From NCBI GenBank assembly GCA_900320095.1, contig ONQZ01000004.1, positions 4,227 through 68,226 on the forward strand: a DNA stretch of 64,000 nucleotides, written 5' to 3'. Shown piece by piece: positions 1 through 64,000 of this stretch; positions within the stretch are counted from its first letter, which is position 1, and each line of letters starts with the position of its first letter. Both the position numbers and the translations under genes were made by a program. Under the pieces are notes generated by a model. It was not told where the DNA came from. It searched no databases and saw nothing but the letters and a program-made list of their open reading frames with translations. The stretch is from an uncultured Lentisphaerota bacterium (GTDB taxonomy: Bacteria; Verrucomicrobiota; Lentisphaeria; Victivallales; UBA1829).

Positions 1-49
1 TCTCCCGTTGTTCTCTGTTTTGTTCTGTTTCTCTTGTTCCGTCAGGATG

Positions 50-382
50 TTACAGTCCCGACACCTCGGCCTCGTCGCTGCGTTCCGCCTTCACGGCGAA
101 CCGCTGGTATTTTCCTTTTTCCGCGGTCAGAACCGCCGACGTGATGAGAAATGTCTTTTCCTGATACGTCAGCGTCTCCCCGGCCTCCGGGACGTTGCCG
201 CCCTCCACGAGGCCGTCGAATTCAAGCTCCGTGCGGCGGCTGGTCGCGGCGAGCTTGTCCTTCCTGCCGTCCTCCCCGTGTACCGACACGGTCCCGGTCA
301 GCGTCGAACGCACGCGGATGTTCCGCATGGCGATGTCGAAACCGCCTCCGTCCCACCCGGAAATCAACCCCGTTGCGCGCAT
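50..382 (-). CDS. Phage neck/head-tail protein candidate (unknown family)
   Basis: 110-aa ORF starting 1 nt after the stop of the gp36-like gene, in the same operon-like array as the capsid genes. No motif recognised. Confidence 0.5.
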   Translation of the reverse strand: MRATGLISGWDGGGFDIAMRNIRVRSTLTGTVSVHGEDGRKDKLAATSRRTELEFDGLVEGGNVPEAGETLTYQEKTFLITSAVLTAEKGKYQRFAVKAERSDEAEVSGL

Positions 383-383
383 C

Positions 384-803
384 TCAGTAGCCCCTCATGG
401 TTTCACGGGAGAAAACCGGCTCGTCGCAGGCGACCGTGGCAAATCCCTGGCCGCGCACGGATTCCGCCGCACCGGGCAGGACCAGTTCGCCGGACGCGGT
501 CTTCTCCAGCGATCCGCGCACATGGGCGACACGCATTTTGAGTTTGTCGGGCAGCGAATCGCCCGCACAGCGCACCCGGGCGCGCTCCTCGCACAGGGTC
601 AGATTCCAGTCGCGGAGCAGCGCTTCGGCGCGTTCGGATGCGACCGGCGTTTCGTAGCGGCATCCGGCGGACGCGTCGATTTCCGCGGCGGCCGCGTCCA
701 GGTCGGCCTGCGCCGCACCCGTGCCGGCCTCGTCGTTTCCGTACAGGCCCGCGTAATCCTGGCCGAGGCGCACTTTCAGTTCATTGATCGTGGCGTATGC
801 CAT
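384..803 (-). CDS. Mu gp36-like head-tail connector protein (DUF1320 type)
   Basis: 139 aa. The N-terminus MAYATINELKVRLG... and its size and position right after the major capsid gene are typical of DUF1320/Mu gp36 proteins. Confidence 0.65.
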   Translation of the reverse strand: MAYATINELKVRLGQDYAGLYGNDEAGTGAAQADLDAAAAEIDASAGCRYETPVASERAEALLRDWNLTLCEERARVRCAGDSLPDKLKMRVAHVRGSLEKTASGELVLPGAAESVRGQGFATVACDEPVFSRETMRGY

Positions 804-1031
804 GAGACGATCCTTTCATTCTGTTGTTGTTTGAGCTGCAAAAAGAAAAAACGGCTGTCCCCGGCGAGGGGGGAGGGCGGAGAATCCGTACGGCGGATAT
901 CCTGTTTGACGGCAATCAAAAGAGAATCCGCCTCCGCGCCAAGGAGATAGAGTTTCACGGCGGATTCCCCGTGCCCAGCTCCCCCCTCATCCGTCAGCCG
1001 CTTATTCCGTGTTCGGTCATTCCGCGTCCGG

Positions 1032-1940
1032 TCAGCCTGCGGCGGTGCCGCCGCGTCCCAGCAGATGCGGGAAGAGCGCAGCCGCGTTGCCGTAAGCCTC
1101 GGCGCCGAAGAGGATTCTGCCGTCCATGAAGACGTTTTCGTCGTTCGGCTGGTTCAGGATCGTGAGCGAGGCTTCCTTGTTCTTCAGGACCAGGATCGGC
1201 TTCAGGACACCGGTGAAACGGCCCAGGAACCAGTAGTTGGCGTTCGTGCCGGTGAGGCGCGGGCTGACGACCAGTTTGACCTTGTCCTTATGCGGGTTGG
1301 CGAATTCCTGGTCGTTGGAGTCGCGGTACGTGTCGGAGTACAGGATCTCGCGGGCGGTGTCCTCCAGCGCGGGGCCGACGATCAGGTGCGTCGGACGCGT
1401 GTTGACGGGCTGGCCGTTGTGGCCGCGGAACGAGTACATCTGGGTGAAGAACGAGCCGAAGTTGGCGAACGTCAGGGCGTTGGTCGTGACGTTGTTGATC
1501 GTGCTCGGGCCGTACTTGCGGGAGCTGTTGTAGAAGCTGGCGCCGTCGATCCAGTTCGGCGGATTCACGAGCGCCTCGGTGAAGAGCGTATCCCACAGCT
1601 GTTCGCCCGCCTCGCCCATGGCGGCGACGAGCGTGCCGTAAATGCCCCAGTTGTCGCTTTCGACGTCGCGCACCGGGATCGCCACGGTGTCCTCCCAGGG
1701 ACGTTCCACGAGGCGAATCTTGTGCGTGGAGAGGTTCTTGATCTGGCGCGGGCCGAGCCATTCGCGCATCCCGGCGAAGGCGTCGAGGAACGGGATTTCC
1801 ATGGCTGTGTGCTTCGGATCGCCCTCGATGTCGGCGAGGTCGCGGTAGATCGTCTCCGCGCCTTCCACCGCCTGTTTGAACTTCAGATTGAAGCTGGTGC
1901 GCATCGCGGACAGCGTTTCATGATTGAGTTCCATATTCAT
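1032..1940 (-). CDS. Mu gpT-like major capsid protein
   Basis: 302 aa. Length and sequence pattern (MNMELNHETLSAMRTSFNLKFKQA..., C-terminal ...FGAEAYGNAA...) resemble the Mu-like prophage major head subunit. It sits after the protease/scaffold and decoration genes. Confidence 0.85.
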   Translation of the reverse strand: MNMELNHETLSAMRTSFNLKFKQAVEGAETIYRDLADIEGDPKHTAMEIPFLDAFAGMREWLGPRQIKNLSTHKIRLVERPWEDTVAIPVRDVESDNWGIYGTLVAAMGEAGEQLWDTLFTEALVNPPNWIDGASFYNSSRKYGPSTINNVTTNALTFANFGSFFTQMYSFRGHNGQPVNTRPTHLIVGPALEDTAREILYSDTYRDSNDQEFANPHKDKVKLVVSPRLTGTNANYWFLGRFTGVLKPILVLKNKEASLTILNQPNDENVFMDGRILFGAEAYGNAAALFPHLLGRGGTAAG

Positions 1941-1988
1941 TTTCCTTTTTCAGATTGTTTTTGTGTTGTTGAACTCGGATGATCCGGC

Positions 1989-2399
1989 TCAGAGCGGGCC
2001 GTTGCCGATTTCCGCCACCACGCCGTCCGCGAGCACGTCGCGCACGACGCCGGCGACCACCGCCGCCGTGCCGCCCGTCAGCGTGACGGTCTGGTCGTCC
2101 TTCACGTAGCAGGTCTTGTTCAGGTCGCTCAGCGCAAACGCGCCGCTGCTGACCGGGGCATAGAGGAACATGCCGGAACGGGTCTTGACGGTCTCGCCGC
2201 CGGACGCCGTGTTTTCGGCGCGGCCGACCACGGTGATGGCACCAGCGGACGTGGCGGGGATCGCTTTTCCGCTGGAGTTGATCGCGGTGATGCCACCCGC
2301 GTAGACGGTGCTGCCCGAGGCGACGGTGAATTCACGCGTGTAGTGAACGCCGCCGGCCGCGATTTCACGGGTGTCTCTGGATTCTGTGAGTGCTGACAT
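1989..2399 (-). CDS. DUF2190-like head decoration/cement protein
   Basis: 136-aa Gly/Ala/Thr-rich small protein between the scaffold/protease and the capsid gene, the usual position of DUF2190-type proteins. Confidence 0.6.
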   Translation of the reverse strand: MSALTESRDTREIAAGGVHYTREFTVASGSTVYAGGITAINSSGKAIPATSAGAITVVGRAENTASGGETVKTRSGMFLYAPVSSGAFALSDLNKTCYVKDDQTVTLTGGTAAVVAGVVRDVLADGVVAEIGNGPL

Positions 2400-2447
2400 G
2401 GTTCATGTCTCCTTCTGTGTTGTGATTGTTTTGCGCCGCTGGGCTTT

Positions 2448-3518
2448 TCAGCCGTGCATGGCGCGCTGGTATTCGTCTTTGTCAAATCCGAATTTCCGGA
2501 TCATTTCCTCGTCCGCCGCGCTCAGGCTCCGCTTCGGCGCGCGCCGTTTGTCCGGCGCGAACGCCATGCGGCCCGGCACCACGGCGGGCGCGTGCTCCAG
2601 GTAGGACGCCAGCACGGCGCAGTCCTGGGTCCTCGCCCAGTCTTCCAGCGCGTGCGTCAGCTTCCCCTCCTGAAGCCCCTGTTCGATCAGCTCCGCCTTG
2701 CGTTTTTCCTCGGCGGCGCAGACCATCGTGTCGAGCTCCTGCCGCAGGGCGGCCGCCTGCCCGGCGCGTTCCTTCACGGCATCCAGCGCCGCGGACATCG
2801 CATCGTCGGGTTCGCCGTCCGCGATGCCGAGTCCTTCGCGCATGGCGGCGATCGTGTCCGCTTTCGCCTCGATCGCGGCCGCCGTACGCTCGATCGCGCC
2901 TTCTTCGTCGTCCTCGCCGGACAGCACGATCTCGTTCCACGCCGTCTTCCCGAGCAGACGCCCGAGGGCGCGTTCGATCGGGTCCTGAAGGCGTTTCAGT
3001 TCGATGGCGTTCCGTCCGATGTCCTCCGGGTCGGCGTCGTCTCCCTCGCCGCCCGCCGCCAGGACGTCCTCGCAGTTCAGCGCGGGCTCGTTTTCCATCG
3101 CCACGCTCGTGATGCGGATCGGGCCTTCCTTCAGGCCGCGGATCACCGGCGAACAGTACCGGAAAATCTTCTCCTTCAGGAGCTCGTACGCGCCCGGCGT
3201 CCATTCCGCCCGGATGCGAAGCTCGTCGCCCTCGCGGAACAGCGTCCCGAATCCCATCGCGGCAACGCCCGACGGGATCAGCCGCAGCGCTTCGCTTTCC
3301 TCCACGCCGTGCTTTTCCGCCAGAATGTGGAGGTAATGGTTGGAGTCGATCGGGATCGCCTCGCCTTTCTTCGCCTGGTACGCCGCGATAGCGTCCAGGT
3401 CCTCCACGCTCAATCGCAGTTCATAGTCCTTTCCGTTTTTCACGAGCCGGTTCACGCCCGCATGCAGCAGAGTCCATTCCTCCGGGACTCCGTTCGCGTC
3501 CTGTTTTACAGTGCTCAT
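2448..3518 (-). CDS. Mu gpI-like prohead protease/scaffold protein
   Basis: 356 aa. N-terminal region as in the Mu I protease family (..WTLLHAGVN...IPIDSNHY..). C-terminal half is Ala/Glu/Arg-rich and coiled-coil-like, as for a scaffold. Confidence 0.75.
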   Translation of the reverse strand: MSTVKQDANGVPEEWTLLHAGVNRLVKNGKDYELRLSVEDLDAIAAYQAKKGEAIPIDSNHYLHILAEKHGVEESEALRLIPSGVAAMGFGTLFREGDELRIRAEWTPGAYELLKEKIFRYCSPVIRGLKEGPIRITSVAMENEPALNCEDVLAAGGEGDDADPEDIGRNAIELKRLQDPIERALGRLLGKTAWNEIVLSGEDDEEGAIERTAAAIEAKADTIAAMREGLGIADGEPDDAMSAALDAVKERAGQAAALRQELDTMVCAAEEKRKAELIEQGLQEGKLTHALEDWARTQDCAVLASYLEHAPAVVPGRMAFAPDKRRAPKRSLSAADEEMIRKFGFDKDEYQRAMHG

Positions 3519-3577
3519 TTCCTGCTCCTATGTTTGTTTTGTCTTGTCCCCAATGGGGTAGTAAAAATCCGTTTTCC

Positions 3578-3712
3578 GTGCCGTAGCGGAGCACGGCACA
3601 ACTGTAGTGGAGGACTTGTCCTCCGTGCCGTAGCGGAGCACGGCACTACTCGACACACTCTGTGTGTGCCCGAGCGGAGCCGGGCACAACTGTAGTGGAG
3701 GACTTGTCCTCC
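3578..3712 (+). repeat. Double-hairpin (REP/BIME-like) repeat array, locus 1
   Basis: GTGCCGTAGCGGAGCACGGCAC at 3578-3599 and 3625-3646, and GTGCCCGAGCGGAGCCGGGCAC at 3666-3687. Each of two units is followed by linker aactgtagt and palindrome GGAGGACTTGTCCTCC (3609-3624, 3697-3712). Extra ACACAC-TCT-GTGTGT hairpin at 3653-3667. Confidence 0.9.
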
Positions 3713-5100
3713 TACCAGCCGAAAATTCGGTCTTCCATGCGCCGCTGATGAGGCGGCGGCAGAGGATCGACTCCGCACGGCGCCTCGTTCCCCCTGCCTG
3801 CCGCATGGACCGCCAGCGCGAGCGCCCAGAACCGGTCCGAATGTCCGGATTCGTCGCGTTCGGCGTCGTAGCGCACGTTTCCGGCGGCGGTCACGCTCCG
3901 CACGATCTTGTGCAGGTCGTGCCGCAGCACGTCGTCGGCGACGATCCGGATGCCGCGCGATTCGAACGCCGCCCGGACCGGCATGGCAAGCGCGGCCTTC
4001 ACAGGCCCCGTAAACGTCACGCTCTCCACGCGGTATTTCCCGTGGCGTTCCTGCATCTCCTCCGCCAGCATCATCCCGATCCCGGTCGCGTCGATGCAGA
4101 GGCGTTCCAGCCGGGCGTCGTCGAGGCGGCGCGCCAGGGCGTCGGCCTGCATGCGGAACGGCATGTTTTCCATGACTTCGTATCCGCTCTGCCACAGGAT
4201 GTCCCCGATGCGCGTCAGCTCGAAATACACCCCGACGTCCCTCTTCCGCCCCACGTCGTATCCGGCGTACCGGATCGCCTTCGGATGTTCGCTCAACGCT
4301 TTCTCAAGATCGCCCGCGTCGTTTTCGCACGCGCCGATCATGCCGTAGTCCAGCAGCGACGCGCCCGCCTCCGCCGCTTCGATCAGATACTGCGTCCGCC
4401 AGGCGTCTTCCGTGCGGCATTTCGCACGCATCGTCTTCAGCCACTCTTCGCGGCTCAATTCGCTCCCGGTTACGGCGTTGACGCGTTCCACAAATCCCTC
4501 TTCCACGGCATCCAATATGCTCGTTTTGTGGACGCTCCATCCCATCGCGTTCGCACCGTGTTCCGCCTCGTGAAGCATCCGGCAGAACGGCGATTCGCCG
4601 CTTCCGTCCACGCTCAGCGCGGACACCATTTCCAGCTGGCCGCCCCATGTGGTGCAGGGCATCGCCATGTCGATCACGCGTCCGCTGTCCTTGTGCAGGT
4701 CCGCCTCGTCGATCAGGATGTCCCCGCCCTTCCCGGCGAACGCCTCGGGCGTGCTGGACAGGCTGATGACGCGGCTGCCGTTGCCGTATTCCGCCGTGTA
4801 GGCGCGGATCCCGTGCAGGGGGTCGATGACCACGGCATCCTCCCCGGCGAGTCCGCGGCAGACCGCGTTGGCCGCCGCCGCCCATTTCGCGATGTAGTCC
4901 GTGATGAACTCGCGGGCGGTGAATTCGTCGCGGCTGGTCACCCACTGCACCGTCCCCGGCCGCCGCAGGCACTTGTCGTTCACGCGGAAGCTCGTGGCGT
5001 ACGTGATGCCGATCCGGCGCGATTTCGCGTACAGCTTCATTCGCGCGTCGTCCAGGATCCACCGTTTCTGGTACGGCAGAAAGTATTCCGACAGCTTCAT
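3712..5100 (-). CDS. Phage terminase large subunit
   Basis: 462 aa. ATPase part has a Walker-B-like DILIDEADLH. C-terminal RNaseH-like nuclease part has GYDVGRKRD, IDATGIG and HSDRFWALALA. Located at the head of the capsid module. Confidence 0.85.
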   Translation of the reverse strand: MKLSEYFLPYQKRWILDDARMKLYAKSRRIGITYATSFRVNDKCLRRPGTVQWVTSRDEFTAREFITDYIAKWAAAANAVCRGLAGEDAVVIDPLHGIRAYTAEYGNGSRVISLSSTPEAFAGKGGDILIDEADLHKDSGRVIDMAMPCTTWGGQLEMVSALSVDGSGESPFCRMLHEAEHGANAMGWSVHKTSILDAVEEGFVERVNAVTGSELSREEWLKTMRAKCRTEDAWRTQYLIEAAEAGASLLDYGMIGACENDAGDLEKALSEHPKAIRYAGYDVGRKRDVGVYFELTRIGDILWQSGYEVMENMPFRMQADALARRLDDARLERLCIDATGIGMMLAEEMQERHGKYRVESVTFTGPVKAALAMPVRAAFESRGIRIVADDVLRHDLHKIVRSVTAAGNVRYDAERDESGHSDRFWALALAVHAAGRGNEAPCGVDPLPPPHQRRMEDRIFGW

Positions 5101-5146
5101 CGTCCTGTCGTCTCCGTTTATAGTTTATTTTCGATTGATCGTCAAA

Positions 5147-5374
5147 TCAGAGTCCGTGCGGACGCCGGGGAGTTATCCCACCTTCATTTCCGCGCGGTTT
5201 CGCATCTTTCTTATCCCTTTTTCGAGACTTTCTTCCGGATCTTCCCTGCCGCGGGAAATCATGCTTCCGATCCCGGCGGCGCCGCACGGACTCTTCAACA
5301 GAGGGTCGTTTTGCGCACTTTCGGACGAAACAAACATGCAAACATCTGCTGTTTCTATCGGTTAAATGTGACAT
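5147..5374 (-). CDS. Small highly basic protein (possible DNA-binding/small-terminase-like partner)
   Basis: 75-aa ORF with a GGAGGA Shine-Dalgarno 8 nt upstream of the ATG and an Arg/Lys-rich C-terminus, directly upstream of TerL. No family recognised. Confidence 0.35.
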   Translation of the reverse strand: MSHLTDRNSRCLHVCFVRKCAKRPSVEESVRRRRDRKHDFPRQGRSGRKSRKRDKKDAKPRGNEGGITPRRPHGL

Positions 5375-5425
5375 GTTTTTTGTTCCTCCGGTTCCGGTTT
5401 CGTGCCGCCGACATTGCTTTCCGCC

Positions 5426-5454
5426 TTGAAAAACGGCGCGTTTGGAGGTATATT
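5426..5454 (+). promoter_or_regulatory. Sigma70-type promoter upstream of transporter gene
   Basis: TTGAAA (5426-5431), 17-nt spacer, TATATT (5449-5454). Confidence 0.55.
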
Positions 5455-5505
5455 ATTTCTTTCCTTTCGCGCCCGCGACCTACTTTTATTTTCAGGTTTC
5501 ACCTT

Positions 5506-6462
5506 ATGTGGAAAGCTCTCAGACAGCCTGCCAAAATCATCATCCCGCTCTTCATCGGACTCTGTTTCCCCTGGATGTCACGCGCATCCTTCATGGTCCG
5601 CTGGCTGCTCGTCGTCATGCTCTTGAACGCCTGTCTCGGCATCAAGTTCAGCGGCTTGAAAGTGCGTCTGTACCACTGGTATCTGCTCGCCGCCAACCTC
5701 GCGATCGGCGTGCTGGCGTGGCTTCTTGCCTGCTGGGTCTGCGGCGGCAATACCGAGGTCGCGAAAGCCGTCTTCTTCACAGCGATCTCCCCCACCGCCA
5801 CCGCCGCGCCCGTCGTGATCGCGTTCCTGGGCGGAAACGTCGCCACTGTCCTGATGGGCTTCCTGATCAGCGACCTCGGCATCTCGCTCTTCCTGATCGG
5901 ACTGCTCCCGCTCGTCACGGGCCAGCTGAGATGGGAGTTCGTCAACGAGGTCTTCCTGAACATCGCGTTCGTGATGGCGCTCCCCGTCTTCCTCTCGCGC
6001 GTCCTGCTCCATTTCTGGCCGTGGCTCGCCGACTTCGCAAAGTTCAAGATCGCGCCGCACGCCCTCTGGGCCTGGTCGATCATGCTCCTCATCCTCGGCG
6101 GCATGGCGCGCAAGACGTTTGACGAGCAGGAGGTCAGCGCCCTCACCATTCTCCTCCAGATCGGCTGCGCCACGCTCGCCGTCTGCGTCCTGAACTTCTT
6201 CACCGGGTGGCTGCTCGGACCGCGCCGCTGCAAGCTCGAATCCAGCCAGCTCCTCGGACAGAAAAATACCTCTTTCACGATCTATCTGGCGATCACGTTC
6301 GCCTCGCCCGTCGCCGCCCTCGGTCCGCTGTTCTACATCCTCTGGCACAACAGCTGGAACGCCATTCAGATGTTCCAGTTCGAGAAGCGCAGACAGCGCA
6401 AGGCGGCGCGCTTCATCTCTTCCTCGCACCCGGAAGCCGGGGCGGAACACATCACTTCCTGA
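5506..6462 (+). CDS. Polytopic membrane transporter, BASS (bile acid:Na+ symporter)-like
   Basis: 318 aa with about 9-10 hydrophobic segments. The motif [20 protein letters not shown] resembles the P-x-A-x-x-x-V...G-[DN]-VA signature of SBF/BASS-fold carriers. The first ~610 codons of track ORF 3664..6462 are read-through antisense. Confidence 0.6.
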
Positions 6463-6485
6463 ACTCACACGAAACGGACGTCATC

Positions 6486-9359
<2,874 letters not shown>

Positions 9360-9396
9360 AAAGGAGATCCGCCATGAAAAAAGAAACCCCGGATTC

Positions 9397-9567
9397 GTGA
9401 GAGAACTGCCGATTACGATCCTGTTCCTCATATTGGTTTTTGGCGTTGTCTTTTACCCCCTTTACAGCAGATGGTGGAATCTCAGGAAGGCGAAAGAAAA
9501 ACAGGCAGAAGAGACGCAGGAAATGACGGTTTCCGCAGAGGAAACAACCGAAGGCGTTTCCGAATAA
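9397..9567 (+). CDS. Small single-pass membrane protein (hypothetical)
   Basis: 56-aa GTG-initiated ORF (VRELPITILFLILVFGVVFYPLYSRWWNLRKAKEK...), too short for the ORF track. Its start overlaps (GTGA) the stop of an 8-codon mini-ORF (9374-9400) that has an AAGGAGA RBS. Confidence 0.3.
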   Translation: MRELPITILFLILVFGVVFYPLYSRWWNLRKAKEKQAEETQEMTVSAEETTEGVSE

Positions 9568-9621
9568 GAAATCGGATCCGCATTCTTCTCTGTATACAGG
9601 CGTAATTTTCGCGCGCGGGGG

Positions 9622-9649
9622 TTGCATTTCCGCTGAAAAAGGTTATAGT
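9622..9649 (+). promoter_or_regulatory. Sigma70-type promoter upstream of MBL hydrolase/kinase pair
   Basis: TTGCAT (9622-9627), 16-nt spacer, TATAGT (9644-9649). Confidence 0.5.
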
Positions 9650-9684
9650 ATTTCAGAATCATTTATTTCTTCTGAACAACTCCC

Positions 9685-10518
9685 ATGAACCCGGCTCCGA
9701 TTTCATCCTCCTCAAATCCGCCATCCGGCAAATCCCGCGCGTTCGGCTGCACCATCCTCGGCAGCGGCAGCAAGGGAAACGCCTCGGTCATCCACGGACC
9801 GGAAGGCAATCTGCTGCTCGACGCCGGATTCTCCGCGAAGGAGCTGATGTGCCGCCTCGAACGCGTCAACGTCGATCCGTGTTCGCTCCGCGCGATCCTC
9901 ATCACGCACGACCACTCCGATCACACCAGCGCGTGCCGCATCGTCTCCGACCGCCTCGGCATCCCGGCCTATTTCATCCCGGAGACTTTCTGCGAGCTTT
10001 CGAAGTGCGCCAACAAGGTCCCGGCGCACAAGATCCTCATCACGCCCGGCTCTCCGCTCGACCTGTGCGGCATCCGCGTCGAACCCTTCTCCATTTCGCA
10101 CGACACGCCCGCGATCGCGTTCACGTTCACGGTCCACGCGCACAAGATCGGCTTCGCGACCGACCTCGGCTTCGTCTCCAACCTCGCGAAAGCCAAGCTC
10201 AGCGGCTGCGACCTGCTCGTGCTGGAGACCAACTACGATCCCGCGAAACTTCGCGCTTCGGCGCGCCCGCTCACGCTCAAACGCCGCATCGCCGGCAAAC
10301 AGGGCCACCTCGGCAATCCCGACGCCATGGAGGCGCTCGCCGAGCTCCTCTCCCCGAACACGCGCAATCTGGTCTTCGCGCACCTCAGCCAGGAGTGCAA
10401 CGACCCCGGATTGGTCGCCGAGCTCGCCGAATCCCGCCTCGCCGAACTCCGGCGGCAGGACGTCTCGTTCCGCATCGCCTCGCAGTTCGAACCGCTTGAA
10501 ACCTTCTGGCTGGAGTGA
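9685..10518 (+). CDS. MBL-fold metallo-hydrolase
   Basis: 277 aa. ILGSGSKGN..., the HxHxDH motif as ITHDHSDHTSA, and downstream His/Asp ligand positions. Confidence 0.85.
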   Translation: MNPAPISSSSNPPSGKSRAFGCTILGSGSKGNASVIHGPEGNLLLDAGFSAKELMCRLERVNVDPCSLRAILITHDHSDHTSACRIVSDRLGIPAYFIPETFCELSKCANKVPAHKILITPGSPLDLCGIRVEPFSISHDTPAIAFTFTVHAHKIGFATDLGFVSNLAKAKLSGCDLLVLETNYDPAKLRASARPLTLKRRIAGKQGHLGNPDAMEALAELLSPNTRNLVFAHLSQECNDPGLVAELAESRLAELRRQDVSFRIASQFEPLETFWLE

Positions 10519-10526
10519 ACACGACC

Positions 10527-12407
10527 ATGGCTGAGCAGACACCGCGCAGGATCAAAATCGCATGCCCCGGCTGCGGACAGAAGCTCGACGTCTCCGAGAT
10601 GCCGTCCTTCTCCCACGTCAACTGCCCCGCCTGCTCGTTCGACCTCATCGTCCCCAAGTGGTTCAACAACTATCTGCTGGAATCCCCCGAAGGCAAGGGC
10701 GGCATGGCGGTCGTCTACCGCGCGCTCGACCTCGCGCTTGACCGTGAAGTCGCCATCAAAATATTCGATCCCGACCTCGCAAAACAGGGCGTCTCTCCCG
10801 ACCTCTTCCTGCATGAAGCGCGCATCGCCGCCACGATCAACCATCCCGCGGTCGTGCCCATCTATTCCTGCGGAGAATGGGACGGCTCCACGTACATCGT
10901 CATGCAGTACATGAATGGCGGCACGCTCGAAAGTCGTCTCCGTAAGGCGAAGGGCCGCCTCCCGGTCATGGAGACCTGCCGCTGGATCCGCGATGTTTGC
11001 GAGGGGCTGGACGCCGCCCGCGAACTCGGGATCGTCCACCACGACATCAAGCCCGCAAACATCCTCCTCGACCTCGATTTCAACGCGAAGATCTCCGACT
11101 TCGGGCTTTCCCAGGTCGTCTCCGGCAAGTCCGCCTCGGCTTTCCTCGACCCAACCAGAATGTGGCTCAGTCCGCAGTACGTCAGCCCGGAAAAGGTCCT
11201 GACCGGCGAGGAAGGCCCCGAAGGCGACATTTACAGCCTCGGCGCGTCCTTCTATCACCTGCTCTCGGGCAAACCGCCGTTCCGCTCGGACGATGTGCAG
11301 GAGCTCGTCAATATGCGGACGCAGCGCGATCCCGTCCCGCCCGACCTCGTCCGCCCCGACATCACTCCCGCGCTCTCCTCGGTCATCCTCGACATGATGA
11401 ACCACGATCCCGCCGCCCGACCCTCGTACAGACAGATCGTCGCGCGCATCAACGACGCCCTCCGCGCCATCATGCGCCCGGCGCAAACGGTTCCCGCTGA
11501 AGAACCCGGAAAACAGAATCCTTCCCGTAAAGTCTTCAATGTTCCGGCCGGACGCATCGACCCCTCGAAAAAGCATTCCTTCCGCGCCTCGCACATCACG
11601 CTGCTGCTGATCCTGCTTTTCCTGATGTCCGGGTTCTGCTTTCTCGTGTTCCTGCCGCGTTTTGTGGATCAGCGGTCCCTGCTGGACGCCGCGCCCTCGC
11701 TGAAGGCTCTTTACGGCGACCTGCCCCCGGAATCCTTCCCGTTTTTGAGCGAATCTTTTTACGATTCCCCGTTGTTCGACGCTGAAATGGCGTTCGCCGA
11801 TTTCGATTATCCGCTTGAGGCGCGCTATGCCGCCGCCTGGGTCTCCGGCGTCTGTCAGATGCTGGACGCCGCGCCCTCCGCCGTCGCATCCGCCGCCGAC
11901 ATGGGCGACCATCTCCGGTCCGCCGCGTCGCTCGCCGGGACGCAGCCGCCGCGCGCCGATGCGTACTGTCTCGCCGTCCTTTCCCGCCTCGACCCGAATC
12001 CGCCGGACGTCTATTTCTCGGCGGAACAGCAGGTCCGTGTGCTCCTGGGCCGCCTGATCCGCTCCCTGTACGACCTCGACCCGGATTCGCTCGAAAACGG
12101 CCGCATCCCGGATCGTATTCTGAACCAGTTCGGCACGCTTCGCACCGCCTTCCAGTCCCTGCCGGAAGGTTCCTGGCTTGCAAAACACTTCGGCTCGCGC
12201 CTTTCCGACTGGCATGCCGCGCTTTCCGGCGATTCCGCCGCGTCCGAAGACCTCGAACCTCTCTTCCGCCGCCTGACCTCCGGCAAATCCGGTCCCGCAA
12301 AACGGCCCGGAAACATCCTTCCCGGCCAGTCCGAAACGCTCGACGCGCCCTTCGGCGTTCCCTCGCACACGACGCCCGCGGACGACGACGATCCGGTCGG
12401 TTTCTGA
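10527..12407 (+). CDS. Ser/Thr protein kinase with N-terminal zinc ribbon, TM segment and C-terminal unknown domain
   Basis: CPGCG...CPAC zinc ribbon, then kinase motifs HHDIKPANILLD, DFGLS, SPE, then the hydrophobic stretch ITLLLILLFLMSGFCFLVFL. An alternative GTG start at 10515 overlaps the MBL stop (GTGA). Confidence 0.85.
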   Translation: MAEQTPRRIKIACPGCGQKLDVSEMPSFSHVNCPACSFDLIVPKWFNNYLLESPEGKGGMAVVYRALDLALDREVAIKIFDPDLAKQGVSPDLFLHEARIAATINHPAVVPIYSCGEWDGSTYIVMQYMNGGTLESRLRKAKGRLPVMETCRWIRDVCEGLDAARELGIVHHDIKPANILLDLDFNAKISDFGLSQVVSGKSASAFLDPTRMWLSPQYVSPEKVLTGEEGPEGDIYSLGASFYHLLSGKPPFRSDDVQELVNMRTQRDPVPPDLVRPDITPALSSVILDMMNHDPAARPSYRQIVARINDALRAIMRPAQTVPAEEPGKQNPSRKVFNVPAGRIDPSKKHSFRASHITLLLILLFLMSGFCFLVFLPRFVDQRSLLDAAPSLKALYGDLPPESFPFLSESFYDSPLFDAEMAFADFDYPLEARYAAAWVSGVCQMLDAAPSAVASAADMGDHLRSAASLAGTQPPRADAYCLAVLSRLDPNPPDVYFSAEQQVRVLLGRLIRSLYDLDPDSLENGRIPDRILNQFGTLRTAFQSLPEGSWLAKHFGSRLSDWHAALSGDSAASEDLEPLFRRLTSGKSGPAKRPGNILPGQSETLDAPFGVPSHTTPADDDDPVGF

Positions 12408-12473
12408 ACCGGCTCTTCCCGAATCCGGAAAAAGCCTGCCGTTTTTCCGTATCAACATCTTTCCCTCCCGCGG

Positions 12474-12502
12474 TTGCATTTCCGCCGTCTTTATGCTATA
12501 TT
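12474..12502 (+). promoter_or_regulatory. Sigma70-type promoter (extended -10) upstream of rsmB
   Basis: TTGCAT (12474-12479), 17-nt spacer, TGC-TATATT (-10 at 12497-12502). Confidence 0.55.
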
Positions 12503-12568
12503 AATTGAACACGGAGCATACGGCTCCGGCGTCTTTTTTCATATCACACTCGACAGAAAGGCATACCG

Positions 12569-13816
12569 TTGAAGACATCCCGCATTTCCGAGGGCATCCT
12601 GGAACACGCCCTCTCCGCCCTGACCGCCTGGGAAAATGACGGCGTCTCCCTCGACGACTGCCTGGACGACCTCCGCGCCGGGGATTTCCCCGCGAAAGCC
12701 GCCGTCGCCTCCCTCCTGTTCGAGTATTTCCGCCACAAATATTTCCTGGATTCCCTGCTCATCAAGCACGCCAGAAAGGGCAAGGTCAACCAGCAGATGC
12801 GGCTCCTCGTCTCCCTCGCCGCCGCGCAGGTCTTCTTCCAGACCGGGCTCCCCTGGCAGTCCGCGGTCAACATCGCCGTCGACACCGCCAAAAAGCTCCG
12901 CGGTCCCGGCGGCGGCGCGTTCGTGAACGCCATCCTCCGCGCCTATGTCCGCGACGATTCCGTCGACCGCGCGCACATCCCCGCCGACTGCCCGCCGCTC
13001 CTGCGGGAACGCTGGACCGACGCCTACGGACCGGAACGCGCGTCCGCCATCCTCGGCCAGTTCGCCTCCAATCCGCCCATCTCCGTGCGGCTGCGTCCCG
13101 GTGCCGACGTCTCCCTGCTGGCGGACTGCGGCCCCGAACCCTTCGACCCCGATTTCGACACGGGCGATTTCCGCTTTTTCACGCTGAACAATACTGTCGG
13201 CCTTTTCGACAATCCGCTGCTTCAGGACGGCTCCCTCTACGTGCAGGACCCCGCCACCTGCATGGGCCTCGGCCTGCTGGAATCCAAACCGTCCGGGGCC
13301 ATCCTCGACCTCTGCGCCGCGCCCGGCGGCAAGACCATCATGCTCTCCGAACTCGCCGCGTCCGGCGCGAAGATCACCGCCGCCGACCGTTCCCGCAAAC
13401 GCGTCTCCACCCTGAACATCAACCTCCGCCGCGCCGGAGTCAGGGCGAAGACCGTCGCCGCCGACGCCCGCGAGCTCCCGTTCCCGCCGCAGTCCTTCGA
13501 CTTCATCCTCGCCGACGTCCCCTGCTCGAACACCGGCGTCATCCGCCGCCGTCCGGACGTCCCGTGGCGCTTCTCGAAAACGCGCCTCGCCGAGCTTACG
13601 GTCCTCCAGCACGCCATCCTGAAAAGCGCGGTCTCCCTGCTCAAGCCAGGCGGCACCCTCCTTTATTCCACGTGCAGCCTCGAATCCGAAGAAAACCTCG
13701 GGCGCGTCCGGCTGCTTCTTTCCGAATATCCCGATCTCACGCTCGTCCGCGAACAGACGCTCTTCCCCACCAATACGCACGACGGCGCGTTCTCCGCCGT
13801 CCTGAAGCTCGCCTGA
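12569..13816 (+). CDS. rsmB: 16S rRNA (cytosine-C5)-methyltransferase RsmB/Sun family
   Basis: NusB-like N-terminal part. SAM motif DLCAAPGGKT, catalytic DVPCSNTG and TCSLESEEN. TTG start with a GAAAGG RBS. Confidence 0.85.
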   Translation: MKTSRISEGILEHALSALTAWENDGVSLDDCLDDLRAGDFPAKAAVASLLFEYFRHKYFLDSLLIKHARKGKVNQQMRLLVSLAAAQVFFQTGLPWQSAVNIAVDTAKKLRGPGGGAFVNAILRAYVRDDSVDRAHIPADCPPLLRERWTDAYGPERASAILGQFASNPPISVRLRPGADVSLLADCGPEPFDPDFDTGDFRFFTLNNTVGLFDNPLLQDGSLYVQDPATCMGLGLLESKPSGAILDLCAAPGGKTIMLSELAASGAKITAADRSRKRVSTLNINLRRAGVRAKTVAADARELPFPPQSFDFILADVPCSNTGVIRRRPDVPWRFSKTRLAELTVLQHAILKSAVSLLKPGGTLLYSTCSLESEENLGRVRLLLSEYPDLTLVREQTLFPTNTHDGAFSAVLKLA

Positions 13817-13864
13817 ACGCAATCCGCCTGAAACAGTCAACCGAATACAGAAAAGGTCCCCGCC

Positions 13865-15937
13865 ATGGCAACCGTCATCATCTCCAGCGGCATCACAAGT
13901 TCCGGTCTTGCCGTAAGTTCCGGCAACGGTCTGGAAGTTTTCGGCACGGCGGAGAATACCTCTGTCCTCACCGGCGGCTCCGCGACCGTATTCTCCGGCG
14001 GAAAAATGATCGTGACCCAGGTCGCCGAATCCGGTTTCGTGGACGTCTCCGGCGGCGTGGCGAACAGCACCACCGTCCTCGGAGGCGGCCGCATCCTCAT
14101 TTCCGCAGGCGGCAGCGCCAACGTGAACAGCATCCAGAGCGGCGGCTCCATGACCGTGGGACCGTCCGGCAGGGCGTCCCTCGTCGCGAACAGCGGCGGC
14201 TTCCTGACCGTTTCATCCGGCGGGACCGCCTACGTCGCGAACGCCGTTTCCGGCGGGGTTGTGGAGCTTCAGAACGGCGGGTCCGGCGTCTTCCTCACGC
14301 TTGCGAAGACCGGACGTCTGCTTGTCTCTTCCGGCGGCATCGCCGAAAAGGTCAATCTGAACGGCACCGCGACGGTTTACGCGGGCGGTTCCGCTTCGGG
14401 CGTGACCGTCTCGGACGGCGGCAGGTTCCTGATCTCCGGCGGCCTCGCGCAGGACGTCAATGTCCTCACCGGCGGAAACGCCGTTCTGTCCGGCGGCATC
14501 GCGAACAATGCCTCCGTCGCCTCCGATGGTTTCTTCACGATCTCTTCCGGCGGCACGGCATCCGGCGTCGAAGTCAACGGCTGGACCACCGTCCTGTCCG
14601 GCGGCGCGGCCGACAGCGTCGCGGTCAATTCCGACGCCTGGCTCGTCGTTTCCGGCGGCGGCAAACTGACCGGGCGGATGACCTTCGCAGCCGGCGCGTC
14701 CGTGAACGTCTACGGAAACGCCGTTCTCGACTTCGATATTTCCTCGCTCGCGCCCGGTTCGGATGCCCGCGTCAACGACCTTTCTCTCGTTCACGGCTCG
14801 CCCGAATTCACGCTTACGGTCTCCGGTTTGCAGGAACACGGCGACTATCTGCTTGCCGGAGGCGCCGCGAACTTCGCCAAAACTATCTCCGTCGTCGATA
14901 TGCTCGGCGAGTCGCTCGGCACGCTCACCGTCGGCGAGACCACGGACATCGGCGGCACGAACTACAAGCTCAACCTCACTGATGGCGTACTGTCCGTTTC
15001 GGTCGGAGTCGTCGAACCGTCTGGTCCGGCAAAAAACGATATTGATGGCAACGGCATCTCCGACGTGATGTTCGTGTGGACCGGAAACAATTATCAGCAC
15101 GGCTACTGGATGAACGGCACGTCCGAATGGCAGTCCGCCAACAGCGGCCATCCCGCCGACTGGGACAACCTCGGCTGTTACGACATGACCGGCAACGGCA
15201 AGGCGGATTCCGTGCTGTTCGGCAACGTGACCAGCGAGGCGGGCATCAAGGGCGCCTACATCGGGTTCTACTCCGACGCCATCGACAACACCGACGGCTC
15301 GACCTGGGTCAACATCGGCTACCTCACGAACGAGGACGATATCCAGTGGAAGAACAAGGTCGGCAACCTGACTGGAAACGAGGCAGGCGTGAACTCGATC
15401 GTCTGGTATGCGCCGGAGCTCTACGCGCTCGGCGTCTGGACCGACGGCACCGAAAACTGGATCACGCTCAGCGGCGATTTCGGCGGCTCCGACTGGACGC
15501 TCGTCGGCTGCGGCGACTTCGACGGCGATGGCAGGGACTCCGTGCTGATGAGTTATCTCGGCGGCAAAAAGTATTATGCCGTCGGCATCGACGGCACGGC
15601 AACGGACCTCGGCGCGGCCGACTGGTCAGGCTGGGAGGTCCGCGCGATCGGCGATTTCTCCGGCGACAAGAAGGACGACATCGTGCTGTTCCACAAGACG
15701 ACTGGCGCGATGGTCCTGTGCGCCGACGGAAATACGGACAGTTACACAACCATCGGCCAGCTCGACGCGCAGGACTGGTTCGTGGTCGGCGCGGGCGACT
15801 ACAACGCCGACGCGAAGGACGACCTGCTCGTCCGCCAGTATTCGACCGGCATGCTCGGCTATTACACCGGCGGCGACATGTCCCAGTGGAACGTGCTCGG
15901 CTACGGCGTTGATATGAACTGGACCGTCATAGCATAA
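13865..15937 (+). CDS. Leaderless repeat protein: N-terminal SGG-type beta-helix repeats + C-terminal FG-GAP/VCBS beta-propeller (paralog 1)
   Basis: 690 aa. More than 12 copies of a ~19-aa repeat (..SGG.A..T.V..GG...V..). Then D-x-[DN]-G-[DN]-G-x-D blades (DIDGNGISD, DMTGNGKAD, GDFDGDGRD, GDFSGDKKD, GDYNADAKD). No signal peptide seen. Confidence 0.8.
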   Translation: MATVIISSGITSSGLAVSSGNGLEVFGTAENTSVLTGGSATVFSGGKMIVTQVAESGFVDVSGGVANSTTVLGGGRILISAGGSANVNSIQSGGSMTVGPSGRASLVANSGGFLTVSSGGTAYVANAVSGGVVELQNGGSGVFLTLAKTGRLLVSSGGIAEKVNLNGTATVYAGGSASGVTVSDGGRFLISGGLAQDVNVLTGGNAVLSGGIANNASVASDGFFTISSGGTASGVEVNGWTTVLSGGAADSVAVNSDAWLVVSGGGKLTGRMTFAAGASVNVYGNAVLDFDISSLAPGSDARVNDLSLVHGSPEFTLTVSGLQEHGDYLLAGGAANFAKTISVVDMLGESLGTLTVGETTDIGGTNYKLNLTDGVLSVSVGVVEPSGPAKNDIDGNGISDVMFVWTGNNYQHGYWMNGTSEWQSANSGHPADWDNLGCYDMTGNGKADSVLFGNVTSEAGIKGAYIGFYSDAIDNTDGSTWVNIGYLTNEDDIQWKNKVGNLTGNEAGVNSIVWYAPELYALGVWTDGTENWITLSGDFGGSDWTLVGCGDFDGDGRDSVLMSYLGGKKYYAVGIDGTATDLGAADWSGWEVRAIGDFSGDKKDDIVLFHKTTGAMVLCADGNTDSYTTIGQLDAQDWFVVGAGDYNADAKDDLLVRQYSTGMLGYYTGGDMSQWNVLGYGVDMNWTVIA

Positions 15938-16104
15938 CGCGGCTGTCAAATCACCGCAAATAATAACTCATCTGGTCTTTTTTCCATCGCCGCCAGACGA
16001 ATGACATTTTGTTGTTTTTTTAGAGTTGTACCATCTATGGCTTATGGTTTTTTGCACATAAATGTATTATTTCCAAAAAAACCGAAAACTGGACTGAATG
16101 TGTC

Positions 16105-16132
16105 TTGATTTTCCCATTTTTCATGCTATATT
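16105..16132 (+). promoter_or_regulatory. Sigma70-type promoter (extended -10) upstream of paralog 2
   Basis: TTGATT (16105-16110), 16-nt spacer, TGC-TATATT (-10 at 16127-16132), within an AT-rich intergenic region. Confidence 0.5.
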
Positions 16133-16173
16133 TTGAAAAACAAAACAAACCGTTTCCGTAGAAAGGGACTTTT

Positions 16174-18411
16174 ATGTCAAAGATTATCATCGACAGCGAT
16201 AAGAACAATCAAACCATCAGCAGCGGCGTTTCCGCCTATGTGTGGAGCGGCGCGACGCTCAAAAACTCCTATGTCTCTTCCGGCGGCCGGCTCTACATCG
16301 AGAACGGGGCCGCCAGCGCCACCACCGTTTCAAAAGGCGGGTTCATGATCTTCAGCATGGGCTGTTCCGGCGGGACCAATTCGGTCCTTTCCGGCGGCAC
16401 CATGGCAATTATGTCGGGTGCGAACGTCGCCTACGTCACCGCGGCGAAGGGCGCGGCCATCATTCTGGAGGCCACTGCCAGCTCGTACTACACGCCTGCG
16501 ACCAAATTCACCGTCTCCTCCAACGGGGCCACCATCAAATGCACCGGCAGCACGTTCTCCGGCTGGGACAACATGAACACGCCCGGTTGCGCCCTGACCC
16601 TAGCTGGCGTTTCCGCATCCAGCATCAATGTCTCCAGCGGCTGCGTCCTGACCATCGGCGGCGTCAGCCGCTATGCCTCGGCCTCCGTCAACAAGGTGAA
16701 CGTCTACAACGGCGGCAAGGTCTACTTCACGCGCGTCGATACCGTCGGCACGGCTACGGCCCATGCCGGCGGTTCGCTCTTCGTCGCAGACGGCGCCACA
16801 GGGTCCGCCACCATCATCGAAAACGGCGGCAATGTGACGCTGTATTACGGGGACGAAATGCTGAACGATCCGGGCTGGGGTATTTCCATCAAGAAAAACA
16901 CGTTCTACAACGTCGTCGCCAGCGGCTACGATGTTCAGGATGTCGCCGCCCACTCCGGCACCACCGGCGTCAACACCACCCTGCTGGACAGCGCCTATTT
17001 CCGCGTCTACAGCGGTGGCAAGGCGTACGACACAGTCACCTCCGGCGGCACGCTGGACATTCGCTCCGGGGGCGTCGCCAGCAATGTCTACAACAATACC
17101 GGTCTGGTATGGGTTTCCAGCGGCGGCAAGATCACAGGCAAGATATCCATCAATCACCGTATCATCGTCGAAGACGGAGGCATTATCGACTTCGACATTT
17201 CCGGCATTCGCGGAGGTGATGCCGCCAGGTTCGACAACTACTACAACCTCCCGACCAACACAGGTTCCCCCACGCTCACGCTGACCGTCTCCGGACGCCA
17301 GCCCGACGGCACCTACACCCTCGCCACCGGCGCATATCAGATCGAAAAGAAGACGACCGACGCGGAGAAGACCCTGACCGTCTACAACACCTCCGGCTCG
17401 AAACTCGGCGCCGTCAAGCTCGGTCAGACCGTGAAGATCGGATCCGCCAGCTATTCCCTGAATCTCAACTCCGGATACCTCTCCGTCACCATCAGCGGCA
17501 GCGCGCCCGCCAAGGTCGTGAAATCCGACATCGACGCCAACAACAAGAGCGACATCCTCTTCCAGTACACCGGCGGCAACTATCAGACCGGATTCTGGAT
17601 GAACGGCTCCAACACCTGGAAAGGACAGGGCGTCCTGCACAGCAAGGACTGGACTCTGCTCGGCGCGCACGATATGAACGGCGACGGCAAGGCGGACACC
17701 GTCTACGTCGGAAATGTCACCGTCAACGGCGTGAAGGGCGCGTACATCGGCTATTACAACGCGGGCATCGACACCGACGCCAACTGGAAGAACATCGGCT
17801 ACCTGAACAACTCGGGCAACGTCGCCTGGAACAACGTCGTCGGCAATCTGACCGGATCCTACTGCAAAAACGACATCGTCTGGCATGCGCCTTCCCTCGG
17901 CGCGCTCGGCGTCTGGACCGACGGCACCGCCAACTGGACGAGTCTCGGCTCCGGATTCGATTCCCAGTGGAAGATCGTCGGCACCGGCGACTTCAACGGC
18001 AACGGTCAGGAATCCGTCCTCATGGCTCACGCGGGCGGCAACAACTACTACGCCGTGGACCTCTACGGCAACATCACCCACATGGGCGCATCCACTGGAG
18101 GCTGGGAAGTCGTCGCCATCGGCGATTTCTACGGCGACGGAAAGGACGACGTCATCGCCTTCAACAAGACCTACGGGCTCGTCGACGTCTGGAGCGACGG
18201 CAAGACCAACGTCGACGTCAACATCGGACAGGTCAACGCGAAAGACTGGTTCATCGCCGGAGCCGGCGATTACAACGGCGACGGAAAAGACGATCTCCTG
18301 GTCCGCCAGAAATCCACGGGCATGCTCGGCTACTACGCCGGCGCGAACATGAAGTCCGGCTGGCAGACGCTCGGCTACGGCGTCAGCAACGCCTGGACCG
18401 TCATCGCATAG
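16174..18411 (+). CDS. Leaderless repeat protein: beta-helix repeats + FG-GAP/VCBS beta-propeller (paralog 2)
   Basis: 745 aa with the same architecture as 13865..15937. Shared middle motif (..DFDIS...TLTVSG...Y.L.L..G.LSV) and shared C-terminus (LLVRQ.STGMLGYY...GYGV...WTVIA). Confidence 0.8.
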   Translation: MSKIIIDSDKNNQTISSGVSAYVWSGATLKNSYVSSGGRLYIENGAASATTVSKGGFMIFSMGCSGGTNSVLSGGTMAIMSGANVAYVTAAKGAAIILEATASSYYTPATKFTVSSNGATIKCTGSTFSGWDNMNTPGCALTLAGVSASSINVSSGCVLTIGGVSRYASASVNKVNVYNGGKVYFTRVDTVGTATAHAGGSLFVADGATGSATIIENGGNVTLYYGDEMLNDPGWGISIKKNTFYNVVASGYDVQDVAAHSGTTGVNTTLLDSAYFRVYSGGKAYDTVTSGGTLDIRSGGVASNVYNNTGLVWVSSGGKITGKISINHRIIVEDGGIIDFDISGIRGGDAARFDNYYNLPTNTGSPTLTLTVSGRQPDGTYTLATGAYQIEKKTTDAEKTLTVYNTSGSKLGAVKLGQTVKIGSASYSLNLNSGYLSVTISGSAPAKVVKSDIDANNKSDILFQYTGGNYQTGFWMNGSNTWKGQGVLHSKDWTLLGAHDMNGDGKADTVYVGNVTVNGVKGAYIGYYNAGIDTDANWKNIGYLNNSGNVAWNNVVGNLTGSYCKNDIVWHAPSLGALGVWTDGTANWTSLGSGFDSQWKIVGTGDFNGNGQESVLMAHAGGNNYYAVDLYGNITHMGASTGGWEVVAIGDFYGDGKDDVIAFNKTYGLVDVWSDGKTNVDVNIGQVNAKDWFIAGAGDYNGDGKDDLLVRQKSTGMLGYYAGANMKSGWQTLGYGVSNAWTVIA

Positions 18412-18421
18412 CACATTCCCC

Positions 18422-18581
18422 GTGCCGTCGCGTAGCACGGCACTACCGCCGTCCAGGGCTTGCCCTGGCAAGCGAAGCTGAGAGCACTACTTCAGTGGAA
18501 GACTTGCCCTCCGTGCCCGAGCGGAGCCGGGCACTACTGCAGTCCAGGGCTTGCCCTGGTGCCCCGGCGACGCTCGGGCAC
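18422..18581 (+). repeat. Double-hairpin (REP/BIME-like) repeat array, locus 2
   Basis: Hairpin-1 copies at 18422-18443, 18513-18534 and 18559-18581. 16-nt palindromes CCAGGGCTTGCCCTGG at 18453-18468 and 18544-18559, and GGAAGACTTGCCCTCC at 18497-18512. 9-nt linkers taccgccgt, tacttcagt, tactgcagt. Confidence 0.9.
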
Positions 18582-18600
18582 GAAAGATGTATCGTCTTTT

Positions 18601-20802
18601 TCAGTGGGCGTTGATCTGCTTGTAGTCGGCGGCGAACCGTTTCACTTCTTCCTGCGAGATCAGGCCGTCGGCGCAGAGGTCCTCCATGGAACGCTGGAGC
18701 GTGCACATGCCGTCCTTCAGGCTGGTCTCGATCACCGTCTGCAGCTGATGCGTCTTGCCCTCGCGGATGAGCGCCTGCACGGGCGGCGTGCCGATCATGA
18801 TCTCGAACGCGGCGATGCGGCTGGACCCGTCGATGCTCGGGATGAGACGCTGCGAGATCACGGCGAGCAGGGTGCTCGCGAGCTGGAGCCGGATCTGGTT
18901 CTGCTGGTACATCGGGAACGAGTCGACGATGCGGTCGACCGTCTGCGGCGCGCTGTTCGTGTGGATGGTGGCGAAGACGAGGTGTCCGGTCTCGGCGGCC
19001 GTGAGCGCGGCGGAGATCGTCTCGGTGTCGCGCATTTCGCCGACCATGATGACGTCCGGGGCCTCGCGCAGGGCGTATTTGAGGGCGGCGGCGAAACTGT
19101 GCGTATCGGCGTGAAGCTCGCGCTGCTCGATGATCGAATTGATGTTGCGGTGCACGTACTCGATCGGGTCCTCGATCGTGATGATGTGGGCGTTGCGCGT
19201 GCGGTTGATGACGTCGAGGAGCGAGGCGAGCGTGGTGGATTTGCCGCTTCCGGTCGGGCCGGTCATGAGGATGAGCCCCTGGCGTTTTGAGCAGAGCCCA
19301 GACACGACCTCGGGCAGTCCGAGCTGGGCGGGCGTCGGGATCTTCACGTTCACGACGCGGGCGACCATGCCGAGCGTGCCGCGCTGAAAGAACGCGTTCA
19401 CGCGGAACCGCGAGTTCGGGATGTTCAGTTCCTTGCCGAAATCGACGGACAGCGCGAAGTCGAGCTCGCGGTTCTCCTCCAGCTCCACGCGCTGCCGCTG
19501 GTTGATCACGCTGAAGAGCAGCCGCCGGACGTCGTCGTTGTCCAGCACCGGCATGTTCAGCTCGCGCAGTTCGCCGTTGATGCGGAGCGTAGGGCGCACG
19601 CCCGTCGACAGGATGAGGTCGCTCGCCTTCACCTGAAGCGAGGCGAGGAACAGCGTCCGCATGTCGACCACGGTGTCGTCGGTCGCGCCCTCGAGCTTCG
19701 AACCGTAGTAGCTGCGGAACGCGTCGACGCCGCTTTCCATGCCGCGCACGAGCAGGTCGAATTCGTCGCGGTTGTCCGCCGCGAGCCGGGCGTCGTCCAG
19801 CGCGATCTTCCCGGTCTGGTACAGACGGAAGATGGACCGGTTGAACGGGATCATGCCCTGTTCGATGTTGCTGCGGAGCGCGTCGTCCAGCGACCTGTAG
19901 TCGCGCCCGGCGACGAGCTTGCGGACCAGAGCCGTGCCGAGCAGGATCTCGACCGCCGGGATCATGCCGCCGCCCGTGGACGGGATCAGACGCTGCGCGA
20001 CGATGCCGTTCAGCGCCGCCCCGAGGTCGGTCGCGGTCTGTTCGCGCCCGTCCTCCGGGAACATGTTGATGATGCGTTCGACCGCCTGCACCGAGCCGGA
20101 CGTGTGGACCGTGCTGATGACGAGATGCCCGGTGAGCGCGGCGTTGATGGCGACCGCGATGGTCTCCGGGTCGCGCATTTCGCCGATCACGATCACGTCC
20201 GGATTCTCGCGGAGCGCGCTGCGGAGCGCCGAGGAGAACCCGCCCTCGCGGTGCGTGTTGATCTCCCGCTGGGAGACCACGGACTGACGGTCGGAATAGA
20301 CGAATTCGATCGGGTCCTCCAGCGTGAGAATGTGCTTGGGCATGGTGCGGTTGATGTGGTTGATCATGGCGGCGAGCGTGGTGGATTTGCCGCAGCCCGT
20401 GGTGCCCGCCACCAGGATCAGGCCGCGCGGCGCCTCGGCGAGCTTGTCAAGCAGCGCCGGCAGGTTCAGCTCCACGGTCATGATGTCGTCGCCGTTCAGG
20501 ATCGGGCGGATCGCCGCCGAAGGCCCGCCGATGGCGCGGAAGAAGTTCACGCGGATGCGGCTGCCGTCCGGAAGCCGCCACGAGGCGTCGAACGAACCGG
20601 ACTCCGCATACGCCGCCTCGCCCCGTTCGCCGATGACCGTCCGCCGGAACGCGTCCATGGACTCCGCGGAGACCGGGCCGAACGTCCCGAGGGGCGCGAC
20701 CACGCCACGGATGCGTGCATTCGGTTTTTTCCCGGCGGAAAGGAAGAGATCGGAGACGCGTGCTCCGGCGGCAAATTGCAAGATCGGCAGAATCGTATTC
20801 AT
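18601..20802 (-). CDS. Fused tandem type IV pilus retraction-type ATPase (PilU-like N-half + PilT-like C-half)
   Basis: 733 aa from ATG 20802. Two complete ATPase cores: GTTGCGKST / EDPIEF / DVIVIGEMRD / TGHLVISTVHT and GPTGSGKST / EDPIEY / DVIMVGEMRD / TGHLVFATIHT. Only the second half has the PilT-type ..ALIREGK.. motif. Confidence 0.85.
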   Translation of the reverse strand: MNTILPILQFAAGARVSDLFLSAGKKPNARIRGVVAPLGTFGPVSAESMDAFRRTVIGERGEAAYAESGSFDASWRLPDGSRIRVNFFRAIGGPSAAIRPILNGDDIMTVELNLPALLDKLAEAPRGLILVAGTTGCGKSTTLAAMINHINRTMPKHILTLEDPIEFVYSDRQSVVSQREINTHREGGFSSALRSALRENPDVIVIGEMRDPETIAVAINAALTGHLVISTVHTSGSVQAVERIINMFPEDGREQTATDLGAALNGIVAQRLIPSTGGGMIPAVEILLGTALVRKLVAGRDYRSLDDALRSNIEQGMIPFNRSIFRLYQTGKIALDDARLAADNRDEFDLLVRGMESGVDAFRSYYGSKLEGATDDTVVDMRTLFLASLQVKASDLILSTGVRPTLRINGELRELNMPVLDNDDVRRLLFSVINQRQRVELEENRELDFALSVDFGKELNIPNSRFRVNAFFQRGTLGMVARVVNVKIPTPAQLGLPEVVSGLCSKRQGLILMTGPTGSGKSTTLASLLDVINRTRNAHIITIEDPIEYVHRNINSIIEQRELHADTHSFAAALKYALREAPDVIMVGEMRDTETISAALTAAETGHLVFATIHTNSAPQTVDRIVDSFPMYQQNQIRLQLASTLLAVISQRLIPSIDGSSRIAAFEIMIGTPPVQALIREGKTHQLQTVIETSLKDGMCTLQRSMEDLCADGLISQEEVKRFAADYKQINAH

Positions 20803-20950
20803 CGTGAAAGCCTTCCGTGAGGTTGTTGTTTTCGCATTAAAATATCCGTGAAACTGTGATTTGTCAAGTCCCATAGAAAAGAAAACGCACGCGAAAAGCG
20901 CCGAAACCGTAAAAAAACACGGAAAAACGCGGAAAAAAGGGAAAAGCGCT

Positions 20951-20978
20951 TTGATGAATTCAAATCTTGTGCTATATT
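20951..20978 (+). promoter_or_regulatory. Sigma70-type promoter (extended -10) upstream of argH
   Basis: TTGATG (20951-20956), 16-nt spacer, TGC-TATATT (-10 at 20973-20978). Confidence 0.5.
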
Positions 20979-21035
20979 GTTAAGAATCGAAATTTTCAAC
21001 CCGAAACTTTTTTGCACGATATCACGAGGTGCGGC

Positions 21036-22415
21036 ATGGCTCTCTGGGGCGGCAGATTCGCCGAACAAACGCAACGCAGCGTCCAGGACTTCACCCAGTC
21101 CATTTCCTACGATAAACGCCTTTACAAACACGACATCGCCGGCAGCATGGCGCACGCCGCCATGCTCGGCGCCGCCGGGATCATCCCGAAGGAATCCGCC
21201 GACGCCATCTGCCGCAAGCTCGCCGTCCTGAAACACAGGATCGCCGAAGGCAGGATGGAGTTCAAGGTCGAGCTCGAAGACATCCACATGCACATTGAGA
21301 CCGCGCTGACCGAAGCGCTCGGCCCCGAGGGCGCGCGTGTTCACACCGCCCGCAGCCGCAACGACCAGATTGCGCTCGACATCCGCCTGTATCTGCGCGA
21401 CGAAATCGACGACCTGATGAAGGAGATTCGCACGCTCCAGACCGCGCTGGTGAAGAAGGCCGACGAGCACAAACGCACCATCATGCCCGGCTTCACCCAC
21501 ATGCAGCACGCACAGCCCGTTCTGCTGGCGCATCACCTGCTCGCCTACGTCGAAATGCTCGCACGCGACACCGAACGCCTCGCCGACGCACGCAAACGCA
21601 TCAACGTGATGCCGCTCGGTTCGGGCGCGATCGCCGGGACCACGCTCCCCATCGACCGCGAATTCGTGCGCAAACGCCTGAAATTCCCGAAGATGACGCG
21701 GAACAGCATGGACGCCGTCGCCGACCGCGATTTCGCCTGCGAACTGCTCGCCGCGCTCTCCATCTTCGCCATGCACATCTCCCGCCTCTCCGAGGACCTG
21801 ATCCTCTGGATGTCGCAGGAATTCTCCTTCGTCACGTTCGGCGACGCCTTCTGCACGGGCTCCAGCCTCATGCCGCAGAAGAAAAACCCCGACATCGCCG
21901 AGCTCTCCCGCGGCAAGACCGGCCGCATCTACGGCGACCTCACCGCCCTCCTCACCATCTGCAAGGGCCTCCCTCTGACCTACAACCGCGACCTGCAGGA
22001 GGACAAGGAGCCGCTCTTCGACGCCATCGACACCGTCCACGCCATCCTCAGCGTCTACCCCTCCATGATCGACTCCATGAAGGTCAACAAGGACGCGATG
22101 CTGAAGGCGGCGTCCGACCCCGGGCTCATGGCCACCGACCTCGCCGAAGCGCTCGTCCGCAAAGGCGTCCCGTTCCGTTTCGCCCATCACAAGGTCGGCG
22201 CGCTCGTCAAGTTCGCCGCCGATCACAACAAGCTCCTGAACGAACTCACACTGAGGGAGATGAAGAGCGTGTTCCCGGAGGCCGACGCCTCCATGCTGAA
22301 ACTCTTCGCCCCGGCCCATGCCGTTGAGGGACGCGACGTCTACGGCGCGACCGGCTTCAAACAGGTCGCATCCCAGGTCGATTTCTGGAAAAAGGAGCTT
22401 CGGATCCCGTCATGA
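21036..22415 (+). CDS. argH: Argininosuccinate lyase
   Basis: Starts MALWGGRF. Fumarate-lyase signature GSSLMPQKKNPD. About 459 aa. Confidence 0.95.
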   Translation: MALWGGRFAEQTQRSVQDFTQSISYDKRLYKHDIAGSMAHAAMLGAAGIIPKESADAICRKLAVLKHRIAEGRMEFKVELEDIHMHIETALTEALGPEGARVHTARSRNDQIALDIRLYLRDEIDDLMKEIRTLQTALVKKADEHKRTIMPGFTHMQHAQPVLLAHHLLAYVEMLARDTERLADARKRINVMPLGSGAIAGTTLPIDREFVRKRLKFPKMTRNSMDAVADRDFACELLAALSIFAMHISRLSEDLILWMSQEFSFVTFGDAFCTGSSLMPQKKNPDIAELSRGKTGRIYGDLTALLTICKGLPLTYNRDLQEDKEPLFDAIDTVHAILSVYPSMIDSMKVNKDAMLKAASDPGLMATDLAEALVRKGVPFRFAHHKVGALVKFAADHNKLLNELTLREMKSVFPEADASMLKLFAPAHAVEGRDVYGATGFKQVASQVDFWKKELRIPS

Positions 22416-23098
22416 CGCGTTTCCGCCGGACACTTCTCACCGGCGCGGCCGCCGGATTCCTCTGCCTCTGCGGCGCTCTGTCCGCCGGGGCGCAGGACGT
22501 CTTTCTGCGTCCCGCCATGGAGGAGTTCGTCGACAAGGACACGCGCCTGGTGTTCCCCGCCCAGGTCGACACGTTCCAGAAGGTCCGCGTCCGCAAGAAC
22601 GAGAATCCGGTGTTCGGCACGGTCGTCCGCTACGAAAACGAGCTGGGATCCTGCGCCGACGTGTACATCTATTCGCTGGATACCGCCGCGAAACCGGTTC
22701 CGCAGGAAACGTTCGAAAAGCATTGCAGGGAGACCGACCAGGGCATCCTGGACCTCTCCAAGCAGAACCCGAAGATCAAGGTCGAGCATCTTGACGCCGC
22801 CGGACGGAAGGCGCCTGAGGGCGGATTCGAGGCGTACTACCGTATTCAGAACGGCTCCACGCAGATGGATTCCGTGCTCTATCTCGCGCTGTACAAGGGC
22901 AAACTCATCAAGGTCCGCATCTCCTATTCGCCCGAGGACAGCGAGGAACCGGCCCACGCCGCGCTTTTCATCGACGCCGTCGCCGCCATGCTGAACAAGG
23001 AAAAGGCTACGGCCGAAAAGAAGCCGGAATCTCCGCCGCGGCAGGACAAACCGGAAAACAACGCCGACACTGCCCCGAAAGCCGCGGCGCAGGCCTGA
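22412..23098 (+). CDS. Secreted protein of unknown function
   Basis: 228 aa. ATGA overlap with the argH stop. Signal-peptide-like N-terminus (RRTLLTGAAAGFLCLCGALSAGAQD). Pro/Lys/Ala-rich tail. Confidence 0.6.
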   Translation: MTRFRRTLLTGAAAGFLCLCGALSAGAQDVFLRPAMEEFVDKDTRLVFPAQVDTFQKVRVRKNENPVFGTVVRYENELGSCADVYIYSLDTAAKPVPQETFEKHCRETDQGILDLSKQNPKIKVEHLDAAGRKAPEGGFEAYYRIQNGSTQMDSVLYLALYKGKLIKVRISYSPEDSEEPAHAALFIDAVAAMLNKEKATAEKKPESPPRQDKPENNADTAPKAAAQA

Positions 23099-23219
23099 GT
23101 TTTTGAATTGATCTCTTTTACGGGGGATGGTTTTATGTTCCCCTGTATGAAGATAACATATTGTTTTTGACTGACTTGCTTCTTTTTTTCAAAAAACGTT
23201 GGTTTCTGTTTTATCAGGC

Positions 23220-23247
23220 TTGAAAAAAGAAAAAGGCATGCTAATTT
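23220..23247 (+). promoter_or_regulatory. Candidate sigma70-type promoter upstream of AAA ATPase gene
   Basis: TTGAAA (23220-23225), 16-nt spacer, TGC-TAATTT (23242-23247). Confidence 0.4.
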
Positions 23248-23277
23248 AAACGCAGTGTTTAAATTGGAGGACATCTT

Positions 23278-24510
23278 ATGTATATCCGAAGACAACTGGA
23301 CATAGCGTTCCTTGAGGCGAATCAGTTCTTTCCCGTCCTGTTGCTGACCGGAGCCAGACAGGTTGGAAAAACGACATTCCTTTCGAAAATCGCGGAACCG
23401 AACAGAAAATTCGTCTCGCTTGATCCGCTGGATGTCAGAACCAAGGCGAAGGACGATCCGCGCCTGTTCCTGGCGGACAACCCGCCGCCGGTCATTATTG
23501 ACGAAATCCAATATGCGCCGGAACTCCTTCCATACATCAAAGCGAATGTCGATCAGATGCGCAGAGACGATCCGGATAACGCACATGGCATGTACTGGCT
23601 GACCGGATCTCAGAAATTCGAGCTGATGGATGGTGTTTCGGAGTCCCTTTCCGGACGCATTGGCATTTTCAACATGCACCCGCTTTCCAACCGTGAACTC
23701 AATGGAACTGTTTCGGAACCTTTCCGGCCCGATCGTTTCTCTTCGGGAAAACACCTTTTGGCTCCGGCGGAGTTGTTTCACAGGATTTGGCTGGGTGCAT
23801 ACCCCGGATTGGTCTGTTCACGTACGCCGGATAAAAATTGGACTGTATTCTATCAGTCCTACGTCCAGACATATCTGGAACGGGATGTCCGCAAGCTGGC
23901 ACAAGTTGCCGACCTCAATGTTTTCTACTCGTTTCTGAAAGCCGCGGCTGCCCGTTCCGGACAGATGCTGAACTATTCCGACCTTGCACGCGATTCCGGC
24001 ATCAGCGTTCCCACGGCAAAAAAATACATGAGTCTTCTGGAGACATCGGGCATTGTGAAACTGCTGTATCCTTTCAGCAGAAACCAGTCTGCTCCTATGG
24101 TCTCCACTCCGAAAATGTATTTTCTGGATACCGGTCTGATGGCTTTCCTGACGGAATGGACGAATCCAAACGTGCTGCAATCCGGAGCGGCCGCCGGACA
24201 TTTCTTCGAGACGTGGTGCGTCGCGGAAATCCTGAAAAGTTATTCCATTGCGGGAGTTGAGGCTCCGGTCTACTATTTCAGGACGAAAGAACGCACACCG
24301 TCCGAAATAGATGTCCTGATCGTCGACAGCGGTACACTGTATCCTGTTGAAATCAAGAAATGCGCCAGGCTGGACAGGAACGACGTCAAACAGTTTTCCA
24401 AACTTGACAAGTTCAAAATGCCGGTTGGTACGGGCGGACTGGTCTGTTTATATCCGGAAGTCACCCATGTCAACGAAAATGTCCTGGTCATCCCTGCACC
24501 GCTGATTTGA
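23278..24510 (+). CDS. AAA+ ATPase with C-terminal DUF4143-like domain
   Basis: 410 aa. Walker A LLLTGARQVGKTTFL and Walker B-like PPVIIDEIQY. Architecture typical of the AAA_14 + DUF4143 family. Visibly lower GC than its neighbours. Confidence 0.8.
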   Translation: MYIRRQLDIAFLEANQFFPVLLLTGARQVGKTTFLSKIAEPNRKFVSLDPLDVRTKAKDDPRLFLADNPPPVIIDEIQYAPELLPYIKANVDQMRRDDPDNAHGMYWLTGSQKFELMDGVSESLSGRIGIFNMHPLSNRELNGTVSEPFRPDRFSSGKHLLAPAELFHRIWLGAYPGLVCSRTPDKNWTVFYQSYVQTYLERDVRKLAQVADLNVFYSFLKAAAARSGQMLNYSDLARDSGISVPTAKKYMSLLETSGIVKLLYPFSRNQSAPMVSTPKMYFLDTGLMAFLTEWTNPNVLQSGAAAGHFFETWCVAEILKSYSIAGVEAPVYYFRTKERTPSEIDVLIVDSGTLYPVEIKKCARLDRNDVKQFSKLDKFKMPVGTGGLVCLYPEVTHVNENVLVIPAPLI

Positions 24511-24546
24511 CATCACTTTTTTTCCTGCAATTTCAAGGCCGCCGCT

Positions 24547-24966
24547 ATGTCCGAAGCAAAACCTTTCACCATTCCCGAGGAAGAGTTCGAGGAGGAATAT
24601 GTCCGTCCTTCGAGCGGGCCCGGCGGACAGCACCAGAACAAGACCGAAAACGGCGTCCGCCTGCAATGGAACGTCGCGGCGACCGCCGTCCTGACCGATG
24701 CCCAGAAGGAACGCCTCCGCGTCCTCGCCGCGCCGTACATGCAGGGCGATCTCCTCGTCGTCATGGAGCGTTCCAGCCGCAGTCTCGCCAGGAACCGCGA
24801 ACGCGCCCGCGAACGCATCCGCGAGCTCGCACTGGCATCCCGTCCGGAACCCCGCAAACGCTGTCCGACGAAGCCGACCAAAGCCTCGAAGGAACGCCGT
24901 CTGAAGGAAAAAGCCGTCCGCAGCCGCATCAAGGCGCTTCGTTCCGGACGCGATCCCGGAGACTGA
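24547..24966 (+). CDS. arfB: Alternative ribosome-rescue factor ArfB (peptidyl-tRNA hydrolase, RF-1 domain)
   Basis: 139 aa. GGQ motif in SSGPGGQHQNKTENGV, and the basic C-terminal tail typical of ArfB/YaeJ. Confidence 0.85.
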   Translation: MSEAKPFTIPEEEFEEEYVRPSSGPGGQHQNKTENGVRLQWNVAATAVLTDAQKERLRVLAAPYMQGDLLVVMERSSRSLARNRERARERIRELALASRPEPRKRCPTKPTKASKERRLKEKAVRSRIKALRSGRDPGD

Positions 24967-24992
24967 TCCCGCCCTCGTCCCAGGCACAAAAA

Positions 24993-25022
24993 ACGGAGCG
25001 ATGAAACCGATCACCGCTCCGT
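24993..25022. terminator. Bidirectional hairpin terminator between convergent arfB and GT2 genes
   Basis: ACGGAGCG (24993-25000) pairs with CGCTCCGT (25015-25022). Flanked by an A-run upstream and an A-rich sequence (TAAAACA, T-rich on the minus strand) downstream. Confidence 0.6.
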
Positions 25023-25048
25023 AAAACATCTATTCTCTTCCGTCCGGC

Positions 25049-26257
25049 TTATACCTTCGGCAGTTTCTGCACGAACCGGAACTGCACTCTCTGCGGCGAA
25101 GACGTGATCTCCTGTTTGATCGTCGACGACACCGGGGACGGATGCCCCAGACGCGCCGTCGCGCGCGCCGGCGAACGCAGCACCTGCGAGCTGCGCGGCG
25201 ACATCTTCCGCATTTTCGCCTGGGCCACGGCGAGGTCGGACTGAAGCTTCGCGATTGTCCTCTGGTCCGCCTTGTACTGGTCGATCAGGTCGGAAACCAT
25301 CGACAGACGGCTTTCGCACGGGTATTTGAACATGCCGGTCTCGCTCAGAAAATCGAAAATGATGTCGCCGCCCCAGGATTCGATCGCGATGGAGATGATC
25401 TCGCGCGTCAGATTCGGGATCGTCAGCAGTTTGTTCACCATGTCCCGGCTGAGGGTGCTGCGGATCGCGTCCAGCACGGAAACATTCGTGTCGTATGCAT
25501 TGTTATCGCGCAGGAACTTCTCCATCAGCGGCAGCGTCCTGCTGACGGCGCACAGGTCCCGGAACTGTTTCCCGTCCGGAGTCTTCGTTGACACGCCCCC
25601 GCCGAAATGATACCGGTAGCACGGCTTCGTGATCACGCTCCGGTACGACTCCGCGAAGAACAGGATGAAAAAGGACAGATACATGTCCGTGTAGTGATGA
25701 AGCTGGATGTCAGGCATCGCGCTGACCGCCTTCTTGCAGATTTCGGCGCGGTAGATCTTGTTCCACAGGTTGTGCATGAGCCGGTGGTTCACGAAGCAGT
25801 CGTACAGGATGTTCGTCCCGTGCGACTCCATCTCGCGCACACGGAAGATGCGGACGAACTTCTCAATGGCGTCCGAATCCTTCTTCTCCGCCTCGAAATC
25901 GACCAGAAATTGCGCAATATCGCATTTGTTCTCCTGGATCAGCCGCACTGCCGTCTCGCACGCGCCCGGCAGAAGCATGTCGTCCGCATCGGCGAACATG
26001 ATGTATTCGCCCCGGGCGTCCAGAAGCGCTAGTTTCCGGGCCAGGACAGTCCCCAGACGACGCTCAAACGAGGTGGCATGGACGCGCGGCTCGTGATCGA
26101 CATAGTATTGCAGGATGTCGGCGGATGAATCGGAGGATGCGTCGTCGACGCAGATGATCTCCAGATCTTTGAACGACTGGGACAGGATGGAGTCGATGCA
26201 CCGTCTCAGGGACGGTTCCTCGTTGTGGACGGGGATGATGATGGAAAGTTTCGGCAT
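25049..26257 (-). CDS. Family 2 glycosyltransferase with long C-terminal extension
   Basis: LSIIIPVHNEEPSLRRCIDSILSQSF..ICVDDASSD and the DxD-like FADADD. Start set at MPKLSIIIP (26257); in-frame upstream ATGs at 26371/26362 are possible. Confidence 0.8.
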   Translation of the reverse strand: MPKLSIIIPVHNEEPSLRRCIDSILSQSFKDLEIICVDDASSDSSADILQYYVDHEPRVHATSFERRLGTVLARKLALLDARGEYIMFADADDMLLPGACETAVRLIQENKCDIAQFLVDFEAEKKDSDAIEKFVRIFRVREMESHGTNILYDCFVNHRLMHNLWNKIYRAEICKKAVSAMPDIQLHHYTDMYLSFFILFFAESYRSVITKPCYRYHFGGGVSTKTPDGKQFRDLCAVSRTLPLMEKFLRDNNAYDTNVSVLDAIRSTLSRDMVNKLLTIPNLTREIISIAIESWGGDIIFDFLSETGMFKYPCESRLSMVSDLIDQYKADQRTIAKLQSDLAVAQAKMRKMSPRSSQVLRSPARATARLGHPSPVSSTIKQEITSSPQRVQFRFVQKLPKV

Positions 26258-26528
26258 GGCTTTGACTTTCTGGAGCGAACGTGTCTTCGATGGATCTGAA
26301 GATACGGATTCCCAGGAAGACTTGCACAGGAACCCGGACCGCCTGACCTGAAATATGGCCATGCAGAACATATAACGTGCGGAACTGTTCTGAAATTGTC
26401 TCCCGATATTATTTTTTTTAAACTTTTTTTGACGCTTAATAGTTCAACTGAACAATAATTAAAAATATTCATCATACACACATGTCTTTTTACACACTGC
26501 GCTCCCGTTCGAACAAAAGTCCTTTACC

Positions 26529-26563
26529 AAAAAAAAGACGTCCGGCTCGCATGGAGTCGGACG
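26529..26563 (-). terminator. Rho-independent terminator of lipoprotein gene
   Basis: On the minus strand: CGTCCG-N13-CGGACG stem-loop (26539-26563) followed by TC + T8 (26529-26538). Confidence 0.7.
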
Positions 26564-26611
26564 CCGTGAATCGGGTTGACGGCTCGGAGAACGGCTCTCC
26601 CGTTCCCCTTT

Positions 26612-26656
26612 GTGCCCGGGCGCGCCCGGGCACTGCCGGTAGGGGGCTATGCCTCC
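26612..26656 (+). repeat. Double-hairpin (REP/BIME-like) unit, locus 3
   Basis: GTGCCCGGGCGCGCCCGGGCAC (26612-26633), linker tgccggtag, imperfect palindrome GGGGGCTATGCCTCC (26643-26656). It ends exactly at the stop-codon complement (tca 26657-26659) of the lipoprotein gene. Confidence 0.8.
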
Positions 26657-27286
26657 TCAGTCTTCCCAGAACCAGATGAAGTGGATGCGTCCCGGATTGT
26701 CGTCGCCGATCGGGGTTCTGTGCGTCCTGAACGGGATGAAGCAGACGACCCAGTCGTTGACAGCGGATTCCGCACGCGCGCCGTCCACGATCTGGACCGG
26801 TTCGTTTGTCTTCGCGTCGATGATGTTGAAGAAGAAGCGGCCCCAGGCGGTACGGTGGAGACGCATGAGGATCGGAATTTCAGGGATCACGATGGAGAGG
26901 TTGGCCCACGGGATCGGGATCGGGAGGGACGGGATGCCGAGGAGGAACTTGTCCATGTCGGTGGCGAGCACGCTGCTGGTCGCCTTGAAGACGTAGTCGG
27001 CGTCGGCGGCATCCTTCACCACGATGGTGCCGAAGCGGGCGAGATGCAGCTCGATGTAGGCCATGAGGAATTCCTTGTCGACCTGCGGAGCCAGGTTCGA
27101 ATAGTCCATGAGGACCTTCTTGCCCGCGTAGGACTCGAAGTCGATGGACGAGATGCCGCGTTCCACGACGGTGCTGAGCAGCATTTCTTCCACGGAGTTG
27201 CGCGCGGTATTGGTGATGGACGGAGTGGAGCATGCCGTGCAGATAAGAGCCGCGGCCGCCGCGAAGAGAAGGAACAAGTGTTTCAT
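26657..27286 (-). CDS. Putative lipoprotein of unknown function
   Basis: Start chosen at MKHLFLLFAAAAALICTACS (signal/lipobox-like); the track ORF extends 54 codons further upstream. 209 aa. Confidence 0.6.
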   Translation of the reverse strand: MKHLFLLFAAAAALICTACSTPSITNTARNSVEEMLLSTVVERGISSIDFESYAGKKVLMDYSNLAPQVDKEFLMAYIELHLARFGTIVVKDAADADYVFKATSSVLATDMDKFLLGIPSLPIPIPWANLSIVIPEIPILMRLHRTAWGRFFFNIIDAKTNEPVQIVDGARAESAVNDWVVCFIPFRTHRTPIGDDNPGRIHFIWFWED

Positions 27287-27493
27287 ACTCGGTCTTTCCG
27301 GAATGCTTTCCGGCATTCCTGTGTTGTTGATATGTTGTTGATGTGTAGGATGCCTGTATAGAACAAAGCCCGCTGGCAGGATGCTGTCGGCAGTCGTATT
27401 GATTACTATAGCATATTTTTCTCTTAAAACAAACGCGAAATACGACAAAACGGAAAGAAATCGGAAAAAAAATCAAAAAAGCCCGTATCCGGG

Positions 27494-27522
27494 TTGAAAT
27501 AACGGCGAAAGCATGCTATATT
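27494..27522 (+). promoter_or_regulatory. Sigma70-type promoter (extended -10) of rpmH-rnpA-yidD-yidC-jag cluster
   Basis: TTGAAA (27494-27499), 17-nt spacer, TGC-TATATT (-10 at 27517-27522). Confidence 0.6.
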
Positions 27523-27628
27523 AGAAGGATTACACCATATACAAAACGAACGAAAAACAACAAGCTGCAACCCCTCAGAGAGGAACAGCCGGAGCGCCTT
27601 TGCGCGGCTCCGGGAACAAGGTGAAACT

Positions 27629-27766
27629 ATGAAAAGAACGTATCAGCCTTCCGTCATCAAACGCGCCCGCAAATATGGATTCCGTGCCAGAATGGCCACC
27701 AAGGGCGGCCGCCAGGTCCTTGCCAGAAGAAGAGCGAAAGGGCGTAAACGCCTGACCGTTATCTGA
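27629..27766 (+). CDS. rpmH: 50S ribosomal protein L34
   Basis: 45 aa, [45 protein letters not shown]. Not in the ORF track because it is under 60 aa. Confidence 0.95.
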
Positions 27767-27780
27767 GAAAGGAATACGCC

Positions 27781-28185
27781 GTGGAAATTGGGCGCAGCAG
27801 CCTGAGGAAACAGGAAAAGCTCCGCACCCGAAAGGATTTCGATGCGCTCAAGGAACACGGGAAAGCCTGCCGGGACCCGTTCTTCACGGTCCTGGTTCGG
27901 GCGGCGGAGCCGGACGATCCGGTTCAGAACCTCAGGTACGGCATCATCTGCAGCCGGAAACTGCATCATTCGGCGGTCGTGCGCAACCGCGCGAGACGCC
28001 TGATCACAGAGACCTTCCGGCTGTGCAAGGAGAGCATCCTGCCATGCGGCATCCTGGTCATTCCGCGTCGCGCCATCTTCGGCGCAAAACAGCAGGAAGT
28101 GCAGGAGCATCTGCTCCGGACACTGAAAAAAGCCGGACTGATCCGGGAAAAGCAAACAGCGGACACCCCGTCCGCGAACTCGTGA
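27781..28185 (+). CDS. rnpA: Ribonuclease P protein component
   Basis: 134-aa basic protein right after rpm[15 protein letters not shown] motif region. GTG start. Confidence 0.85.
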
Positions 28186-28400
28186 TCTTTCCCATCCGCG
28201 CGTACCGCCGCTGGATTTCCCCGCTGTTTCCCCCGTGCTGCCGGTTCACGCCGACCTGCTCCCAGTATGCGATCGAAGCCGTCAGAGTCCACGGGATTCT
28301 GCGCGGACTGGCGCTGAGCTTCTGGCGGATCCTCAGATGCAATCCCTGGTGCCGGGGCGGTTATGACCCCGTTCCTCCGAAACGTTCCAGGAAGGAATAA
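28182..28400 (+). CDS. yidD: Membrane protein insertion efficiency factor YidD
   Basis: 72 aa. [29 protein letters not shown]...RCNPW..GGYDPVP. The GTG start overlaps the rnpA stop (GTGA). Confidence 0.85.
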
Positions 28401-28403
28401 CGA

Positions 28404-30230
28404 GTGAATTTCAAATTCGACAAAGACACTGTTCTCATCGTGCTCGTCGGCTGCCTGCTTATGGGCGGTTGGCTTATCTACATGCCCAAGTACCAGGCGA
28501 AGCGCACCGCCGAATACCAGAAGATGCTGGAGGCAACCCAGCAGAACGCTCCGGCGCAGCAGGCAAACACGAATCCCGGTGCGGCTTCGGCTTCCGCTCA
28601 GACGGCTGCCGACGCCAACGCCGGACAGACCCCGTCCGAAACCGCCGCCGAAACCGTTTCCGCGCTGACGGAAACGAAGACCGTTTCCCTTGAAAACAAG
28701 CTGTTCCGCGTGACGATCGACGGCCTGACCGGTTCGCTTTCCGGCGCAAAGCTGCTGGACCCCCGCTACAAGCTCAAAGATTCCGGGGAAGCCATCGAGC
28801 TGTTCCGCGAAGGCGCGTACCGCACGTTCGAACTGAAATCCATTTCCGCGCTTGTCCCCGTCTCCCTGGACGTTCAGGAAAAAAATCCGCTCTCCGCGGA
28901 AGTCGTCCGCACGTTCGCAAACGGTCTCAAACTGACCCAGACGTTCACCCTGCCGGAAGACAACTACATGGTCGTCTGCGATTACGCCTGGACCAATCCC
29001 GCGTCCGCCGCGGTCACGGTCGACGGCCTCGGCGTCCGCCTCGCCGGTCTGCCGCAGGTCAAGGACCTCACCGGCGACAAGGTCTACAGCGAACGCCTGA
29101 ACGTCGACTTCTGCAAGGTTGGAAGCGGCATGTGCGATTCCGCCGATCCGCAGGTCAAATCCCAGGAAAAATTCGACAAGAAGACCACCTGCGACGTCCC
29201 CGTCGCCTGGATCGGTTCTTCCAATAAATATTTCGCCTCGCTCCTCTTCGCCGACAACGCAAAGCCCTTTGCGTCCACGTTCGGCGAACGCGTCTGGAAA
29301 CTCCCGGAAGGCAGCAAAAACGAAAAAGACCTCTACGCCGTGCCGTCCATGACCGGCGATTTCGGCGCCGTCACGTTCGCGCCCGGCGCGGACACCCTGA
29401 AATTCTCCCTGAAGACCTACTGCGGCCCGAAGGAAATGGCGCGCATCCGTGCGCTCGGTTCCTCCGTCATGGGCGTGATGCACATTTCCTATTATTCTTG
29501 GTTCGAGTTCATCGCGCGTCCGATGGTCATGCTCCTGAACTGGCTGAAGAGCCTCTGCGGCTCCTACGGCATCGCGATCATTCTCCTCACGCTCATCGTC
29601 CGCATCCTCTTCTGGCCGGTCACGCAGAAGGCCAACAGCTCCATGCGCCGCATGCAGAAGCTCCAGCCGAAGATCAAGGAGCTGCAGGAGAAGTACAAGG
29701 AAACTCCGATGGACACGCCGGACGACACCGCGCGCAAGAAAGCCGAGCTGAACCAGAAGATGATGGAGCTCTACCGCACCGAGAAAGTCAACCCGGTCGG
29801 CGGCTGCCTCCCCATCCTGCTTCAGATCCCCGTTTTCATCGCGCTCTACTCCGCGCTGGATTCCGCCGTCGAACTCCGCAACGTGCCGTTCCTCTGGTGC
29901 ACCGACCTCTCGCGTCCCGACCTCGTCGGCCCGACGCTTCCCTTTGCCCTGCCCTTCATCGGGCAGGTCGGATTCCATCCGCTCGTGATCGCCATGACGG
30001 TCCTCATGATCGTTCAGCAGAAGATGACGCCCACCGCGGGCGATTCCGCACAGCAGAAGATGATGATGCTCATGCCCGTCGTCATGCTGTTCATGTTCTA
30101 CAACCTCCCGTCCGGCCTGACGCTTTACTGGACGGTCAGTCAGATATTCAGCATCCTTCAAATGAAATACGGGCAATTCGCCGCAAAGCGGGATGAATCG
30201 CGTCAGGCCAGTAAACCGCAGAAGGCTTAA
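28404..30230 (+). CDS. yidC: Membrane protein insertase YidC
   Basis: 608 aa. N-terminal TM segment, large periplasmic domain, then the conserved core (YGIAIILLTLIVRILFWPVTQK, GGCLPILLQIPVFIALY, NLPSGLTLYW). Confidence 0.92.
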   Translation: MNFKFDKDTVLIVLVGCLLMGGWLIYMPKYQAKRTAEYQKMLEATQQNAPAQQANTNPGAASASAQTAADANAGQTPSETAAETVSALTETKTVSLENKLFRVTIDGLTGSLSGAKLLDPRYKLKDSGEAIELFREGAYRTFELKSISALVPVSLDVQEKNPLSAEVVRTFANGLKLTQTFTLPEDNYMVVCDYAWTNPASAAVTVDGLGVRLAGLPQVKDLTGDKVYSERLNVDFCKVGSGMCDSADPQVKSQEKFDKKTTCDVPVAWIGSSNKYFASLLFADNAKPFASTFGERVWKLPEGSKNEKDLYAVPSMTGDFGAVTFAPGADTLKFSLKTYCGPKEMARIRALGSSVMGVMHISYYSWFEFIARPMVMLLNWLKSLCGSYGIAIILLTLIVRILFWPVTQKANSSMRRMQKLQPKIKELQEKYKETPMDTPDDTARKKAELNQKMMELYRTEKVNPVGGCLPILLQIPVFIALYSALDSAVELRNVPFLWCTDLSRPDLVGPTLPFALPFIGQVGFHPLVIAMTVLMIVQQKMTPTAGDSAQQKMMMLMPVVMLFMFYNLPSGLTLYWTVSQIFSILQMKYGQFAAKRDESRQASKPQKA

Positions 30231-30257
30231 CACCGCCCGAAAAACCCGGAGAATTCA

Positions 30258-31085
30258 ATGGAACTCGAAGAAACAGCCGCGGCCGGCAATCAGGCCATGG
30301 AAAACGCAGGAGCCGCAACGGAAGCGGCGGAAACCGCAACGACCGATGAGATCAAGGCCGTCCCCATGGACGACGCCTCCGCCGCGGACGACGGCGGATT
30401 CGATGAGATCGACAAAAGCAACGAGACCGCGCAGCCCCGCGCAGAACGTCCCCGCAGGAATCCCCCGCCGGTCAAACCAGCTTCCCAGGAATCCATGGAG
30501 GAAGCCAGAAGCGTCCTCGCCCACATGCTTGATTTCCTCGGCATCGACGCCAACATCCGCGTGGAAAACAAGCCCCGCTCCGTGAACCTCTACGTCTCCA
30601 CCGAGGAACCCGGCCGCGTGATCGGACACCACGGCAAGACGCTGGAAAACCTCCAGCTCATCGTGAACCGCATTATGCAGAAGACCGATTCCGAGTTCCC
30701 GAAACTCTACATCGACATGGAAGGTCCCCGCGAACGCCGCTCAGAACGCCGTTCTGAGCGCACCGACCGTGTCGAGCGCGGCGGCGAACGCTCCGAACGC
30801 GGCGAACGCCCCCGCAGGGAGTTCCGCAGCGAACGCAGAGACCGTTTTGAAGGCCGTCGCGGATCGTCGTTCTCCCACGACGAAGTCCTCCGCCAGCAGG
30901 CGCTTGACGCCGCCAAGGAAGTCCACCAGTGGGGCGCTCCGAAGACCCTGCCTCCGATGAACTCCCACGACCGCAGAATTGTCCACATCACGCTCGAAGA
31001 CGATGCCGCGCTGACCACCAACAGCGTCGGCGACGGCGAAAAACGCTCCGTCGTGATCGCGCTGAAGGAAGAAGTCAACGCCTGA
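30258..31085 (+). CDS. khpB: Jag/KhpB-type RNA-binding protein (KH + R3H domains)
   Basis: KH-like GRVIGHHGKTLENLQLIVNRI and R3H region NSHDRRIVHITLEDD. Canonical position after yidC. Acidic N-terminus and an RSER-rich linker. Confidence 0.85.
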   Translation: MELEETAAAGNQAMENAGAATEAAETATTDEIKAVPMDDASAADDGGFDEIDKSNETAQPRAERPRRNPPPVKPASQESMEEARSVLAHMLDFLGIDANIRVENKPRSVNLYVSTEEPGRVIGHHGKTLENLQLIVNRIMQKTDSEFPKLYIDMEGPRERRSERRSERTDRVERGGERSERGERPRREFRSERRDRFEGRRGSSFSHDEVLRQQALDAAKEVHQWGAPKTLPPMNSHDRRIVHITLEDDAALTTNSVGDGEKRSVVIALKEEVNA

Positions 31086-31107
31086 TCTTCCGAAGCAATT
31101 GATTCTA

Positions 31108-31140
31108 AAGCCGCCGCTTCGAACACGGCGGCTTTTTTCT
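31108..31140 (+). terminator. Rho-independent terminator after jag
   Basis: AAGCCGCCG (31108-31116) pairs with CGGCGGCTT (31126-31134), followed by TTTTT. Confidence 0.8.
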
Positions 31141-31163
31141 GCCCCGATTTCGGGCATGAAAAT

Positions 31164-31192
31164 GCGGCGGCATCCACAATCAGGATACCGCC
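31164..31192 (+). repeat. Hairpin repeat GCGGCGGCATCC-N7-GGATACCGCC, copy 1
   Basis: Near-identical to the copy at 32200-32230. The two copies bracket the LRR lipoprotein gene. Confidence 0.7.
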
Positions 31193-31214
31193 ATGATTGT
31201 TTTACGTAACAAAC

Positions 31215-31242
31215 TTGAAAAACGGAAAACAGGCGGTATATT
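31215..31242 (+). promoter_or_regulatory. Sigma70-type promoter upstream of LRR lipoprotein gene
   Basis: TTGAAA (31215-31220), 16-nt spacer, TATATT (31237-31242). Confidence 0.5.
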
Positions 31243-31287
31243 AATCGAAAAGACATGCTGCCGACCTGCCGATACGAGGGGTCCAAT

Positions 31288-32181
31288 ATGAACAAACATT
31301 CTTTTTTCGAGCAATTTTCAACGGTTGCCTGCCTGGTCGCTGCGTCCGCCGTCCTGATCGTGTTTCTTGTTGCCTGCGGCGAGGAACCGGAGGAGCCGGA
31401 TCCTGACTCGGAAACATCCGCTTCCGTTGAAACTGATGTGGATTCCGCAATGGAAACAGTCCCATCCGCAAATATGGAGCCCGGGGACAAGTTCATCTTT
31501 CCGTCCGAAGGCCTCGTATGCGTGGAACGGGTCTATTACGACGCCGGTCCCACACCCGAAACGGTAAAGGTCGTTTATCTTCGCGCGCCCGAAAACGCGG
31601 TCGATCTGGTGATCCCGGATGGCGTGACGGAGATCGGAAGTGAAGCGTTCGCGAATTGCGAAAACCTGGAATCGGTCGTGTTCCCGAACACGGTCAATAT
31701 GATTCCGGCCAATGCCTTTTATGTCGCCCAGATAGGTCTGCGTCCTCGTTCTCCGAAGCTGAAATCGGTCGTGCTTCCGGTACACGCCGCCATTGGGTCC
31801 TATGCGTTCTATGGCCTTCAATCCCTGGAGAGCGTCACGGTGAACGGGGACGGCAAAGCCGCCGCGTTGCCGCGGGAAGATGCTGCCATCGGGGACAACG
31901 CGTTCGGCTTTTGCCTTAAACTGAAGGAGATCGTGATCCCGGAGGGGGTCGAAGCCATTGGCGACAAGGCTTTCTCCACCTGTCAGAAGCTGGAACGCGT
32001 TTCCCTGCCCGCAAGTCTGAAGTCCATCGGACGCCTCGCTTTTTTGAATTGTTCCTCGCTGAGGGAGATTTCGATTCCGAACGGCGTGACGAATTTTGCG
32101 TACGACGCTTTTTTTGGCACCCCATGCAAGGAATCCGTCCGCAGGGAAATGGAATCCCGCCTTGCCGCCGTTCAGCCATAG
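31288..32181 (+). CDS. BspA-type leucine-rich-repeat lipoprotein
   Basis: Lipobox LVAC|G after a hydrophobic signal. Repeats of the form IP.GVT.IG..AF..C..L..V (LRR_5/BspA-like). Confidence 0.8.
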   Translation: MNKHSFFEQFSTVACLVAASAVLIVFLVACGEEPEEPDPDSETSASVETDVDSAMETVPSANMEPGDKFIFPSEGLVCVERVYYDAGPTPETVKVVYLRAPENAVDLVIPDGVTEIGSEAFANCENLESVVFPNTVNMIPANAFYVAQIGLRPRSPKLKSVVLPVHAAIGSYAFYGLQSLESVTVNGDGKAAALPREDAAIGDNAFGFCLKLKEIVIPEGVEAIGDKAFSTCQKLERVSLPASLKSIGRLAFLNCSSLREISIPNGVTNFAYDAFFGTPCKESVRREMESRLAAVQP

Positions 32182-32199
32182 GAATGCTGGAACACAAAA

Positions 32200-32230
32200 G
32201 CGGCGGCATCCGAGTTGTGGATACCGCCGC
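32200..32230 (+). repeat. Hairpin repeat GCGGCGGCATCC-N7-GGATACCGCCGC, copy 2
   Basis: 12-bp stem with one mismatch, immediately 3' of the LRR lipoprotein gene. Confidence 0.7.
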
Positions 32231-32248
32231 GATCATTTCAACTGTCCC

Positions 32249-32340
32249 GTGCTCACGCGAAACTGAGAGCACTGTGTCAGCACACTCCGTGTGTGCTCAA
32301 GCGAAGCTGAGAGCACTATCGCAGTGCAGGCGCTGCTTGC
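32249..32340 (+). repeat. Double-hairpin (REP/BIME-like) repeat array, locus 4
   Basis: 24-nt hairpins GTGCTC-N12-GAGCAC at 32249-32272 and 32293-32316. AGCACAC-TCC-GTGTGCT hairpin at 32279-32295. Linker tatcgcagt, then imperfect palindrome GCAGGCGCTGCTTGC (32326-32340), which abuts the metG stop complement (tca 32341-32343). Confidence 0.85.
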
Positions 32341-34311
32341 TCAACCCACGGTCATGCCCGGTTCGGCATCGCCACCGTCCACGGTCACGAGCTTAAGGCT
32401 GGTTTCGTTCTTGGCCGCAAGGAGCATGCCGCAGGACTCGAATCCGGCGATCTTCGCGGGCATGAGGTTGGCAACCACGATGATGGTCTTGCCGACCACG
32501 TCTTCCGGCGCATACTGCTGGGCGATGCCGGCGACCAGCGAACGCACGTCGCCGTTTCCAAGGTCGACTTTCAGGTGGAGCAGCCGCGTCTTGCCTTCGA
32601 TGCGCTCGGCCTCCAGGACCTTCGCGGTGCGGAGCTGCGTCTTGAAGAACTGTTCGATCGTGACCATGCCTTCCGGCACCACGACGTCTTTGGTCTTCGG
32701 CGCTTTGACTTCCTGCTTTTTCTGCTTTTCCGGCTTCGCGGGGGCGGCCTCTTCGGCCTTCTCGACCACGATACGCGGGAAGAGCGGAGGCATGTCGACC
32801 ATGGTGCGCTTCGTGCTCGCGCTGGGGTCGGCGAACTCGCTGAGCGACTTGAAGTCGGTCTTCGTGATCTCCTCCTCGGAGAGTCCGAGCGAACGGCGCA
32901 GCTGCGTCATCTTTTCGGGCATGATCGGGAAGAGCAGGCCGGACACGATCTCGAGCGTCTGCGCCGCGGTGTACAGCACGGCCGCCAGGCGGTCGGTCTT
33001 GCCTTCCTTCGCGAGCGTCCACGGCGCGGTGCGCTCCAGGAACTTGTTGGCCTCGCGGACCACGTTCATGACGGCGTTGATCCCGCGGTCGAGCTTCATG
33101 GCGTTCAGCTCGGTTTCAAGCTGCTTCACGGCGAGTCCCGCCTTGGAGAGCAGTTCCAGTTCGAGCGGCTGAAGCGGAGGCGGAGCGGGGAGCGTGCCGC
33201 CGAAATTCTTGATGGAGAGCTTCACCACGCGCGAAAGCAGGTTGCCGAGGTCGTTCGCGAGGTCGGTGTTGAACCGCTGGAGGAAGTCCTCCTCGGTGAA
33301 CGACGCGTCGTTGCCGGGCGTCATCGCGGCGAGCAGGAAGTAGCGGAACGCGTCCACGCCGTACTTGTCGGCCATGTCCATCGGGTTCACCACGTTGCCG
33401 AGCGACTTGCTCATCTTGCGGCTGCCGGTGAGCCACCAGCCGTGCGCGAAGATAGTCTTCGGCATCGGGAGCCCGATCGCCTTGAGCATGGTCGGCCAGT
33501 ACACGCTGTGCGTGGTGAGGATGTCTTTTCCGATCAGATGGATGCAGCTGGTCCAGTAGCGCTCGAAACGCGCCTGGTCCACGCCGTATCCGATCGCCGA
33601 GATGTAGTTGATCAGCGCGTCGAACCATACATAGCAGACGTAATCCTTATCGAACGGCAGCTCGATGCCCCAGGACAAGCGGGACTTCGGACGCGAAATG
33701 CAGAGGTCTTCCAGCGGCTTGCGGAGGAATCCGAGCGTCTCGTTGGCGCGGAACGCCGGCTGGATGAAGTCCGGGTGCTCGGTGATGTACTGGATGAGCC
33801 AGTCCTGATACTTGCTCATGCGGAAGAAATAGTTGCTCTCGACGATAGTGTCGACTTCGCGCTGGCAGTCCGGACAGAGCTTGCCGTCGATCAGGTCCTT
33901 CTCCGTGAAAAACCGTTCGCAGCCCACGCAGTAGTAGCCCTTGTACTCGGCCTTGTAGATGAGGTCGCGGTCGTAGAGGTCCTGCATGATGGCGCGGACG
34001 ATCTTCTTGTGGCGTTCCTCCGTCGTGCGGATGAAATCGTCGTTCGTGATGCCGAGGCGCTTCCAGAGTTCCTGGAACCGGACCACGGTGGAATTGCACT
34101 GTTCGATCGGGGTCAATCCGTTCTTCGCGGCGGCCTTCTCGACCTTCTGTCCGTGTTCGTCGGTGCCGGTCAGGAACCAGACGTCGTCGCCCGCGGCGCG
34201 ATGCCAGCGCGCGAGGACGTCGGCGAGGACGGTCGTATAGGCGTGCCCGATGTGGGGCTTGTCGTTGACGTAGTAGATCGGGGTCGTGACGTAAAAGGTG
34301 TTATTGCTCAT
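32341..34311 (-). CDS. metG: Methionine--tRNA ligase with C-terminal tRNA-binding (EMAP/Trbp111-like) domain
   Basis: HIGHAYT and KMSKS motifs, a CPDC zinc knuckle, and the C-terminal ..VGKTIIVVANLMPAKIAGFES.GMLLAA. Confidence 0.97.
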   Translation of the reverse strand: MSNNTFYVTTPIYYVNDKPHIGHAYTTVLADVLARWHRAAGDDVWFLTGTDEHGQKVEKAAAKNGLTPIEQCNSTVVRFQELWKRLGITNDDFIRTTEERHKKIVRAIMQDLYDRDLIYKAEYKGYYCVGCERFFTEKDLIDGKLCPDCQREVDTIVESNYFFRMSKYQDWLIQYITEHPDFIQPAFRANETLGFLRKPLEDLCISRPKSRLSWGIELPFDKDYVCYVWFDALINYISAIGYGVDQARFERYWTSCIHLIGKDILTTHSVYWPTMLKAIGLPMPKTIFAHGWWLTGSRKMSKSLGNVVNPMDMADKYGVDAFRYFLLAAMTPGNDASFTEEDFLQRFNTDLANDLGNLLSRVVKLSIKNFGGTLPAPPPLQPLELELLSKAGLAVKQLETELNAMKLDRGINAVMNVVREANKFLERTAPWTLAKEGKTDRLAAVLYTAAQTLEIVSGLLFPIMPEKMTQLRRSLGLSEEEITKTDFKSLSEFADPSASTKRTMVDMPPLFPRIVVEKAEEAAPAKPEKQKKQEVKAPKTKDVVVPEGMVTIEQFFKTQLRTAKVLEAERIEGKTRLLHLKVDLGNGDVRSLVAGIAQQYAPEDVVGKTIIVVANLMPAKIAGFESCGMLLAAKNETSLKLVTVDGGDAEPGMTVG

Positions 34312-34333
34312 AAGCAGGTTCCTTTCTTCTGTG

Positions 34334-36073
34334 TCAGAGGTAGCGGTCCAGCTCGGCGCGGACGCGCTGCGCCAGGACTTCGGCGGCCTGTTCCACCGGG
34401 ATCATTTCGGAGTCGCGGGAGGCGCGCGTGCGGAATTCGACCATGCCGTTCGCGAGCGTCTTCAGGGAGACGATCACGCGGAACGGGATGCCGAGGAGGT
34501 CGGCGTCGCTGAACATGAACCCGGCCTTCTCGCCGCGGTCGTCGTACAGGACTTCCACGCCCTTCGCCTGAAGGTCCCTGTACAGCGCCTCCGCCTTTTC
34601 GCCGGAATCGGTGCCGTTCGGCTGGAGCGCCACGATGTGGACCTGGTACGGCGCGATGGACATCGGCCAGATCGGGCCGTAGTCATCGTGGTTGTCCTCG
34701 ATGACCGACGCCATGGTGCGGCCGACGCCGATGCCGTAGCAGCCCATGTACATCGGCTTGGATTTGCCGTCCTTGTCCAGGTAGTTCACCTTCATCGACT
34801 TCGAATACTTCAGTCCGAGCTGGAAAATATTACCGATCTCAATACCGTGTTTGAACTGGAGCGGTTCGCCGGTCACGGGGCAGGGGTCGCCCTCGCGGAC
34901 GCACGCCACGTCGGCCACCAGGCCGCCGGTCATGTCGCGCCCGTAGTTGAAGTTCTTATAGTGGAAGCCTTCCTCGTTCGCGCCGACCACCAGGTTCACG
35001 GTTCCGGCCGCGGACGGGTCGATCACGAGGCGGACCTTGCCCGGCACTTCGGCGATGCCGACCGGGGAGGCGTATCCGGGGACGGCGCCGCAGGCGCGGA
35101 TGAGGTTGTCGTCGGCGAACTTGATCGCGTTGAGTCCGAGCACGTTTTTGAGCTTGCACTCGTTGACTTCGAAATCGCCGCGGATGAGCACGAAGATCAG
35201 CTCCTTGCCGTCCTCGGTGCTGTAGAACACCGCCTTGCCGGTCTGCGCGGGCGTCACGTTCAGGAACGTCGCGACTTCCTCGATCGTCTTGCTGTGCGGC
35301 GTGGCGACCTTCTCGAGCGGGAGCTCTTCGCCGTTTCGCTCGAATTTCAGCCCGGACACCGCGACCTCGCGGTTCGCCTTGTAGCTCTTGCCGTCCGGCG
35401 ACAGGAAGATGTTGTCTTCGCCGCAGTCCGCCAGGAGCATGAATTCGTGCGACACGCTGCCGCCCATCATGCCGGTGTTGGACAGGATGGAGACCACATG
35501 CTTCATGCCGACGCGGCGGAAGATGCGTTCGTAGGCGGCGTGGAGCTCCTGATAGTAGGCGTCCAGGTCCTCCTGCGAGGTGTGGAAACTGTAGGCGTCC
35601 TTCATCGTGAACTCGCGGACGCGGAGCAGGCCGGCGCGCGGACGCGCCTCGTCGCGGTACTTGGTCTGGATCTGGTAGATCATCACGGGCAGCTGCTTGT
35701 AGCTGTTGATCTCGGTCCGGGCGATCTGGCAGCTGGCTTCCTCGTGCGTCATGCCCAGCACCATCGCCTTGTTGTTGCGGTCCGTGAAGCGCAGCAGTTC
35801 GGCCCCGACGGACTGGTAACGGCCGGATTCGACCCAGAGATCCGCCGGAAGCACGACCGGCATCAGGACTTCCTGGCCGCCGACGCGGTCCATTTCCTGA
35901 CGGATGATGTTCTCGATCTTCGCGATCACGCGCTTGCCGACGGGCAGCAAGGAATAGATGCCAGCGGAAACGGGGCGGACATAGCCCCCGCGGACCAGGA
36001 ATTTGTGGCTGAAGGTGGTGGCGTCCGCCGGATCCTCTTTCAGGCGGTTGCCGAACAACTGGGACATTTTCAT
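34334..36073 (-). CDS. proS: Proline--tRNA ligase (bacterial type with editing insertion)
   Basis: Start at MKMSQLFG. Class II motifs (RPRAGLLRVREFTMKDAYSF, GCYGIGVGR). About 579 aa. Confidence 0.95.
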   Translation of the reverse strand: MKMSQLFGNRLKEDPADATTFSHKFLVRGGYVRPVSAGIYSLLPVGKRVIAKIENIIRQEMDRVGGQEVLMPVVLPADLWVESGRYQSVGAELLRFTDRNNKAMVLGMTHEEASCQIARTEINSYKQLPVMIYQIQTKYRDEARPRAGLLRVREFTMKDAYSFHTSQEDLDAYYQELHAAYERIFRRVGMKHVVSILSNTGMMGGSVSHEFMLLADCGEDNIFLSPDGKSYKANREVAVSGLKFERNGEELPLEKVATPHSKTIEEVATFLNVTPAQTGKAVFYSTEDGKELIFVLIRGDFEVNECKLKNVLGLNAIKFADDNLIRACGAVPGYASPVGIAEVPGKVRLVIDPSAAGTVNLVVGANEEGFHYKNFNYGRDMTGGLVADVACVREGDPCPVTGEPLQFKHGIEIGNIFQLGLKYSKSMKVNYLDKDGKSKPMYMGCYGIGVGRTMASVIEDNHDDYGPIWPMSIAPYQVHIVALQPNGTDSGEKAEALYRDLQAKGVEVLYDDRGEKAGFMFSDADLLGIPFRVIVSLKTLANGMVEFRTRASRDSEMIPVEQAAEVLAQRVRAELDRYL

Positions 36074-36235
36074 GGAAAATACCTCGCGGATGTGTGTATT
36101 ATATTGAAAAATAGTTTTTGCCGGAAAAAAATAATATACCACGGAATGGATTCTTTTTCAAGCGGAAACGTACCCGAAGAAGAGAAAAACGCATCCCGCG
36201 CGGCTTTGTTCCGCCGTGCGGCGCCATGCTCAAGT

Positions 36236-37105
36236 TCAGGGCATGGCGTGAACCGGGATCCGGACTGGCGGCGGGACCCTTCGCGGAGTCCGCTTTTTCT
36301 GTGCGCCGAGATGCAAATACTGTTCGCTCAGTTCGTCCAGCCTGCCTCTCCGGCGTTCCTGTTCGAGGAAGCCGTTGACATATTCCAGCAGCGCTTCGTT
36401 TCCCCGCGGCAGCAATACGCCGAGCTGGCCTCGCGTGAACGGACGGTCCAGCAGAGGCGCGGCCAGCCTCGCGTCCTTTCCGGCATAATACGCCGCCTCC
36501 ATGACCTCCGTGATCATCACGTCCGCCTTGCCGGAGGCGATCAGCGCCGGGATCTCCTCATTGACCGGATGGATGATCAAATCTGCGTCCGGAAGGTGTT
36601 CCCTCGCGAACTTCTCGTTCAGGCCGCCGGGGTTCTCCATCACGCGCACCTCGGGACGGTTGATCGCGGCGAGGGAGGCATACTTCTCCGCGTCCTCCGC
36701 CCGGCAGAGCACCGTTTTGCCGTTTTCCAGATACCCCTCGGACATCAGCGCCTGCTCCTTCCTTGCCTCCGTGATGGTGATGCCGCAGATCGCGAGGTCG
36801 AATTTTCGGTCCAGCGTATCCTGCATCAGCGTCGGCCACGTGGTCGGCACATACCGGATCCCGACCCCGAGACCCGCCGCCAGATCCTCCGTCAGCGCCG
36901 TGTCGAATCCCTCATACGTTTCGGTCCGCGGATTCAGGTACGACATCGGGCAGTAATCCCCGGTCGTCCCGACGAGCAGGACGCCCCGCGCCTTTACCGC
37001 CTGAAGCGAATCCGCGCCCTCCTGCGTACCGCAGCATCCCGTCAGCAGGAACGTGACCGCAAACAACCATACGCCGACGATGGAAACGATATGTTTTATC
37101 TTCAT
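36236..37105 (-). CDS. Periplasmic solute-binding protein (SBP_bac_3/PBPb family), lipoprotein
   Basis: Signal with LLTGC lipobox. GVLLVGTTGDYCPMSY.. and ..FDLAICGITIT.. are typical of amino-acid-type binding proteins. No permease or ATPase gene is adjacent. Confidence 0.8.
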   Translation of the reverse strand: MKIKHIVSIVGVWLFAVTFLLTGCCGTQEGADSLQAVKARGVLLVGTTGDYCPMSYLNPRTETYEGFDTALTEDLAAGLGVGIRYVPTTWPTLMQDTLDRKFDLAICGITITEARKEQALMSEGYLENGKTVLCRAEDAEKYASLAAINRPEVRVMENPGGLNEKFAREHLPDADLIIHPVNEEIPALIASGKADVMITEVMEAAYYAGKDARLAAPLLDRPFTRGQLGVLLPRGNEALLEYVNGFLEQERRRGRLDELSEQYLHLGAQKKRTPRRVPPPVRIPVHAMP

Positions 37106-37301
37106 CTCTGTTACCTCTTTTCAGCTCGATCGAAAAATGACGGATTTCATTCGAATCAGTATAACCTACCACGAAAACGCGTAAAATTCAACTCGTTTCC
37201 GGCTTTTTTCAACGAATCGTGCGATATCCTCCCCCTTCATGCCGACCTGCCGCCACGACCGCATCCTCGGGCCGCCGCTCCTCTTTTTTTGAATTCGGGG
37301 G

Positions 37302-37330
37302 TTGATTCTCCGGCAGGGATATGTTATATT
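37302..37330 (+). promoter_or_regulatory. Sigma70-type promoter of tRNA-Leu
   Basis: TTGATT (37302-37307), 17-nt spacer, TATATT (37325-37330), 21 nt before the tRNA 5' end. Confidence 0.55.
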
Positions 37331-37351
37331 ATAGTTTACACAAAAACTCGG

Positions 37352-37436
37352 GCGCGGCTGGTGAAATTGGCAGACACAAAGGACTTAGGATCCTTCGCCG
37401 TGAGGCATGCGGGTTCGAGTCCCGCGCCGCGCACCA
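37352..37436 (+). tRNA. tRNA-Leu (anticodon TAG), class II with long variable arm, CCA encoded
   Basis: Manual fold. Acceptor GCGCGGC/GCCGCGC, anticodon stem AAGGA/TCCTT with loop CTTAGGA, variable arm CGCCGTGAGGC, T-arm GCGGG-TTCGAGT-CCCGC, then ACCA. Confidence 0.9.
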
Positions 37437-37472
37437 CTTCAAGCTCAAAAACGGTTTTCTTCGCATTCTTCC

Positions 37473-39086
37473 ATGAAATCTGATGTTCAGTTCGAAAACA
37501 AGGAAAGACCTCCTCAGGCCGCGGACCGTCTGAACGGGAAAACCGTCGTCGTCATCGGCGCCGGGCCCGCCGGGCTGACCGCCGGATACAGGCTCCTGCA
37601 GGCGAACCGGAACATCCGCCTCGTCATCCTGGAGGAATCCGGCTGCGTCGGCGGCATTTCGCGCACGGTCGAGCACAACGGCAACCGGATGGACATCGGC
37701 GGACACCGTTTTTTCTCCAAGGATCCGGAGGTCAACGCCATGTGGCGGGAGCTCATGCCGCTGCAGGGCAGACCCGCGTTCGACGACATCATCCTCGGCC
37801 GCAAAACCTCCCTCGCGCCGGGCGGCCCCGACCCCGAGCGGACCGACCGCGTGATGCTTGCCAGGCCGCGCGTCTCCCGTATCTACTACAAGCACCTCTT
37901 CTTCGACTATCCGGCGAAAATGAACTGGAGCACGTTCCGGAACATCGGGTTCCTGACCGCGTTCCGGGCGGGCATGAGCTATCTGCGCGCCATCCTGAGC
38001 CCGCTCCCGGAAAGCTCGCTCGAAAACTTCTACATCAACCGCTTCGGGCGCAGGCTCTACGCCATGTTCTTCGAGGGGTACACGGAAAAGGTCTGGGGAC
38101 GCCATCCGCGCGAGATTTCGGCGTCCTGGGGCGCGCAGCGCGTGAAGGGCCTTTCCATCACCGCCGTGCTCAAAAACGTCTTTTCCAAATGCGTCCCGTG
38201 CGGTCGCCGGAAGGTCGAAACGTCCCTGATCGGCGAGTTCCTCTACCCGAAATACGGACCCGGCCAGCTCTGGGAAGCCGCCGCTTCCGAGATCGAGCGC
38301 ATGGGCGGCGAGATTCTCTTGAACCATCGGGTCGCGCAGGTCAGGACGCAGAATGACCTGGTAAAGGAGATCGTCTGCGAGACGCCCGCTGGAACCGTGT
38401 CGTTCGAGGCGGACTATGTGATCTCCTCCATGCCGGTGAAGGACCTCGCCGGCGGCATGAACGATGTCCCGCCTGAGCTTGCGGAGATCGCCGCCGGGCT
38501 GCCCTACCGCGACTTCGTGACGATCGGCATCCTCGTCGACAGAATCAACCTGCGCAACGAGACGAAGCTGAAGACCCTGAACGGCATCATCCCCGACTGC
38601 TGGATCTACGTGCAGGATACCGGCGTCAGGCTCGGCCGCATCCAGATCTTCAACAACTGGTCGCCTTACATGCTCCGGGACCCGGAGCACTCCCTTTGGA
38701 TCGGCCTGGAGTATTTCTGCCGCGAGGGCGACGAATTCTGGTCCATGACCGGGGAGGAATGGAAGGCGTTTGCCGTGTCCGAGCTGGTGAAAATGGGCAT
38801 CCTGAACCCGGACGAACCTGTCCGCGACTATCACGTCGAGAAAGTCAGAAAGGCGTATCCGGCGTACTTCGACACCTACGACCGGATGGACACGCTCACG
38901 GCATATCTGGATTCCTTCCGCAACCTGTACTGCATCGGCCGCAACGGCCAGCACAGGTACAACAACATGGACCACAGCATGGTGACGGCGTTCGAAGCCG
39001 TAAAGCATCTCCTGGCGGGGCAGGGCGGCGACAGAAAAGCCATCTGGAACGTCAACACGGAAAAAGAATACCACGAAGAGGCATGA
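37473..39086 (+). CDS. FAD/NAD(P)-binding oxidoreductase (amine-oxidase/HemY-like fold)
   Basis: Dinucleotide motif VVVIGAGPAGLTAGYRL, then GGISRT...GGHRFF. Start set at ATG 37473 because the track ORF start overlaps the tRNA. Confidence 0.85.
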   Translation: MKSDVQFENKERPPQAADRLNGKTVVVIGAGPAGLTAGYRLLQANRNIRLVILEESGCVGGISRTVEHNGNRMDIGGHRFFSKDPEVNAMWRELMPLQGRPAFDDIILGRKTSLAPGGPDPERTDRVMLARPRVSRIYYKHLFFDYPAKMNWSTFRNIGFLTAFRAGMSYLRAILSPLPESSLENFYINRFGRRLYAMFFEGYTEKVWGRHPREISASWGAQRVKGLSITAVLKNVFSKCVPCGRRKVETSLIGEFLYPKYGPGQLWEAAASEIERMGGEILLNHRVAQVRTQNDLVKEIVCETPAGTVSFEADYVISSMPVKDLAGGMNDVPPELAEIAAGLPYRDFVTIGILVDRINLRNETKLKTLNGIIPDCWIYVQDTGVRLGRIQIFNNWSPYMLRDPEHSLWIGLEYFCREGDEFWSMTGEEWKAFAVSELVKMGILNPDEPVRDYHVEKVRKAYPAYFDTYDRMDTLTAYLDSFRNLYCIGRNGQHRYNNMDHSMVTAFEAVKHLLAGQGGDRKAIWNVNTEKEYHEEA

Positions 39087-39098
39087 TGGACTTCTGCA

Positions 39099-41393
39099 TC
39101 ACTGAGGCGGAGTTTCCGCTTTCTCCGCGGATGTGTCCGGGGTCTCCGTCATCAAATGCCCGTAGTGTTCCTGAACGTACTGATTGACCGGGCTGTAGGG
39201 AAACGCGTCTTTCGAGATCCACTTCACGCTCGCCGGGATGTCGATCTCGCGGATGTGGCAGCCCCGGAACGCCTCTTTCCCGATGCGCTCCAGGCCGTCC
39301 GGCAGGATGACTTTCCGCACGTTCCAGCAACCGCGGAAGGCGCCCGCCCCGATCTCCTTCACGCCCGCCGGGATCGTGATCACCGGTATGGAACAGATTT
39401 CGAACATCCTGTCGACGACCCGTTCCATATTGTCCGGGAGCACGAGCTCCTTGGCGCGGCAGGCGCTGAACGCGCCGTCCTCGAAATGCGTTACCGTGTC
39501 CGGCACGACGATACGGTCGAAGGTACACCCGGCGAACGCATTGGACGCGATTGTGCGGATATTCTCCGGCACCGTGAAAACCCCCGCCGTGTCCCTCGGC
39601 GCTTCGAGCAGGCGTCCCGTGACGGAATTGAACAGCGTGCCGTCGTCCAGCCGCTTGAACCTGCTGTCCGGCGGGAAGACCATATTTTCCCAGTGCATCC
39701 CGATCCCGTCCAAATCCTCAATGTCCCCGTGAAAAACGAGTTTGTGTTCCTTCGGTCCGTACGCATACCACCAGCCGAACGCGTTTCTTCCGATGCGCTT
39801 CACGCTCGCCGGCAGTTCGATATGGGACAGGCTCGTTGCGAAAAACGCATTGTCCCCGATAGATTCGACGCCGTCCGGGAACTCCACGCTCCGCAGCAGA
39901 TGGCATTCAGAAAAGGCTTTTTGTCCGATCGTCTTCGCGCCCGCCGGGATACGAATACTCTTCAGAGTCTTACAGCCGGAAAACATGCCGTCCGAAATCG
40001 AATTCATCCCGTCCGCAAGCTCGCACTTCGTCAGGGAGACGCAGTTCCTGAAAATATCCGGTTCAATCCGGGAAGGCGCACCGGCGATTTCCACCTCGGT
40101 CAGACGTACGTCCTCAGCAAACGCGTTGGATCCGATAAAATTTACGCCCGCCGGGATCCGGATCTTCTCCAGGGACCGGCAGTGCTCGAACGCGCCGTCG
40201 CCGATGGCTTCCAGCGATTCCGGGAGCGTGATCCGGCTCAGGGAAACGCATCTCTCAAACGCGCCCGCCCCGATCCGCATAACGTCCGGGAGCTCGACAT
40301 CCCTCAGAAAACTGCATCTGCCGAATCCCCAGACGGACGGAGACGGATTGCCGCTGCGGCCCTGCTTGTGCGTGCGGACGCGGAGCAGACTGAGGCATCC
40401 GTCGAACCCCTCCAGCGAGGCGTCCCGCGCCACTACGACCTCCTCCAGCCGTATGCAGTTTTTGAACGAGACCGACTGGATCCCGACCGGGATCGAGGCA
40501 TATTTCAGCGTGGAACTGCCGGGAAATTCGAATTTGGCGGCATAAGGATTCAAATCGTGTTCGAGAAGGAGTTTTCGAAGGGTTTCATCCACGGCGGGGA
40601 CACTCTCCGGGATCGGACCGAAGGTATCAATGGATCTCAGGGCGGAACACCCCGCGAAAGCACTGCCGTCGCACCGGCGGAGCGTATGCGGCAGCGCGAT
40701 CATCTTCAGCGAGGTGCAGTCCTGAAACGCATGATAACCGAGTCCGGCAAGATTGGCGGGCATGCGGACGTCCGACAACGCCGTGCACCCGTGGAACGCA
40801 TGCTTTCCGATCACCAGCACATTGTCCGGGATCCTGATGCGTTTCAGGCTCGTGCACCCGGCAAAAGCCCCCTCGCCGATGGAAACCAGCGTAGAAGGCA
40901 GCGTAACGCGTTTCAGCTGCGTACATTTCCAAAACGCTTTCGCGCCGATGTGCGCGACGCCTTCCGGCACCTCGAATTCGACCGTGTCCTCCGGGACCAC
41001 CCATAGTGTCCTGCTGGGAGGATCGCCGGAATCAAGATACTCCGGGGAAGGATACGGCATGTGGTGCGGACCCGCCAGATAATCGTCCGGGAAGGGCCAA
41101 GCCGTCGTTTTCGGGCGCCGGTCATGGATGAGGTAGAACGGGAATGAGGAGAAAATCTCTTCGTACCTCAAATCCTGGTATCGTTCGAGGTCTTCCGGAA
41201 AAAGCCGGAAACTGAAGCGGGCGCGAACCGGAACGAACGGTACGCCGAGATTGCAGATGATGCGCCACGGCAGCAGGTAAAGTATCACGGAGCCGATGAA
41301 CATGGCCAGGAACAGGAAGGACATGCACGAAATGCGGCGCAATTTGGACCGGTGCAGAGAACGCGGCTCGTCGGATGTATGATCTTGAGGCAT
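39099..41393 (-). CDS. Large BspA-type leucine-rich-repeat protein with N-terminal membrane anchor
   Basis: 764 aa. TM segment ISCMSFLFLAMFIGSVILYLL, then more than 15 LRR_5-like repeats (P..V..IG..AF..C..L..I.IP). Confidence 0.85.
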   Translation of the reverse strand: MPQDHTSDEPRSLHRSKLRRISCMSFLFLAMFIGSVILYLLPWRIICNLGVPFVPVRARFSFRLFPEDLERYQDLRYEEIFSSFPFYLIHDRRPKTTAWPFPDDYLAGPHHMPYPSPEYLDSGDPPSRTLWVVPEDTVEFEVPEGVAHIGAKAFWKCTQLKRVTLPSTLVSIGEGAFAGCTSLKRIRIPDNVLVIGKHAFHGCTALSDVRMPANLAGLGYHAFQDCTSLKMIALPHTLRRCDGSAFAGCSALRSIDTFGPIPESVPAVDETLRKLLLEHDLNPYAAKFEFPGSSTLKYASIPVGIQSVSFKNCIRLEEVVVARDASLEGFDGCLSLLRVRTHKQGRSGNPSPSVWGFGRCSFLRDVELPDVMRIGAGAFERCVSLSRITLPESLEAIGDGAFEHCRSLEKIRIPAGVNFIGSNAFAEDVRLTEVEIAGAPSRIEPDIFRNCVSLTKCELADGMNSISDGMFSGCKTLKSIRIPAGAKTIGQKAFSECHLLRSVEFPDGVESIGDNAFFATSLSHIELPASVKRIGRNAFGWWYAYGPKEHKLVFHGDIEDLDGIGMHWENMVFPPDSRFKRLDDGTLFNSVTGRLLEAPRDTAGVFTVPENIRTIASNAFAGCTFDRIVVPDTVTHFEDGAFSACRAKELVLPDNMERVVDRMFEICSIPVITIPAGVKEIGAGAFRGCWNVRKVILPDGLERIGKEAFRGCHIREIDIPASVKWISKDAFPYSPVNQYVQEHYGHLMTETPDTSAEKAETPPQ

Positions 41394-41469
41394 GAAAACT
41401 CCTCACACGTTCGAATGAAAAGGCTTTTCGATAGTATTCCATAAATATACACCCTGTAACCGCTTTTTC

Positions 41470-41830
41470 AAGAAAAAAAGAGAAAACAGGCAGATTGTGA
41501 TTTATTGTTCATAGATAAGTTTTAATAGATATGATAAATATAAAATTAAAAGTGAAATAAGAGAAAAAAATATTGAAATAAGATTTTATATTAAAAACAA
41601 AACTGAAAATAGATAATACTGTTTTCAATGATAAGACAGAGCGATTAAATCGCTTTATATTTATTTCGAAATTGAGATAGAATGATAATATGCTGATTAT
41701 TTAAATAAGATAAGAATATATAAAAAAAGAAATGACAAAATGAATGAATAAACTGATTTTCAAGGAATAGCGGGAATATCCGTTGATTCTGACAGATAAT
41801 TTGTCAAGTATTTGATAATCAATATAAAAG
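41470..41830. other. Extremely AT-rich non-coding island with co-oriented WGATAAK motifs
   Basis: About 360 bp of roughly 20-25% GC (by eye) in a ~60% GC context. No ORF of 60 aa or more. Eight plus-strand GATAA cores at 41513, 41532, 41611, 41629, 41683, 41708, 41794 and 41813; no TTATC seen. Confidence 0.9.
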
Positions 41831-41864
41831 AAATGACGGACAAACCGTCTGATTCGTCCGTCAT
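41824..41864 (-). terminator. Rho-independent terminator of thiI
   Basis: ATGACGGAC (41833-41841) pairs with GTCCGTCAT (41856-41864). On the minus strand the stem is followed by TTTCTTTT. Confidence 0.7.
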
Positions 41865-41883
41865 ATCGTCATTTCACTGATTT

Positions 41884-43140
41884 TCAATCATTTATATCGT
41901 GTGACGGAATGTCGGTCAAACCGTCATCCGTCACCAGCTTGATCTCATCAAAAGCCTTCTGTATCGCCGCGTCCATGTCGGGTATCTTCGATTCCTCGAA
42001 CTCCACAAAATGAAGCTTGGCATGAATGACAGGAGAAGGCGGTGCAAAGACCGTGCAGCTGTCCGCCATAGGTTCGATGGAAATGTCAAATGTTCCAATG
42101 TCTTCCGCACGGGCGATCGTCTCCAGTTTATCCATGCCGCAGAGTGGACGCACGATCAGATCCGGCACGGCACGGTCGATCACGGACATGTTCACGACCG
42201 TCTGGCTGGCGACCTGACCGATCGCCTCGCCGGTCACGATCCCGTACAGATTATGCTTTCTGCAGAGTTTCGAGGCGATGCGCATCATCATGCGCCGGTA
42301 CAGGACGGTGCGGAATTTCGGATCGCAGTTGTCGCGGATGAGTTTCTGAACCTCGGAAAGATTGCAGGCATACAGCACGCCGTGCGGCTGGAACCTGTTG
42401 ATGATCTTCGCGATACGCCAGACTTTCGTGACGGATTCGATCGGCGTATATGGATAACTGTGGAACGTAAGAAAGTCCATCCGGCAGCCGCGTTTCATCG
42501 CCATCGCGCACGCCACCGGCGAATCGATCCCGCCGGAAAGCATGCCGAGCAGCGGAGAATTGGAGCCGACCGGAAGGCCGCCGCGCGCCTTGACCGTTTC
42601 GAGGAAGATCGTGGAATTCTTTTCGCGTATCTCGACGCCGATGGAAATATCCGGATTCATCAGGTCGACCTGGATCTTATCCTCCCCGAACATTTCTTCG
42701 ATCATGGAAGCTGTTTCGATTTCGATCTCTTTGGAACGCAACGGAAAACTCTTGTCGGAACGCCGTGCGCGCGTCCGGAATTTCACTGGACGACCGAGAG
42801 TCTCAAGTTTCTGTTCGAACAACGGTTTCACGGCATTCTTAATATGATCCAGAACGGCTTCGATGGTGCGTTCCCCCTCGATACAGAAAGAAAACGAATC
42901 CAGGCCGAAACAGTCTCTCAGGCGTTCTTTCAGATACTCCTGTTCCTCGTCCGTGAAAACCTCAAATTCGTTTTTATGTATGAAAATACGGCCGCGCATT
43001 TTCACATAATTCAGACCCGGAACACGGTCTTTCGTCATGCGTTTCATATTGCGGATCAGCGCATTTTCAAACATGCTGCGATTGTTTCCTTTTGTCGCGA
43101 TCTCGTTGTAACGGCAGATGATGGAATTGTAGGATGCCAT
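41884..43140 (-). CDS. thiI: tRNA 4-thiouridine(8) synthase ThiI (THUMP + PP-loop, no rhodanese domain)
   Basis: 418 aa. PP-loop LSGGIDSPVA. N-terminal ferredoxin-like/THUMP region. Confidence 0.92.
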   Translation of the reverse strand: MASYNSIICRYNEIATKGNNRSMFENALIRNMKRMTKDRVPGLNYVKMRGRIFIHKNEFEVFTDEEQEYLKERLRDCFGLDSFSFCIEGERTIEAVLDHIKNAVKPLFEQKLETLGRPVKFRTRARRSDKSFPLRSKEIEIETASMIEEMFGEDKIQVDLMNPDISIGVEIREKNSTIFLETVKARGGLPVGSNSPLLGMLSGGIDSPVACAMAMKRGCRMDFLTFHSYPYTPIESVTKVWRIAKIINRFQPHGVLYACNLSEVQKLIRDNCDPKFRTVLYRRMMMRIASKLCRKHNLYGIVTGEAIGQVASQTVVNMSVIDRAVPDLIVRPLCGMDKLETIARAEDIGTFDISIEPMADSCTVFAPPSPVIHAKLHFVEFEESKIPDMDAAIQKAFDEIKLVTDDGLTDIPSHDIND

Positions 43141-43159
43141 ATTGTTTCTCCTGTCTTGC

Positions 43160-44230
43160 TTAAACAGCGCGTCCGGCTGTAATATGTACGATTTGTGAAT
43201 ATTGCGTCAGAGGATTATCGGGTATTTCCGTAAAGGAACAGAATACCTGTTTTGCTTCCGATATCTTATGATAAAATGCTTCCTGCGTCTTTTTGTCAAG
43301 ATCGCCGGTGGCATCATCCACGATAACGACTGTATTATCCTTTGACATCGAATGATTTTTGACGATATCGAATTCCGCTTCCTTCAGCGCGAACGATGTC
43401 GCGCGGCACTGTCCGCGGGAACCGTACAATTTCAAGGATTTTCCATCTGCGACAAAATCGAAATCGTCAAGATGCGGTCCGGTTGTCATGTATCCGTTCA
43501 GTCTGTCTTTTTCCAGATTCCGTTCGAGTTTTTCCTCAAAGATTTTCGGATCGGAAAGCTCATGAACCGTCTTCAATTTCAACTGCAGATCGGCGAGTTC
43601 CGGCTTCAGTTCCGCCATGATGTTCCGCATGAAATCCGATAAGATTCTGAGGTGGATTTCACGCGCCTGGACGATCTCCGCGCCGTATTTTGCGAGCGCC
43701 GGATGATACGACCGGATCACATCGTTGTTCGTATCCTTCATCCGAAGCAGACAATTTCTGTTTTTGACCCCGTTATAATACGCCTGCAGCGCGGTAAAAT
43801 ATCCATGGTCCAGCATGGAAATGAACATATCGAGAAATTTTCTTCTTACCTGGGACCGCCCGGTGATGATTTCCGGATCGTCCGGCAGAAACGTGACCGT
43901 ATTGAACGAACCGGCGAACTCGCTGGCACGCGGGACATGTTTTCCGTCCACGACCAGTTTCCGTGTCTCGCCGAGCTCGACCGCGAGCTGGCGCGACCAG
44001 TCCCGGAATGAAACGGAAGCTCCGACGATCGCGGACGGCGCATGAATTTTTATCATTTCCGAGGTGCGCGAAGTACGGAACGACCTCAGATTCGCGAGAT
44101 AAAACAACGCTTCCAGCAGACTGGTCTTTCCCTGGCCGTTCGATCCGCAGAGAAACACCGTCGGTGCCTCAAAACGCAGGGACACCGATTCGAACAACCG
44201 GAAATTCTGCAGAACCAGCGAATTTACCAT
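43160..44230 (-). CDS. recF: DNA replication and repair protein RecF
   Basis: Walker A GSNGQGKTSLLEA, then FYLANLRSFRT. Canonical position downstream of dnaN. Confidence 0.9.
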   Translation of the reverse strand: MVNSLVLQNFRLFESVSLRFEAPTVFLCGSNGQGKTSLLEALFYLANLRSFRTSRTSEMIKIHAPSAIVGASVSFRDWSRQLAVELGETRKLVVDGKHVPRASEFAGSFNTVTFLPDDPEIITGRSQVRRKFLDMFISMLDHGYFTALQAYYNGVKNRNCLLRMKDTNNDVIRSYHPALAKYGAEIVQAREIHLRILSDFMRNIMAELKPELADLQLKLKTVHELSDPKIFEEKLERNLEKDRLNGYMTTGPHLDDFDFVADGKSLKLYGSRGQCRATSFALKEAEFDIVKNHSMSKDNTVVIVDDATGDLDKKTQEAFYHKISEAKQVFCSFTEIPDNPLTQYSQIVHITAGRAV

Positions 44231-44386
44231 GGAGAAGTCCCCGCGAAAAGATTACTGAAAATGAAGTGATTGAATACGGAAGTCCCGCCGCATGCACGGT
44301 TTGAGCTTACGGCAGGACTTTCAGCACATTGTTTCAGCACGATCACTTTCTCCGACCGTACTGTTGCGCTGCATGACTTGCTGTTC

Positions 44387-45484
44387 TTATTTGTTCCTCA
44401 TCGGCATGATGACATACAGGAAGCCGTCGCCGCTTTCGATCGCGATCGGGCTCATGACGTCGTTCACCTTGATGAACACGTTGTCGACCTGGATGTGCTT
44501 GAAGGGATCCAGGAAGAAGTTCGAGTTGAACGAAGCGGACATCTCCTCGCCGTCGTACTGGATGGGCACGCTTTCGCGGCCTTCGCCGATGTTGCTGTTC
44601 GTTTCGAAGAGCATGCTGTCCGATTTGAACGTGAGGGAGACTTTCGGCGAACCGCTTTCCGCGAGGGTCACACAGATGAGTTCGAGCGCATAGATCACGC
44701 TTTCGCAGGAGACTGTCACGGTCTGCTTGAAGGAAGCCGGAATGACCTGGCGGTAGTTCGGGTAGTTGCCTTCGATGAGCTTGGAGGTGATCACGGATGC
44801 GCCGACCTCGAACACGACCTGGTTTTCGGCGATGTTGATCGCGACTTCGCCTTCCTTTTCGAGGAGGCGCTTGAGCTCGTTCGCGGCCTTTTGGGTGATG
44901 ATGATATCGCCCTCGGAACCTTCGGGAAGCTCTTCGAAGACTTTTTCGCAAAGGGCAAGGCGTTTGCCGTCGGTGGCGACCGCGGTGAATTTGCCGTCGC
45001 GGACGGAGAACAGGATGCCCTGCAGGACCTTGCGGGAATCTTCGAGGCTGGCGGCGTATGCGATGCGTTCGATGATAACCGCCATGTCCGCCTGCTTCAT
45101 GGAGAAGGAACGGATGAATTTGACCTCGTCCTTCTTCGGATAATCGGCGGGATTGAGGCCGAGGAGCATGATGGACGCGGTGCCGCACTTGATCGTGGAG
45201 TGGAAGTTGTCGCCGCTTTCGATCTCGATGAAGTCGCCGCGGAACTTGGAAACGAGGGTGAGCATCTTCTTGGCGGGAAGTGTGGTCTCGCCGGCCTCGA
45301 TGACCTCGGCGTCGACGACCGTTTCCATGCGGATCTCAAGGTCGGTGCCGGTGAGTTTGAGCTTGCCGTCGGCCGCCTCGAACAGGATATTGGAAAGCAC
45401 GGGGAGGGTATTGCGCGTATTGATGATATTGCCGACCTTCTGCAGCGCCTTGAGCATGGTCTCTCTGGAAATCTTGATTTTCAT
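44387..45484 (-). CDS. dnaN: DNA polymerase III beta sliding clamp
   Basis: 365 aa. Starts MKIKISRETMLKALQKV. Three-domain clamp length, with recF downstream. Confidence 0.95.
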   Translation of the reverse strand: MKIKISRETMLKALQKVGNIINTRNTLPVLSNILFEAADGKLKLTGTDLEIRMETVVDAEVIEAGETTLPAKKMLTLVSKFRGDFIEIESGDNFHSTIKCGTASIMLLGLNPADYPKKDEVKFIRSFSMKQADMAVIIERIAYAASLEDSRKVLQGILFSVRDGKFTAVATDGKRLALCEKVFEELPEGSEGDIIITQKAANELKRLLEKEGEVAINIAENQVVFEVGASVITSKLIEGNYPNYRQVIPASFKQTVTVSCESVIYALELICVTLAESGSPKVSLTFKSDSMLFETNSNIGEGRESVPIQYDGEEMSASFNSNFFLDPFKHIQVDNVFIKVNDVMSPIAIESGDGFLYVIMPMRNK

Positions 45485-45740
45485 GGTGGGTTGCCTCCGA
45501 TCTTCCGGCGGACTTTTCTGTGCCGCCCGGAAAAGTTATTGAGATTGGTTTCTGATATGATTTTAACCTGAATTGAGCAAATGTAATAGGAATAGGGGCT
45601 GTCAATATGTCAACAACCCTTCGTTCCCGCTTCAAACACTTTTTTCGGAAGATGTTCACAAAATGGTTTGACTTTGTTCGGAAACGGTGTTCTATTAACA
45701 CTGTGGATTTTTATTTAACCCCTGTTGGCAGGTGACGAAC

Positions 45741-46397
45741 ATGGATATGAACAACAATGTCAAGAAGCACATGGATACTCTTCTGGCCCGGTATCCCGAT
45801 CTCCGGGACACGGCGGAAAAAATCCATACATTATATTTTAACCTGGAAAACGTTTTTTTCAAGGACAAAACGCTATTTATCTGCGGAAATGGCGGAAGTT
45901 GTTCAGACGCAGAACATTTTATTGCCGAGCTTGGAAAAGGATTCCTGAGCCGCCGGCATATCCCGTCCGAACTCGGCGAAGCTCTGGAAGCCGCCTATCC
46001 CGGCGAAAACTATCCGGAACGGCTTCAGAGAGGGTTCCGCGCCATTTCCCTGAACGGTCATCCGGCGCTTGCGTCGGCGTACACCAATGATGTCGATCCT
46101 CTCATGACTTACGCCCAGCAGCTGTATATCTTCGGTAAGAAGGGCGATGCCGTGCTCGGGATCACGACTTCCGGCAACGCGAAAAATATTTTGAATCTCT
46201 TCAAAGTGGCGCGTGTGCTCGGAATTTCCACCTATCTCCTGACCGGGAACAACGAGGAAGGCGTGTGCAGAAAATACGCCGATTTTATTTTGGATGTCCC
46301 GGCGCGTGAAGCATACCGCGTGCAGGAATACCATCTGCCCATCTACCACGCTTTGGCGATGATGCTGGAGGAAAGGTTCTATGGCGCAGGCGAATGA
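45741..46397 (+). CDS. SIS-domain protein, phosphoheptose isomerase GmhA/DiaA-like
   Basis: FICGNGGSCSDAEHFIAEL and ..ITTSGNAKN.. are typical of GmhA/DiaA. An alternative GTG start lies at 45732. Confidence 0.8.
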   Translation: MDMNNNVKKHMDTLLARYPDLRDTAEKIHTLYFNLENVFFKDKTLFICGNGGSCSDAEHFIAELGKGFLSRRHIPSELGEALEAAYPGENYPERLQRGFRAISLNGHPALASAYTNDVDPLMTYAQQLYIFGKKGDAVLGITTSGNAKNILNLFKVARVLGISTYLLTGNNEEGVCRKYADFILDVPAREAYRVQEYHLPIYHALAMMLEERFYGAGE

Positions 46398-47091
46398 ACT
46401 CAAGCATGTAGCCGTTATTCTGGACGGCAACGGACGCTGGGCGGCGCAGCACGGAGTTGAACGCAAGGAAGGCCACCTGGCGGGCGCGAACCGTGTGGTA
46501 GATTTCATGAACTATATCTCGCGCTACGAGTCCATCCGCTATGTCACGCTGTACGCGTTCAGCACGGAAAACTGGAAGCGCTCGAAAGAGGAAGTCGACG
46601 CGCTGATGAATATTCTGGCGCAGTTTCTCGACGACAACCTCGAAGTCCTGCTGAATGAAAAGGTCCGCCTGCTTACGGCGGGCGACATTTCCGCACTGCC
46701 GGAACCGTGCCGTGTCCGTCTTGACAAGGTCAAACGCGAAACTGCGAAAGATTTTACGCGCACATTCATCCTCGCGCTCAACTACGGTTCGCGCATGGAG
46801 ATCACGGATGCCGTGAAAGCGATTGCGAATGAAGTGAAAAATGGTACGCTTTCACCTGAAGACATCACGGAAAAGACGGTGGCGGATCATCTGTATCTCC
46901 CCGAAGTGCCGGATCCCGACCTGCTGATCCGAACCAGCGGCGAGGAGCGCGTGAGCAATTTCCTGCTGTGGCAGATATCCTACAGCGAGTTTTATTTTAC
47001 GAAGACCTTATGGCCGGATTTCGACATCAACGAGTTCGACAAGGCGGTCCAGGCTTATTACGGCCGGAAACGCAGATTCGGAGGCAGATAA
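46381..47091 (+). CDS. uppS: Undecaprenyl diphosphate synthase
   Basis: HVAVILDGNGRWA and RTSGEERVSNFLLWQISYSEFYF. Confidence 0.93.
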   Translation: MAQANELKHVAVILDGNGRWAAQHGVERKEGHLAGANRVVDFMNYISRYESIRYVTLYAFSTENWKRSKEEVDALMNILAQFLDDNLEVLLNEKVRLLTAGDISALPEPCRVRLDKVKRETAKDFTRTFILALNYGSRMEITDAVKAIANEVKNGTLSPEDITEKTVADHLYLPEVPDPDLLIRTSGEERVSNFLLWQISYSEFYFTKTLWPDFDINEFDKAVQAYYGRKRRFGGR

Positions 47092-47094
47092 CCT

Positions 47095-48003
47095 ATGTCC
47101 ACGCTTGCTAAACGCACGTTCAGTTCCGTCATCCTTCTCTCACTTCTGGCGGGAGCGGTTTTTCTTCCGTATGACGCCAGAAAATGGTTCTTCACGGTCC
47201 TCTGCGCCTTCCTCGGCTTCGGCGCCTCGTGGGAATGCTGCGGGATGCTGAACGGCCCGAAGCAGTTCAAGGGGCTCAAATGGTTCATTTCCTCCGCGCT
47301 CGTGATGATCGTGATCTTTACGGTCGTTCAGATCGACAGATTTCTTGAGGTGCACGCGGTTCTGCCATATTGGTGGGGCATCTCGGATTTCGTGTTCTTC
47401 GCGTTCGTTTTCTGGATGATCGTGCTCTCGACGAACAAGAACAATGAAGCGCTGCAGGCCGCGATCAACGGTTTCGCCGTGTTCTTTCTGTTCTCCATGG
47501 CGCTCAAACTCATTTGCGGAATCTATTTCACCTACAATTTCCACGGAAACATCCCGGCGACATTTCTGATGTTCATCCTCGGCACGAAGAGCGGCGACAT
47601 CGGCGCGTACCTCACCGGATCGCTTTGCAATACGATTTCGCACGGAAAGAACCACAAACTCGTGCCTTCCATCAGTCCGGCGAAATCGTGGGAGGGCCTC
47701 AATGGCGGACTTGTTTTCTCCGTGGCGGTCACGCTTGCGATCTACACGATCTGCTCCGACCAGCGCAACGGCTACGAATGGTGGGACGGCTACGGCTACT
47801 TCAAGATGACGGTCATCGGCGTTCTGCTGTTCTTCGGCGGCATGGTGGGCGACCTGGCGGAATCCAGTTTGAAACGCACCTGCAACGTGAAGGATTCCGG
47901 TCATTTTCTGCCCGGCATCGGCGGACTTTTCGACCTTGTCGACAGCCTGATCGTCAATTCCTTCGTCTTCTACTTCATCCTGTTCTTTCTGAACGCCAAG
48001 TGA
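47095..48003 (+). CDS. cdsA: Phosphatidate cytidylyltransferase family protein (divergent signature)
   Basis: Polytopic, in the canonical uppS-cdsA position. The C-terminal signature SSLKRTCNVKDSGHFLPGIGGLFDLVDS matches the CdsA pattern, except Ile replaces the His and Leu replaces the Arg/Lys. Confidence 0.8.
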   Translation: MSTLAKRTFSSVILLSLLAGAVFLPYDARKWFFTVLCAFLGFGASWECCGMLNGPKQFKGLKWFISSALVMIVIFTVVQIDRFLEVHAVLPYWWGISDFVFFAFVFWMIVLSTNKNNEALQAAINGFAVFFLFSMALKLICGIYFTYNFHGNIPATFLMFILGTKSGDIGAYLTGSLCNTISHGKNHKLVPSISPAKSWEGLNGGLVFSVAVTLAIYTICSDQRNGYEWWDGYGYFKMTVIGVLLFFGGMVGDLAESSLKRTCNVKDSGHFLPGIGGLFDLVDSLIVNSFVFYFILFFLNAK

Positions 48004-48031
48004 TCATCCGCCTTACAGGAGGACGTTTCCC

Positions 48032-50263
48032 ATGAAAAAACTTCCCGATACGCAGGAAAACGCGGTCATGAACGAGATACTCAGGGGATCCTGCCGCAAT
48101 CCGTACGAATTCCTCGGAATGCATCAGGTCTCCGGCGGAGTTGTGGTCCGCGTGTATGATCCCGAGGCGGAATCCGCCACGGTCATCGCCGGAAACAAAC
48201 GGTATCCGATGACGAAGGAGAATGAACAGGGGATCTTTACCTGCTTCTTTGCGAGGAGAAAGAATCTGTTTGCGTATCAGGTCGAGAAACAATACCCGGA
48301 CAGCACGTTCACTTCGGCGGATCCGTACTGTTTCCTGCCCACGCTCGGCGAGATGGATATTTACCTCTTCAACCAGGGCGAACACCAGCGCGTTTACGAC
48401 GTGATGGGGGCGCATGTCCGGAATCTCGGCGGAGTCGAGGGCGTTTCGTTCGCGGTCTGGGCGCCGAACGCACAGCGCGTTTCCGTGGTCGGCGACTTCA
48501 ACTGCTGGGACGGACGGCGGCATCCGATGCGCATGCTCGGGCTTTCCGGCATCTGGGAGCTCTTCATCCCCGGCCTCAAACCGGGCGACGTGTACAAATT
48601 CGAGGTAAAGGGCTCGGACGGTTCCATCGTCCTGAAGCTCGACCCGTATGCGCAGAGGACCGAGCTGCGTCCGAACAACGCCGGCATCATCGCGCAGGCG
48701 GAACCGTTCCAGTGGACCGACGATGCCTGGATGAAGAAGCGTGCCGCGACGAACCCGGTAGACAGCCCCATGAACATCTACGAGGTGCACCTCGGCACGT
48801 GGGGCGGCCCCGGGCTGAAGCTGCCCGAGGTGAAGGAAACGTTCAACAACTACCGCGAACTTGCCGTCGCGCTCGCCGATTACGTTCAGAAGATGGGCTA
48901 CACGCACGTGGAACTGCTCCCCGTGATGGAGCATCCCCTCGATCAGTCGTGGGGGTATCAGGTGACCGGATTCTACGCGCCGACCGCGCGCTACGGTTCG
49001 CCGGAGGATTTCGCCTGGTTCATGAACTACATGCACGAACATAACATCGGCGTGTTCCTGGACTGGGTCCCCGCTCATTTTCCGCGCGACACCTTCTCGC
49101 TCGGACGGTTCGACGGCACTGCACTCTACGAGCACGCCGACCCGCGCAAGGGCGAACAGAAGGACTGGGGCACGTACATCTTCAATTTCGGGCGCAACGA
49201 GGTGCGGCAGTTCCTAATCGGCAGCGCGCTTTTCTGGCTCGGCCAGTATCACGCCGACGGCCTCCGCGTCGACGCTGTCGCCTCCATGCTCTACCTCAAC
49301 TATTCGCGCAACGACGGCGAGTGGATCCCGAACCAGTACGGCGGCTGCGAAAACCTCGAGGCGATCGCGTTCATCCGCCACCTGAACGAGCTCGCGCACA
49401 AGCTCTATCCCGGCATTTCCATGATCGCCGAGGAATCCACCTCCTGGCCCGGCGTCTCACGTCCGCTCTACCTCGGCGGCCTCGGATTCACGTTCAAGTG
49501 GAACATGGGCTGGATGCACGACACGCTCGACTATTTCAAGCTGGACCCGATCTACCGCAGCTACCACCACGGCCAGCTCGCGTTCTCCATCTGCTACGCG
49601 TTCTCCGAAAACTTCATCCTGCCGCTCAGCCATGACGAGGTCGTCCACGGGAAACTCTCACTCTTCGGCCGCATGTCCGGCGACTACGTGCAGAAGTTCG
49701 CCAACCTGCGCGCGATGTACGTCCTGATGGCGACGCATCCGGGCAAAAAGCTCATCTTCATGGGCGGCGAGTTCGCGCAGGTGATCGAGTGGAACTGCAA
49801 CAACCAGTCGGTCGACTGGCTCCTGCTCAAATACCCGGCGCACGATTCCGTTCATCACATGGTCGCCGACCTGAACAGGTTCTACCTCGGCCAGCCGGCG
49901 CTGTGGGAAGACGACTTCACGCCCGCCGGATTCCAGTGGCTCGACGGCGGCGACTTCAAGCAATCCGTCTATTCCTTCATTCGCTGGGACAAGAAACGCA
50001 AGGCGCCGCTCGTCGTGATCCTGAACCTGACCCCGGTCGTGCGCGACGATTTCAACATAGGCGTCCCGCTCCCCGGCGAATGGGTCGAGGTGTTCAACAC
50101 CGACCGCGAGGAATACGGCGGGACCGGGTTGCTGAACGGGCAGAAGATGGTCTCGTCGCCCGGCGAATACCACGGTCAGAAACAGTTCATCACGCTCCGG
50201 CTGCCATGGCTCGGCGCAGTCGTCCTGGCCCCGAAATTCGCCGTGAAAAAATCCGGAAAGTAA
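48032..50263 (+). CDS. glgB: 1,4-alpha-glucan branching enzyme
   Basis: 743 aa. GH13 regions GLRVDAVASMLY, MIAEESTSWPGV and LSHDEVVHGK. Confidence 0.95.
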   Translation: MKKLPDTQENAVMNEILRGSCRNPYEFLGMHQVSGGVVVRVYDPEAESATVIAGNKRYPMTKENEQGIFTCFFARRKNLFAYQVEKQYPDSTFTSADPYCFLPTLGEMDIYLFNQGEHQRVYDVMGAHVRNLGGVEGVSFAVWAPNAQRVSVVGDFNCWDGRRHPMRMLGLSGIWELFIPGLKPGDVYKFEVKGSDGSIVLKLDPYAQRTELRPNNAGIIAQAEPFQWTDDAWMKKRAATNPVDSPMNIYEVHLGTWGGPGLKLPEVKETFNNYRELAVALADYVQKMGYTHVELLPVMEHPLDQSWGYQVTGFYAPTARYGSPEDFAWFMNYMHEHNIGVFLDWVPAHFPRDTFSLGRFDGTALYEHADPRKGEQKDWGTYIFNFGRNEVRQFLIGSALFWLGQYHADGLRVDAVASMLYLNYSRNDGEWIPNQYGGCENLEAIAFIRHLNELAHKLYPGISMIAEESTSWPGVSRPLYLGGLGFTFKWNMGWMHDTLDYFKLDPIYRSYHHGQLAFSICYAFSENFILPLSHDEVVHGKLSLFGRMSGDYVQKFANLRAMYVLMATHPGKKLIFMGGEFAQVIEWNCNNQSVDWLLLKYPAHDSVHHMVADLNRFYLGQPALWEDDFTPAGFQWLDGGDFKQSVYSFIRWDKKRKAPLVVILNLTPVVRDDFNIGVPLPGEWVEVFNTDREEYGGTGLLNGQKMVSSPGEYHGQKQFITLRLPWLGAVVLAPKFAVKKSGK

Positions 50264-50356
50264 GCCGGACTGGGCTTTTCATCGCTATCAGACCCGTTTG
50301 AGGCAAACCCCCCTTCCCGTGCATATGTGTGAGCAAATGCGAAAGCCTTTGAATGC

Positions 50357-50416
50357 TCTTTCCCGCGCATACGCGCAAGTTTCAGTTAAAACAAGTTCCT
50401 TTTAACTGAAACTTGA
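50357..50416 (+). repeat. 60-bp direct repeat with 15-bp AT-rich perfect stem, copy 1
   Basis: ctttcccgcgcatacgcgcaagtttcagttaaaacaagttccttttaactgaaacttga. Stem AAGTTTCAGTTAAAA / TTTTAACTGAAACTT. Confidence 0.9.
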
Positions 50417-50538
50417 CTTTATTGGCTCAGGAAAGGATTTGACACTTCAAATCCGCTTCATTTCACCTCGTCTTTCTTCCTTTGCTGAAAACACGTCTGT
50501 TTGAAGGTCCGAAGGGTCGCAAAGCGCCATAAAACAGC

Positions 50539-50597
50539 CTTTCCCGCGCATACACGCAAGTTTCAGTTAAAACAAGTTCCTTTTAACTGAAACTTGA
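50539..50597 (+). repeat. 60-bp direct repeat with 15-bp AT-rich perfect stem, copy 2
   Basis: Identical to copy 1 except for one G>A change (catacAcgc). The two copies start 182 bp apart. Confidence 0.9.
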
Positions 50598-50780
50598 GGC
50601 ATTTTTCCATGTTTTCTGTCTGATTCCATCCGGTTTTGCCTTTCCCCGAACAAAACAGCTTGCCGCCGGCAGTTTCCAGCGGTTCGGCGCATCGGGTTTT
50701 CATTTGATCGGGCCAAAGCCTGCAACACCTGTTTGCGTATTCTTTTTATAAAGAAATCCGCTTTTTTTCGGGAAAAATTC

Positions 50781-50808
50781 TTGTTTCTTCGGAAAATGGG
50801 TGTATATT
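50781..50808 (+). promoter_or_regulatory. Sigma70-type promoter upstream of yajC-secDF
   Basis: TTGTTT (50781-50786), 16-nt spacer, TATATT (50803-50808). Confidence 0.5.
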
Positions 50809-50858
50809 ATAGTTTTACGCATACAATTTCAGCTTCAACATAACAGAAAGTCTTGAAC

Positions 50859-51305
50859 ATGGCAAACACTTCCTTTGTCGTTTTCGCGCAGGCCGCCGAC
50901 GGTGCCGTGACCGCGACCGCCGCCGCTCCTGCCGCAGAAACCACCTCGACTCAGACCGGCGCCACCGCTCCTGAAGCCGGACAGCAGCAGGCTCCGCCTC
51001 CGTCCTCCGGCATGATGATGATCCCGTTCATCATCCTGATCGGCGTCATGATCGCGATATCCATGCGCACCAGCAGCAAGGAAAAGAAGAAACGCGAAGA
51101 GATGATGAACTCGATCCGCAAGGGCACGAAGATCATGACCAGCGGCGGCATCATCGGCGAGATCGCCGAAGTCCAGAAGGACCAGTTCATGCTGAAGGTC
51201 GCGAACAACGTCCAGATCGCCATTTCCCGTTCCGCCGTCGCGCAGGTCATCACGCCCGCCGATGGCGCCGCCGACACGACGAAAGCCGAGGTGACGAAGA
51301 AATGA
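50859..51305 (+). CDS. yajC: Preprotein translocase subunit YajC (long Ala/Thr-rich N-terminus)
   Basis: TM segment MMMIPFIILIGVMIAI, then ..IRKGTKIMTSGGIIGEIAEV... ATG at 50859; the track ORF starts at TTG 50853. Confidence 0.85.
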   Translation: MANTSFVVFAQAADGAVTATAAAPAAETTSTQTGATAPEAGQQQAPPPSSGMMMIPFIILIGVMIAISMRTSSKEKKKREEMMNSIRKGTKIMTSGGIIGEIAEVQKDQFMLKVANNVQIAISRSAVAQVITPADGAADTTKAEVTKK

Positions 51306-53950
51306 AGAACAGCAAGAGCACATTCGCCATTTACTGCGTCTTTGCGCTGGCGGTGATCGCCGTGTTCGTCGCGGCGATGTTCCCGCTGAAGCAGAGCGAT
51401 TTCTACGAGACGTTCAACAAACTGCTCGCCGATCCTGCCGACCCGACCGTCCAGAAGGTGGTCGAACGCGCGAAAGCCCTGCAGCAGGAAGACAAGATCA
51501 AGTATCTGTATCCCTCCACCGCCCTCGAAGCCGCGGCCCGCGAGATCAAGATGCCGTCCGAGGACGGTTCCGCCGCGTTTTCCGTCGACCTCGTCCACTT
51601 CGTGAAGCCGAACATCGTGAAGGCGCAGAAGCTCCAGAACAACGGCGACGTGATCTCCCTGGTCCGCAAGAACGCCTCCGGCGCGATCCGCCTCGGCATC
51701 GACCTCAACGGCGGCGCCGAATTCCTCCTGCACCTGCAGGCCGACAAGGAGATGGACAGTTCGCAGTTCGATTCGTTCCGCGACAACGCCATCGAAACGC
51801 TCCGCAAGCGTCTGGAAGCGCAGAACTTCTTCGAAACGGAAATCTCCCCCGCCGGTCAGGAATTCGTCTCCGTGCGTGTTCCGTCCGTCAACTCCGACGA
51901 CCGCGCCAACCTTGAAAAGCTGATTCTCCGTTCCGCGAAACTTGAATTCCGCCTCGTCCACCCGAACAACGACTCCGAGGTGCCGAAGTTCATGGCGTAC
52001 CTCGCCGCGGGCGGCGATCCGGATTCCTATCCCGACACCCCGTCCGAGGCCGAATTCCTCGCCGAGGAACGCCGCGACGACCACAACAACCTGTACACGG
52101 ACTATACCCTTGTTGAGACGACCGTCCAGATGGAAGGCGACAACATCAAGGATTCCTACGTGACCATGAACGAGTTCGGCCAGCGCGAGATCCTGCTGTT
52201 CTTCAACACCGCCGGCACCGTGCAGTTCGGCGAAGTCACCGGCAAGCACGTCGGCGAACGCCTCGCCATCGTGCTCGACGGCCAGCTCTACTCCGCGCCG
52301 ACCCTGCTCTCCAAGATCGACGGCGGCACGGCGCGCATCACCGGCTCCTTCTCCCAGGACGAAGCCAAGAGCGTGTCCGACGCCCTGAAGAGCGGCAGCC
52401 TGCCCTTCGTGATCACGATTGCGTCCCGTTCCGACATCGACGCCACGGTCGGCCAGGAGACCATCCGCAAGAGTATCTACAGCGGTCTTCTCGGCACGGT
52501 CCTCGTGATGATCTTCATGCTCATCTACTACCGCCTCGCCGGCCTCGTCGCGAACATCTCCCTGCTCGTGAACACGGGCGTGCTGCTCGGCGCCATGGCG
52601 GCGTTCGACGTGACCCTGACGCTCCCCGGCATCGCCGGCATCATCCTGACCCTCGGCATGGCGGTCGACGCCAACGTCCTGATCTACGAACGCATCCGCG
52701 AGGAACAGGACGCCGGCAAGTCGCTCGACTACGCCGTGAAGACCGGTTTCGACCGCGCCTTCTCCGCCATCTTCGACTCGAACGTGACGACGCTCTTCAC
52801 CGGCGCCATCCTCTACTGGCAGGGCACCGGCGCGATCAAGGGCTTCGCCATGACGCTGGTCATCGGCATCTTCACCACCATGTTCTCGGCGGTCTTCCTG
52901 TCCCGCCTGCTCTTCGAGTTCTTCCTGATGCTCCCGCTGAAGATCAAGAAGATCAACATGATGATGTTCCTGCCGCATCCGCACTTCGACTTCATCAAGT
53001 TCCGTTTCGTCGGATTCGGCATTTCCGCCTGCCTGATCCTCATCTCGCTCGTCACGATCTTTGTGCGCGGACGCGACGCCCTCAGTATCGACTTCACGGG
53101 CGGCACCCAGCTGATCGTCAGCTACGTCCCGAAAGACAAGACCATGGCGCAGATCCCCGCCACTGAGATCGAAAAGGTCCTGGAGAAGGAAGGTTACGAC
53201 GCCAAGGCCACCTACAAGAAGATCACCGACGAGGAGAACGTCGACGGCAGGAGTGTGCTGGAGCTCGTCGTGCGCGACCGCGGCACCGGCAATGTCTCCC
53301 AGGAGAACGCCGACACGCTGATCCGGAAGCTCGACGAAGCGTATCCCGACGTGAAGCTCACCAAGCTCTCCGAGTCCACCCTCGGCGCACTCATCGGCGC
53401 GGCGTTCACCCGCTCCGCCATCAAGGCGCTCATCTGCGCCATGATCGGCATGATCATCTACATGGTCATCCGCTTCCAGTTCTCGTACTCCATCGCCGCG
53501 AACATCGCCCTGATCCACGACGTGATCGTGGCGACCGGCTTGTACCTCCTCTTCGGCGGCCAGATCTCGCTGCAGGTGGTCGCCTCGCTGCTGACCCTGA
53601 TCGGCTACTCGGTCAACGACACCATCGTGATCTTCGACCGCCAGCGCGAGAACCTCGCCACGCGCAAGGGCCTCAGCTACTTCCAGATCGTCGACCTGAG
53701 CTTGAACCAGACGCTCGCCCGTACCATCCTGACCTCCGTCTGCGTCATGCTGGTCCTCATCTGCCAGCTGATCTTCGGCGGCGACGGCATCCGCGACTTC
53801 GTGGCGGTCATCCTGATCGGCAACGTGGCGGGCTGCTACTCCTCCATCTTCGTCTCCCCGATGATCACCGCCTACTGGCACAAGGAAGAGCGCAACATCT
53901 CCTCCGAAGGCCCGGAAGACGCGAAGAAGGACGAGCCGGTCAAAGCCTGA
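51302..53950 (+). CDS. secDF: Fused protein-export membrane protein SecDF
   Basis: 882 aa. SecD part (LGIDLNGGAEF, periplasmic domain, six TMs) followed by a SecF part (second six-TM bundle). ATGA overlap with yajC. Confidence 0.93.
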   Translation: MKNSKSTFAIYCVFALAVIAVFVAAMFPLKQSDFYETFNKLLADPADPTVQKVVERAKALQQEDKIKYLYPSTALEAAAREIKMPSEDGSAAFSVDLVHFVKPNIVKAQKLQNNGDVISLVRKNASGAIRLGIDLNGGAEFLLHLQADKEMDSSQFDSFRDNAIETLRKRLEAQNFFETEISPAGQEFVSVRVPSVNSDDRANLEKLILRSAKLEFRLVHPNNDSEVPKFMAYLAAGGDPDSYPDTPSEAEFLAEERRDDHNNLYTDYTLVETTVQMEGDNIKDSYVTMNEFGQREILLFFNTAGTVQFGEVTGKHVGERLAIVLDGQLYSAPTLLSKIDGGTARITGSFSQDEAKSVSDALKSGSLPFVITIASRSDIDATVGQETIRKSIYSGLLGTVLVMIFMLIYYRLAGLVANISLLVNTGVLLGAMAAFDVTLTLPGIAGIILTLGMAVDANVLIYERIREEQDAGKSLDYAVKTGFDRAFSAIFDSNVTTLFTGAILYWQGTGAIKGFAMTLVIGIFTTMFSAVFLSRLLFEFFLMLPLKIKKINMMMFLPHPHFDFIKFRFVGFGISACLILISLVTIFVRGRDALSIDFTGGTQLIVSYVPKDKTMAQIPATEIEKVLEKEGYDAKATYKKITDEENVDGRSVLELVVRDRGTGNVSQENADTLIRKLDEAYPDVKLTKLSESTLGALIGAAFTRSAIKALICAMIGMIIYMVIRFQFSYSIAANIALIHDVIVATGLYLLFGGQISLQVVASLLTLIGYSVNDTIVIFDRQRENLATRKGLSYFQIVDLSLNQTLARTILTSVCVMLVLICQLIFGGDGIRDFVAVILIGNVAGCYSSIFVSPMITAYWHKEERNISSEGPEDAKKDEPVKA

Positions 53951-53971
53951 CCTCTCCCGAACTGATTCCGC

Positions 53972-54008
53972 AAGACGGCATGCCCTCCCCGGTGTGCCGT
54001 CTTTTTTC
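53972..54008 (+). terminator. Rho-independent terminator after secDF
   Basis: AAGACGGCA (53972-53980) pairs with TGCCGTCTT (53995-54003), followed by TTTTT. Confidence 0.8.
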
Positions 54009-54101
54009 GTGTCCGTGCGTCTTTTCCCGACGGATTCCGATCCATTCGGCGCTGCCATGCAATCTTTTCCGTTTTTTTTGCCGCGATTCGCGCGGGCGCG
54101 C

Positions 54102-54130
54102 TTGCATATCTTCAATTACAGAGCTATATT
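54102..54130 (+). promoter_or_regulatory. Sigma70-type promoter of arn cluster
   Basis: TTGCAT (54102-54107), 17-nt spacer, TATATT (54125-54130). Confidence 0.55.
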
Positions 54131-54170
54131 ATATAAGTACTACGCAACAAATTAGACAGGATACTATTTT

Positions 54171-55322
54171 ATGCGCGAAACATTTCTGCCTTTCTCCAAG
54201 CCATCGATCCAGGAATGGGAGATTTCCGAGGTCGCCAATGTGCTGCGTTCCGGCTGGATCACCACCGGCCCGAAGAACGCCGAATTCGAAAAGGCTTTCT
54301 GCGCCTACACCGGCGCGAAGCACGCGATCCCGATGACGTCCGAGACGTCCGTCATGCAGGTGCTGTTCCGCGCGCTCGGCCTGAAGCCCGGCGACGAGGT
54401 CATCACGCCCTCCATGACGTGGGTCTCCCTGCCGAACGTCGCTTCCCTGTACGGCGCGAAGCCGGTCTTCGTCGACTGCGACCGCGACACGCTTATGATC
54501 ACGGCGGACGCGATCGAGGCGGCGATTACGCCGCGTACGAAGGCGATCGTCCCGGTCCATTTCGCGGGCGGCGTGCTGGAGCTTGACAAAATCCGTGCCG
54601 TTGCCGCCAAACATAACATCGTGCTCATCGAAGATGCCGCGCACGCGCTCGGCGCCGAGTTCAAGGGCGAACGCGTTGGCAAGCACGGGCACGTGATGTT
54701 CTCGTTCCACCCGATCAAGAACATCACCACGGGCGAGGGCGGCATGTTCGCCACGGACGATGCGGCGCTCGCCGACCGCGTCCGCAGCCTCAAATTCCAC
54801 GGCCTCGGCGTCGACGCCTACGACCGTCAGACCATGGGCCGCGCTCCGCAGGCGCAGGTGGTCGAACCCGGATTCAAGTTCAACATGCCGGACATGCAGG
54901 CGGTCCTGGGCATCACCCAGCTGACTCGTGTGGACCGCATGAACGCCGAACGCGGGCATCTCGCCGCGCTCTACCGCGAACGCCTCGCGGACATCCCCGA
55001 GCTGATCCCGCTGGCGCAGCCCGCCTACGAGTACAAGGATTCCTACCACCTGATGGTCGTACGCCTGGACATCGACAAGACGGGCATTACGCGCGATGAC
55101 TTCATGTCCGAGCTCAAGAAGCGCAACATCGGCACCGGACTGCATTTCCGCTGCGTCCACGGCCAGAAATACTACCGCGAAAACTGCCCCGTTCCGGCGG
55201 GAACACTGCCGAACACCGAGTGGAACAGCGAACGCATCTTCTCGCTGCCGTTCTTCCCCGGCATGTCCGACGCCGACGTCGACGACGTGATCGATACCTG
55301 CAAAGAGATTCTGGCGAAGTGA
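54171..55322 (+). CDS. arnB: UDP-4-amino-4-deoxy-L-arabinose--oxoglutarate aminotransferase (DegT/DnrJ/EryC1 family)
   Basis: LPFSKPSI...SGWITTGPKN...DEVITPSMTWVS, and the PLP-lysine context FSFHPIKNITTGEGG. Confidence 0.9.
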   Translation: MRETFLPFSKPSIQEWEISEVANVLRSGWITTGPKNAEFEKAFCAYTGAKHAIPMTSETSVMQVLFRALGLKPGDEVITPSMTWVSLPNVASLYGAKPVFVDCDRDTLMITADAIEAAITPRTKAIVPVHFAGGVLELDKIRAVAAKHNIVLIEDAAHALGAEFKGERVGKHGHVMFSFHPIKNITTGEGGMFATDDAALADRVRSLKFHGLGVDAYDRQTMGRAPQAQVVEPGFKFNMPDMQAVLGITQLTRVDRMNAERGHLAALYRERLADIPELIPLAQPAYEYKDSYHLMVVRLDIDKTGITRDDFMSELKKRNIGTGLHFRCVHGQKYYRENCPVPAGTLPNTEWNSERIFSLPFFPGMSDADVDDVIDTCKEILAK

Positions 55323-55333
55323 GGTAAGACTGC

Positions 55334-57466
55334 ATGGCGGGCGGGTTCGACATGATGCGGTTTCAGGAGTGCAGCGACACGCTGATCCCCTCGATTCGCA
55401 AAAATGCGAAGTGGATCACATTCTGGGTCTTCGCCTGCTTCGTCCTTTTCCTCGGACTCGGCATCTACCCCGCCATCCGCTCGGAAGCCCGCTGGTTCGA
55501 GGTCGTTCGCGAAATGCTTATGACCGGCGACTGGCTGCATCCGCGCATCAACGGCCAGGCGTACTTCGACAAGCCGCTCGTCAGCTACTGGTTCGCCGCG
55601 GTCGTCTCGAAGCTCGCGGGCGGACACGTCACCGAGCTTTCCGTCCGTCTCCCGAGTGCACTTTTCGCGCTGGCCGGACTCGCCTGCATCATTTCCGTCG
55701 CCCGCAAGTTCTATTCCGAGCGCACGGCGTATCTGGCGGGCTGGATCCTGCTCAGCACGTATTCGTTTATCGTGTGGGGCCGCCTCGCCGAGGCGGACAT
55801 GGAGCAGACGGTCTTCATCGTGATGGCGGTTACGGTGTACCTGCACCACCGGGAAACGCCGTCCTTCTGGGCGTATTTCGCGTTCTGGAGCTGCTGTGCG
55901 GTCGGTGCGCAGACCAAGGGGCTGCCCGCATTCGTCATCCCGCCCGCCCTGGCGCTCATCGACTGCGTCGTCCGGAAATCGTTCCGTGTGCATCTGAACT
56001 GGAAATTCTTCCTCGCGTTCTTCCTCGGCGGCCTCTGCCTGTACGCCGTGCCGTTCGTGCTGGAGGCGCTGACCTCGGAGCATTACGGCGCGAGCGGGAT
56101 CGTGCTGGTCTTCCGCGAGAACCTGATGCGCGTGTTCAATCCGTGGGACCACAACAAAGACCCGTTCTACGTGTATTTCCTGTATCTGCCGCGCCTGATG
56201 ATCCCGTGGACGCCCTTCTTCATCTTCGCGGTCATCGATTATGTCCACGGGCTCATCCGTGCCGTTGCGAAGCAAGGCACTGCTTCTGTGGAGGACTTGT
56301 CCTCCCGCAAGCCGTGCTCGAAGGACACGCTGTGGCTGTTCGCCTCGATGGTGTTCATCTTTATCCTGTTCTCCGCCTCGCGGTCGCGCCGTTCGTACTA
56401 CATCCTGCCGATCGTGCCGTGGTGCGCGCTCTTCACCGCCGCGTGGTTCTCCCAGCCGCAGGAGGGTTGGTCTTTCCTGCGAAAAATTACTGACAGATTC
56501 GCGAAGCTCGTGGACGCGCTGATTCCGGCGGCCGCCATCCTCCTGATCGTGTTTGCCGTCCTGACTCCGGGGATCACCTTCCTCGACTTCATCGGACTGG
56601 CTACCGGGAGGACCAGCCCTCTGCAGTTTATCCCGATTGACAGAAGGGAACTGGACATTTTGCTGTCCACTGTCCTTGCTCCGTTCGCCCTCATCGTCGG
56701 GATCGGGTTTCTGGTTTTCTGGCGACGTTCGCGGAAGAAACTCAAACAGGAGAATGCCGAGGGCGTTTTCGCGCCCGCCACCGATCCTCTGAACCGTGTG
56801 GTCCCGTTCGTGGCGTTCGTCCTGTTCACCGTCTTCTCCTTCCTGATCCCGCAGCTGAGCCGGACCAAATCCATCGAACCGGCCGCCCCCTTCCTGCGCG
56901 AGCAGGCCGCCTTGCTGAAGGAGATTCTTGCGAAGGACCCGGACTATATCAACCGTGTGGCGTTTTTCGGTTCGTCCAATGGCGCGGAACTGGCGTTCTA
57001 CCTGGATCTTCCCGCGCCGGTGAAGATGTTCTCGCTGGAGAAGCTTGACGACTCCAACCGCACGTTCATTTCCGACACGGTCGACATCAAGGGCCCGGAG
57101 GAGTTCATGGAGTTTCTGCATGAAGTGAAGGAACACGGCGGCATGGTGATCACGCGCGGAGAATGGGTGCGGCACATCATGGAATACCAGAACAACTCGC
57201 CCGAACCGAGGAATTACCCCACGTCTTCCCCGATGTACAGGTATCTGACGGATATCTGTTACTGTGATGGCTCCGGACTCAGCGAGCCGGCCTTGCGCCG
57301 GGAGAGACGGCTTAAAGCCGCCCTGGCCGCCGACCCCGAAAACGCAAAACTTCAGCGCAAGCTCGACAAACTGACTGAAAAACAAGTCGTGATATTCTAT
57401 TCAAGACCCAAATCCAATGCTCAGCCCGCCGAAGCGGACGGCGCAGAAGGGACCACGCAACCATGA
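55334..57466 (+). CDS. arnT: Undecaprenyl-phosphate-L-Ara4N:lipid A transferase-like glycosyltransferase (GT39/GT83, ArnT-like) with C-terminal extension
   Basis: 710 aa, polytopic. N-terminal loop motif EARWFEVVREM..GDWLHPRINGQAYFDKPLVSYW. Sits inside the arn cluster. About 150 aa longer than typical ArnT, as I recall it. Confidence 0.75.
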   Translation: MAGGFDMMRFQECSDTLIPSIRKNAKWITFWVFACFVLFLGLGIYPAIRSEARWFEVVREMLMTGDWLHPRINGQAYFDKPLVSYWFAAVVSKLAGGHVTELSVRLPSALFALAGLACIISVARKFYSERTAYLAGWILLSTYSFIVWGRLAEADMEQTVFIVMAVTVYLHHRETPSFWAYFAFWSCCAVGAQTKGLPAFVIPPALALIDCVVRKSFRVHLNWKFFLAFFLGGLCLYAVPFVLEALTSEHYGASGIVLVFRENLMRVFNPWDHNKDPFYVYFLYLPRLMIPWTPFFIFAVIDYVHGLIRAVAKQGTASVEDLSSRKPCSKDTLWLFASMVFIFILFSASRSRRSYYILPIVPWCALFTAAWFSQPQEGWSFLRKITDRFAKLVDALIPAAAILLIVFAVLTPGITFLDFIGLATGRTSPLQFIPIDRRELDILLSTVLAPFALIVGIGFLVFWRRSRKKLKQENAEGVFAPATDPLNRVVPFVAFVLFTVFSFLIPQLSRTKSIEPAAPFLREQAALLKEILAKDPDYINRVAFFGSSNGAELAFYLDLPAPVKMFSLEKLDDSNRTFISDTVDIKGPEEFMEFLHEVKEHGGMVITRGEWVRHIMEYQNNSPEPRNYPTSSPMYRYLTDICYCDGSGLSEPALRRERRLKAALAADPENAKLQRKLDKLTEKQVVIFYSRPKSNAQPAEADGAEGTTQP
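56259..56305 (+). repeat. Double-hairpin (REP/BIME-like) unit embedded in frame inside arnT, locus 5
   Basis: GTGCCGTTGCGAAGCAAGGCAC (56259-56280), linker tgcttctgt, GGAGGACTTGTCCTCC (56290-56305). Same spacing as the intergenic units. Encodes ..AVAKQGTASVEDLSS... Confidence 0.8.
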
Positions 57467-58431
57467 CAACGCCCGAAATCGAACTCTCCCTCGTCATTCC
57501 GGTCTACAACGAGGAGGAAAACCTGACCGAGCTCATCGCCCGCACGACCGCGGCATGCGACAAGCTGGACTGCACGACCGAGATCATCCTCGTGGACGAC
57601 GGCAGCGCCGACCGCAGCATGGAAATGATCATCGAGGCGTCGCAGAAGGACCCGCGCATCGTGGGCGTGATCCTGACCTCGAATTTCGGCCAGCATGCCG
57701 CCGTGACAGCCGGATTCCAGACGTCGCGCGGCAAATACGTCGTCACGCTCGATGCCGACCTGCAGAACCCGCCGGAGGAGATCCATAAGCTCCTGGAAAA
57801 ACTGCGCGAGGGCTACGACGTCGTCGGCTCCATCCGCGAAAACCGCCAGGACACGCTGTTCCGCAAGGTCGGCTCGAAGATGGTCAACCTCATGGTCCGC
57901 AAGCTCTGCAACGGCAAGACCATGACCGACTACGGCTGCATGCTCCGCGGCTACAGCCGGAACGTCGTGGACGCGGTCCTGCTGTGCCACGAGAACGGCA
58001 AGTTCATCCCGATGCTCGCGATGACCTACGCGCGCAAGTCCGTCGAGGTGCATGTGAAGCACGCAGAGCGCGCCGCGGGCGAGTCCAAGTACAGCGTGAT
58101 GAAGCTCATCGCGCTCCAGTACGACCTGCTGACCGGCACCAGCACCTTCCCGCTCCGCCTGCTGACCTTCTTCGGGTTCGGCGTCGGCGCGTTCGGCGTT
58201 TTGTTCGGTCTCTATGTCTTCATCCGTTCCCAGCTCGACAAGGACTGGGGCTTCGGCGGCACGTTCGCGCTGTTCGCCGTCGTCTTCGTGCTCATCGGCA
58301 TGCAGTTCGCATCCATGGGACTCCTGGGCGAGTACATCGGCAAGATCCACCTGAACTCGCGCGCCCGCCCTCAATTCTTCATCGAATCGATTCATCGCAA
58401 AAACAATACACAACCCAAAGAACAGGAGTGA
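57463..58431 (+). CDS. arnC: Undecaprenyl-phosphate 4-deoxy-4-formamido-L-arabinose transferase (GT2)
   Basis: LSLVIPVYNEEENL, VDDGSADRS, LDADLQNPPEEI, and two C-terminal TM segments. ATGA overlap with arnT. Confidence 0.88.
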   Translation: MTTPEIELSLVIPVYNEEENLTELIARTTAACDKLDCTTEIILVDDGSADRSMEMIIEASQKDPRIVGVILTSNFGQHAAVTAGFQTSRGKYVVTLDADLQNPPEEIHKLLEKLREGYDVVGSIRENRQDTLFRKVGSKMVNLMVRKLCNGKTMTDYGCMLRGYSRNVVDAVLLCHENGKFIPMLAMTYARKSVEVHVKHAERAAGESKYSVMKLIALQYDLLTGTSTFPLRLLTFFGFGVGAFGVLFGLYVFIRSQLDKDWGFGGTFALFAVVFVLIGMQFASMGLLGEYIGKIHLNSRARPQFFIESIHRKNNTQPKEQE

Positions 58432-58437
58432 CACCGC

Positions 58438-60429
58438 ATGAAAGCTGTCGTCTTCGCTTACAACAACATCGGCTGCATCGGCATCGAACAGCTCGTCAAG
58501 GCCGGCGTGACCGTCCAGGCCGTCTTCACCCATGCTGACGATCCCAACGAAAACCTCTGGTTCCGTTCCGTCGCCGAAACCGCCGCCTCCCTCGGCATCC
58601 CGGTCTTCGCGCCCGAGGACGTCAATCATCCGCTCTGGGCCGGACGCATCAAAAAGATGGCTCCCGACTTCATCTTCTCGTTCTACTACCGCAAGGTCAT
58701 CGGCAAGGACATCCTCGCCATCCCGAAGAAAGGCGCGTTCAACCTCCACGGCTCGCTCCTCCCGAAATACCGCGGCTGCGCCCCGCTGAACTGGGCCGTC
58801 ATCAACGGCGAAAAGGAATCGGGCGTAACGCTTCACAAGATGACCGCGAAGGTCGACGCCGGCGACATCGTGGCGCAGGAGAAGTTCGCGATCGCGGATT
58901 CCGACACCGCGAAGGACGCACACCTGAAGGCTGCCGCCGCCGCCGAAAAACTGCTCAAGAAAGTCCTGCCCTCCGTGCTCGCGGGCAAGGCGAAAGGCAA
59001 AAAGCAGGACGAAAAGCAGGCCACGTACTTCGGACACCGCTGCCCCGCCGACGGGCTCATCGACTGGACCAGGGACGCCGTTGCCGTCCGCAACCTCGTG
59101 CGCGGCGTGACCCGTCCTTTCCCCGGCGCGTTCACGTTCATCGCCGCTCAGAAATATTTCATCTGGGACGTTTCGGTCGTGCCGCTGAAGAAGAAAGCCC
59201 CGGCGGGCACCATCGTCTCCGTCGCTCCGTTCGTGATCGCCTGCGGCAAGGGTGCCGTACAGGTGAACTTCGCGCAGAAGGACGGCGGCCTGTATACGAC
59301 CGGCGAACAGCTCGCCGCGGACAGCCGTTTCACTCCGAAGATGGTCCTCACCAATTCGCCGATTGTTGGCCCGAAACGCAAGAAAAGCGTGCTGATCCTG
59401 GGCGTGAACGGCTTCATCGGCAGCGCCATCAGCCAGCGCCTGCTGGAGGACGGCAACTACGAGGTGTACGGCATGGACCTCCGCAGCGGCTACATCACCG
59501 ACCTGCTGTCCCATCCCGATTTCCACTTCTTCGAGGGCGACGTGCAGATCAACCACGAGTGGATCGAATACCACGTCCGCAAGTGCGATGTTGTCCTGCC
59601 GCTGGTCGCCATCGCCACCCCGATCGAGTACACCCGCAATCCGCTCCGCGTCTTCGAGCTCGACTTCGAGGAGAACCTGAAGATCGTCCGCTACTGCGCC
59701 AAGTACAACAAGCGCATTATCTTCCCCTCCACCTCCGAAGTCTACGCCATGTGCGACGACGAGAACTTCGACGAGGACAACTCCCGCCTCATCCTCGGCC
59801 CGATCCGCATGCAGCGCTGGATCTACTCCTGCAGCAAGCAGATGCTCGACCGCGTGATCTGGGCTTACGGTGCGTCCCGCGGCCTCAAGTTCACGCTCTT
59901 CCGCCCGTTCAACTGGATGGGCCCGAAGCTCGACTCGCTCTCCTCCGCCCGCATCGGCAGCTCCCGCGCCATCACCCAGCTCATCCTGAACCTGGTGCAG
60001 GGCAACCCGATCCTGCTCATCGACGGCGGCGCGCAGAAACGCTGCTTCACGCACGTGACCGACGGCATCGAGTGCCTGTTCCGCATCATCGAGAACAAGG
60101 ACGGCCTCTGCGACGGCAAGATCATCAACATCGGCAACCCCGACAACGAAGCCAGCATCAAGGAGCTCGCCGAAATCCTCGTCGAACTCTTCAACGAGCA
60201 TCCGCTCCGCAAGAAATTCCCGCCGTTCGCCGGCTGCAAGGAAGTCGAAAGCGGCACCTTCTACGGCGCGGGCTATCAGGACTGCCAGCACCGCAAGCCC
60301 AGCATCCGCAACGCCATGAAGTACTGCGGCTGGAAACCCGTCGTGCCTCTGCGCGAATCCATCAAGCAGACGCTCGACTTCTTCCTCCAGCAGGCCATTT
60401 CCTCCGGCGAGTTCGGGATCAAGAAATGA
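58438..60429 (+). CDS. arnA: Bifunctional UDP-Ara4N formyltransferase / UDP-glucuronate oxidative decarboxylase
   Basis: 663 aa. N-terminal formyltransferase ([17 protein letters not shown]). C-terminal SDR ([13 protein letters not shown]; YSCSK). Confidence 0.93.
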
Positions 60430-61313
60430 AGATCGCCATCCGCGTAGACGTCGATACGTTCCGCGGCACGCGCAGGGGGGTGCCGTCCCTCCTGCGCACG
60501 ATGGACCGCCACGGCGTCCGCGCGGCGTATTTCTTCTCGGTCGGCCCGGACAACATGGGACGCAACCTGTGGCGTCTGCTGAAGCCGACCTTTCTGTTCA
60601 AGATGCTCCGCACGAACGCCCCCGGGCTGTACGGCATGGACATCCTCCTCATGGGGACGGCATGGCCCGGTCCGGCGATCGGACGGCGCAATGAACAGGT
60701 GTTGCGCGACTGCGCCGCCGCCGGGCATGAGATTGGGCTGCACGCATGGGACCACTGCAAGTGGCAGAACCGCATCGCGTCGTTCTCCCCCGAGCTCATC
60801 ATGAAGCATCTGCGCCTCGCGTACGGCGAGATCGAACGCATCACCGGCAAGTCGCCTGTCTGTTCCGCCTCGCCCGGCTGGAAGACCACCGACGCCGTGC
60901 TGACCGCCAAGGAGACGTTCCGCTTCCGCTACAACAGCGATTGCCGCGGCAGCTCCGTCTTCCGTCCGGTCGTGAACGGCAAACAGCTCGAAACGCCGCA
61001 GATACCGCTCAACATGCCGACCTATGACGAACTGCTCGGCCGCGACGGCGTCACGCGCGAAAACTACAACGAACGTCTCCTCGCCACCGCCTCGCCCGAC
61101 GGCATGAACCTGCTGACCATCCACGCCGAGGCCGAGGGCGGCATCTGCGCCGACCTCTTCGACGACTTCCTCAGCATGGCGAAGGCGCGCGGGATCGAAT
61201 TCTGCGCCCCCGGCGACCTGCTGCCGCAGGATGTTTCCGCGATCCCGTCCGGCTCCATCCGGTCCGGCGTGCTGCCGGGCCGCGAGGGCTGGATGGCGCT
61301 GCAATCCGATTAA
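60426..61313 (+). CDS. arnD: 4-deoxy-4-formamido-L-arabinose-phosphoundecaprenol deformylase (polysaccharide deacetylase fold)
   Basis: 295 aa starting [14 protein letters not shown]...; contains HAWDH. ATGA overlap with arnA. It is the 3' part of track ORF 59559..61313. Confidence 0.88.
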
Positions 61314-61333
61314 ACCGCGTTCCGGAGGCGATT

Positions 61334-61966
61334 GTGGGCGGTTCAGCGCAATACACGGTCATCCTGGCGAACGGCAGTTTCCCCCGCCGCAAATGCCTGC
61401 TGGAGACGCTTCATGCCGCTGCGCGGATCGTCTGCTGCGACGCCGCCGCGTCCGCGCTGCTCCGCGCCGGACTGGAACCCGGCCTCGTCGTCGGCGATCT
61501 GGACAGCCTCGACCCGGCCTTGAAGAAACGTTTTGGAAAGCGCCTCATTCACGAATCCGAACAGGAGACGAACGACCTTTCGAAGGCGTTCCGGGCGTGC
61601 ATGGCGCGCGGCTGGAAGTCGATCGTGATCCTCGGGGCAGGGGGCCGCCGCGAGGACCATCTGCTCGGCAACGCGTCCCTGCTCCCGCTCTTCGCTGCCG
61701 CCGGGGCCGACGTCCGCATGGAGACCGACTACGGCACGTTCCTGCCCGTCCTCAAATCCGCCTCGTTCCGCCGTCCCGTCGGCACGAAGGTCTCCATCTT
61801 CAGTTTTCACCCGGAAATGCCGATCACGGCGACCGGGCTGGTGTATCCGCTCGACAAGCTCCGCCTGCCCTTCTGGTGGTGCGGCACGCTGAACGAGACG
61901 AACGCGCCGGAGTTTTCCCTCGCGTTCGACGGCCGCGCACCGCTTCTGCTGTATTTTCCGCGCTGA
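61334..61966 (+). CDS. thiN: Thiamine pyrophosphokinase
   Basis: 210 aa. ..VVGDLDSL.., ..EQETNDLSKA.. and GAGGRREDHLLGN are typical of TPK. GTG start 6 nt after GGAGG. Confidence 0.8.
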   Translation: MGGSAQYTVILANGSFPRRKCLLETLHAAARIVCCDAAASALLRAGLEPGLVVGDLDSLDPALKKRFGKRLIHESEQETNDLSKAFRACMARGWKSIVILGAGGRREDHLLGNASLLPLFAAAGADVRMETDYGTFLPVLKSASFRRPVGTKVSIFSFHPEMPITATGLVYPLDKLRLPFWWCGTLNETNAPEFSLAFDGRAPLLLYFPR

Positions 61967-62033
61967 TTTCCGCGCTGATTTCCGTGTTTTTCCGTGTTTT
62001 CAGCGTTTTTTTCTCTTTTTTTCAGTTTCCACC

Positions 62034-62061
62034 TTGACTTTCCACGATTTGATGGTATAGT
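62034..62061 (+). promoter_or_regulatory. Sigma70-type promoter of tRNA-Val
   Basis: TTGACT (62034-62039), 16-nt spacer, TATAGT (62056-62061). Confidence 0.55.
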
Positions 62062-62086
62062 AAATACCATTCTCAATTTGAATTGA

Positions 62087-62163
62087 GGGCGTATAGCTCA
62101 GTTGGTTAGAGCGCCACGTTGACATCGTGGAGGTCGTAGATTCGAGTTCTACTACGCCCACCA
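62087..62163 (+). tRNA. tRNA-Val (anticodon GAC), CCA encoded
   Basis: Manual fold. Acceptor GGGCGTA/TACGCCC, D-arm GCTC-AGTTGGTTA-GAGC, anticodon stem CCACG/CGTGG with loop TTGACAT, T-arm GTAGA-TTCGAGT-TCTAC, then ACCA. Confidence 0.92.
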
Positions 62164-62177
62164 TTTTGCACCAAGCT

Positions 62178-62216
62178 AAACCGTTGGAATTCAGCAAGAT
62201 TCCAGCGGTTTTTCTT
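62178..62216 (+). terminator. Rho-independent terminator after tRNA-Val
   Basis: AAACCGTTGGAAT (62178-62190) pairs with ATTCCAGCGGTTT (62199-62211) with one G-U pair, followed by a T-run. Confidence 0.75.
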
Positions 62217-62410
62217 TTTCTACGCACACCCTGCCACAACCCGCAAAAACCTGCCAAAACAGGCCCTAAAAGGGGCGAATTACGGAAAAATTACGGAAAG
62301 CTTTAGGTTTTAAATCAGTGAGCTTGGCCGAGCACAAATAATTGTATTCCGAAAAAAACGTCTCACCCCCCTAGTTTTCGTGATCCGGGACGCTTTTCCC
62401 CTGTCCGACG

Positions 62411-62515
62411 CACATAGGTGCCCACATACGGGGCACATACGCCTCCTTTTCCTCGTTATCTGAGCAATCTGAGGTGAAATCTGTGTTTTACATACGTTAC
62501 ATACGTTACATACGC
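62411..62515 (+). repeat. Iteron-like ACATA(C/G)G repeats (six copies, three in perfect 9-bp tandem)
   Basis: CACATAGG 62411-62418; CACATACG 62423-62430 and 62434-62441; TACATACGT x2 plus TACATACGC in tandem at 62489-62515. Confidence 0.85.
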
Positions 62516-62607
62516 CTGTTTTCCACTCCTGAACACGTTTTTCATGCGATCTCATCGCTTCTGAACATGGGGAACTTCCCTGTTCGAAAAACGAGCAACT
62601 CCTCTCC

Positions 62608-62829
62608 TCAGTATTCCAGGATGTCTTCAATCCGGCACGAGAGGACCTGGGCAAGCGAGCGAAGTGTCGTACCTGCACCTGCGGCCTTGTTGATGTCTTT
62701 GGAGCGTCCCTCGTACTGCTGAATCGTGCGGAGATTCACCCCGGCCAGTTCACTCAACTTCCGTTGCGTCAGCTTATTATTCTTTCGCCGGACCTTAAAT
62801 GGAGCGACAGCGCCTTTTTGAGAAAAAAT
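62608..62829 (-). CDS. XRE-family helix-turn-helix protein (no canonical start codon; possible pseudogene)
   Basis: Manual translation: ..KVRRKNNKLTQRKLSELAGVNLRTIQQYEGRSKDINKAAGAGTTLRSLAQVLSCRIEDILEY*. The frame is open from 62856, but there is no in-frame ATG/GTG/TTG before the HTH. An ATT lies at 62829, and poly-A runs flank it. Confidence 0.45.
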   Translation of the reverse strand: MFSQKGAVAPFKVRRKNNKLTQRKLSELAGVNLRTIQQYEGRSKDINKAAGAGTTLRSLAQVLSCRIEDILEY

Positions 62830-62946
62830 GAAAAAAGTCCAAAAAAAGTAATCAGGCTACATCCTCACGCAAGATGCACCATTCCCTTGCCACATGATGC
62901 CACTATTTGCAACAAGCGCAACGCGTTTATAATCAATATGTTACAT

Positions 62947-62974
62947 TTGTATTTCTCGATTTTTATGCTATAGT
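62947..62974 (+). promoter_or_regulatory. Sigma70-type promoter (extended -10) of island NTPase gene
   Basis: TTGTAT (62947-62952), 16-nt spacer, TGC-TATAGT (-10 at 62969-62974). Confidence 0.5.
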
Positions 62975-63041
62975 ATCTGTATTCCTGATGGCAGAGTTGT
63001 GCGAACAGGGTAATAAGTTCAGAACATGAAAGGCAAATATC

Positions 63042-64000
63042 ATGAAAGAACTTGATTTTGATGTCCTGCGGGAGAAAATCTCCGCGCAGGTGGGAGATCC
63101 GACCTTTACGGACGGAGAAACTAAGAAACCGGAGCTGAACCAGCAGTTCTTCGCCAGATTCGCAGCCGCGGTCTACAAACCGATCTTCGAAAAGATCGAA
63201 GGCGCATTCTATCTCTACGTGCCGGAGACCGGGTTATGGGTGCGTCAGGACGAACCGGCTATGATCGACCGAATCAGCCTCCTGATGATGAGATACGCCG
63301 ATGAAACTTCGGATTCCTTCATCAACCGCAAAAGGAACGTCGGTACAATCAAGAGCATTCTGAGGTTCATGCAGGCGGACGCGTGCTGCGGGCGTGAAAA
63401 TGCTTTCGCGCACAAAGGTGAACCATTCATTCACTGCGGCAACGGCGTAATCACGTTCCCCATTCAGGATGACGGACGCCGCAAGCCGGTCCTAATGCCG
63501 TTCGACCCGAAGTACATGAGCCGGAACCGGACTGAATGCAACTTCCGCGAGGACGCTGTCTGCCCGGAGTTTCTGAACCGCCTGATAAAGCCCGCCATGT
63601 CCGAGGACGATCTCAACCACTTTCAGCAGTATGTCGGGCAGTGCCTTCTCGGCGTGAACCACAGCCAGACCATCTTGCTTATGGTCGGGACTGCGGGCGG
63701 AGGCAAGAGTACGGCCGTCAATATCATTGAGAAGTTGGTCCATCGCCAAAACTGCACGGAACTGCGTCTCGAACAGATGGGAAGCCGCTTCGAAACACAG
63801 CGCCTGCTGGGAAAGACGCTCCTGACCGCGAAGGACGTCCGTTCGGATTTCCTGTCCACGAAATACGCCTTCAAGCTCAAGGCCCTGACTGGCAAGGATA
63901 CGATGACGATTGAACGCAAGGGCAGCAATGAAGCATCGGACATCTGCGGGGAGTACAATGTTATTATAACGGCGAACAACACCCTGTGCGTGGTTTTGGA
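63042..64000 (+). CDS. Phage/plasmid primase-helicase family NTPase (P4 alpha C-terminal / D5-like), partial at window end
   Basis: ORF open to the window edge, so it is absent from the track. D5_N-like region, then Walker A LLMVGTAGGGKST and ..LLTAKDV..KLKALTGKDTMTIERKG.. as in TIGR01613-type proteins. Confidence 0.75.
   Translation, partial: MKELDFDVLREKISAQVGDPTFTDGETKKPELNQQFFARFAAAVYKPIFEKIEGAFYLYVPETGLWVRQDEPAMIDRISLLMMRYADETSDSFINRKRNVGTIKSILRFMQADACCGRENAFAHKGEPFIHCGNGVITFPIQDDGRRKPVLMPFDPKYMSRNRTECNFREDAVCPEFLNRLIKPAMSEDDLNHFQQYVGQCLLGVNHSQTILLMVGTAGGGKSTAVNIIEKLVHRQNCTELRLEQMGSRFETQRLLGKTLLTAKDVRSDFLSTKYAFKLKALTGKDTMTIERKGSNEASDICGEYNVIITANNTLCVVL

Follow-up and report, generated by a model that had tools for sequence, protein, structure and literature searches.

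The genes at the left end of the window (the whole 64-kb stretch of DNA analysed here) are best read, with a probability of about 0.6, as part of a domesticated, Mu-derived particle system that would occupy two chromosomal loci, with the portal in trans, and would resemble a gene transfer agent (GTA). The REP-like array lying between its TerL and protease genes would be a late passenger. The cluster in the window is called locus A below, and the second site, where the portal gene was found, locus B.

Gene organization of locus A

The left end of the window is transcribed leftwards, on the minus strand, and the features identified are listed in Table 1. TerL, the first gene, is of the Mu gp28 type, with 56-65% identity to the TerL proteins of intact Mu-like prophages from Lentisphaeria. 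Its motifs are invariant compared to the TerLs of intact phages, both for the ATPase (Walker A-like K26-S-R-R-x-G31, Walker B D131-E132) and for the acidic residues of the nuclease (D282, D337 and H420/D422). The gpI (PF10123) and gpT (PF10124) families of a Mu-type head module are both present, and the gpT capsid protein is 96-99% identical in 13 species.

To the right of TerL the DNA is that of the host, with genes for a membrane protein (5506-6462, plus strand) and uvrA (6486-9359, plus strand), then an MBL-fold protein, a Ser/Thr kinase and rsmB. The sequence to the left of the window was read from 15 rumen-metagenome contigs encoding an identical TerL protein. It holds ~6.3 kb more of the cluster, encoding proteins of 48, 260, 190, 368, 745, 135, 129, 76 and 125 amino acids, none of which matches a Pfam or PHROG family, before host genes resume with desulfoferrodoxin (dfx), flavodiiron protein (FDP) and rubredoxin. 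Locus A spans ~11.4 kb in total, with host genes on both sides, and no TerS, portal, MuF, integrase, transposase, Gam, repressor or replication gene was found in the whole cluster. A phage-derived structural gene set that is flanked by host genes and lacks replication, integration and lysogeny genes is the content expected of a GTA.

Past the gp36-like adaptor, some ten genes of the cluster are lineage-specific. Of the proteins encoded beyond the left edge, that of 745 amino acids (p745) is hypervariable and resembles a fibre; a small membrane protein and a lipoprotein are among those encoded at the far end of the cluster. Searches of PDB sequences with p260, p368 and p190 (as profiles) and with p745 (as a single sequence) returned nothing meaningful, and the AlphaFold2 (AF2) model of p260, built on a shallow alignment, has a pLDDT of 43. 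This protein has just 19 close homologues, along with three 33%-identical relatives in low-GC IMG/VR contigs, where they are encoded behind the capsid in phages that lack any other annotation. This supports a virion or tail protein, as far as its sequence goes, and nothing more specific. None of the locus A genes could be recognised as coding for a tail tube or tape measure, which counts against the particle reading.

Table 1. Features of the window and of locus A, with pairwise dN/dS where calculated (L009 versus L015). Positions are those of the window.
Feature	Position	Strand	Evidence or remark	dN/dS
Intergenic gap between TerL and protease, with REP-like array	3519..3711	-	193 bp; sequence, ORF ends, RNA fold	
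REP-like unit 1: hairpin-1 (3578-3599), AACTGTAGT, GGAGGACTTGTCCTCC palindrome (3609-3624)	3578..3624	.	Motif matches	
REP-like unit 2: hairpin-1 (3625-3646), then ACACAC..GTGTGT hairpin (~3654-3668) in the palindrome's stead	3625..3671	.		
REP-like unit 3: hairpin-1 variant (3666-3687), GGAGGACTTGTCCTCC palindrome (3697-3712)	3666..3712	.	Overlaps the TAG stop of TerL	
Conserved 3' part of the gap: hairpin CCCCATTGGGG (3548-3558), A/C-rich spacer, RBS AGGAGCAGGAA before the protease ATG	3520..3558	-		
TerL, 462 aa, first gene of locus A	3712..5100	-	Terminase_6C 5.9e-12; PHROG TerL to 1e-29	0.12
Mu gpI-type head protease/scaffold, 356 aa	2448..3518	-	PF10123 8.2e-26; phrog_328	0.18
Virion structural protein, 136 aa (p136)	1989..2399	-	phrog_1731; between protease and capsid in intact relatives too	0.13
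Major capsid protein, Mu gpT type	1032..1934	-	PF10124 7.6e-40	0.055
Mu gp36-like head-tail adaptor	384..803	-	Borderline Pfam match, 24.3 bits against a cut-off of 24.7	0.12
110-aa protein	50..382	-	Weak homologue in intact phages, two genes past gp36	
Putative short ORF for a basic protein of 54 aa, preceding TerL	5176..5337	-	Poorly conserved (54-81%)	
p260			Left of the window	0.14
p190			Left of the window	0.17
Repeat cluster, three hairpin-1 copies and palindromes	18422..18581	.	Between convergent host genes	
Single repeat unit	56259..56305	.	Inside a long host ORF	

Comparison with intact Mu-like phages

Intact Mu-like prophages of Lentisphaeria show what normally stands between TerL and the protease. 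In one of these (L013), which also has a Mu transposase and Gam, the order is TerS-like, TerL, Portal_Mu (560 amino acids), gpI, a 208-amino-acid protein, gpT and gp36, with MuF further downstream. In another type (L019/L049/L050) it is TerS-like, TerL, Portal_Mu (592 amino acids), a 183-amino-acid protein, MuF, gpI, a 137-amino-acid protein, gpT, gp36, a 139-amino-acid protein and a homologue of the 110-amino-acid protein. Compared to this second type, the closest to the window, ~3.9 kb (portal, 183-amino-acid gene and MuF) is absent from the gap. Identity to the intact prophages is 55-57% for the portal, taken from locus B, and 42% for gpT.

A portal gene (PF06074/DUF935) directly downstream of TerL is absent, by tblastn, Pfam and PHROG searches, from the window and from at least 30 copies of locus A. 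No portal, MuF or TerS homologue was found anywhere in the 64-kb window by tblastn with the proteins of three intact relatives, and no locus A gene has a Pfam or PHROG match to the portal. The absence of portal and gpF from the place where a Mu-type module should carry them, the starting point of an earlier note on this DNA, was thereby borne out. A portal hidden among the unassigned genes of locus A was considered and rejected, as these match no family, p368 and p745 are fast-evolving, and p260 is too small.

For gpF (Phage_Mu_F, PF04233), no match was obtained at locus A or locus B, and a metagenome scan found MuF inside intact phages only. An orphan MuF locus was also considered, and was rejected since the scan returned intact phages of the L019 type only. 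That MuF and the 183-amino-acid gene were found at neither locus counts against the particle reading.

Conservation of and selection on locus A

GTDB species representatives were scanned with an alignment of the capsid protein. The element was found in 14 rumen Victivallales/Lentisphaeria MAGs, with gpI directly after TerL in 14/14, and no match to portal, MuF or TerS was obtained at locus A in any of these. The gene order uvrA, membrane protein, element, dfx and FDP is common to at least 11 of the 14. The same adjacency of TerL and gpI is also found in L017 and L018, where TerL is 69% identical and is the first gene in another host context (after a GH127 gene), and in L034, where TerL is 64% identical. 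In L034 the gpI homologue is cut down to its C-terminal 181 amino acids, which could be erosion in that lineage.

I estimated the selection acting on locus A with pairwise Nei-Gojobori dN/dS values, comparing L009 to L015 (Table 1). The corresponding dS values are 0.4-1.1 (0.4-0.7 apart from p190), and those of the host flanks are 0.49 (uvrA) and 0.65 (membrane protein). Both vertical inheritance and purifying selection across species, which are expected of a GTA, were therefore found. The genes are intact, their dN/dS values lie within 0.05-0.2 and their dS is host-like, which argues that the element is not decaying. Sequence comparison thus places the junction between TerL and the protease as old and conserved, and not as a fresh deletion scar.

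The repeat array between TerL and the protease

The array in the gap consists of three in-register units of 47 nucleotides, made up of a 22-nucleotide hairpin (hairpin-1) and a 16-nucleotide palindrome, from which the middle unit differs (Table 1). Hairpin-1 occurs as GTGCCGTAGCGGAGCACGGCAC in two copies and as GTGCCCGAGCGGAGCCGGGCAC in one, and in the latter the stem has changed from GTGCCGT..ACGGCAC to GTGCCCG..CGGGCAC, a compensatory change. Hairpins with compensatory changes of this kind are characteristic of REP sequences. In shuffled sequence, the expected number of chance matches is 0.00 for hairpin-1 and 0.03 for the palindrome. Coordinates and motif counts agree with the contents given for the 193-bp gap in the earlier note, namely three copies of hairpin-1, two palindromes and the ACACAC/GTGTGT hairpin.

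Its description of the repeats as host-type was equally correct, as the hairpin-1/palindrome family is present at four places in the 64-kb window, the gap and three further host places (18422-18581, 26612-26633 and 56259-56305). The repeats lie between genes at 3.6 and 18.4 kb, and within a long ORF that reads through them at 56259-56305. Further copies occur in other host loci, so that the family is dispersed and strain-variable, as REP sequences are. The intact Mu-like phages carry the same hairpin repeat, with one copy inside a phage gpI gene whose ORF reads through.

Orthologous gaps hold 0-3 repeat units depending on the species. In ten species the gap is a repeat-free core of ~71-95 nucleotides, in which an imperfect, GC-rich hairpin is accompanied by the RBS AGGAGCAGGAAATG, which does not vary. 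Five species have the same core with units added directly after the TerL stop, one in L023 and L032, two in L029 and L035, and three in the window. Close relatives of the window are among those lacking repeats: L010, whose TerL is 96.5% identical, has a repeat-free gap of 89 nucleotides, and L015 and L016, with 86% TerL identity and the same uvrA locus, have one of 101 nucleotides. When ranked by TerL identity, species with and without the array interleave. The TerL stop codon is TAG in all REP-bearing genes (TGG TAG GAGGAC...), and TAA or TGA in the REP-free ones. In the REP-free relatives the counterpart of the CCCCATTGGGG hairpin is longer, CCCGGCGGA...TCCGCxGGG; RNAalifold did not pick this hairpin in the REP-free gaps, and the structure named by hand is 81% paired, with covariation not above that of controls.

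The repeat-free orthologous gaps and the variation between 0 and 3 copies imply that the junction is older than the repeats. By these alignments the array is a recent, labile and species-variable colonisation, probably neutral, of a junction that was already without a portal. The idea that the repeats had replaced lost coding sequence, put forward in the earlier note, does not fit these repeat-free gaps of 71-95 nucleotides, nor the retention of a portal at a second locus. A hairpin repeat dispersed in the host would have inserted right behind the TerL stop; it would be dispensable there, and would at most tune the stability or decay of the TerL-protease transcript.

It is also conceivable that the array is functional, its 3' hairpins protecting the TerL mRNA or attenuating read-through, and thereby setting the ratio of TerL to capsid. 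In E. coli, REP sequences have an established role in differential operon expression, and this parallel lends the idea some weight, as do the strong fold of the gap RNA on the transcribed strand (z = -4.06) and the position of the units, always directly behind the TerL stop in five species. I nonetheless regard a functional array as unlikely, if still worth keeping in mind. It is absent from 10 of the 15 orthologous gaps, including that of the strain with the 96.5% identical TerL, and its copies number 0-3. A consensus scan of the transcribed strand of the gap found neither a sigma-70-like promoter nor an intrinsic terminator of the T-run type. Finally, the family inserts elsewhere, even inside ORFs, as a selfish repeat would.

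A portal gene at a second chromosomal site

A search with the portal of the L019 phage as query returned full-length phage portals, and a large, tight group of Portal_Mu proteins of only 406-412 amino acids. Over the ~400 N-terminal residues of the query, these short portals show 55-57% identity, and they lie in the host chromosome in every context examined. The layout of this locus B is rnhB, a secreted protein of 617-658 amino acids, a 208-amino-acid gene, the portal, a gene of 139-155 amino acids, a lipoprotein, ftsW and murG, with uvrB further on. The gene following the portal overlaps its stop by 4 nucleotides, and the lipoprotein gene is on the opposite strand.

The short portal (~410 amino acids) matches positions 5-336 of the 336 in the Pfam Portal_Mu model, with E = 4.5e-69. 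Its AF2 model (pLDDT 77) could be aligned over ~398 columns to the portals in the virion structures of JBD30 (E = 1e-22) and Mu, where 369-383 residues are modelled. The short portal is accordingly complete, and wants nothing of the phage portals but their C-terminal extension. The 208-amino-acid protein (B208) is homologous to the product of the gene right upstream of TerL in the phages (E = 2e-19), and is a putative TerS, the label TerS-like being given by position only. The 139-amino-acid protein (B139) shows weak similarity (E about 1e-4) to that of the phage gene just after gp36. Locus B genes have dN/dS values of 0.09-0.20 and dS values of 0.36-0.54, the latter to be compared to 0.52 for ftsW and 0.48 for murG, so that locus B, like locus A, is inherited vertically under purifying selection.

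The two loci were found together directly in two MAGs, in each case on different contigs. In RGIG3616, JAFSZN010000162 (L040) carries locus B, and contigs 140 and 157 (L035 and L036) carry locus A, with a TerL 97.4% identical to that of the window and a two-unit REP array. In SRP141132_co3_47, locus B is on CAZAAM010000014 (L039) and a divergent locus A on contig 26 (L034). A third MAG may have both loci, to judge by protein accession numbers that are adjacent. The regions upstream of loci A and B share no k-mer of 9 nucleotides or longer, which counts against a joint system. The earlier note had considered that a portal or gpF might stand elsewhere; this proved to be so for the portal, as a complete Portal_Mu in the same genomes, and not for gpF, as PF04233 was found at neither locus and, in the metagenome scan, only inside intact phages.

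A probable two-locus particle system

The head gene set of the intact phages runs TerS, TerL, portal, 183-amino-acid gene, MuF, gpI, 136-amino-acid gene, gpT, gp36, 139-amino-acid gene and 110-amino-acid gene. Locus A keeps TerL, gpI, the 136-amino-acid gene, gpT, gp36 and the 110-amino-acid gene, locus B keeps the TerS-like gene, the portal and the 139-amino-acid gene, and only the 183-amino-acid gene and MuF are missing from both. Judged by gene content, the loci complement each other as parts of a single head module, and each has a fixed place in host synteny. Since TerL, the TerS-like protein and the portal are all conserved, the most economical reading is that the system still packages DNA, and as the genes of the kit lie at two chromosomal loci, a particle would not be expected to hold the full set, which would make the system GTA-like. 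The function of the particle kit would thus probably be that of a gene transfer agent.

In such a system, the host would co-express loci A and B, and the portal from locus B would nucleate procapsids of gpT and gpI. Headful packaging of DNA by TerL and the TerS-like protein would follow, after which the particle, completed by adaptor, neck, tail and fibre proteins, would be released from the cells. The split could possibly have arisen when two copies of a prophage, made by replicative transposition, each lost what the other kept; a rearrangement with several breakpoints may be the origin instead.

A second possibility is that loci A and B form a helper-dependent or anti-phage element, which either draws the missing functions (MuF, other tail parts, lysis and regulation) from the intact Mu-like phages of the same hosts, as a parasitic chromosomal satellite would, or poisons the head assembly of these phages as a defence. 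Potential partners do exist, as related intact Mu-like prophages (TerL 65%, portal 57%) are present in Lentisphaeria MAGs and share the host hairpin repeat, and the lack of MuF and of recognisable tube and tape-measure genes would suit such an element. I consider this quite unlikely, however, because integrase, excision, replication and pac-type functions are all lacking and the inheritance is strictly syntenic and vertical. The full head gene set, the adaptor and a fast-evolving fibre under selection also fit autonomous particles better, and no defence-type genes were seen on inspection.

Less probable again is a particle that carries no DNA (bacteriocin-like, for protein delivery, or a nanocompartment), TerL being kept for another role. 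The novel tail-side genes and the hypervariable fibre, as in tailocins, would agree with this, but tailocins are without capsid genes, the ATPase and nuclease motifs of TerL are invariant, at a dN/dS of 0.12, and the TerS-like gene and portal are conserved, a trio of TerL, TerS and portal that is needed solely for DNA packaging.

The explanation that is hardest to sustain is that of a decaying prophage remnant, in which portal and gpF were recently deleted, host repeats filled the scar and the rest is drifting to pseudogenes: portal and MuF are indeed absent between TerL and the protease, the gap does contain host repeats and all lysogeny and replication genes are lacking, but at least 14 species share the junction, which is also found where TerL is only 64-69% identical, the ORFs are all intact, at a dN/dS of 0.05-0.2 and with dS matching that of the host flanks, orthologous REP-free gaps exist, and the portal is retained and under selection at its second locus. 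The fresh deletion junction and the decaying prophage of the earlier note fall with this explanation; that note had itself named adjacency of TerL and protease in relatives as evidence to the contrary, and this adjacency is conserved. Between the decaying and the domesticated prophage that it had offered, vertical inheritance and purifying selection favour the latter.

The domesticated two-locus system may, more tentatively, represent a hitherto undescribed Victivallales GTA, independently domesticated from a Mu-like phage, with its head genes reciprocally partitioned over the two loci; I would not yet bet on this fuller version. A literature search found no report of GTAs or of prophage domestication in Victivallales or Lentisphaerae. 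Very few independent lineages of GTAs are known, and the well-studied ones are nearly all alphaproteobacterial and HK97-like. If true, the PVC superphylum would have its first GTA lineage, which would also be the first of any to encode its portal in trans, and a Mu-derived system kept by selection across a clade of abundant rumen bacteria would widen the picture of GTAs. With the portal, a gene essential to the virion would be seen to work in nature at a locus apart, and the system would be a concrete candidate for capsid-mediated mobilisation of host DNA in the rumen. More generally, a hallmark gene that is "missing" from a prophage-like cluster can signal a split domesticated system and not decay, and host repeats at such junctions can be later passengers.

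Comparison with known systems

Of the published systems, two GTAs come nearest. That of Rhodobacter capsulatus (RcGTA) has a multilocus "genome", with essential particle genes scattered over more than one chromosomal locus, so that the RcGTA particle is unable to pass on its full set of genes (PMC5026251). The element described here resembles it in being multilocus and in its head-tail cluster, which stems from a phage, lacks genes for replication and lysogeny, and is inherited vertically under purifying selection. RcGTA is however HK97-like, and has TerS, TerL and portal together in its main cluster, with only fibres, spikes, lysis genes and regulators elsewhere, whereas the present element descends from a Mu-like transposable phage, belongs to a host of the Lentisphaerota (PVC), and has the portal and TerS-like gene themselves in trans. 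The function of RcGTA is demonstrated, and that of the present element is predicted.

In Faecalibacterium prausnitzii, FpGTA I consists of a 10.5 kb operon of ten ORFs, with extra structural proteins encoded outside the operon (PMC12946183, 2026). The operon includes TerS, TerL, portal, scaffold, capsid and short-tail-like proteins and no replication genes, and DNA-filled particles were identified by proteomics and sequencing of capsid DNA (PMC12946183). Both are compact clusters of gut bacteria without replication genes, with further structural genes elsewhere. In FpGTA I, the portal is inside the operon, and the lineage and host phylum differ.

Compared to intact Mu-like phages (Mu, JBD30/D3112, L013, L019 and L049/L050), TerL, gpI, gpT, gp36 and Portal_Mu are homologous. 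These phages possess a transposase and Gam, with TerS, TerL, portal, in some the 183-amino-acid gene, and MuF in one block, and their portals are 544-592 amino acids long. The element in contrast lacks MuF and all of the early genes, has its head genes divided between two host loci, and has a portal without the ~180-amino-acid C-terminal extension.

The repeats, for their part, are like the REP/BIME sequences of Enterobacteria and Pseudomonas, being short, GC-rich, imperfect palindromes that are dispersed and strain-variable, with compensatory stem changes, and that often form clusters after stop codons and between convergent genes. They differ from these in that the sequence is unrelated, the unit is a composite of the 22-nucleotide hairpin and the 16-nucleotide palindrome, and some copies are inside ORFs or phage genes.

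Hairpin repeats at the TerL stop codon and within genes

Every TerL gene followed by the hairpin repeat ends in TAG, both in the window (3712–3714) and among the orthologues at the relatives' loci L010–L035, and in these genes the repeat starts inside or beside the stop codon itself (TGG TAG GAGGAC). The repeat-free orthologues of the same set have TAA or TGA as their stop codon. A plausible reading of this pattern is that the repeat was inserted at a TA beside the TerL stop codon.

Two further units fall inside long ORFs whose reading frames continue across them: one in the window and the other in an intact Mu-like prophage, L050. The hairpin repeat family therefore does not appear to be strictly extragenic, and its presence within gpI of L050 marks the intact phages of this type (L019-type) as belonging to the same host clade. 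Elsewhere in the window, three hairpin-1 copies are clustered with one GGAAGACTTGCCCTCC palindrome and two CCAGGGCTTGCCCTGG palindromes, and this grouping of at least three palindrome types is BIME-like.

Features located in the window and in related loci
Feature	Location	Context	Read-through product
Hairpin-repeat unit	Window 56259–56305	Within host membrane-protein ORF 55334–57466+	RAVAKQGTASVEDLSS
Hairpin-repeat unit	L050 7956–7977	gpI linker, intact L019-type Mu-like phage	EVPCFATARA
Dense composite repeat cluster	Window 18380–18600	Between convergent host genes	
Small, highly basic ORF of 54 aa (75 aa if started at an upstream ATG)	Window 5176–5337 (-)	Just upstream of TerL	
gpI homologue, 181 aa only	L034 8796–9341	Divergent element, MAG SRP141132_co3_47	
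Fibre-like gene, 745 aa	L009 13009–15246 and orthologues	Left of window	
Secreted protein, 617–658 aa, Pro/Gly-rich, coiled-coil	L040 7159–9135; L037 7283–9136	Before TerS-like gene, locus B (second host site), main lineage	

Variable genes of the element and of locus B

The small basic ORF shows 54–81% conservation, far below that of its neighbours, and could be a true gene, what is left of a TerS gene, or regulatory DNA. The short gpI homologue of the divergent element lacks the protease domain and matches solely over the C-terminal (scaffold) region. The fibre-like gene is hypervariable, with 48–60% identity as against 85–99% for the adjacent genes, and in one relative (L016) three shorter genes stand in its place; variation of this kind is typically seen in receptor-binding proteins subject to diversifying selection. 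The divergent MAG (L039) lacks the secreted protein at locus B, so this protein is probably not part of the module.

Base composition

The G+C content is ∼0.50–0.53 at positions 40000–47000 and 62000–64000 of the window, against 0.60–0.65 in the remainder, and these two segments may have been horizontally acquired.

Follow-up and report, generated by a model that had tools for sequence, protein, structure and literature searches.

A REP-like family of two-hairpin repeats in rumen Lentisphaerota that is frequently flush with stop codons

Results

Repeat units and their neighboring genes

The stretch of DNA analyzed here (the window) comprises 64,000 nt from an uncultured Lentisphaerota bacterium (GCA_900320095.1 ONQZ01000004.1:4227-68226). 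It carries ten copies of a short repeat, confined to five loci and all on the plus strand (Table 1). Each unit, ~47 nt in length, consists of a first hairpin (H1), a 9-nt linker and a second hairpin (H2), always in that order. The genes at the loci, whose identities were confirmed by Pfam, include those for TerL, a DUF6655 lipoprotein and metG; locus 2 is flanked by convergent genes (FG-GAP and T2SSE ATPase), with 10 nt from the stop of the FG-GAP gene to H1. The original prediction had placed one unit type at these five loci: all features lie where they had been put, and a scan of the window with a covariance model (CM) built from 48 units agrees, with no further credible copy beyond the ten. 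Locus 5 is not intergenic: it lies in frame within a glycosyltransferase gene.

Table 1. Repeat units and associated features of the window (H1v and H2v, variant hairpins).
Feature	Position	Strand	Composition or relation	Score or source
Locus 1, unit 1	3578-3624	+	H1 3578-3599; linker aactgtagt; H2 GGAGGACTTGTCCTCC 3609-3624	CM 70.5 bits
Locus 1, unit 2	3625-3667	+	H1 3625-3646; third-type hairpin ACACACTCTGTGTGT 3653-3667, sharing 2 nt with the next H1	CM 30.8 bits; fold shows hairpins
Locus 1, unit 3	3666-3712	+	H2 ends in C at 3712, complementary to the G of the TerL TAG	CM 70.6 bits
TerL stop	3712-3714	-	first base shared with last C of H2	
FG-GAP gene stop	18409-18411		flanks locus 2	
Locus 2	18422-18581	+	units 18422-18468, 18469-18512 and 18513-18559, then orphan H1 18559-18581	CM 64.2, 22.9 and 67.7 bits
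T2SSE ATPase gene stop	18601-18603		flanks locus 2	
DUF6655 terminator-like hairpin	26529-26565	-	stem 26539-26544 with 26558-26563, then T8	read from sequence
Locus 3	26612-26656	+	single degenerate unit: H1 GTGCCCGGGCGCGCCCGGGCAC; linker tgccggtag; H2 GGGGGCTATGCCTCC	CM 22.7 bits
DUF6655 lipoprotein stop (TGA)	26657-26659	-	flush with H2 of locus 3	
metG intrinsic terminator	32200-32230	-	12-bp stem, then TTTTGTGTT; past the repeat array	top terminator-scan match
Locus 4	32249-32340	+	two variant units: H1v 32249-32272; third-type hairpin GCACACTCCGTGTGTGC 32280-32296; H1v 32293-32316; linker tatcgcagt; H2v GCAGGCGCTGCTTGC 32326-32340	CM 10.7 and 30.2 bits
metG stop	32341-32343	-	flush with H2v of locus 4	
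Locus 5	56259-56305	+	one unit within the GT39/PMT_2 gene 55334-57466 (+)	CM 70.8 bits

Counts of the component sequences in the window are well above expectation: the H1 pattern has 8 matches (1.3 expected), GGAGGACTTGTCCTCC occurs 8 times (0.6 expected) and CCAGGGCTTGCCCTGG 4 times (0.45 expected), and no shuffle reached any of these numbers. A repeat search of the window returned a 47-nt family of 7 copies. H1, previously described as a 6-bp stem with a 10-nt loop, is a bulged stem of 22-24 nt (7 bp, a 1-nt bulge and a GCGNAGC tip); H2 is a palindrome of 15-16 nt with a CTTG loop; and hairpins of a third type are found at loci 1 and 4. Across the 48 units the stems are 97.8% paired, and covariation is evident in 54 double-change cells against 17.7 expected, a value reached in 0 of 500 shuffles. 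The predicted fold is the proposed double hairpin, as RNA and as DNA: either strand gives two different GC-rich hairpins and, as DNA, the two strands are equally good. No unit matches a curated Rfam model, the gathering threshold being reached by two tRNAs only, and E-value searches of two loci returned just chance-level eukaryotic miRNA and snoRNA models. GTAG/CTAC, noted beside palindromes in several linkers, is not a conserved tag: CTAC follows H1 in ~17 of the 48, with mostly CTGC in its place otherwise. On the complementary strand the tetranucleotide before H1 is GTAG in ~17 of 48 cases; GCAG predominates among the remaining units and GTTG is occasional, and the final G belongs to the stem.

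Distribution of the family

That the repeats form a modular, palindromic, dispersed family of the REP/BIME kind is borne out by many more copies in related genomes. Related rumen Lentisphaeria loci (390 kb) gave, among the matches listed, 86 CM matches in 50 loci, and a second scan, of metagenome contigs, gave at least 129 further pattern matches. All genuine copies among the matches listed in these two scans of public collections come from rumen Lentisphaeria/Victivallales DNA; degenerate-pattern matches elsewhere (Mesorhizobium, Modestobacter and others) proved, in those that were checked, to be coincidences in conserved protein-coding motifs.

Units occur singly or as head-to-tail arrays with two to five members. 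Among multi-unit arrays, 15 of 18 are wholly head-to-tail, and inverted units are present in three only (L016, L052 and L058). Once the surrounding genes had been called with a codon log-likelihood caller, 65 arrays could be sorted by context: convergent genes flank 24, tandem genes 22 and divergent genes 3; a further 7 are intragenic, and 9 are without one called neighbor.

Contact between H2 and stop codons

At three of the window's loci H2 meets the stop codon of a minus-strand gene, and the contacts predicted for TerL (3712), the lipoprotein (26657) and metG (32341) have the right coordinates. The same contact recurs across the family. In a first set, 17 of 36 H2-facing genes have an offset of -1 or 0, and an independent scan replicated this (19 of 45); with orthologues collapsed, 21 of 53 independent H2-facing gene ends are flush or overlap by 1 nt (P ~1e-25 against the uniform expectation). 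The offsets peak sharply at 0 and trail off briefly over 1 to 8 nt. For genes that face H1 the offset is 8 nt or more, except where there is an inverted unit, and among non-family hairpins near 340 genes the spike is absent. The preference for a particular distance from the stop, as originally proposed, is real, family-specific and highly non-random.

The abutting genes appear intact. All three stop codons are used, at genomic frequencies; MnmE ends in CIGK, Pfam profiles reach their ends in the abutting genes, and the C-termini of TerL (IFGW, then stop) and DUF6655 are identical in alleles with and without the repeat. These native C-termini, together with the use of all three stops at genomic frequencies, rule out an element that supplies its own stop and truncates genes. 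A general deletion pressure closing the gaps between stops and hairpins is likewise ruled out, by the non-family hairpins that lack the spike, as is T[CT]A as a simple insertion target, because non-abutting copies never carry T[CT]A beside H2. No target-site duplication was seen at array ends and no motif common to the flanks was found; the bases flanking the elements are pyrimidines at -1 in 50 of 53 cases and at +1 in 46 of 53.

Position relative to terminators

One explanation for GC-rich hairpins at gene ends is that the units are Rho-independent terminators that happen to be repeated, an option raised in the original prediction and one that accords with their enrichment between convergent genes and with T-runs after a few copies (for example in L026). 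Of 131 units, however, only 6 have a U-run after them when read on the abutting genes' strand, and 13 when read on the opposite one; without U-tracts, the units as a class are not terminators. Some copies, moreover, are in frame within genes, and canonical terminators are found further downstream at both metG, where the true terminator lies beyond the array, and DUF6655, where a terminator-like hairpin beyond the locus 3 unit (not listed by the terminator scan, probably owing to its 13-nt loop) places that unit within the 3' UTR of the gene. We therefore consider it highly improbable that the repeats are terminators. Most units follow a gene, placed between its stop codon and what appears by sequence to be the true intrinsic terminator, and from this location would be transcribed within 3' UTRs. 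Roughly half of the arrays are, in addition, downstream of an opposite-strand gene, the distance to which varies: a function in RNA would thus have to operate in both orientations, or belong to a subset of units only.

Turnover and intragenic copies

The unit at locus 5 is in frame with the gene for a 710-aa PMT_2/GT39 glycosyltransferase and encodes (R)AVAKQGTASVEDLSS. Orthologues of this gene contain 0, 1 or 2-3 units, and the empty alleles, at 92-93% protein identity, differ by exactly 45 nt. In related genomes the helicase gene hrpB also carries in-frame copies, one unit in some and three in others. GT39 and HrpB are the only intragenic hosts, and in both the orientation and the reading frame are always the same while unit number ranges from 0 to 3 across lineages. 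A tail encoded by the element (GGQVLHCSS...) is already fixed in one methylase gene (L023).

Orthologous intergenic sites in relatives vary in a similar manner: at the DUF6655 site one locus is filled (L125) and two are empty (L126 and L127), related prophage copies of the TerL site have 1 or 0 units, and at the metG site one strain has one unit rather than two. A search of viral contigs with TerL returned a single relative (41%). Across five intergenic ortholog pairs, identity is 82-98% for units, 88-96% for coding flanks and 64-87% for the adjacent intergenic flank. The empty and filled alleles, together with the in-frame intragenic copies, are the mark of a mobility that selection alone does not explain.

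If the units are selfish, non-autonomous elements of MITE or REP type, mobilized in trans by an enzyme acting on single-stranded DNA (for example of the Y1/RAYT type) whose gene lies elsewhere in the genome, and targeted by their H2 end to the position after stops, then the flush position would be a footprint of targeting, later blurred by small indels. The spike at 0 and its tail have the shape expected of targeting followed by decay, and the restriction of the spike to this family, the pyrimidine bias of the flanking bases, the empty and filled alleles at GT39 (a difference of exactly 45 nt), DUF6655 and TerL, and the lineage-dependent unit number in GT39 and HrpB all fit; so does the tip of H1, which equals a mini-hairpin motif of DNA already described at single-stranded DNA origins. 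An enzyme, however, is missing from the DNA searched. A tblastn search of limited sensitivity, with three approximate Y1 probes, gave no match in the window or in ~170 Lentisphaeria loci (~1.3 Mb); as a positive control, the same probes picked up an IS200-like gene at an unrelated locus. The window's called genes, each with a Pfam domain or no match, include no transposase, in agreement with the original statement that the window has no RAYT gene. None was found in the ~1.3 Mb of element-bearing DNA either, or in the interior of the four inverted unit pairs, which enclose ordinary genes. The absence of a target-site duplication, of a common flank motif and of T[CT]A at the H2 of non-abutting copies also counts against such an element; further, linkers differ at every locus within a genome and no identical copies exist at different loci, so that nothing indicates recent amplification of one master copy. 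Finally, we know of no DNA enzyme that recognizes a stop codon as such. On balance, mobilization of a selfish element after stops is a possible but doubtful explanation of the flush position.

Orientation and folding as DNA

The uniform orientation noted for the five loci holds for the window and fails elsewhere, where units of opposite orientation are at most a few hundred bases apart. Array orientation is split 42 to 23, a figure that is confounded: no link to replication direction is demonstrable, since local GC skew just tracks gene orientation. These observations bear on the proposal that the units are structural or binding elements of DNA (for gyrase, IHF or a nucleoid protein, as put forward for BIMEs) or priming signals, with extruded hairpins acting on the chromosome. 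The tip of H1 matches, on one strand, the GCGNAGC/GCGNNAGC motif, a hyperstable DNA mini-hairpin (PMC13037366) of replication and priming sites, and this hints at a role in single-stranded DNA rather than in RNA; the equal folding of both strands as DNA and the single orientation of the window's five loci are further points for an element that acts as DNA. Yet orientation is mixed at other loci, replication direction has no demonstrated part in it, and action on the chromosome would not account for contact with stop codons that is exact to the nucleotide: it is, we think, quite improbable.

Discussion

The explanation that we place first, and hold with even confidence, is that the repeats are a lineage-specific REP/BIME-like family of rumen Victivallales (Lentisphaerota) whose 3' UTR hairpins act in mRNA and are kept by selection; transcription, 3' ends and an effect on expression are all things that we infer. 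By analogy with REPs of Escherichia coli, the hairpins would block 3'-to-5' exonucleases. Where H2 begins at the stop, the terminating ribosome would have to melt it, and output or decay of the upstream gene could be tuned in this way; zero spacing would then be preserved by selection for contact between H2 and the ribosome, or against an unprotected single-stranded gap. New units may arise by slippage or duplication inside arrays, with rare mobilization. According to the account of Liang et al. (2015) given in PMC12306157, ribosomes stall and translation is lowered when an E. coli REP is no more than 15 nt from a stop. This is also where action in mRNA falls short: known REP effects need only a distance of ≤15 nt, and a spacing of exactly zero is left unexplained.

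In another reading the element, or whatever moves it, senses the end of translation, and would be placed at, or functional only at, the first nucleotide after the stop. This could take the form of mobile DNA that integrates at the boundary between the ribosome-covered and the ribosome-free part of a transcript, or of a 3' module that contacts the terminating ribosome and causes stalling, tagging or read-through; read-through would add a tail of the kind fixed in the L023 methylase. We regard sensing of translation end as unlikely.

Comparison with known repeats places the family close to REP/BIMEs of Enterobacteria and Pseudomonas (REP/REPIN-RAYT). Both are short (20-40 bp in REPs), GC-rich, imperfect palindromes in many copies, single or arrayed with short linkers, situated mainly between convergent or same-direction genes, in 3' UTRs and often a few bases from the stop, and retained at orthologous sites of related species; the G[T/C]AG that precedes H1 on the complementary strand resembles the unpaired GTAG (or CGTC) tag conserved at one end of REPs. 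REPs in general sit mainly between convergent or unidirectional ORFs, and their termini often touch or supply stop codons (PMC3733652). The flush position of H2 is a stricter form of a tendency that such repeats were known to have, and is not a new kind of system. There are nevertheless differences: the unit here joins two unrelated hairpins in fixed order, arrays are head-to-tail rather than inverted, as are the alternating Y and Z units of BIMEs and the paired REPs of REPINs (head-to-tail dimers being rare among known REP families; PMC3733652), strict GTAG is confined to roughly one unit in three, contact with the stop codon is made by the hairpin at the end without the tag, no RAYT (in those systems a single-copy gene with cognate REPs on both sides) was found in the DNA searched, and the host phylum is Lentisphaerota.

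The GTAG/CGTC REP super-families (Di Nocera et al. 2013), with the ORF REPs of Opitutus terrae and Rickettsia palindromic elements, share further features: ends that touch or overlap stops, and whole units in frame, and translated, in known protein genes. As with Rickettsia palindromic elements, in-frame units are found here in conserved genes and are absent from close orthologues. The CGTC families lack a dedicated transposase, and the PVC superphylum is already represented in the super-families; sequence and two-hairpin design differ, however, and the intragenic hosts here are two only, with fixed orientation and frame and 0 to 3 units. With the translation-linked REPs of E. coli (Liang, Rudd and Deutscher 2015) the family has in common a stable hairpin within reach of the ribosome at the stop, although, so far as that work is summarized, all spacings of 15 nt or less are reportedly effective there, whereas here a sequence-based spike stands at exactly 0. 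PATEs, derived from IS200/IS605, likewise carry two subterminal hairpins while lacking both terminal inverted repeats and target duplications, and could give seamless presence and absence; here, in contrast, the hairpins are dissimilar, no TnpA was found and neither end has a conserved target tetranucleotide.

REP-type repeats are abundant, their spread and function are debated, and almost all work on them concerns Proteobacteria. With the present family this kind of repeat is now known from Lentisphaerota of the rumen, in the form of a two-hairpin unit whose head-to-tail arrangement is unusual. The family also provides a very clean quantitative signal: H2 is flush with the stop at ~40% of the gene ends that it faces, which is true neither of the other end of the unit nor of unrelated hairpins. 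A natural allele series (empty, one, two and three units, among them in-frame copies in two enzymes) is at hand as material for comparison, and the question of whether REPs lie near stops through insertion bias, or stay in that position because selection acts on translation termination or mRNA decay, becomes directly testable.

Structure of the repeat unit

Direct reading of the window bears out the original prediction of a repeat at five loci, in which each unit of ~47 nt comprises a first hairpin (H1), a 9-nt linker and a palindrome (H2). Three motif searches of the window returned 8, 8 and 4 matches compared to 1.3, 0.6 and 0.45 expected – values reached by no shuffle – and a repeat search of the same sequence recovered a 47-nt direct-repeat family. 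A covariance model built on 48 distinct units finds ten units in the window, all on the plus strand and confined to the five loci. Pairing holds in 97.8% of cells over the 48 units, dropping to 36–60% in slid controls, and 54 cells are changed on both sides vs. 17.7 expected (matched by 0 of 500 shuffles). The consensus unit folds (ViennaRNA) into exactly H1 plus H2: on either strand as DNA and, in arrays, as RNA. The double-hairpin structure is thus well supported by pairing, covariation and predicted fold.

The H1 stem is 7 bp long, bulged by 1 nt on the 5' side and capped by a GCGNAGC tip; a variant of 23 nt carries GCGNNAGC. Covariation in H1 is found at stem positions 6–7/16–17 (GT/AC, CG/CG, GG/CC). 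Both tip forms correspond to the published consensus of a hyperstable DNA mini-hairpin (PMC13037366), a match that may provide a lead on strand and molecule. The linker consensus is approximately T[A/G]C-N3-AGT. H2 is a palindrome of 6–7 bp with a CTTG loop; its forms begin GGAGGAC, GGAGGGC, CCAGGGC or CCAGGAC, with compensatory changes in all, and in some units it is substituted by a third hairpin type, ACACAC-TCY-GTGTGT. The period of arrays (unit to unit) ranges from 46 to 51 nt.

At several loci H1 is preceded by a weakly conserved leader of 8–11 nt, approximately (A)TTGAATCC(C), and where a same-strand gene ends near H1 its stop codon lies immediately before this leader (distances 8–11 nt). 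Together these observations suggest that the element may be ~10 nt longer on the H1 side.

Features located in the window and in related loci (L-numbers denote loci from other rumen Lentisphaeria genomes or metagenome contigs)
Locus	Positions	Feature
Window	1–5100	End of Mu-like prophage head module: gp36-like, gpT major head, protease I and gp28-type large terminase (TerL) genes
Window	3578–3712	Repeat locus at TerL
Window	6486–9359	uvrA, directly adjoining the prophage module
Window	13865–15937, 16174–18411	Neighbouring paralogous FG-GAP/AIDA-like surface protein genes; C-terminal DNA 75–79% identical, ~2475 nt apart (repeat families D4, D6, D13)
Window	18422–18581	Repeat locus
Window	18601–20874	757-aa T2SSE-type secretion ATPase gene, apparently built of two P-loop ATPase halves; repeat D16 within the gene, 76% identical, 1146 nt spacing
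Window	26612–26656	Repeat locus at DUF6655 gene
Window	31255–32181	Second LRR_5 gene; missing in L125, where metG comes straight after the KH/R3H gene
Window	32249–32340	Repeat locus at metG
Window	39099–41324	BspA-type leucine-rich-repeat gene, internal period ~66–69 nt (repeat family D2)
Window	40000–47000	G+C 0.50–0.55 (~0.60–0.65 elsewhere); thiI, SMC_N/AAA_15 ATPase gene and neighbouring genes
Window	56259–56305	Repeat locus in GT39 gene
Window	62000–64000	G+C 0.50–0.55
L023	2241–2300	Element traversed by DNA methylase ORF
L026	1080–1540	Unit inside a larger ~119-nt repeat ending CCGGACCGG plus T-run (one MAG); sole context seen with a terminator-like tail after the unit
L065	5321–5463	Intragenic hrpB units encoding RAGAKPGTAAVEDLSS repeats
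L095	5060–5106	As L065
L135, L214, L224		As L065
L080	1670–1680	Leader ahead of H1
L102	5468–5478	Leader ahead of H1
L083, L108		Leader ahead of H1

Contact between H2 and stop codons

The most striking result concerns the offset, that is, the number of nucleotides between a gene's stop codon and the facing hairpin end (0 is flush; −1 is a 1-nt overlap). Abutment, originally noted in three cases, proves general on the H2 side: of 36 H2-facing genes in the initial data set, 17 have an offset of −1 or 0 and seven more one of 1–8 nt, and an independent metagenome set gave an offset ≤0 in 19 of 45. With orthologues collapsed, 21 of 53 gene ends lie at ≤0, nine at 1–8 nt, three at 9–40 nt and 20 beyond (P~1e-25 for stop contact vs. 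a uniform expectation). Such contact is not seen at H1, where minimum distances are 8–11 nt; the exceptions are L016 and L058, in which the gene on the left faces the H2 of an inverted unit. Nor do unrelated perfect hairpins prefer offset 0 (340 genes): these resemble the coding-sequence control.

Nothing unusual marks out the flush genes (ruvA, amt, an Fe-ADH gene, mnmE, lptF/G, phoH and a hydrogenase gene), and genes abutting H2 retain native C-termini. Stop usage at flush sites tracks genomic usage (TGA 213, TAA 86, TAG 19); TGA and TAA adjoin H2, and TAG shares one base with it. A pair of RuvA orthologues suggests that the 1-nt overlap derived from TGA followed directly by GGAGG, through loss of one G. 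In L023 a DNA methylase gene has CGA in place of the flush TGA seen in family relatives, and its ORF runs through the whole element, gaining a tail of ~20 residues (GGQALHCSSAVLRDGTETV).

Gene neighborhood and terminators

Gene calls came from a codon log-likelihood method whose training set was the Pfam-confirmed genes of the window. Convergent genes flank 24 of the 65 arrays, 12 and 10 lie in tandem gene pairs (downstream of the opposite-strand and same-strand gene, respectively), three lie between divergent genes and seven within genes; nine lack one called neighbor. The proposal that units act as terminators is not borne out: a U-run follows just 6 of 131 units on one strand and 13 of 131 on the other, and terminator-like structures are found further downstream, past the metG array (a 12-bp hairpin plus T-run) and past the DUF6655 unit (a hairpin, then T8). 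In L126 and L127, where the DUF6655 unit is absent, an ordinary terminator follows the stop. Because terminators stand beyond the units at these two genes, and also in unit-free relatives, the units would appear to be 3'-UTR passengers rather than terminators.

Distribution, gain and loss

Copies beyond the five loci are numerous in related rumen Lentisphaeria DNA: the covariance model finds 86 units in 50 loci of 8 kb each (rumen or gut loci matching the window), and a second scan, of metagenome contigs, adds at least 120 loci. In a degenerate-pattern search of species-representative genomes, the genuine family copies among the matches listed all come from rumen Victivallales/Lentisphaeria MAGs; other matches, where checked, were chance occurrences in conserved protein-coding motifs. 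Window proteins are likewise present on rumen or gut metagenome contigs, assigned to Lentisphaeria wherever a name is given. The family matches no curated Rfam model, and a literature search did not find Lentisphaerae tied to extragenic palindromes.

Comparison of related genomes reveals filled and empty alleles and differing unit numbers. GT39 orthologues carry 0, 1 or 2–3 units at an identical codon position, and two empty alleles (92–93% protein identity) are exactly 45 nt shorter than the window between CCG and CCG. In the helicase gene hrpB the in-frame insert is a single unit in one species and a tandem of three (48-nt period) in another, with the orientation and frame seen in GT39 (product R[AV]xAK[PQ]GTxxVEDLSS); a unit in GT39 or HrpB would add 15–16 residues to the protein. 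At metG there are two units in the window, one in another strain, and one plus an extra canonical H2 in L125; the DUF6655 site is filled in the window lineage and L125 and empty in L126 and L127; and four relatives carry 3, 1, 0 and 0 units at TerL of the prophage remnant. Units at orthologous sites are 82–98% identical, as compared to 88–96% for coding flanks and 64–87% for adjacent intergenic DNA (five intergenic ortholog pairs). Linkers differ at every locus within a genome, so their comparison does not point to recent rapid spread from one master copy.

Readings of the zero spacing

A possible link to RAYT transposases had been raised. A tblastn search with three approximate Y1 probes, covering the window and ~1.3 Mb of Lentisphaeria DNA that carries the element, detected no Y1 transposase. 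This compares with a genome of 4–5 Mb, such that a single RAYT could sit elsewhere; the same probes did hit one unrelated locus, at an IS200-like gene. No transposase is found among window genes with a Pfam assignment, and the four inverted pairs able to bracket a gene enclose those for GH43 and GH35 enzymes, a pseudopilin-like protein and a Sel1 protein. The main rival account of zero spacing, which we consider rather unlikely, is insertion bias of a single-strand DNA element mobilized in trans. We favor, with about even confidence, selection in mRNA: the hairpins would block exonucleases, and H2 at the stop would interact with the terminating ribosome, selection holding the spacing at zero. 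The offset spike with its short tail, family specificity, pyrimidines on the two flanks and absence of a shared target fit both selection and insertion bias.

Other features of the window

The order TerL / 318–332-aa gene / uvrA is found again in relatives (TerL 86–91% identical), and because of this recurrence the Mu-like prophage looks like a vertically inherited remnant, not a recent insertion. The low-G+C stretch containing thiI and the SMC_N/AAA_15 gene may, on composition, be acquired DNA.

Relationship to known repeats

The feature is real: the original observation is confirmed and its interpretation partly supported. Likeness to REP/BIME elements holds for copy number, palindromy and genomic context, but the family departs from the strict GTAG tag and inverted-pair layout; it also has in-frame intragenic copies. 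REP ends often contact or provide stop codons, REPs within ORFs are on record (one PVC bacterium included) and head-to-tail dimers are rare (PMC3733652). In E. coli, REPs at most 15 nt from a stop stall ribosomes, according to the account of Liang et al. 2015 in PMC12306157. The family would appear to work like a REP/BIME-type structured repeat borne in 3' UTRs. Given these precedents, its stop contact is a sharper case of a known habit; the phylum and the design of the unit are new.

Follow-up and report, generated by a model that had tools for sequence, protein, structure and literature searches.

A long AT-rich spacer at a variable BspA-type LRR gene locus in an uncultured rumen Victivallales bacterium

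AT-rich DNA upstream of promoters is bound by nucleoid-associated proteins and by the xenogeneic silencers H-NS, Lsr2, MvaT, Rok and MucR (PMC8476142, PMC9410896). Here we describe an AT-rich, non-coding stretch of about 350-490 bp (the island) from an uncultured rumen Victivallales bacterium, which lies between the thiI gene and a gene for a BspA-type leucine-rich repeat (LRR) protein. The analyzed DNA (the window) is 64,000 nucleotides long. Like the targets of silencers, the island is a low-GC tract (22-26% GC vs about 60% in the genome) immediately upstream of the promoter of a variable surface-protein gene, and its composition is conserved rather than its sequence. Unlike those targets, the LRR gene that follows is not AT-rich (59.7% GC) and so does not have a foreign composition. 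To our knowledge, no AT-binding silencer family has been described in Lentisphaerae. An earlier note on this DNA, made from the letters alone, had proposed that the island might be a replication origin, a set of regulatory sites for the LRR gene, or the target of an AT-binding silencer. The latter two are possible roles. A literature search on Victivallales and LRR proteins found nothing relevant.

The intergenic region between thiI and the LRR gene

The island is the largest and most AT-rich of the low-GC tracts in the window (500 bp with 26% GC), the nine other tracts being 100-240 bp long with 33-36% GC, and its length is 2-5 times that of every other intergenic AT tract, whether in the window or in the related loci. 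The GC content of positions 41470-41830 is 0.219, with 50-bp minima of 0.12-0.14. Within the spacer core, which extends from the terminator of thiI to the -35 hexamer of the LRR promoter (Table 1), the 50-bp windows range from 12 to 36% GC and the sense (minus) strand is T-rich. The island contains no ORF of 60 aa or more, and those in the AT core are of 39 aa or less and of low complexity. These results confirm the AT-rich non-coding island that the earlier note had placed between the terminator of thiI and the beginning of the LRR gene. An Rfam search of the island at a permissive threshold gave chance-level matches only (best E 0.14-0.37, far below the gathering scores), and we rejected a structured RNA or a small gene, as there was neither a match to a known RNA family nor a conserved ORF. 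Tandem repeats were not found in the island, and a 10-11.5 bp periodicity, which would indicate phased A-tracts and curvature, was absent from all of 12 islands. A promoter island was also rejected (6 promoter-like sites in the island vs 3.4 expected).

Four independent assemblies agree on every base of the island, including a run of seven T residues next to the promoter, and hence the island is not an assembly artefact and has no length or orientation variants. An invertible promoter with phase variation was likewise rejected on the basis of this identity, and the best flanking inverted repeat is 19 nt long with 79% identity. Note that the four contigs with identical DnaN are clonal copies and say nothing about conservation. 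Proteins identical to ThiI and DnaN are also present on rumen metagenome contigs. The contigs of two other assemblies have calculated ends near 63.4-63.6 kb of the window. The region 62000-64000 has a GC content of 46-54% and is without long ORFs, with a tRNA-like translation artefact around 62000-62257. At the other end of the window, Mu-like prophage genes (major head subunit gpT, protease I and terminase large subunit) were found on the minus strand at 1032-5100.

All of the functional elements flanking the island are read on the minus strand. The thiI gene is the last of the dnaN-recF-thiI run, and its stop codon (41886-41884) is followed after 20 nt by a hairpin at 41864-41833 that was detected with a terminator scan and has the stem and the tail of an intrinsic terminator; this terminator is conserved in the 13 related loci described below. 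An 18-nt word of the terminator (41832-41849) is copied at 41908-41925, inside the 3' end of the thiI coding region. Two further words, ACTGATTTTCAA and AAAAGAAATGAC, recur exactly, 101-124 bp deeper in the island (41752-41763/41876-41887 and 41725-41736/41826-41837), and TTGAAAATCAGT, in the conserved-block region 41753-41788, is found again at 41876-41887. The only short repeats in the island are these words from the terminator and 3' thiI (families D3-D5), and their recurrence hints at an old partial duplication. An internal duplication as the source of the GATAA pairs described below was rejected, because the sequences between the motifs are unrelated. A perfect 6-3-6 palindrome, AGCGATTTAATCGCT, at 41640-41654 is the only hairpin containing G and C in the middle of the island, and it is not kept in sister species.

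The best promoter match of the region consists of the -35 hexamer TTGAAA (41471-41466), a 16-nt spacer and the -10 hexamer TATATT (41449-41444), with the seven T residues immediately upstream, and it sits 50 nt ahead of the LRR ATG. The promoter is kept in the relatives, even in those with different LRR paralogues, and the ribosome-binding site is kept in sister species. The pattern CTTGAAA-N15-19-TATAWT occurs four times in the window, compared with 0 expected in shuffles, and therefore we regard it as an ordinary housekeeping promoter of the organism. Besides the present copy, one copy is upstream of the other BspA gene (31214), one is upstream of proS (36133), and another lies at 5425; all of them precede genes. 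The extended consensus across the four copies, CTTGAAAAA-N15/16-(G)GTATATT, looks like the housekeeping promoter form of the Victivallales lineage. The other BspA gene (31255-32181) is preceded by a promoter of this type but by no long AT tract, indicating that such a tract is not needed for LRR promoters generally.

The earlier note had also judged by eye that thiI and recF are lower in GC than the rest of the window, and the codon composition agrees with this. The GC content is 0.52 in thiI (GC3 0.67) and 0.50 in recF (GC3 0.59), compared with a GC3 of 0.82-0.91 in yidC, metG, glgB and secDF; uppS is also low (GC3 0.69). The LRR gene (GC 0.597, GC3 0.75) is close to the genome.

Table 1. Features of the thiI-LRR intergenic region and its surroundings in the window
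Feature	Coordinates	Strand	Remarks
LRR gene, BspA-type	39099-41393	-	764 aa; Pfam LRR_5 5e-111; N-terminal hydrophobic anchor (translation)
Ribosome-binding site GAGGAG	41399-41404	-	5 nt ahead of ATG 41393
Sigma-70-type core promoter CTTGAAAAAGCGGTTACAGGGTGTATATT	41444-41472	-	10/12 consensus matches
Promoter-consensus copy	5425-5454	+	
Promoter-consensus copy	31214-31242	+	
Promoter-consensus copy	36133-36162	-	
Promoter-consensus copy	41444-41472	-	
AT-rich spacer core	41472-41822	none	about 350 bp, from terminator to -35 hexamer
GATAA pair 1, TTATCATATCTATTAAAACTTATCT	41513-41538	-	each half missing in 2 of 4 sister species
Conserved block TATCTATTAA	41531-41522	-	13 species; between the sites of pair 1
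GATAA pair 2, TTATCATTGAAAACAGTATTATCT	41611-41635	-	first sense-strand site unique here; second kept in 2 of 4 sister species
GATAA pair 3	41683-41714	-	25-bp spacing; 41709 in conserved block, 41684 unique here
Conserved block TCTTATCTTATTTA	41715-41702	-	13 species; contains GATAA 41709
Conserved block TTGAAAATCAG	41763-41753	-	sliding conservation, 13 species
Conserved block AATCAACGGAT	41788-41778	-	sliding conservation, 13 species
GATAA pair 4, sense strand TTATCAAATACTTGACAAATTATCT	41794-41819	-	first site conserved; second unique here
Conserved thiI 3' end and terminator	through 41799		sliding conservation, 13 species
Candidate IHF-type match TATCAAATACTTG	41805-41817	-	exact match to consensus WATCAANNNNTTR; overlaps GATAA 41814
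thiI intrinsic terminator	41823-41864	-	14-pair stem (6 G-C pairs), 4-nt loop, tail TTCTTTTATA
thiI	41884-43140	-	418 aa, tRNA 4-thiouridine synthase; Pfam ThiI 2.4e-57, ThiI_fer, THUMP
recF	43160-44230	-	
dnaN	44387-45484	-	

The island and the replication origin

In being AT-rich, non-coding and near dnaN, recF and the rpmH-yidC cluster, the island is similar to a bacterial oriC. It is the most AT-rich DNA of the window, dnaN and recF are 1.3-3.7 kb away, and the rpmH-rnpA-yidD-yidC-jag cluster (27629-31085, with dnaN and recF 13 kb further) is 10-14 kb from the island, the core of which would melt easily. These points speak for the suggestion of the earlier note that chromosomal replication starts in the island or that it serves as a DNA-unwinding element, with the GATAA words as degenerate halves of DnaA boxes. 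Unlike an oriC, however, the island is without DnaA boxes, a nearby dnaA gene, a skew switch and sequence conservation.

The relaxed scan that the earlier note had called for gave no match to the DnaA box TTATCCACA with two or fewer mismatches on either strand of 41350-41950, and all eight GATAA sites have at least three mismatches to the box TGTGGATAA. In the whole 64 kb, the boxes with one or no mismatch were at chance level (5 vs 5.05 expected), scattered and not clustered. Upstream of dnaN (45485-45731) there was one DnaA-box match, with two mismatches, and a cluster of boxes was found upstream of neither dnaN nor rpmH. The very AT-rich DNA that an unwinding element requires is present, but no boxes adjoin it. 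The Pfam scans of all long ORFs revealed no dnaA in the 64 kb, and the island is located downstream of dnaN-recF-thiI, not upstream of dnaN. Cumulative GC skew had no extremum at the island. The orientation-independent skew was about the same on the two sides, with -0.021 over 20 kb on the left and -0.018 over 22 kb on the right, a weak skew that limits the power of the test. The per-gene analysis showed that GC skew tracks the coding strand (third-position skew -0.13 to -0.19, with C-rich coding strands; the plus strand carries the genes at 6-14 kb), and a raw GC-skew plot of this genome is largely a readout of gene orientation. The sequence of the island is not conserved among relatives, and in the relative from another genus only an ordinary, short intergenic tract is found at this place. 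As judged from these sequence features, the island is not a replication origin, and we consider an origin or unwinding element at this place extremely unlikely. The comparison serves as a corrective: AT-rich DNA close to dnaN, recF and rpmH, in a genome that is otherwise GC-rich, resembles an origin, but the island fails every sequence test for one. A dif site was rejected as well, because only the AT-rich half resembles dif by eye.

Related loci and the GATAA words

We scanned species-representative genomes and obtained 13 loci from rumen Victivallales/Lentisphaeria MAGs (L003-L015), in which the ThiI identity is 90-98% for 12 loci and 62% for one (L014, from a different genus). A metagenome scan with the central island pattern gave one chance match and one duplicate of L006, and no new relatives. 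Profiling of 11 close relatives placed the largest low-GC stretch of every locus behind thiI (370-550 bp, GC 25-30%). The distance from the terminator to the -35 hexamer is 314-362 bp in the nine genomes with a recognisable promoter (eight relatives and the window; the distance in L015 was measured from the alignment). The tract of L014 measures only 180-300 bp, and no LRR gene is found downstream.

The gene behind the tract differs among the relatives. An orthologue of the 764-aa LRR protein (LRR764) is present at 92-96% identity in L004, L005, L006 and L015 and at 69% identity in L009, and a truncated copy with 77% identity is found in L010. Different BspA paralogues with about 30% identity lie behind the tract in L007, L008 and L012. 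L003 and L011 have no LRR gene, and the island adjoins tRNA-Leu in the former and the 3' end of an amine oxidase gene in the latter. In both, the breakpoint is within the promoter-proximal part of the island, so that the tract is cut at its promoter end; it is still 380-400 bp long. These sequence comparisons show that the locus after thiI is hypervariable and that the LRR gene has been swapped or deleted in some species.

When the core was compared with that of the four alignable sister species, the G/C positions were 0.71 identical and the A/T positions 0.85, compared with 0.74-0.76 for the four-fold sites of thiI. Because the G/C identity is close to that of the four-fold sites, the core is taken to evolve near neutrally. 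Taken together, the sequence comparisons show that the position, length and composition of the tract are kept in the 13 species, with most of its sequence changing at an approximately neutral rate. Such a rate, together with the many indels in the island among sister species, the lack of an RNA family, ORF, tandem repeat or curvature signal, and the persistence of the tract without the downstream gene in L003 and L011, is what would be expected if the spacer were functionless apart from the terminator and the promoter, having drifted to the AT mutational equilibrium of a GC-rich genome and not yet been deleted. However, bacterial genomes tend to delete useless DNA, and the length of 314-362 bp and the extreme composition have been kept across 13 species in a tract 2-5 times longer than the other intergenic AT tracts of the window and the related loci. 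In addition, several short blocks are conserved across all species: besides the 3' end of thiI with its terminator and the blocks in Table 1, they include the -35 hexamer. A functionless spacer is therefore unlikely in our estimation, although it deserves some weight.

The GATAA words start on the plus strand at 41514, 41533, 41612, 41630, 41684, 41709, 41795 and 41814 (the earlier coordinates, one base lower, marked the W of WGATAAK), and no TTATC was found on the plus strand in 41401-41900. Accordingly, of the eight same-strand WGATAAK motifs described previously, the eight GATAA words and the absence of TTATC were reproduced, whereas only seven sites fit WGATAAK, the exception at 41532 being TGATAAA. 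The island holds 8 of the 26 plus-strand GATAA words of the 64 kb. From its base composition (A 0.48, T 0.30, G 0.16, C 0.06), 1.8 GATAA are expected on the plus strand and 0.3 TTATC, that is, GATAA on the minus strand. The strand bias of 8:0 is mostly explained by this composition, since A exceeds T and G exceeds C. The enrichment against a shuffled background depended on the model: dinucleotide shuffles gave 2.33 +/- 1.44 expected copies (P(>=8) = 0.001), which upholds the enrichment, whereas order-2 and order-3 Markov models expect 4.55 and 4.89 copies (Poisson P 0.09-0.12), which does not. Some 5-mer containing G or C gets eight copies in 12.6% of the shuffles. Thus, there is a moderate excess of GATAA over the composition background.

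The pairing of the words was examined in a similar way. If eight positions are drawn at random, a single 2-bp bin takes three gaps with P = 0.04 and a single 8-bp bin takes four with P = 0.09, and by this measure the pair spacing is only marginally unusual. In island shuffles, four loose pairs have P = 1.7e-4, a pattern defined after seeing the data, and the three TTATCA-N12/13-TTATCT units of the sense strand compare with 0.004 expected; these three exact units provide the repeated motif at fixed spacing that characterizes an operator array, in a pattern that was also defined post hoc.

In the relatives, identity is 0.819 in the motif columns and 0.816 in the remainder of the core (P = 0.52 in a permutation test), so that the sites are not more conserved than the flanking DNA, as those of an operator array would be. 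Each GATAA site is broken in at least one of the five alignable genomes, and three of the eight (41795, 41684 and 41630) are unique to the window genome; it is usually the C of TTATC that varies. The second site of pair 4 reads ATAACA in sister species. Neither the 18-19 bp spacing nor the composite pattern of pairs occurs in any of the 21 other loci. Sites 41814 and 41709 fall in blocks conserved across the 13 species. The TTATC counts are 8, 6, 5, 6, 7, 6 and 4 in the LRR764-type loci and 2, 2, 0, 2, 1 and 1 elsewhere, a split that largely coincides with the shared ancestry of the islands. The sharing of motifs between genome pairs (0.25-0.5) equals the neutral decay of 5-mers at 80-85% identity. 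The comparison of sequences thus indicates that the GATAA pairing is confined to one species and is unsupported by comparative evidence, and both the background-level conservation of the motif columns and the absence of the pairs from the 21 loci weaken the earlier proposal that paired binding sites form an array.

We nevertheless weighed the possibility that the TTATC(A/T) words of the sense strand form a homotypic site cluster for a sequence-specific regulator of LRR764, arranged in TTATCA-N12/13-TTATCT units with fast turnover. The dinucleotide-shuffle excess (8 observed vs 2.3 expected) and the three exact paired units are consistent with such a cluster, as is the restriction of the TTATC excess to loci in which the downstream gene is an LRR764 orthologue. 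The island of L009 is barely alignable to that of the window, yet has 6 TTATC and 0 GATAA (P = 0.005). Moreover, two of the pairs were completed by clustered genome-specific substitutions, e.g. ATAACA -> TTATCT, and two sites lie within the blocks conserved across the 13 species. On the other hand, the motif columns are conserved no better than the background, none of the sites is intact in all five alignable species, the informative C varies, and the shared motifs decay at the neutral 5-mer rate; the 18-19 bp spacing occurs in no relative and misfits helical phasing, the higher-order models expect 4.5-4.9 copies, and the pattern was picked post hoc. On balance, such a cluster seems improbable. 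The more specific idea that a Lentisphaerae regulator or an AT-hook-like silencer binds a fast-turnover TTATC(A/T) cluster with 18-19 bp pairs, and in this way might switch the BspA-type LRR protein on and off in the rumen, is a speculation that we likewise regard with considerable doubt.

The preferred reading and comparison with known systems

The arrangement and the comparative data are best accommodated if the island is an extended promoter-upstream region at a hypervariable locus for BspA-type LRR surface proteins, a reading that we hold to be somewhat probable. On the minus strand, the order is the thiI stop codon, the terminator, a T-rich spacer of about 350 bp, the promoter, the leader and the LRR ATG. 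The near-consensus housekeeping promoter, CTTGAAAAA-N16-TATATT, would drive the LRR gene, with a leader of about 40 nt carrying GAGGAG before the ATG. The spacer would act by its composition rather than by the GATAA words, as easily melted DNA suited to nucleoid-protein binding, and it would insulate the LRR promoter from the dnaN-recF-thiI unit, or else silence or modulate this promoter. Nucleoid proteins may bind the spacer. The conserved blocks, including the IHF-like consensus and TCTTATCTTATTTA, would be the only candidates for specific sites. The excess and the pairing of GATAA appear to be mainly lineage-specific, and we infer that they result from the skewed composition and from descent from a motif-rich ancestor.

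The link between the tract and the LRR gene is suggested by the short tract in L014, which has no LRR gene, and by the cut at the promoter end in L003 and L011. Several observations stand against an extended promoter-upstream region: the three exact TTATCA-N12/13-TTATCT units are hard to obtain by chance in shuffles, the TTATC excess is confined to LRR764-type loci, the tract of 380-400 bp persists in the two species without an LRR gene, the other BspA gene of the window has the promoter type but not the tract, and there are no phased A-tracts. What the comparison brings out is that a clade of uncultured rumen Victivallales keeps an AT tract of 0.4-0.5 kb before a locus at which BspA-type LRR genes are exchanged or lost between species. 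Should the tract control expression, the regulation of surface variation could be approached from here in a lineage without genetics.

Three kinds of described binding sites share some features with the island. The Fur box (GATAATGATAATCATTATC) is built from GATAAT hexamers, and the island contains four GATAAT, two of them within TGATAAT. In the island, however, the copies are all on one strand, with no inverted or adjacent hexamers, since TTATC is absent from the plus strand, and the downstream gene is not iron-related; a Fur box was rejected because the 19-bp inverted GATAAT arrangement is missing. The direct-repeat operators of response regulators of the OmpR/PhoB type (about 11-bp spacing) and the LytTR type (about 21-bp spacing) are likewise same-strand paired repeats upstream of a promoter, whereas the spacing in the island is 18-19 or 25 bp, the pairs are unconserved in sister species, and the sites are 40-350 bp upstream of the -35 hexamer. 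The IHF-type consensus match is found at the same place in 8 of the 13 loci, compared with 0.10 expected per island. Unlike an IHF site, this match is about 340 bp from the promoter, directly after the terminator, and it is a consensus match only, in AT-rich DNA. Among the known systems, the island is a further example of an AT-rich promoter-upstream region, from an unstudied lineage, and as such it is real but ordinary.

Follow-up and report, generated by a model that had tools for sequence, protein, structure and literature searches.

A REP-like hairpin unit in frame within an arnT-like gene of rumen Victivallales, with empty, single and tandem alleles

The arnT-like gene and its repeat unit

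The stretch of DNA analysed here (the window) comprises 64,000 nt of a contig from an uncultured Lentisphaerota bacterium. It carries a gene cluster with the order arnB-arnT-arnC-arnA-like (Table 1). The second gene probably encodes a glycosyltransferase of the ArnT / GT-C (GT83/GT39-like) class, judging from its Pfam matches, its arn-type neighbours and its resemblance to a known structure. A PDB sequence search with the protein gave CmArnT (5ezm/5f15) as the sole match (E 6e-16), and Foldseek returned 5f15/5ezm as the best matches (E 2e-15, TM 0.69).

The initial annotation placed a complete repeat unit, made of a 22-nt hairpin, a 9-nt linker and a 16-nt hairpin, in frame inside the 710-codon ORF, and our analysis confirms both its coordinates and its anatomy. 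The first two nucleotides of the unit (GT) finish the codon CGT of Arg309, and the translation around the insert reads ...GLIRAVAKQGTASVEDLSSRKPCSKD... (ORF 55334-57466, + strand). Both hairpins form when the unit is folded in isolation (-19.5 kcal/mol), and they also form within 167 nt of mRNA context. The second hairpin had been described as an exact palindrome shared with a phage locus. Exact copies of the 16-mer do occur at 3609 and 3697 in addition to the genic copy at 56290, but the 16-mer is an inverted repeat with 7-nt arms around TT. Two central bases change in the reverse complement, so that the palindrome is not perfect. With up to two mismatches allowed, the 16-mer has seven matches in the window against 0.03 expected from shuffles. 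Over all 47 nt, the genic unit shares 83% identity with the intergenic reference copy at 3578-3624, and it is grouped in one family with six other copies.

Table 1. Features of the arn-like cluster, the genic repeat unit and the other arrays in the window
Feature	Position	Strand	Remarks
arnB-like DegT aminotransferase	54171..55322	+	context
ArnT-like GT-C glycosyltransferase (putative), 710 aa	55334..57466	+	Pfam PMT_2/PMT; CmArnT structure matches
arnC-like GT2	57463..58431	+	context
arnA-like formyltransferase/epimerase	58438..60429	+	context
Complete 47-nt REP-like unit	56259..56305	+	in frame in the ArnT-like gene
Hairpin 1, GTGCCGTTGCGAAGCAAGGCAC, 22 nt	56259..56280	+	9 bp, one bulge, GAA triloop in GCGAAGC; fold and covariation
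Linker, TGCTTCTGT, 9 nt, unpaired	56281..56289	+	sole fast-evolving part of the insert; pi and alignment of 17 orthologous inserts
Hairpin 2, GGAGGACTTGTCCTCC, 16 nt	56290..56305	+	arms GGAGGAC/GTCCTCC, loop CTTG
45 nt missing in empty alleles, codons Ala310-Ser324, AVAKQGTASVEDLSS	56261..56305	+	protein alignment; DNA of empty L004, L096 and L001 against filled
Array of three units, intergenic, between phage-like genes	3578..3712	+	same family as the genic unit
Array of three units, intergenic	18422..18559	+	same family; hairpin-2 variants CCAGGGCTTGCCCTGG (compensatory) and GGAAGACTTGCCCTCC
Variant array, hairpin 1 type GTGCTC..GAGCAC	32244..32335	+	family D19

In the predicted structure, the site is flanked by two confident helices with low pLDDT between them (82/56/51/90 across the site). 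Alignment to Cupriavidus metallidurans ArnT, mapped with the CmArnT topology from PMC7801869, places the site in the loop before the Y345-containing segment, one TM helix ahead of the Y345 motif, which argues for a cytoplasmic loop. The insert site may therefore correspond to the TM8-TM9 loop of the ArnT fold. Both results agree with the earlier proposal that the peptide lies in a loop. The loop residues neighbouring the insert are hypervariable among orthologs, and the position appears structurally permissive, as a surface or loop segment whose cytoplasmic side is suggested by the alignment. A terminator and promoter scan of the arnT-like gene found nothing at the insert.

A family of paired hairpins in rumen Victivallales

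The genic segment belongs, as a genuine copy, to a REP-like family that characterises a clade of rumen Victivallales/Lentisphaeria and is specific to it. Each 47-nt unit consists of a hairpin with a GNA triloop (hairpin 1), a 9-nt linker and a hairpin with a CTTG loop (hairpin 2). Three arrays accompany the genic copy in the window, and about 100 copies of one exact hairpin-2 subtype are present in 13 rumen Victivallales/Lentisphaeria genomes. The array between the phage-like genes has an orthologous locus in another genome with exactly one 47-nt unit fewer. Across the family, 97.5% of pair cells are paired and five pairs have changed on both sides, a level reached by none of 500 shuffles; in hairpin 1, pairs 6-17 and 7-16 covary. 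The stop codon of an opposite-strand gene is abutted by 33 of 102 copies, 19 of them at distance 0 or -1. GC-rich hairpins with compensatory changes, dispersed and arrayed copies, and a mainly intergenic location near gene 3' ends make this a family of the REP/BIME type.

The ends of the unit are distinctive. The base preceding hairpin 1 is nearly always a pyrimidine (C 44, T 33, G 1, A 0), hairpin 1 begins GTGCC after it, and hairpin 2 ends TCC. The linker just before hairpin 2 is mostly NCAGT. A conserved GTAG/CGTC tag was not found, as GTAG precedes hairpin 2 in a minority of copies (for example at 3578 and 3666) and most have GCAG or TCAG. The unit also lacks the terminal inverted repeats and target-site duplication of a MITE: its ends are parts of different hairpins, and no duplication is seen at the ArnT junctions. 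Rfam 15 at the gathering threshold gave no family match for the unit and only two tRNAs in the window. A search of viral contigs gave zero matches and therefore no evidence for free phages carrying the family, despite the array in a phage-like locus.

Several candidates for further intragenic copies, or for a mobilizing gene, were rejected. Long ORFs spanning other copies (at L083, L042, L076, L046, L092, L014, L023 and others) proved on inspection and by a GC1/GC2/GC3 test to be antisense shadow ORFs, or to have their real start shortly after the element. In L028, an inverted pair of units was considered as a RAYT cassette, but the gene it flanks encodes a putative secreted protein with a lipoprotein-type signal sequence and not a transposase. 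A tblastn search of 1.17 Mb of sequence with an approximate E. coli RayT query, which is a weak test, had a best E of 0.95.

The codon-position GC test left only the ArnT and HrpB copies as intragenic, so that in-frame units were found in two host genes. The HrpB helicase of the same clade carries from one to at least four in-frame units, as compared by motif anchoring. They occupy a hypervariable linker that has received several repeat subtypes in several frames.

Empty, single and tandem alleles

The initial annotation proposed an in-frame insertion, to be checked against homologs and by a search for the empty allele in other strains, and both comparisons bear it out. Orthologs P0003-P0005, which are 92-93% identical to the host protein, lack exactly the 15 residues and join GLIR directly to RKPCS. 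At the DNA level, the difference between empty and filled alleles is exactly 45 nt. The same residues are absent from every distant homolog (identity of 44% or less), and the outcome that would have spoken for ancestral coding sequence, the same residues in homologs from genomes lacking the repeat family, was not observed. The 15-residue segment is a true insertion into the arnT-like gene. A query of the peptide repeated three times against 5.8 billion sequences returned only a 50-aa fragment; this search is uninformative because a 16-aa match cannot reach significance in a collection of that size. A fortuitous resemblance of ancestral coding sequence to the repeat has a negligible probability, given the chance expectation for the 16-mer alone, the absence of the residues from close and distant homologs, and tandem 48-nt copies in orthologs. 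A misjoined repeat deserves thought, since the sequences are metagenome-assembled genomes or metagenome contigs and repeats can mislead assemblers. Such an artefact is hardly credible, as the identical host protein is found on seven contigs (NCBI, ENA and Logan sources), and filled alleles with the same junctions occur in dozens of independent assemblies (JGI, ENA and GTDB genomes) with the frame always preserved.

The insert is present in 41 of 65 ingroup orthologs and missing from the other 24, and three outgroup orthologs are also empty. Filled alleles contain one, two or three tandem copies. Genic units are 45, 48 or 51 nt long versus 47 nt for the orthologous intergenic indel, and therefore selection for the reading frame acts on the repeat. 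Presence and absence are very patchy: a rough NJ tree requires 16 changes or more, and the site is polymorphic even within a clade of at least 92% identity. As a result, a single origin needs many exact losses or much allele exchange. Within the gene, stretches with 0% divergence are interspersed with stretches that differ by 15-27%. An old balanced allele, which would raise divergence around the indel, was considered and rejected: none is raised beyond the hypervariable 24 nt beside the site, and the gene is a recombination mosaic.

We consider it probable (roughly 0.8) that a REP-like unit entered the arnT-like gene once and then varied as an in-frame minisatellite with allele exchange. Units of the family usually lie directly behind stop codons, in head-to-tail arrays in which whole units come and go. 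One such unit would have entered at the cytoplasmic end of TM8, distant from the periplasmic active site, in the ancestor of orthologs that are at least 52% identical. The insert may have survived because its length was divisible by three (48 nt at first and 45 nt later in the lineage of the window) and because the frame used is free of stops and encodes the small hydrophilic peptide AVAKQGTASVEDLSS. Tandem duplication to two or three units, exact loss of units and neighbouring in-frame deletions (type B alleles) would have followed, with alleles shuffled among strains by homologous recombination. Gain and loss probably proceeded by slippage or by recombination between the repeated hairpin modules, and the insert would be neutral for ArnT function. 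Besides the patchy distribution and the conservation of the hairpins described below, three observations count against this explanation. Flanking direct repeats do not account for the exact loss of the 45-nt form of the window, the junction codon of empty alleles is never CGT, and no transposase was identified in the RayT search of 1.17 Mb, a weak one.

The insert looks old, as its linker is as diverged as the gene. Nucleotide diversity (pi) is 0.167 in the linker and 0.15-0.18 in the flanks, and 0.03-0.04 in the stems; at third positions it is 0.024 in the stems versus 0.23-0.26 in the flanks. Conservation of the stems and loops exceeds that of nearby synonymous sites about ten-fold, the linker drifts freely, and these values show that the hairpins themselves are under constraint. 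In favour of a single origin, every ArnT insert has one hairpin-1 subtype, which is found in only about 8% of other copies (manual count). Linker variants follow host clades.

These features bear on an alternative in which a transposase, RAYT- or IS200/605-like or other, inserts units 3' of a pyrimidine-rich YCC^G and has struck the ArnT site many times. IS200/IS605-type elements leave no target-site duplication and show exact presence and absence, which is what the ArnT junctions display. The pyrimidine before hairpin 1 would fit such a target, and a hairpin 2 ending in TCC would recreate it and explain the head-to-tail arrays. The HrpB site has clearly received several subtypes in several frames, and the patchy distribution in ArnT is also as expected of repeated insertion. 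Even so, this history seems improbable. A single hairpin-1 subtype and related linkers recur in all ArnT inserts despite a diverse genomic pool; the linker variants go with host clades, and their divergence matches that of the gene; the net insert measures 45 or 48 nt and not the 47 nt of the unit; and no RAYT-like ORF was detected in the 1.17 Mb, with the limited power of that search.

The conservation of the hairpins is an argument for exaptation, in which they are kept in the ORF as an mRNA structure, as a DNA structure bound by a protein of the host or the element, or for a role of the peptide. An mRNA structure could act in translational pausing between TM8 and TM9, as an RNase site, or in decoupling arnB and the 5' part of arnT from the downstream genes. 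Simple neutrality predicts decay of the hairpins, but they are better conserved than the synonymous sites beside them. The insert also retains the rare codons GTT, CAA and TTG, and its GC3 is 0.67 versus 0.80-0.89 for the host gene. Both hairpins still form in mRNA context, and the filled state is kept across orthologs spanning 52-100% protein identity. On the other hand, the insert is dispensable, as some of the 24 empty ingroup orthologs are 92-95% identical; its copies vary from one to three beside a hypervariable loop, and the site has no terminator-like feature. That several subtypes of the element, in several frames, occur in the HrpB linker speaks against a specific function of the peptide. 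We regard exaptation as unlikely. A slightly more doubtful variant is that nucleic-acid structure or its recognition actively maintains the hairpins in frame by selection, read by a host or element protein, the translating ribosome or RNA decay, with units added and removed in a site-directed manner at the pyrimidine-rich end of an existing unit. If it were true, the arnT and hrpB loops would be natural 'landing pads' for a reversible, frame-preserving REP module, and the series of zero, one, two and three copies would offer rare before-and-after sites for how REP-type elements move.

The case has wider implications. Colonisation of coding sequence by REP-type hairpin repeats extends beyond Proteobacteria and Rickettsia to an uncultured rumen lineage of the PVC group. 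Dozens of orthologs with 0, 1, 2 or 3 in-frame units at one codon, together with an intergenic locus differing by one 47-nt unit, form a clean natural experiment. For ArnT biology, the TM8-TM9 loop, probably cytoplasmic, appears permissive to inserts of 15-50 residues. In annotation, inserts of this sort can pass for lineage-specific protein motifs, and GC-rich antisense ORFs spanning the units for genes.

Comparison with known palindromic repeats

Resemblance to E. coli-type REP/BIME elements and REPINs lies in hairpins at gene 3' ends, mosaic arrays of hairpin types and compensatory stem changes. REPINs are inverted pairs mobilised by RAYT transposases, whereas the rumen units are direct and no RAYT was found in 1.17 Mb by a weak test. 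The terminal inverted repeats and target duplications of ERIC and MITEs are not seen at the rumen unit. Small repeats with open frames inside enterobacterial genes, including intragenic ERIC, are reported by Delihas (2007, as cited in PMC10969869), and the rumen units are likewise small open-frame repeats inside genes.

Rickettsia palindromic elements (RPEs; Ogata et al. 2000, as summarized in PMC10969869) are mobile repeats that lie in frame in many unrelated protein-coding genes, and the peptide they add is believed to be exposed on the surface of the protein and to leave its function intact. The ArnT unit is of the same kind as RPEs and intragenic REPs in that it is fully contained in a real ORF, does not disturb the frame and is missing in orthologs. 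RPEs are about 100-150 bp long, represent sequence families unrelated to the rumen unit and are found in the reduced genomes of intracellular bacteria. The rumen unit differs in its 47 nt, its two known host genes and its tandem in-frame arrays, and homology to RPE families is unlikely judging by length (47 versus 100-150 nt) and host.

A close parallel is provided by GTAG- and CGTC-tagged REPs, for which intragenic copies have been described (Di Nocera, De Gregorio & Rocco 2013, PMC3733652). In that account, tagged REPs are mostly intergenic, beside stop codons and sometimes supplying the stop. Some lie wholly inside known ORFs in frame, as single elements, dimers or clusters encoding 8-80 aa. 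Helicase and repair genes often contain them, one example being HrpA of Opitutus terrae from the same PVC superphylum. The premise that REPs within ORFs would be unusual was therefore overstated; given these reports and those on Rickettsia RPEs, the ArnT case is a known kind of event. Like the tagged REPs described there, the rumen unit is short, GC-rich and mainly intergenic near stops, with some copies in frame. It is built of two different hairpins in the same orientation, in contrast to the single palindrome or inverted dimer of tagged REPs, and it has no evident conserved GTAG/CGTC tag. In the passages and supplementary tables of the 2013 paper that were searched, neither the rumen Victivallales family and its hosts nor an in-frame ortholog series of zero to three copies, a 47-to-48-nt adjustment or synonymous-site conservation is described.

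An in-frame insertion in the arnT-like gene

The host product carries the Pfam domains PMT_2/PMT, and the sole PDB match of an ortholog profile search is C. metallidurans ArnT (CmArnT; 5ezm/5f15, E 6e-16). An AlphaFold model of the protein (pTM 0.70) gave the same two structures as best Foldseek matches (E 2e-15, TM 0.69 on target). The gene neighbours are arnB-, arnC- and arnA-like, and a polysaccharide deacetylase gene is next in line at syntenic loci. The initial annotation described a complete REP-like unit lying in frame in this gene, probably within a loop of the protein. Re-reading of the sequence bore out its description of the segment exactly, including the encoded ...GLIRAVAKQGTASVEDLSSRKPCSKD... 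and the further exact copies of the hairpin 2 16-mer. This 16-mer has 7 matches with up to two mismatches, against 0.03 expected. Folding predicts two hairpins per unit (-19.5 to -25 kcal/mol), the first with 9 bp, one bulge and a GNA triloop and the second with 6-7 bp and a CTTG loop; both are kept in the fold of a 167 nt mRNA context.

Alignment with homologs identified the 15-residue segment as an insertion. Proteins P0003-P0005 (92-93% identical, 695 aa), found by homolog search, read GLIR/RKPCS at the site and lack exactly AVAKQGTASVEDLSS. Nor is it present in homologs at 37-44% identity or, when read at the site, in the distant homolog L120, and the repeat was not found anywhere in 253 kb around distant homologs. 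In DNA, an empty allele, that of the related locus L004, joins CTCATCCGC directly to CGGAAGCCGTGC, and the filled window allele reads CTCATCCG[T..45 nt..]CGCAAGCCGTGC. Since the residues are missing from close and distant homologs and the DNA alleles differ, fortuitous resemblance of an ancestral coding sequence does not account for the segment, and the in-frame repeat insertion in a loop is real.

Model confidence drops across the insert, with pLDDT of 82 (residues 301-310), 56 (311-320), 51 (321-330) and 90 (331-340); the predicted helices span residues 293-316 and 330-349. In the profile alignment, the insert site falls in the loop ahead of the helix leading to SRSRRSYY, a motif whose counterpart in CmArnT is the SRSK..Y345 segment. 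In 5f15, Y345 is near the phosphate of undecaprenyl phosphate; ArnT has 13 TM helices, and its first loop and TM7-TM8 loop (PL4) are periplasmic (PMC7801869). By helix count from the CmArnT topology, the insert would lie in the cytoplasmic TM8-TM9 loop. The Arg and Lys residues flanking it agree with the positive-inside rule.

Repeat units, genes and other repeats in the window
Feature	Position	Strand	Remarks
arnT-like ORF	55334-57466	+	710 codons
Antisense ORF opposite arnT	55172-57385	-	stop-free, 737 aa
Unit in arnT	56259-56305		GTGCCGTTGCGAAGCAAGGCAC TGCTTCTGT GGAGGACTTGTCCTCC
Exact hairpin 2 16-mers	3609; 3697		phage-like locus
Copy of genic unit	3578-3624	+	83% identical to the 47-nt genic unit (repeat finder)
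Members grouped with genic unit	3578; 3625; 3666; 18422; 18466; 18513	+	repeat finder
First array	3578-3712		between two phage-like genes
Second array	18422-18559		begins just past the second paralogous stretch
Third array, variant subfamily	32244-32335		hairpin GTGCTC..GAGCAC plus CACACTCCGTGTGTG hairpin; related to middle unit 18466-18512
Phage-like genes	1032-1940 (capsid-like); 2448-3518	-	in window 1-5100
Terminase-like ORF	3712-5100	-	phage-like; its TAG overlaps the end of hairpin 2
Paralogous stretches	15170-15909; 17659-18383		73-79% identical; probably coding sequence of a putative repeat protein
44-nt periodic repeat	39202-40838		seven copies, 61-77% identity
59-nt copies	50358-50416; 50539-50597		98% identical, 181 nt apart

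Reading frame and history of the insert

Of the 68 full-length orthologs, 27, including three outgroups, are empty. One unit followed by RKxxSKD (type A) is found in 18, and one unit with loss of the following 18 nt (type B, ...DLSS/DTLW) in another 18; three orthologs have two units, and two (P0018 and P0066) have three. The genic units of related loci measure 48 nt each in L003 (three, identical), 48, 51 and 48 nt in L089, and 51 and 48 nt in L102. Removal of whole 48-nt units (GTGCC...TCCTCCC) from L098, L003, L102 and L089 leaves ATC CGC CGC, as in the empty alleles L096 and L004; the window allele is shorter by one CGC codon, for a net insert of 45 nt. The intergenic locus of the first array changes by 47-nt units, being exactly one unit longer in the window than in L094 (two units), with a single unit in L087. 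Unit length is thus a multiple of three in genes alone, which is direct evidence of selection for the reading frame.

Nucleotide diversity across 17 filled orthologs is 0.043 in the hairpin 1 stem, 0.029 in the hairpin 2 stem and 0-0.03 in the loops; it is 0.167 in the linker and 0.15-0.18 in the flanks at all sites. At third positions it is 0.024 within stems and 0.23-0.26 in the flanks, so the hairpins are kept constant in nucleotide sequence. All four third bases occur in the linker Ser codon, and the variants track host clades. Together with the linker diversity, this dates the insert back to when the clade (at least 52% identical) diverged. All ArnT inserts share one hairpin 1 subtype, which accounts for only about 8% of other copies (counted by hand); this shared rare sequence favours a single origin.

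Presence and absence are patchy (a rough NJ tree requires no fewer than 16 changes), and empty alleles are scattered without clustering in trees of three gene segments. Within the close clade, pairwise profiles alternate between 0% and 15-27% divergence, indicating that arnT is a recombination mosaic in a species-level clade, able to shuffle alleles. Comparisons of the window with L004, L096, L064 and L097 display the mosaic, a notable stretch lying some 250-350 nt downstream from the insert. Loss and gain of units together with recombination is the most economical account.

The family and its second host gene

With one genome scanned per species, the pattern GGCAC-N9-GGAGGACTTGTCCTCC turned up in 91 stretches that hold about 100 copies and belong to 13 rumen Victivallales/Lentisphaeria MAGs; one further match, in an Anaerolineae genome, was judged chance. 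Hairpin 1 stems differ by compensatory changes (GT/AC, CG/CG, GG/CC), with 97.5% of pair cells paired and a covariation of 0.146 versus 0.038 in shuffles, the outer pairs being fixed by the search pattern. A pyrimidine always precedes hairpin 1. About a third of the copies (33/102) adjoin the stop codon of a real opposite-strand gene, 19 at distance 0 or -1. Rfam returned no family match, and viral contigs contained zero copies. The phage-like locus of the window is also present in two other rumen genomes, those of L094 and L087, and seems to be a prophage-like region that is resident and vertically shared, not a recently arrived phage.

By a codon-position GC test, the truly intragenic hosts among the scanned copies are ArnT and an HrpB-like DEAH helicase, with no others. 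HrpB orthologs have a variable linker between SQLEAALP and AAAYPDRIA, occupied either by unrelated sequence of 17-18 aa or by one to at least four units (RAGAKPGTAAVEDLSS and variants). Further forms have units of other hairpin 1 subtypes, the ArnT subtype being present in P0180, or units that stand in other reading frames, and some alleles have a second insertion site. In the HrpB-like helicase of this clade (genes L034, L075, L020, L048; proteins P0122-P0188) the linker is hypervariable and a hot spot for the family, with 0 to at least 4 units. The HrpB element allele matches the non-element linker in length, and in P0186, P0173 and P0179 the host motif QLEAALPR is duplicated, one on each side of the unit. 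In all six frames the unit mostly lacks stop codons, and the peptide of the frame read in ArnT is the most hydrophilic and Cys/Trp/Pro-poor of them.

Very long antisense ORFs are typical of GC3-rich genomes; besides that opposite arnT, one of 1054 aa is opposite secDF. Antisense ORFs span repeat copies at many loci and could be mis-annotated as repeat-carrying genes. Other repeats are present in the window. The 59-nt copies, each holding a long AT-rich inverted repeat (AGTTTCAGTTAAAA...TTTTAACTGAAACT), are in the gap upstream of yajC-secDF and form a distinct family. The 44-nt periodic copies are, from their spacing and composition, probably coding repeats of a minus-strand repeat protein.

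Comparison with known repeats

A MITE identity was ruled out, because the family has neither terminal inverted repeats nor a target-site duplication. It resembles REPs in form, copy pattern and position but is without the GTAG/CGTC tag, and a RAYT-like ORF was not found in 1.17 Mb of sequence, a weak test. Di Nocera et al. 2013 (PMC3733652) describe, for many species, REPs wholly within ORFs, whether single, dimeric or clustered; Opitutus terrae (PVC group) and R. conorii have the largest numbers. Helicase and repair genes, HrpA among them, hold many of these copies, and the authors remark that REP ends often supply stop codons. The Rickettsia RPE insertions are the classic in-frame case (PMC10969869). 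In-frame intragenic REPs are therefore already known, and the present family is a further member of the kind; it adds the arnT allele series, the change from 47 nt to multiples of three, and hairpins conserved at the nucleotide level within an ORF.
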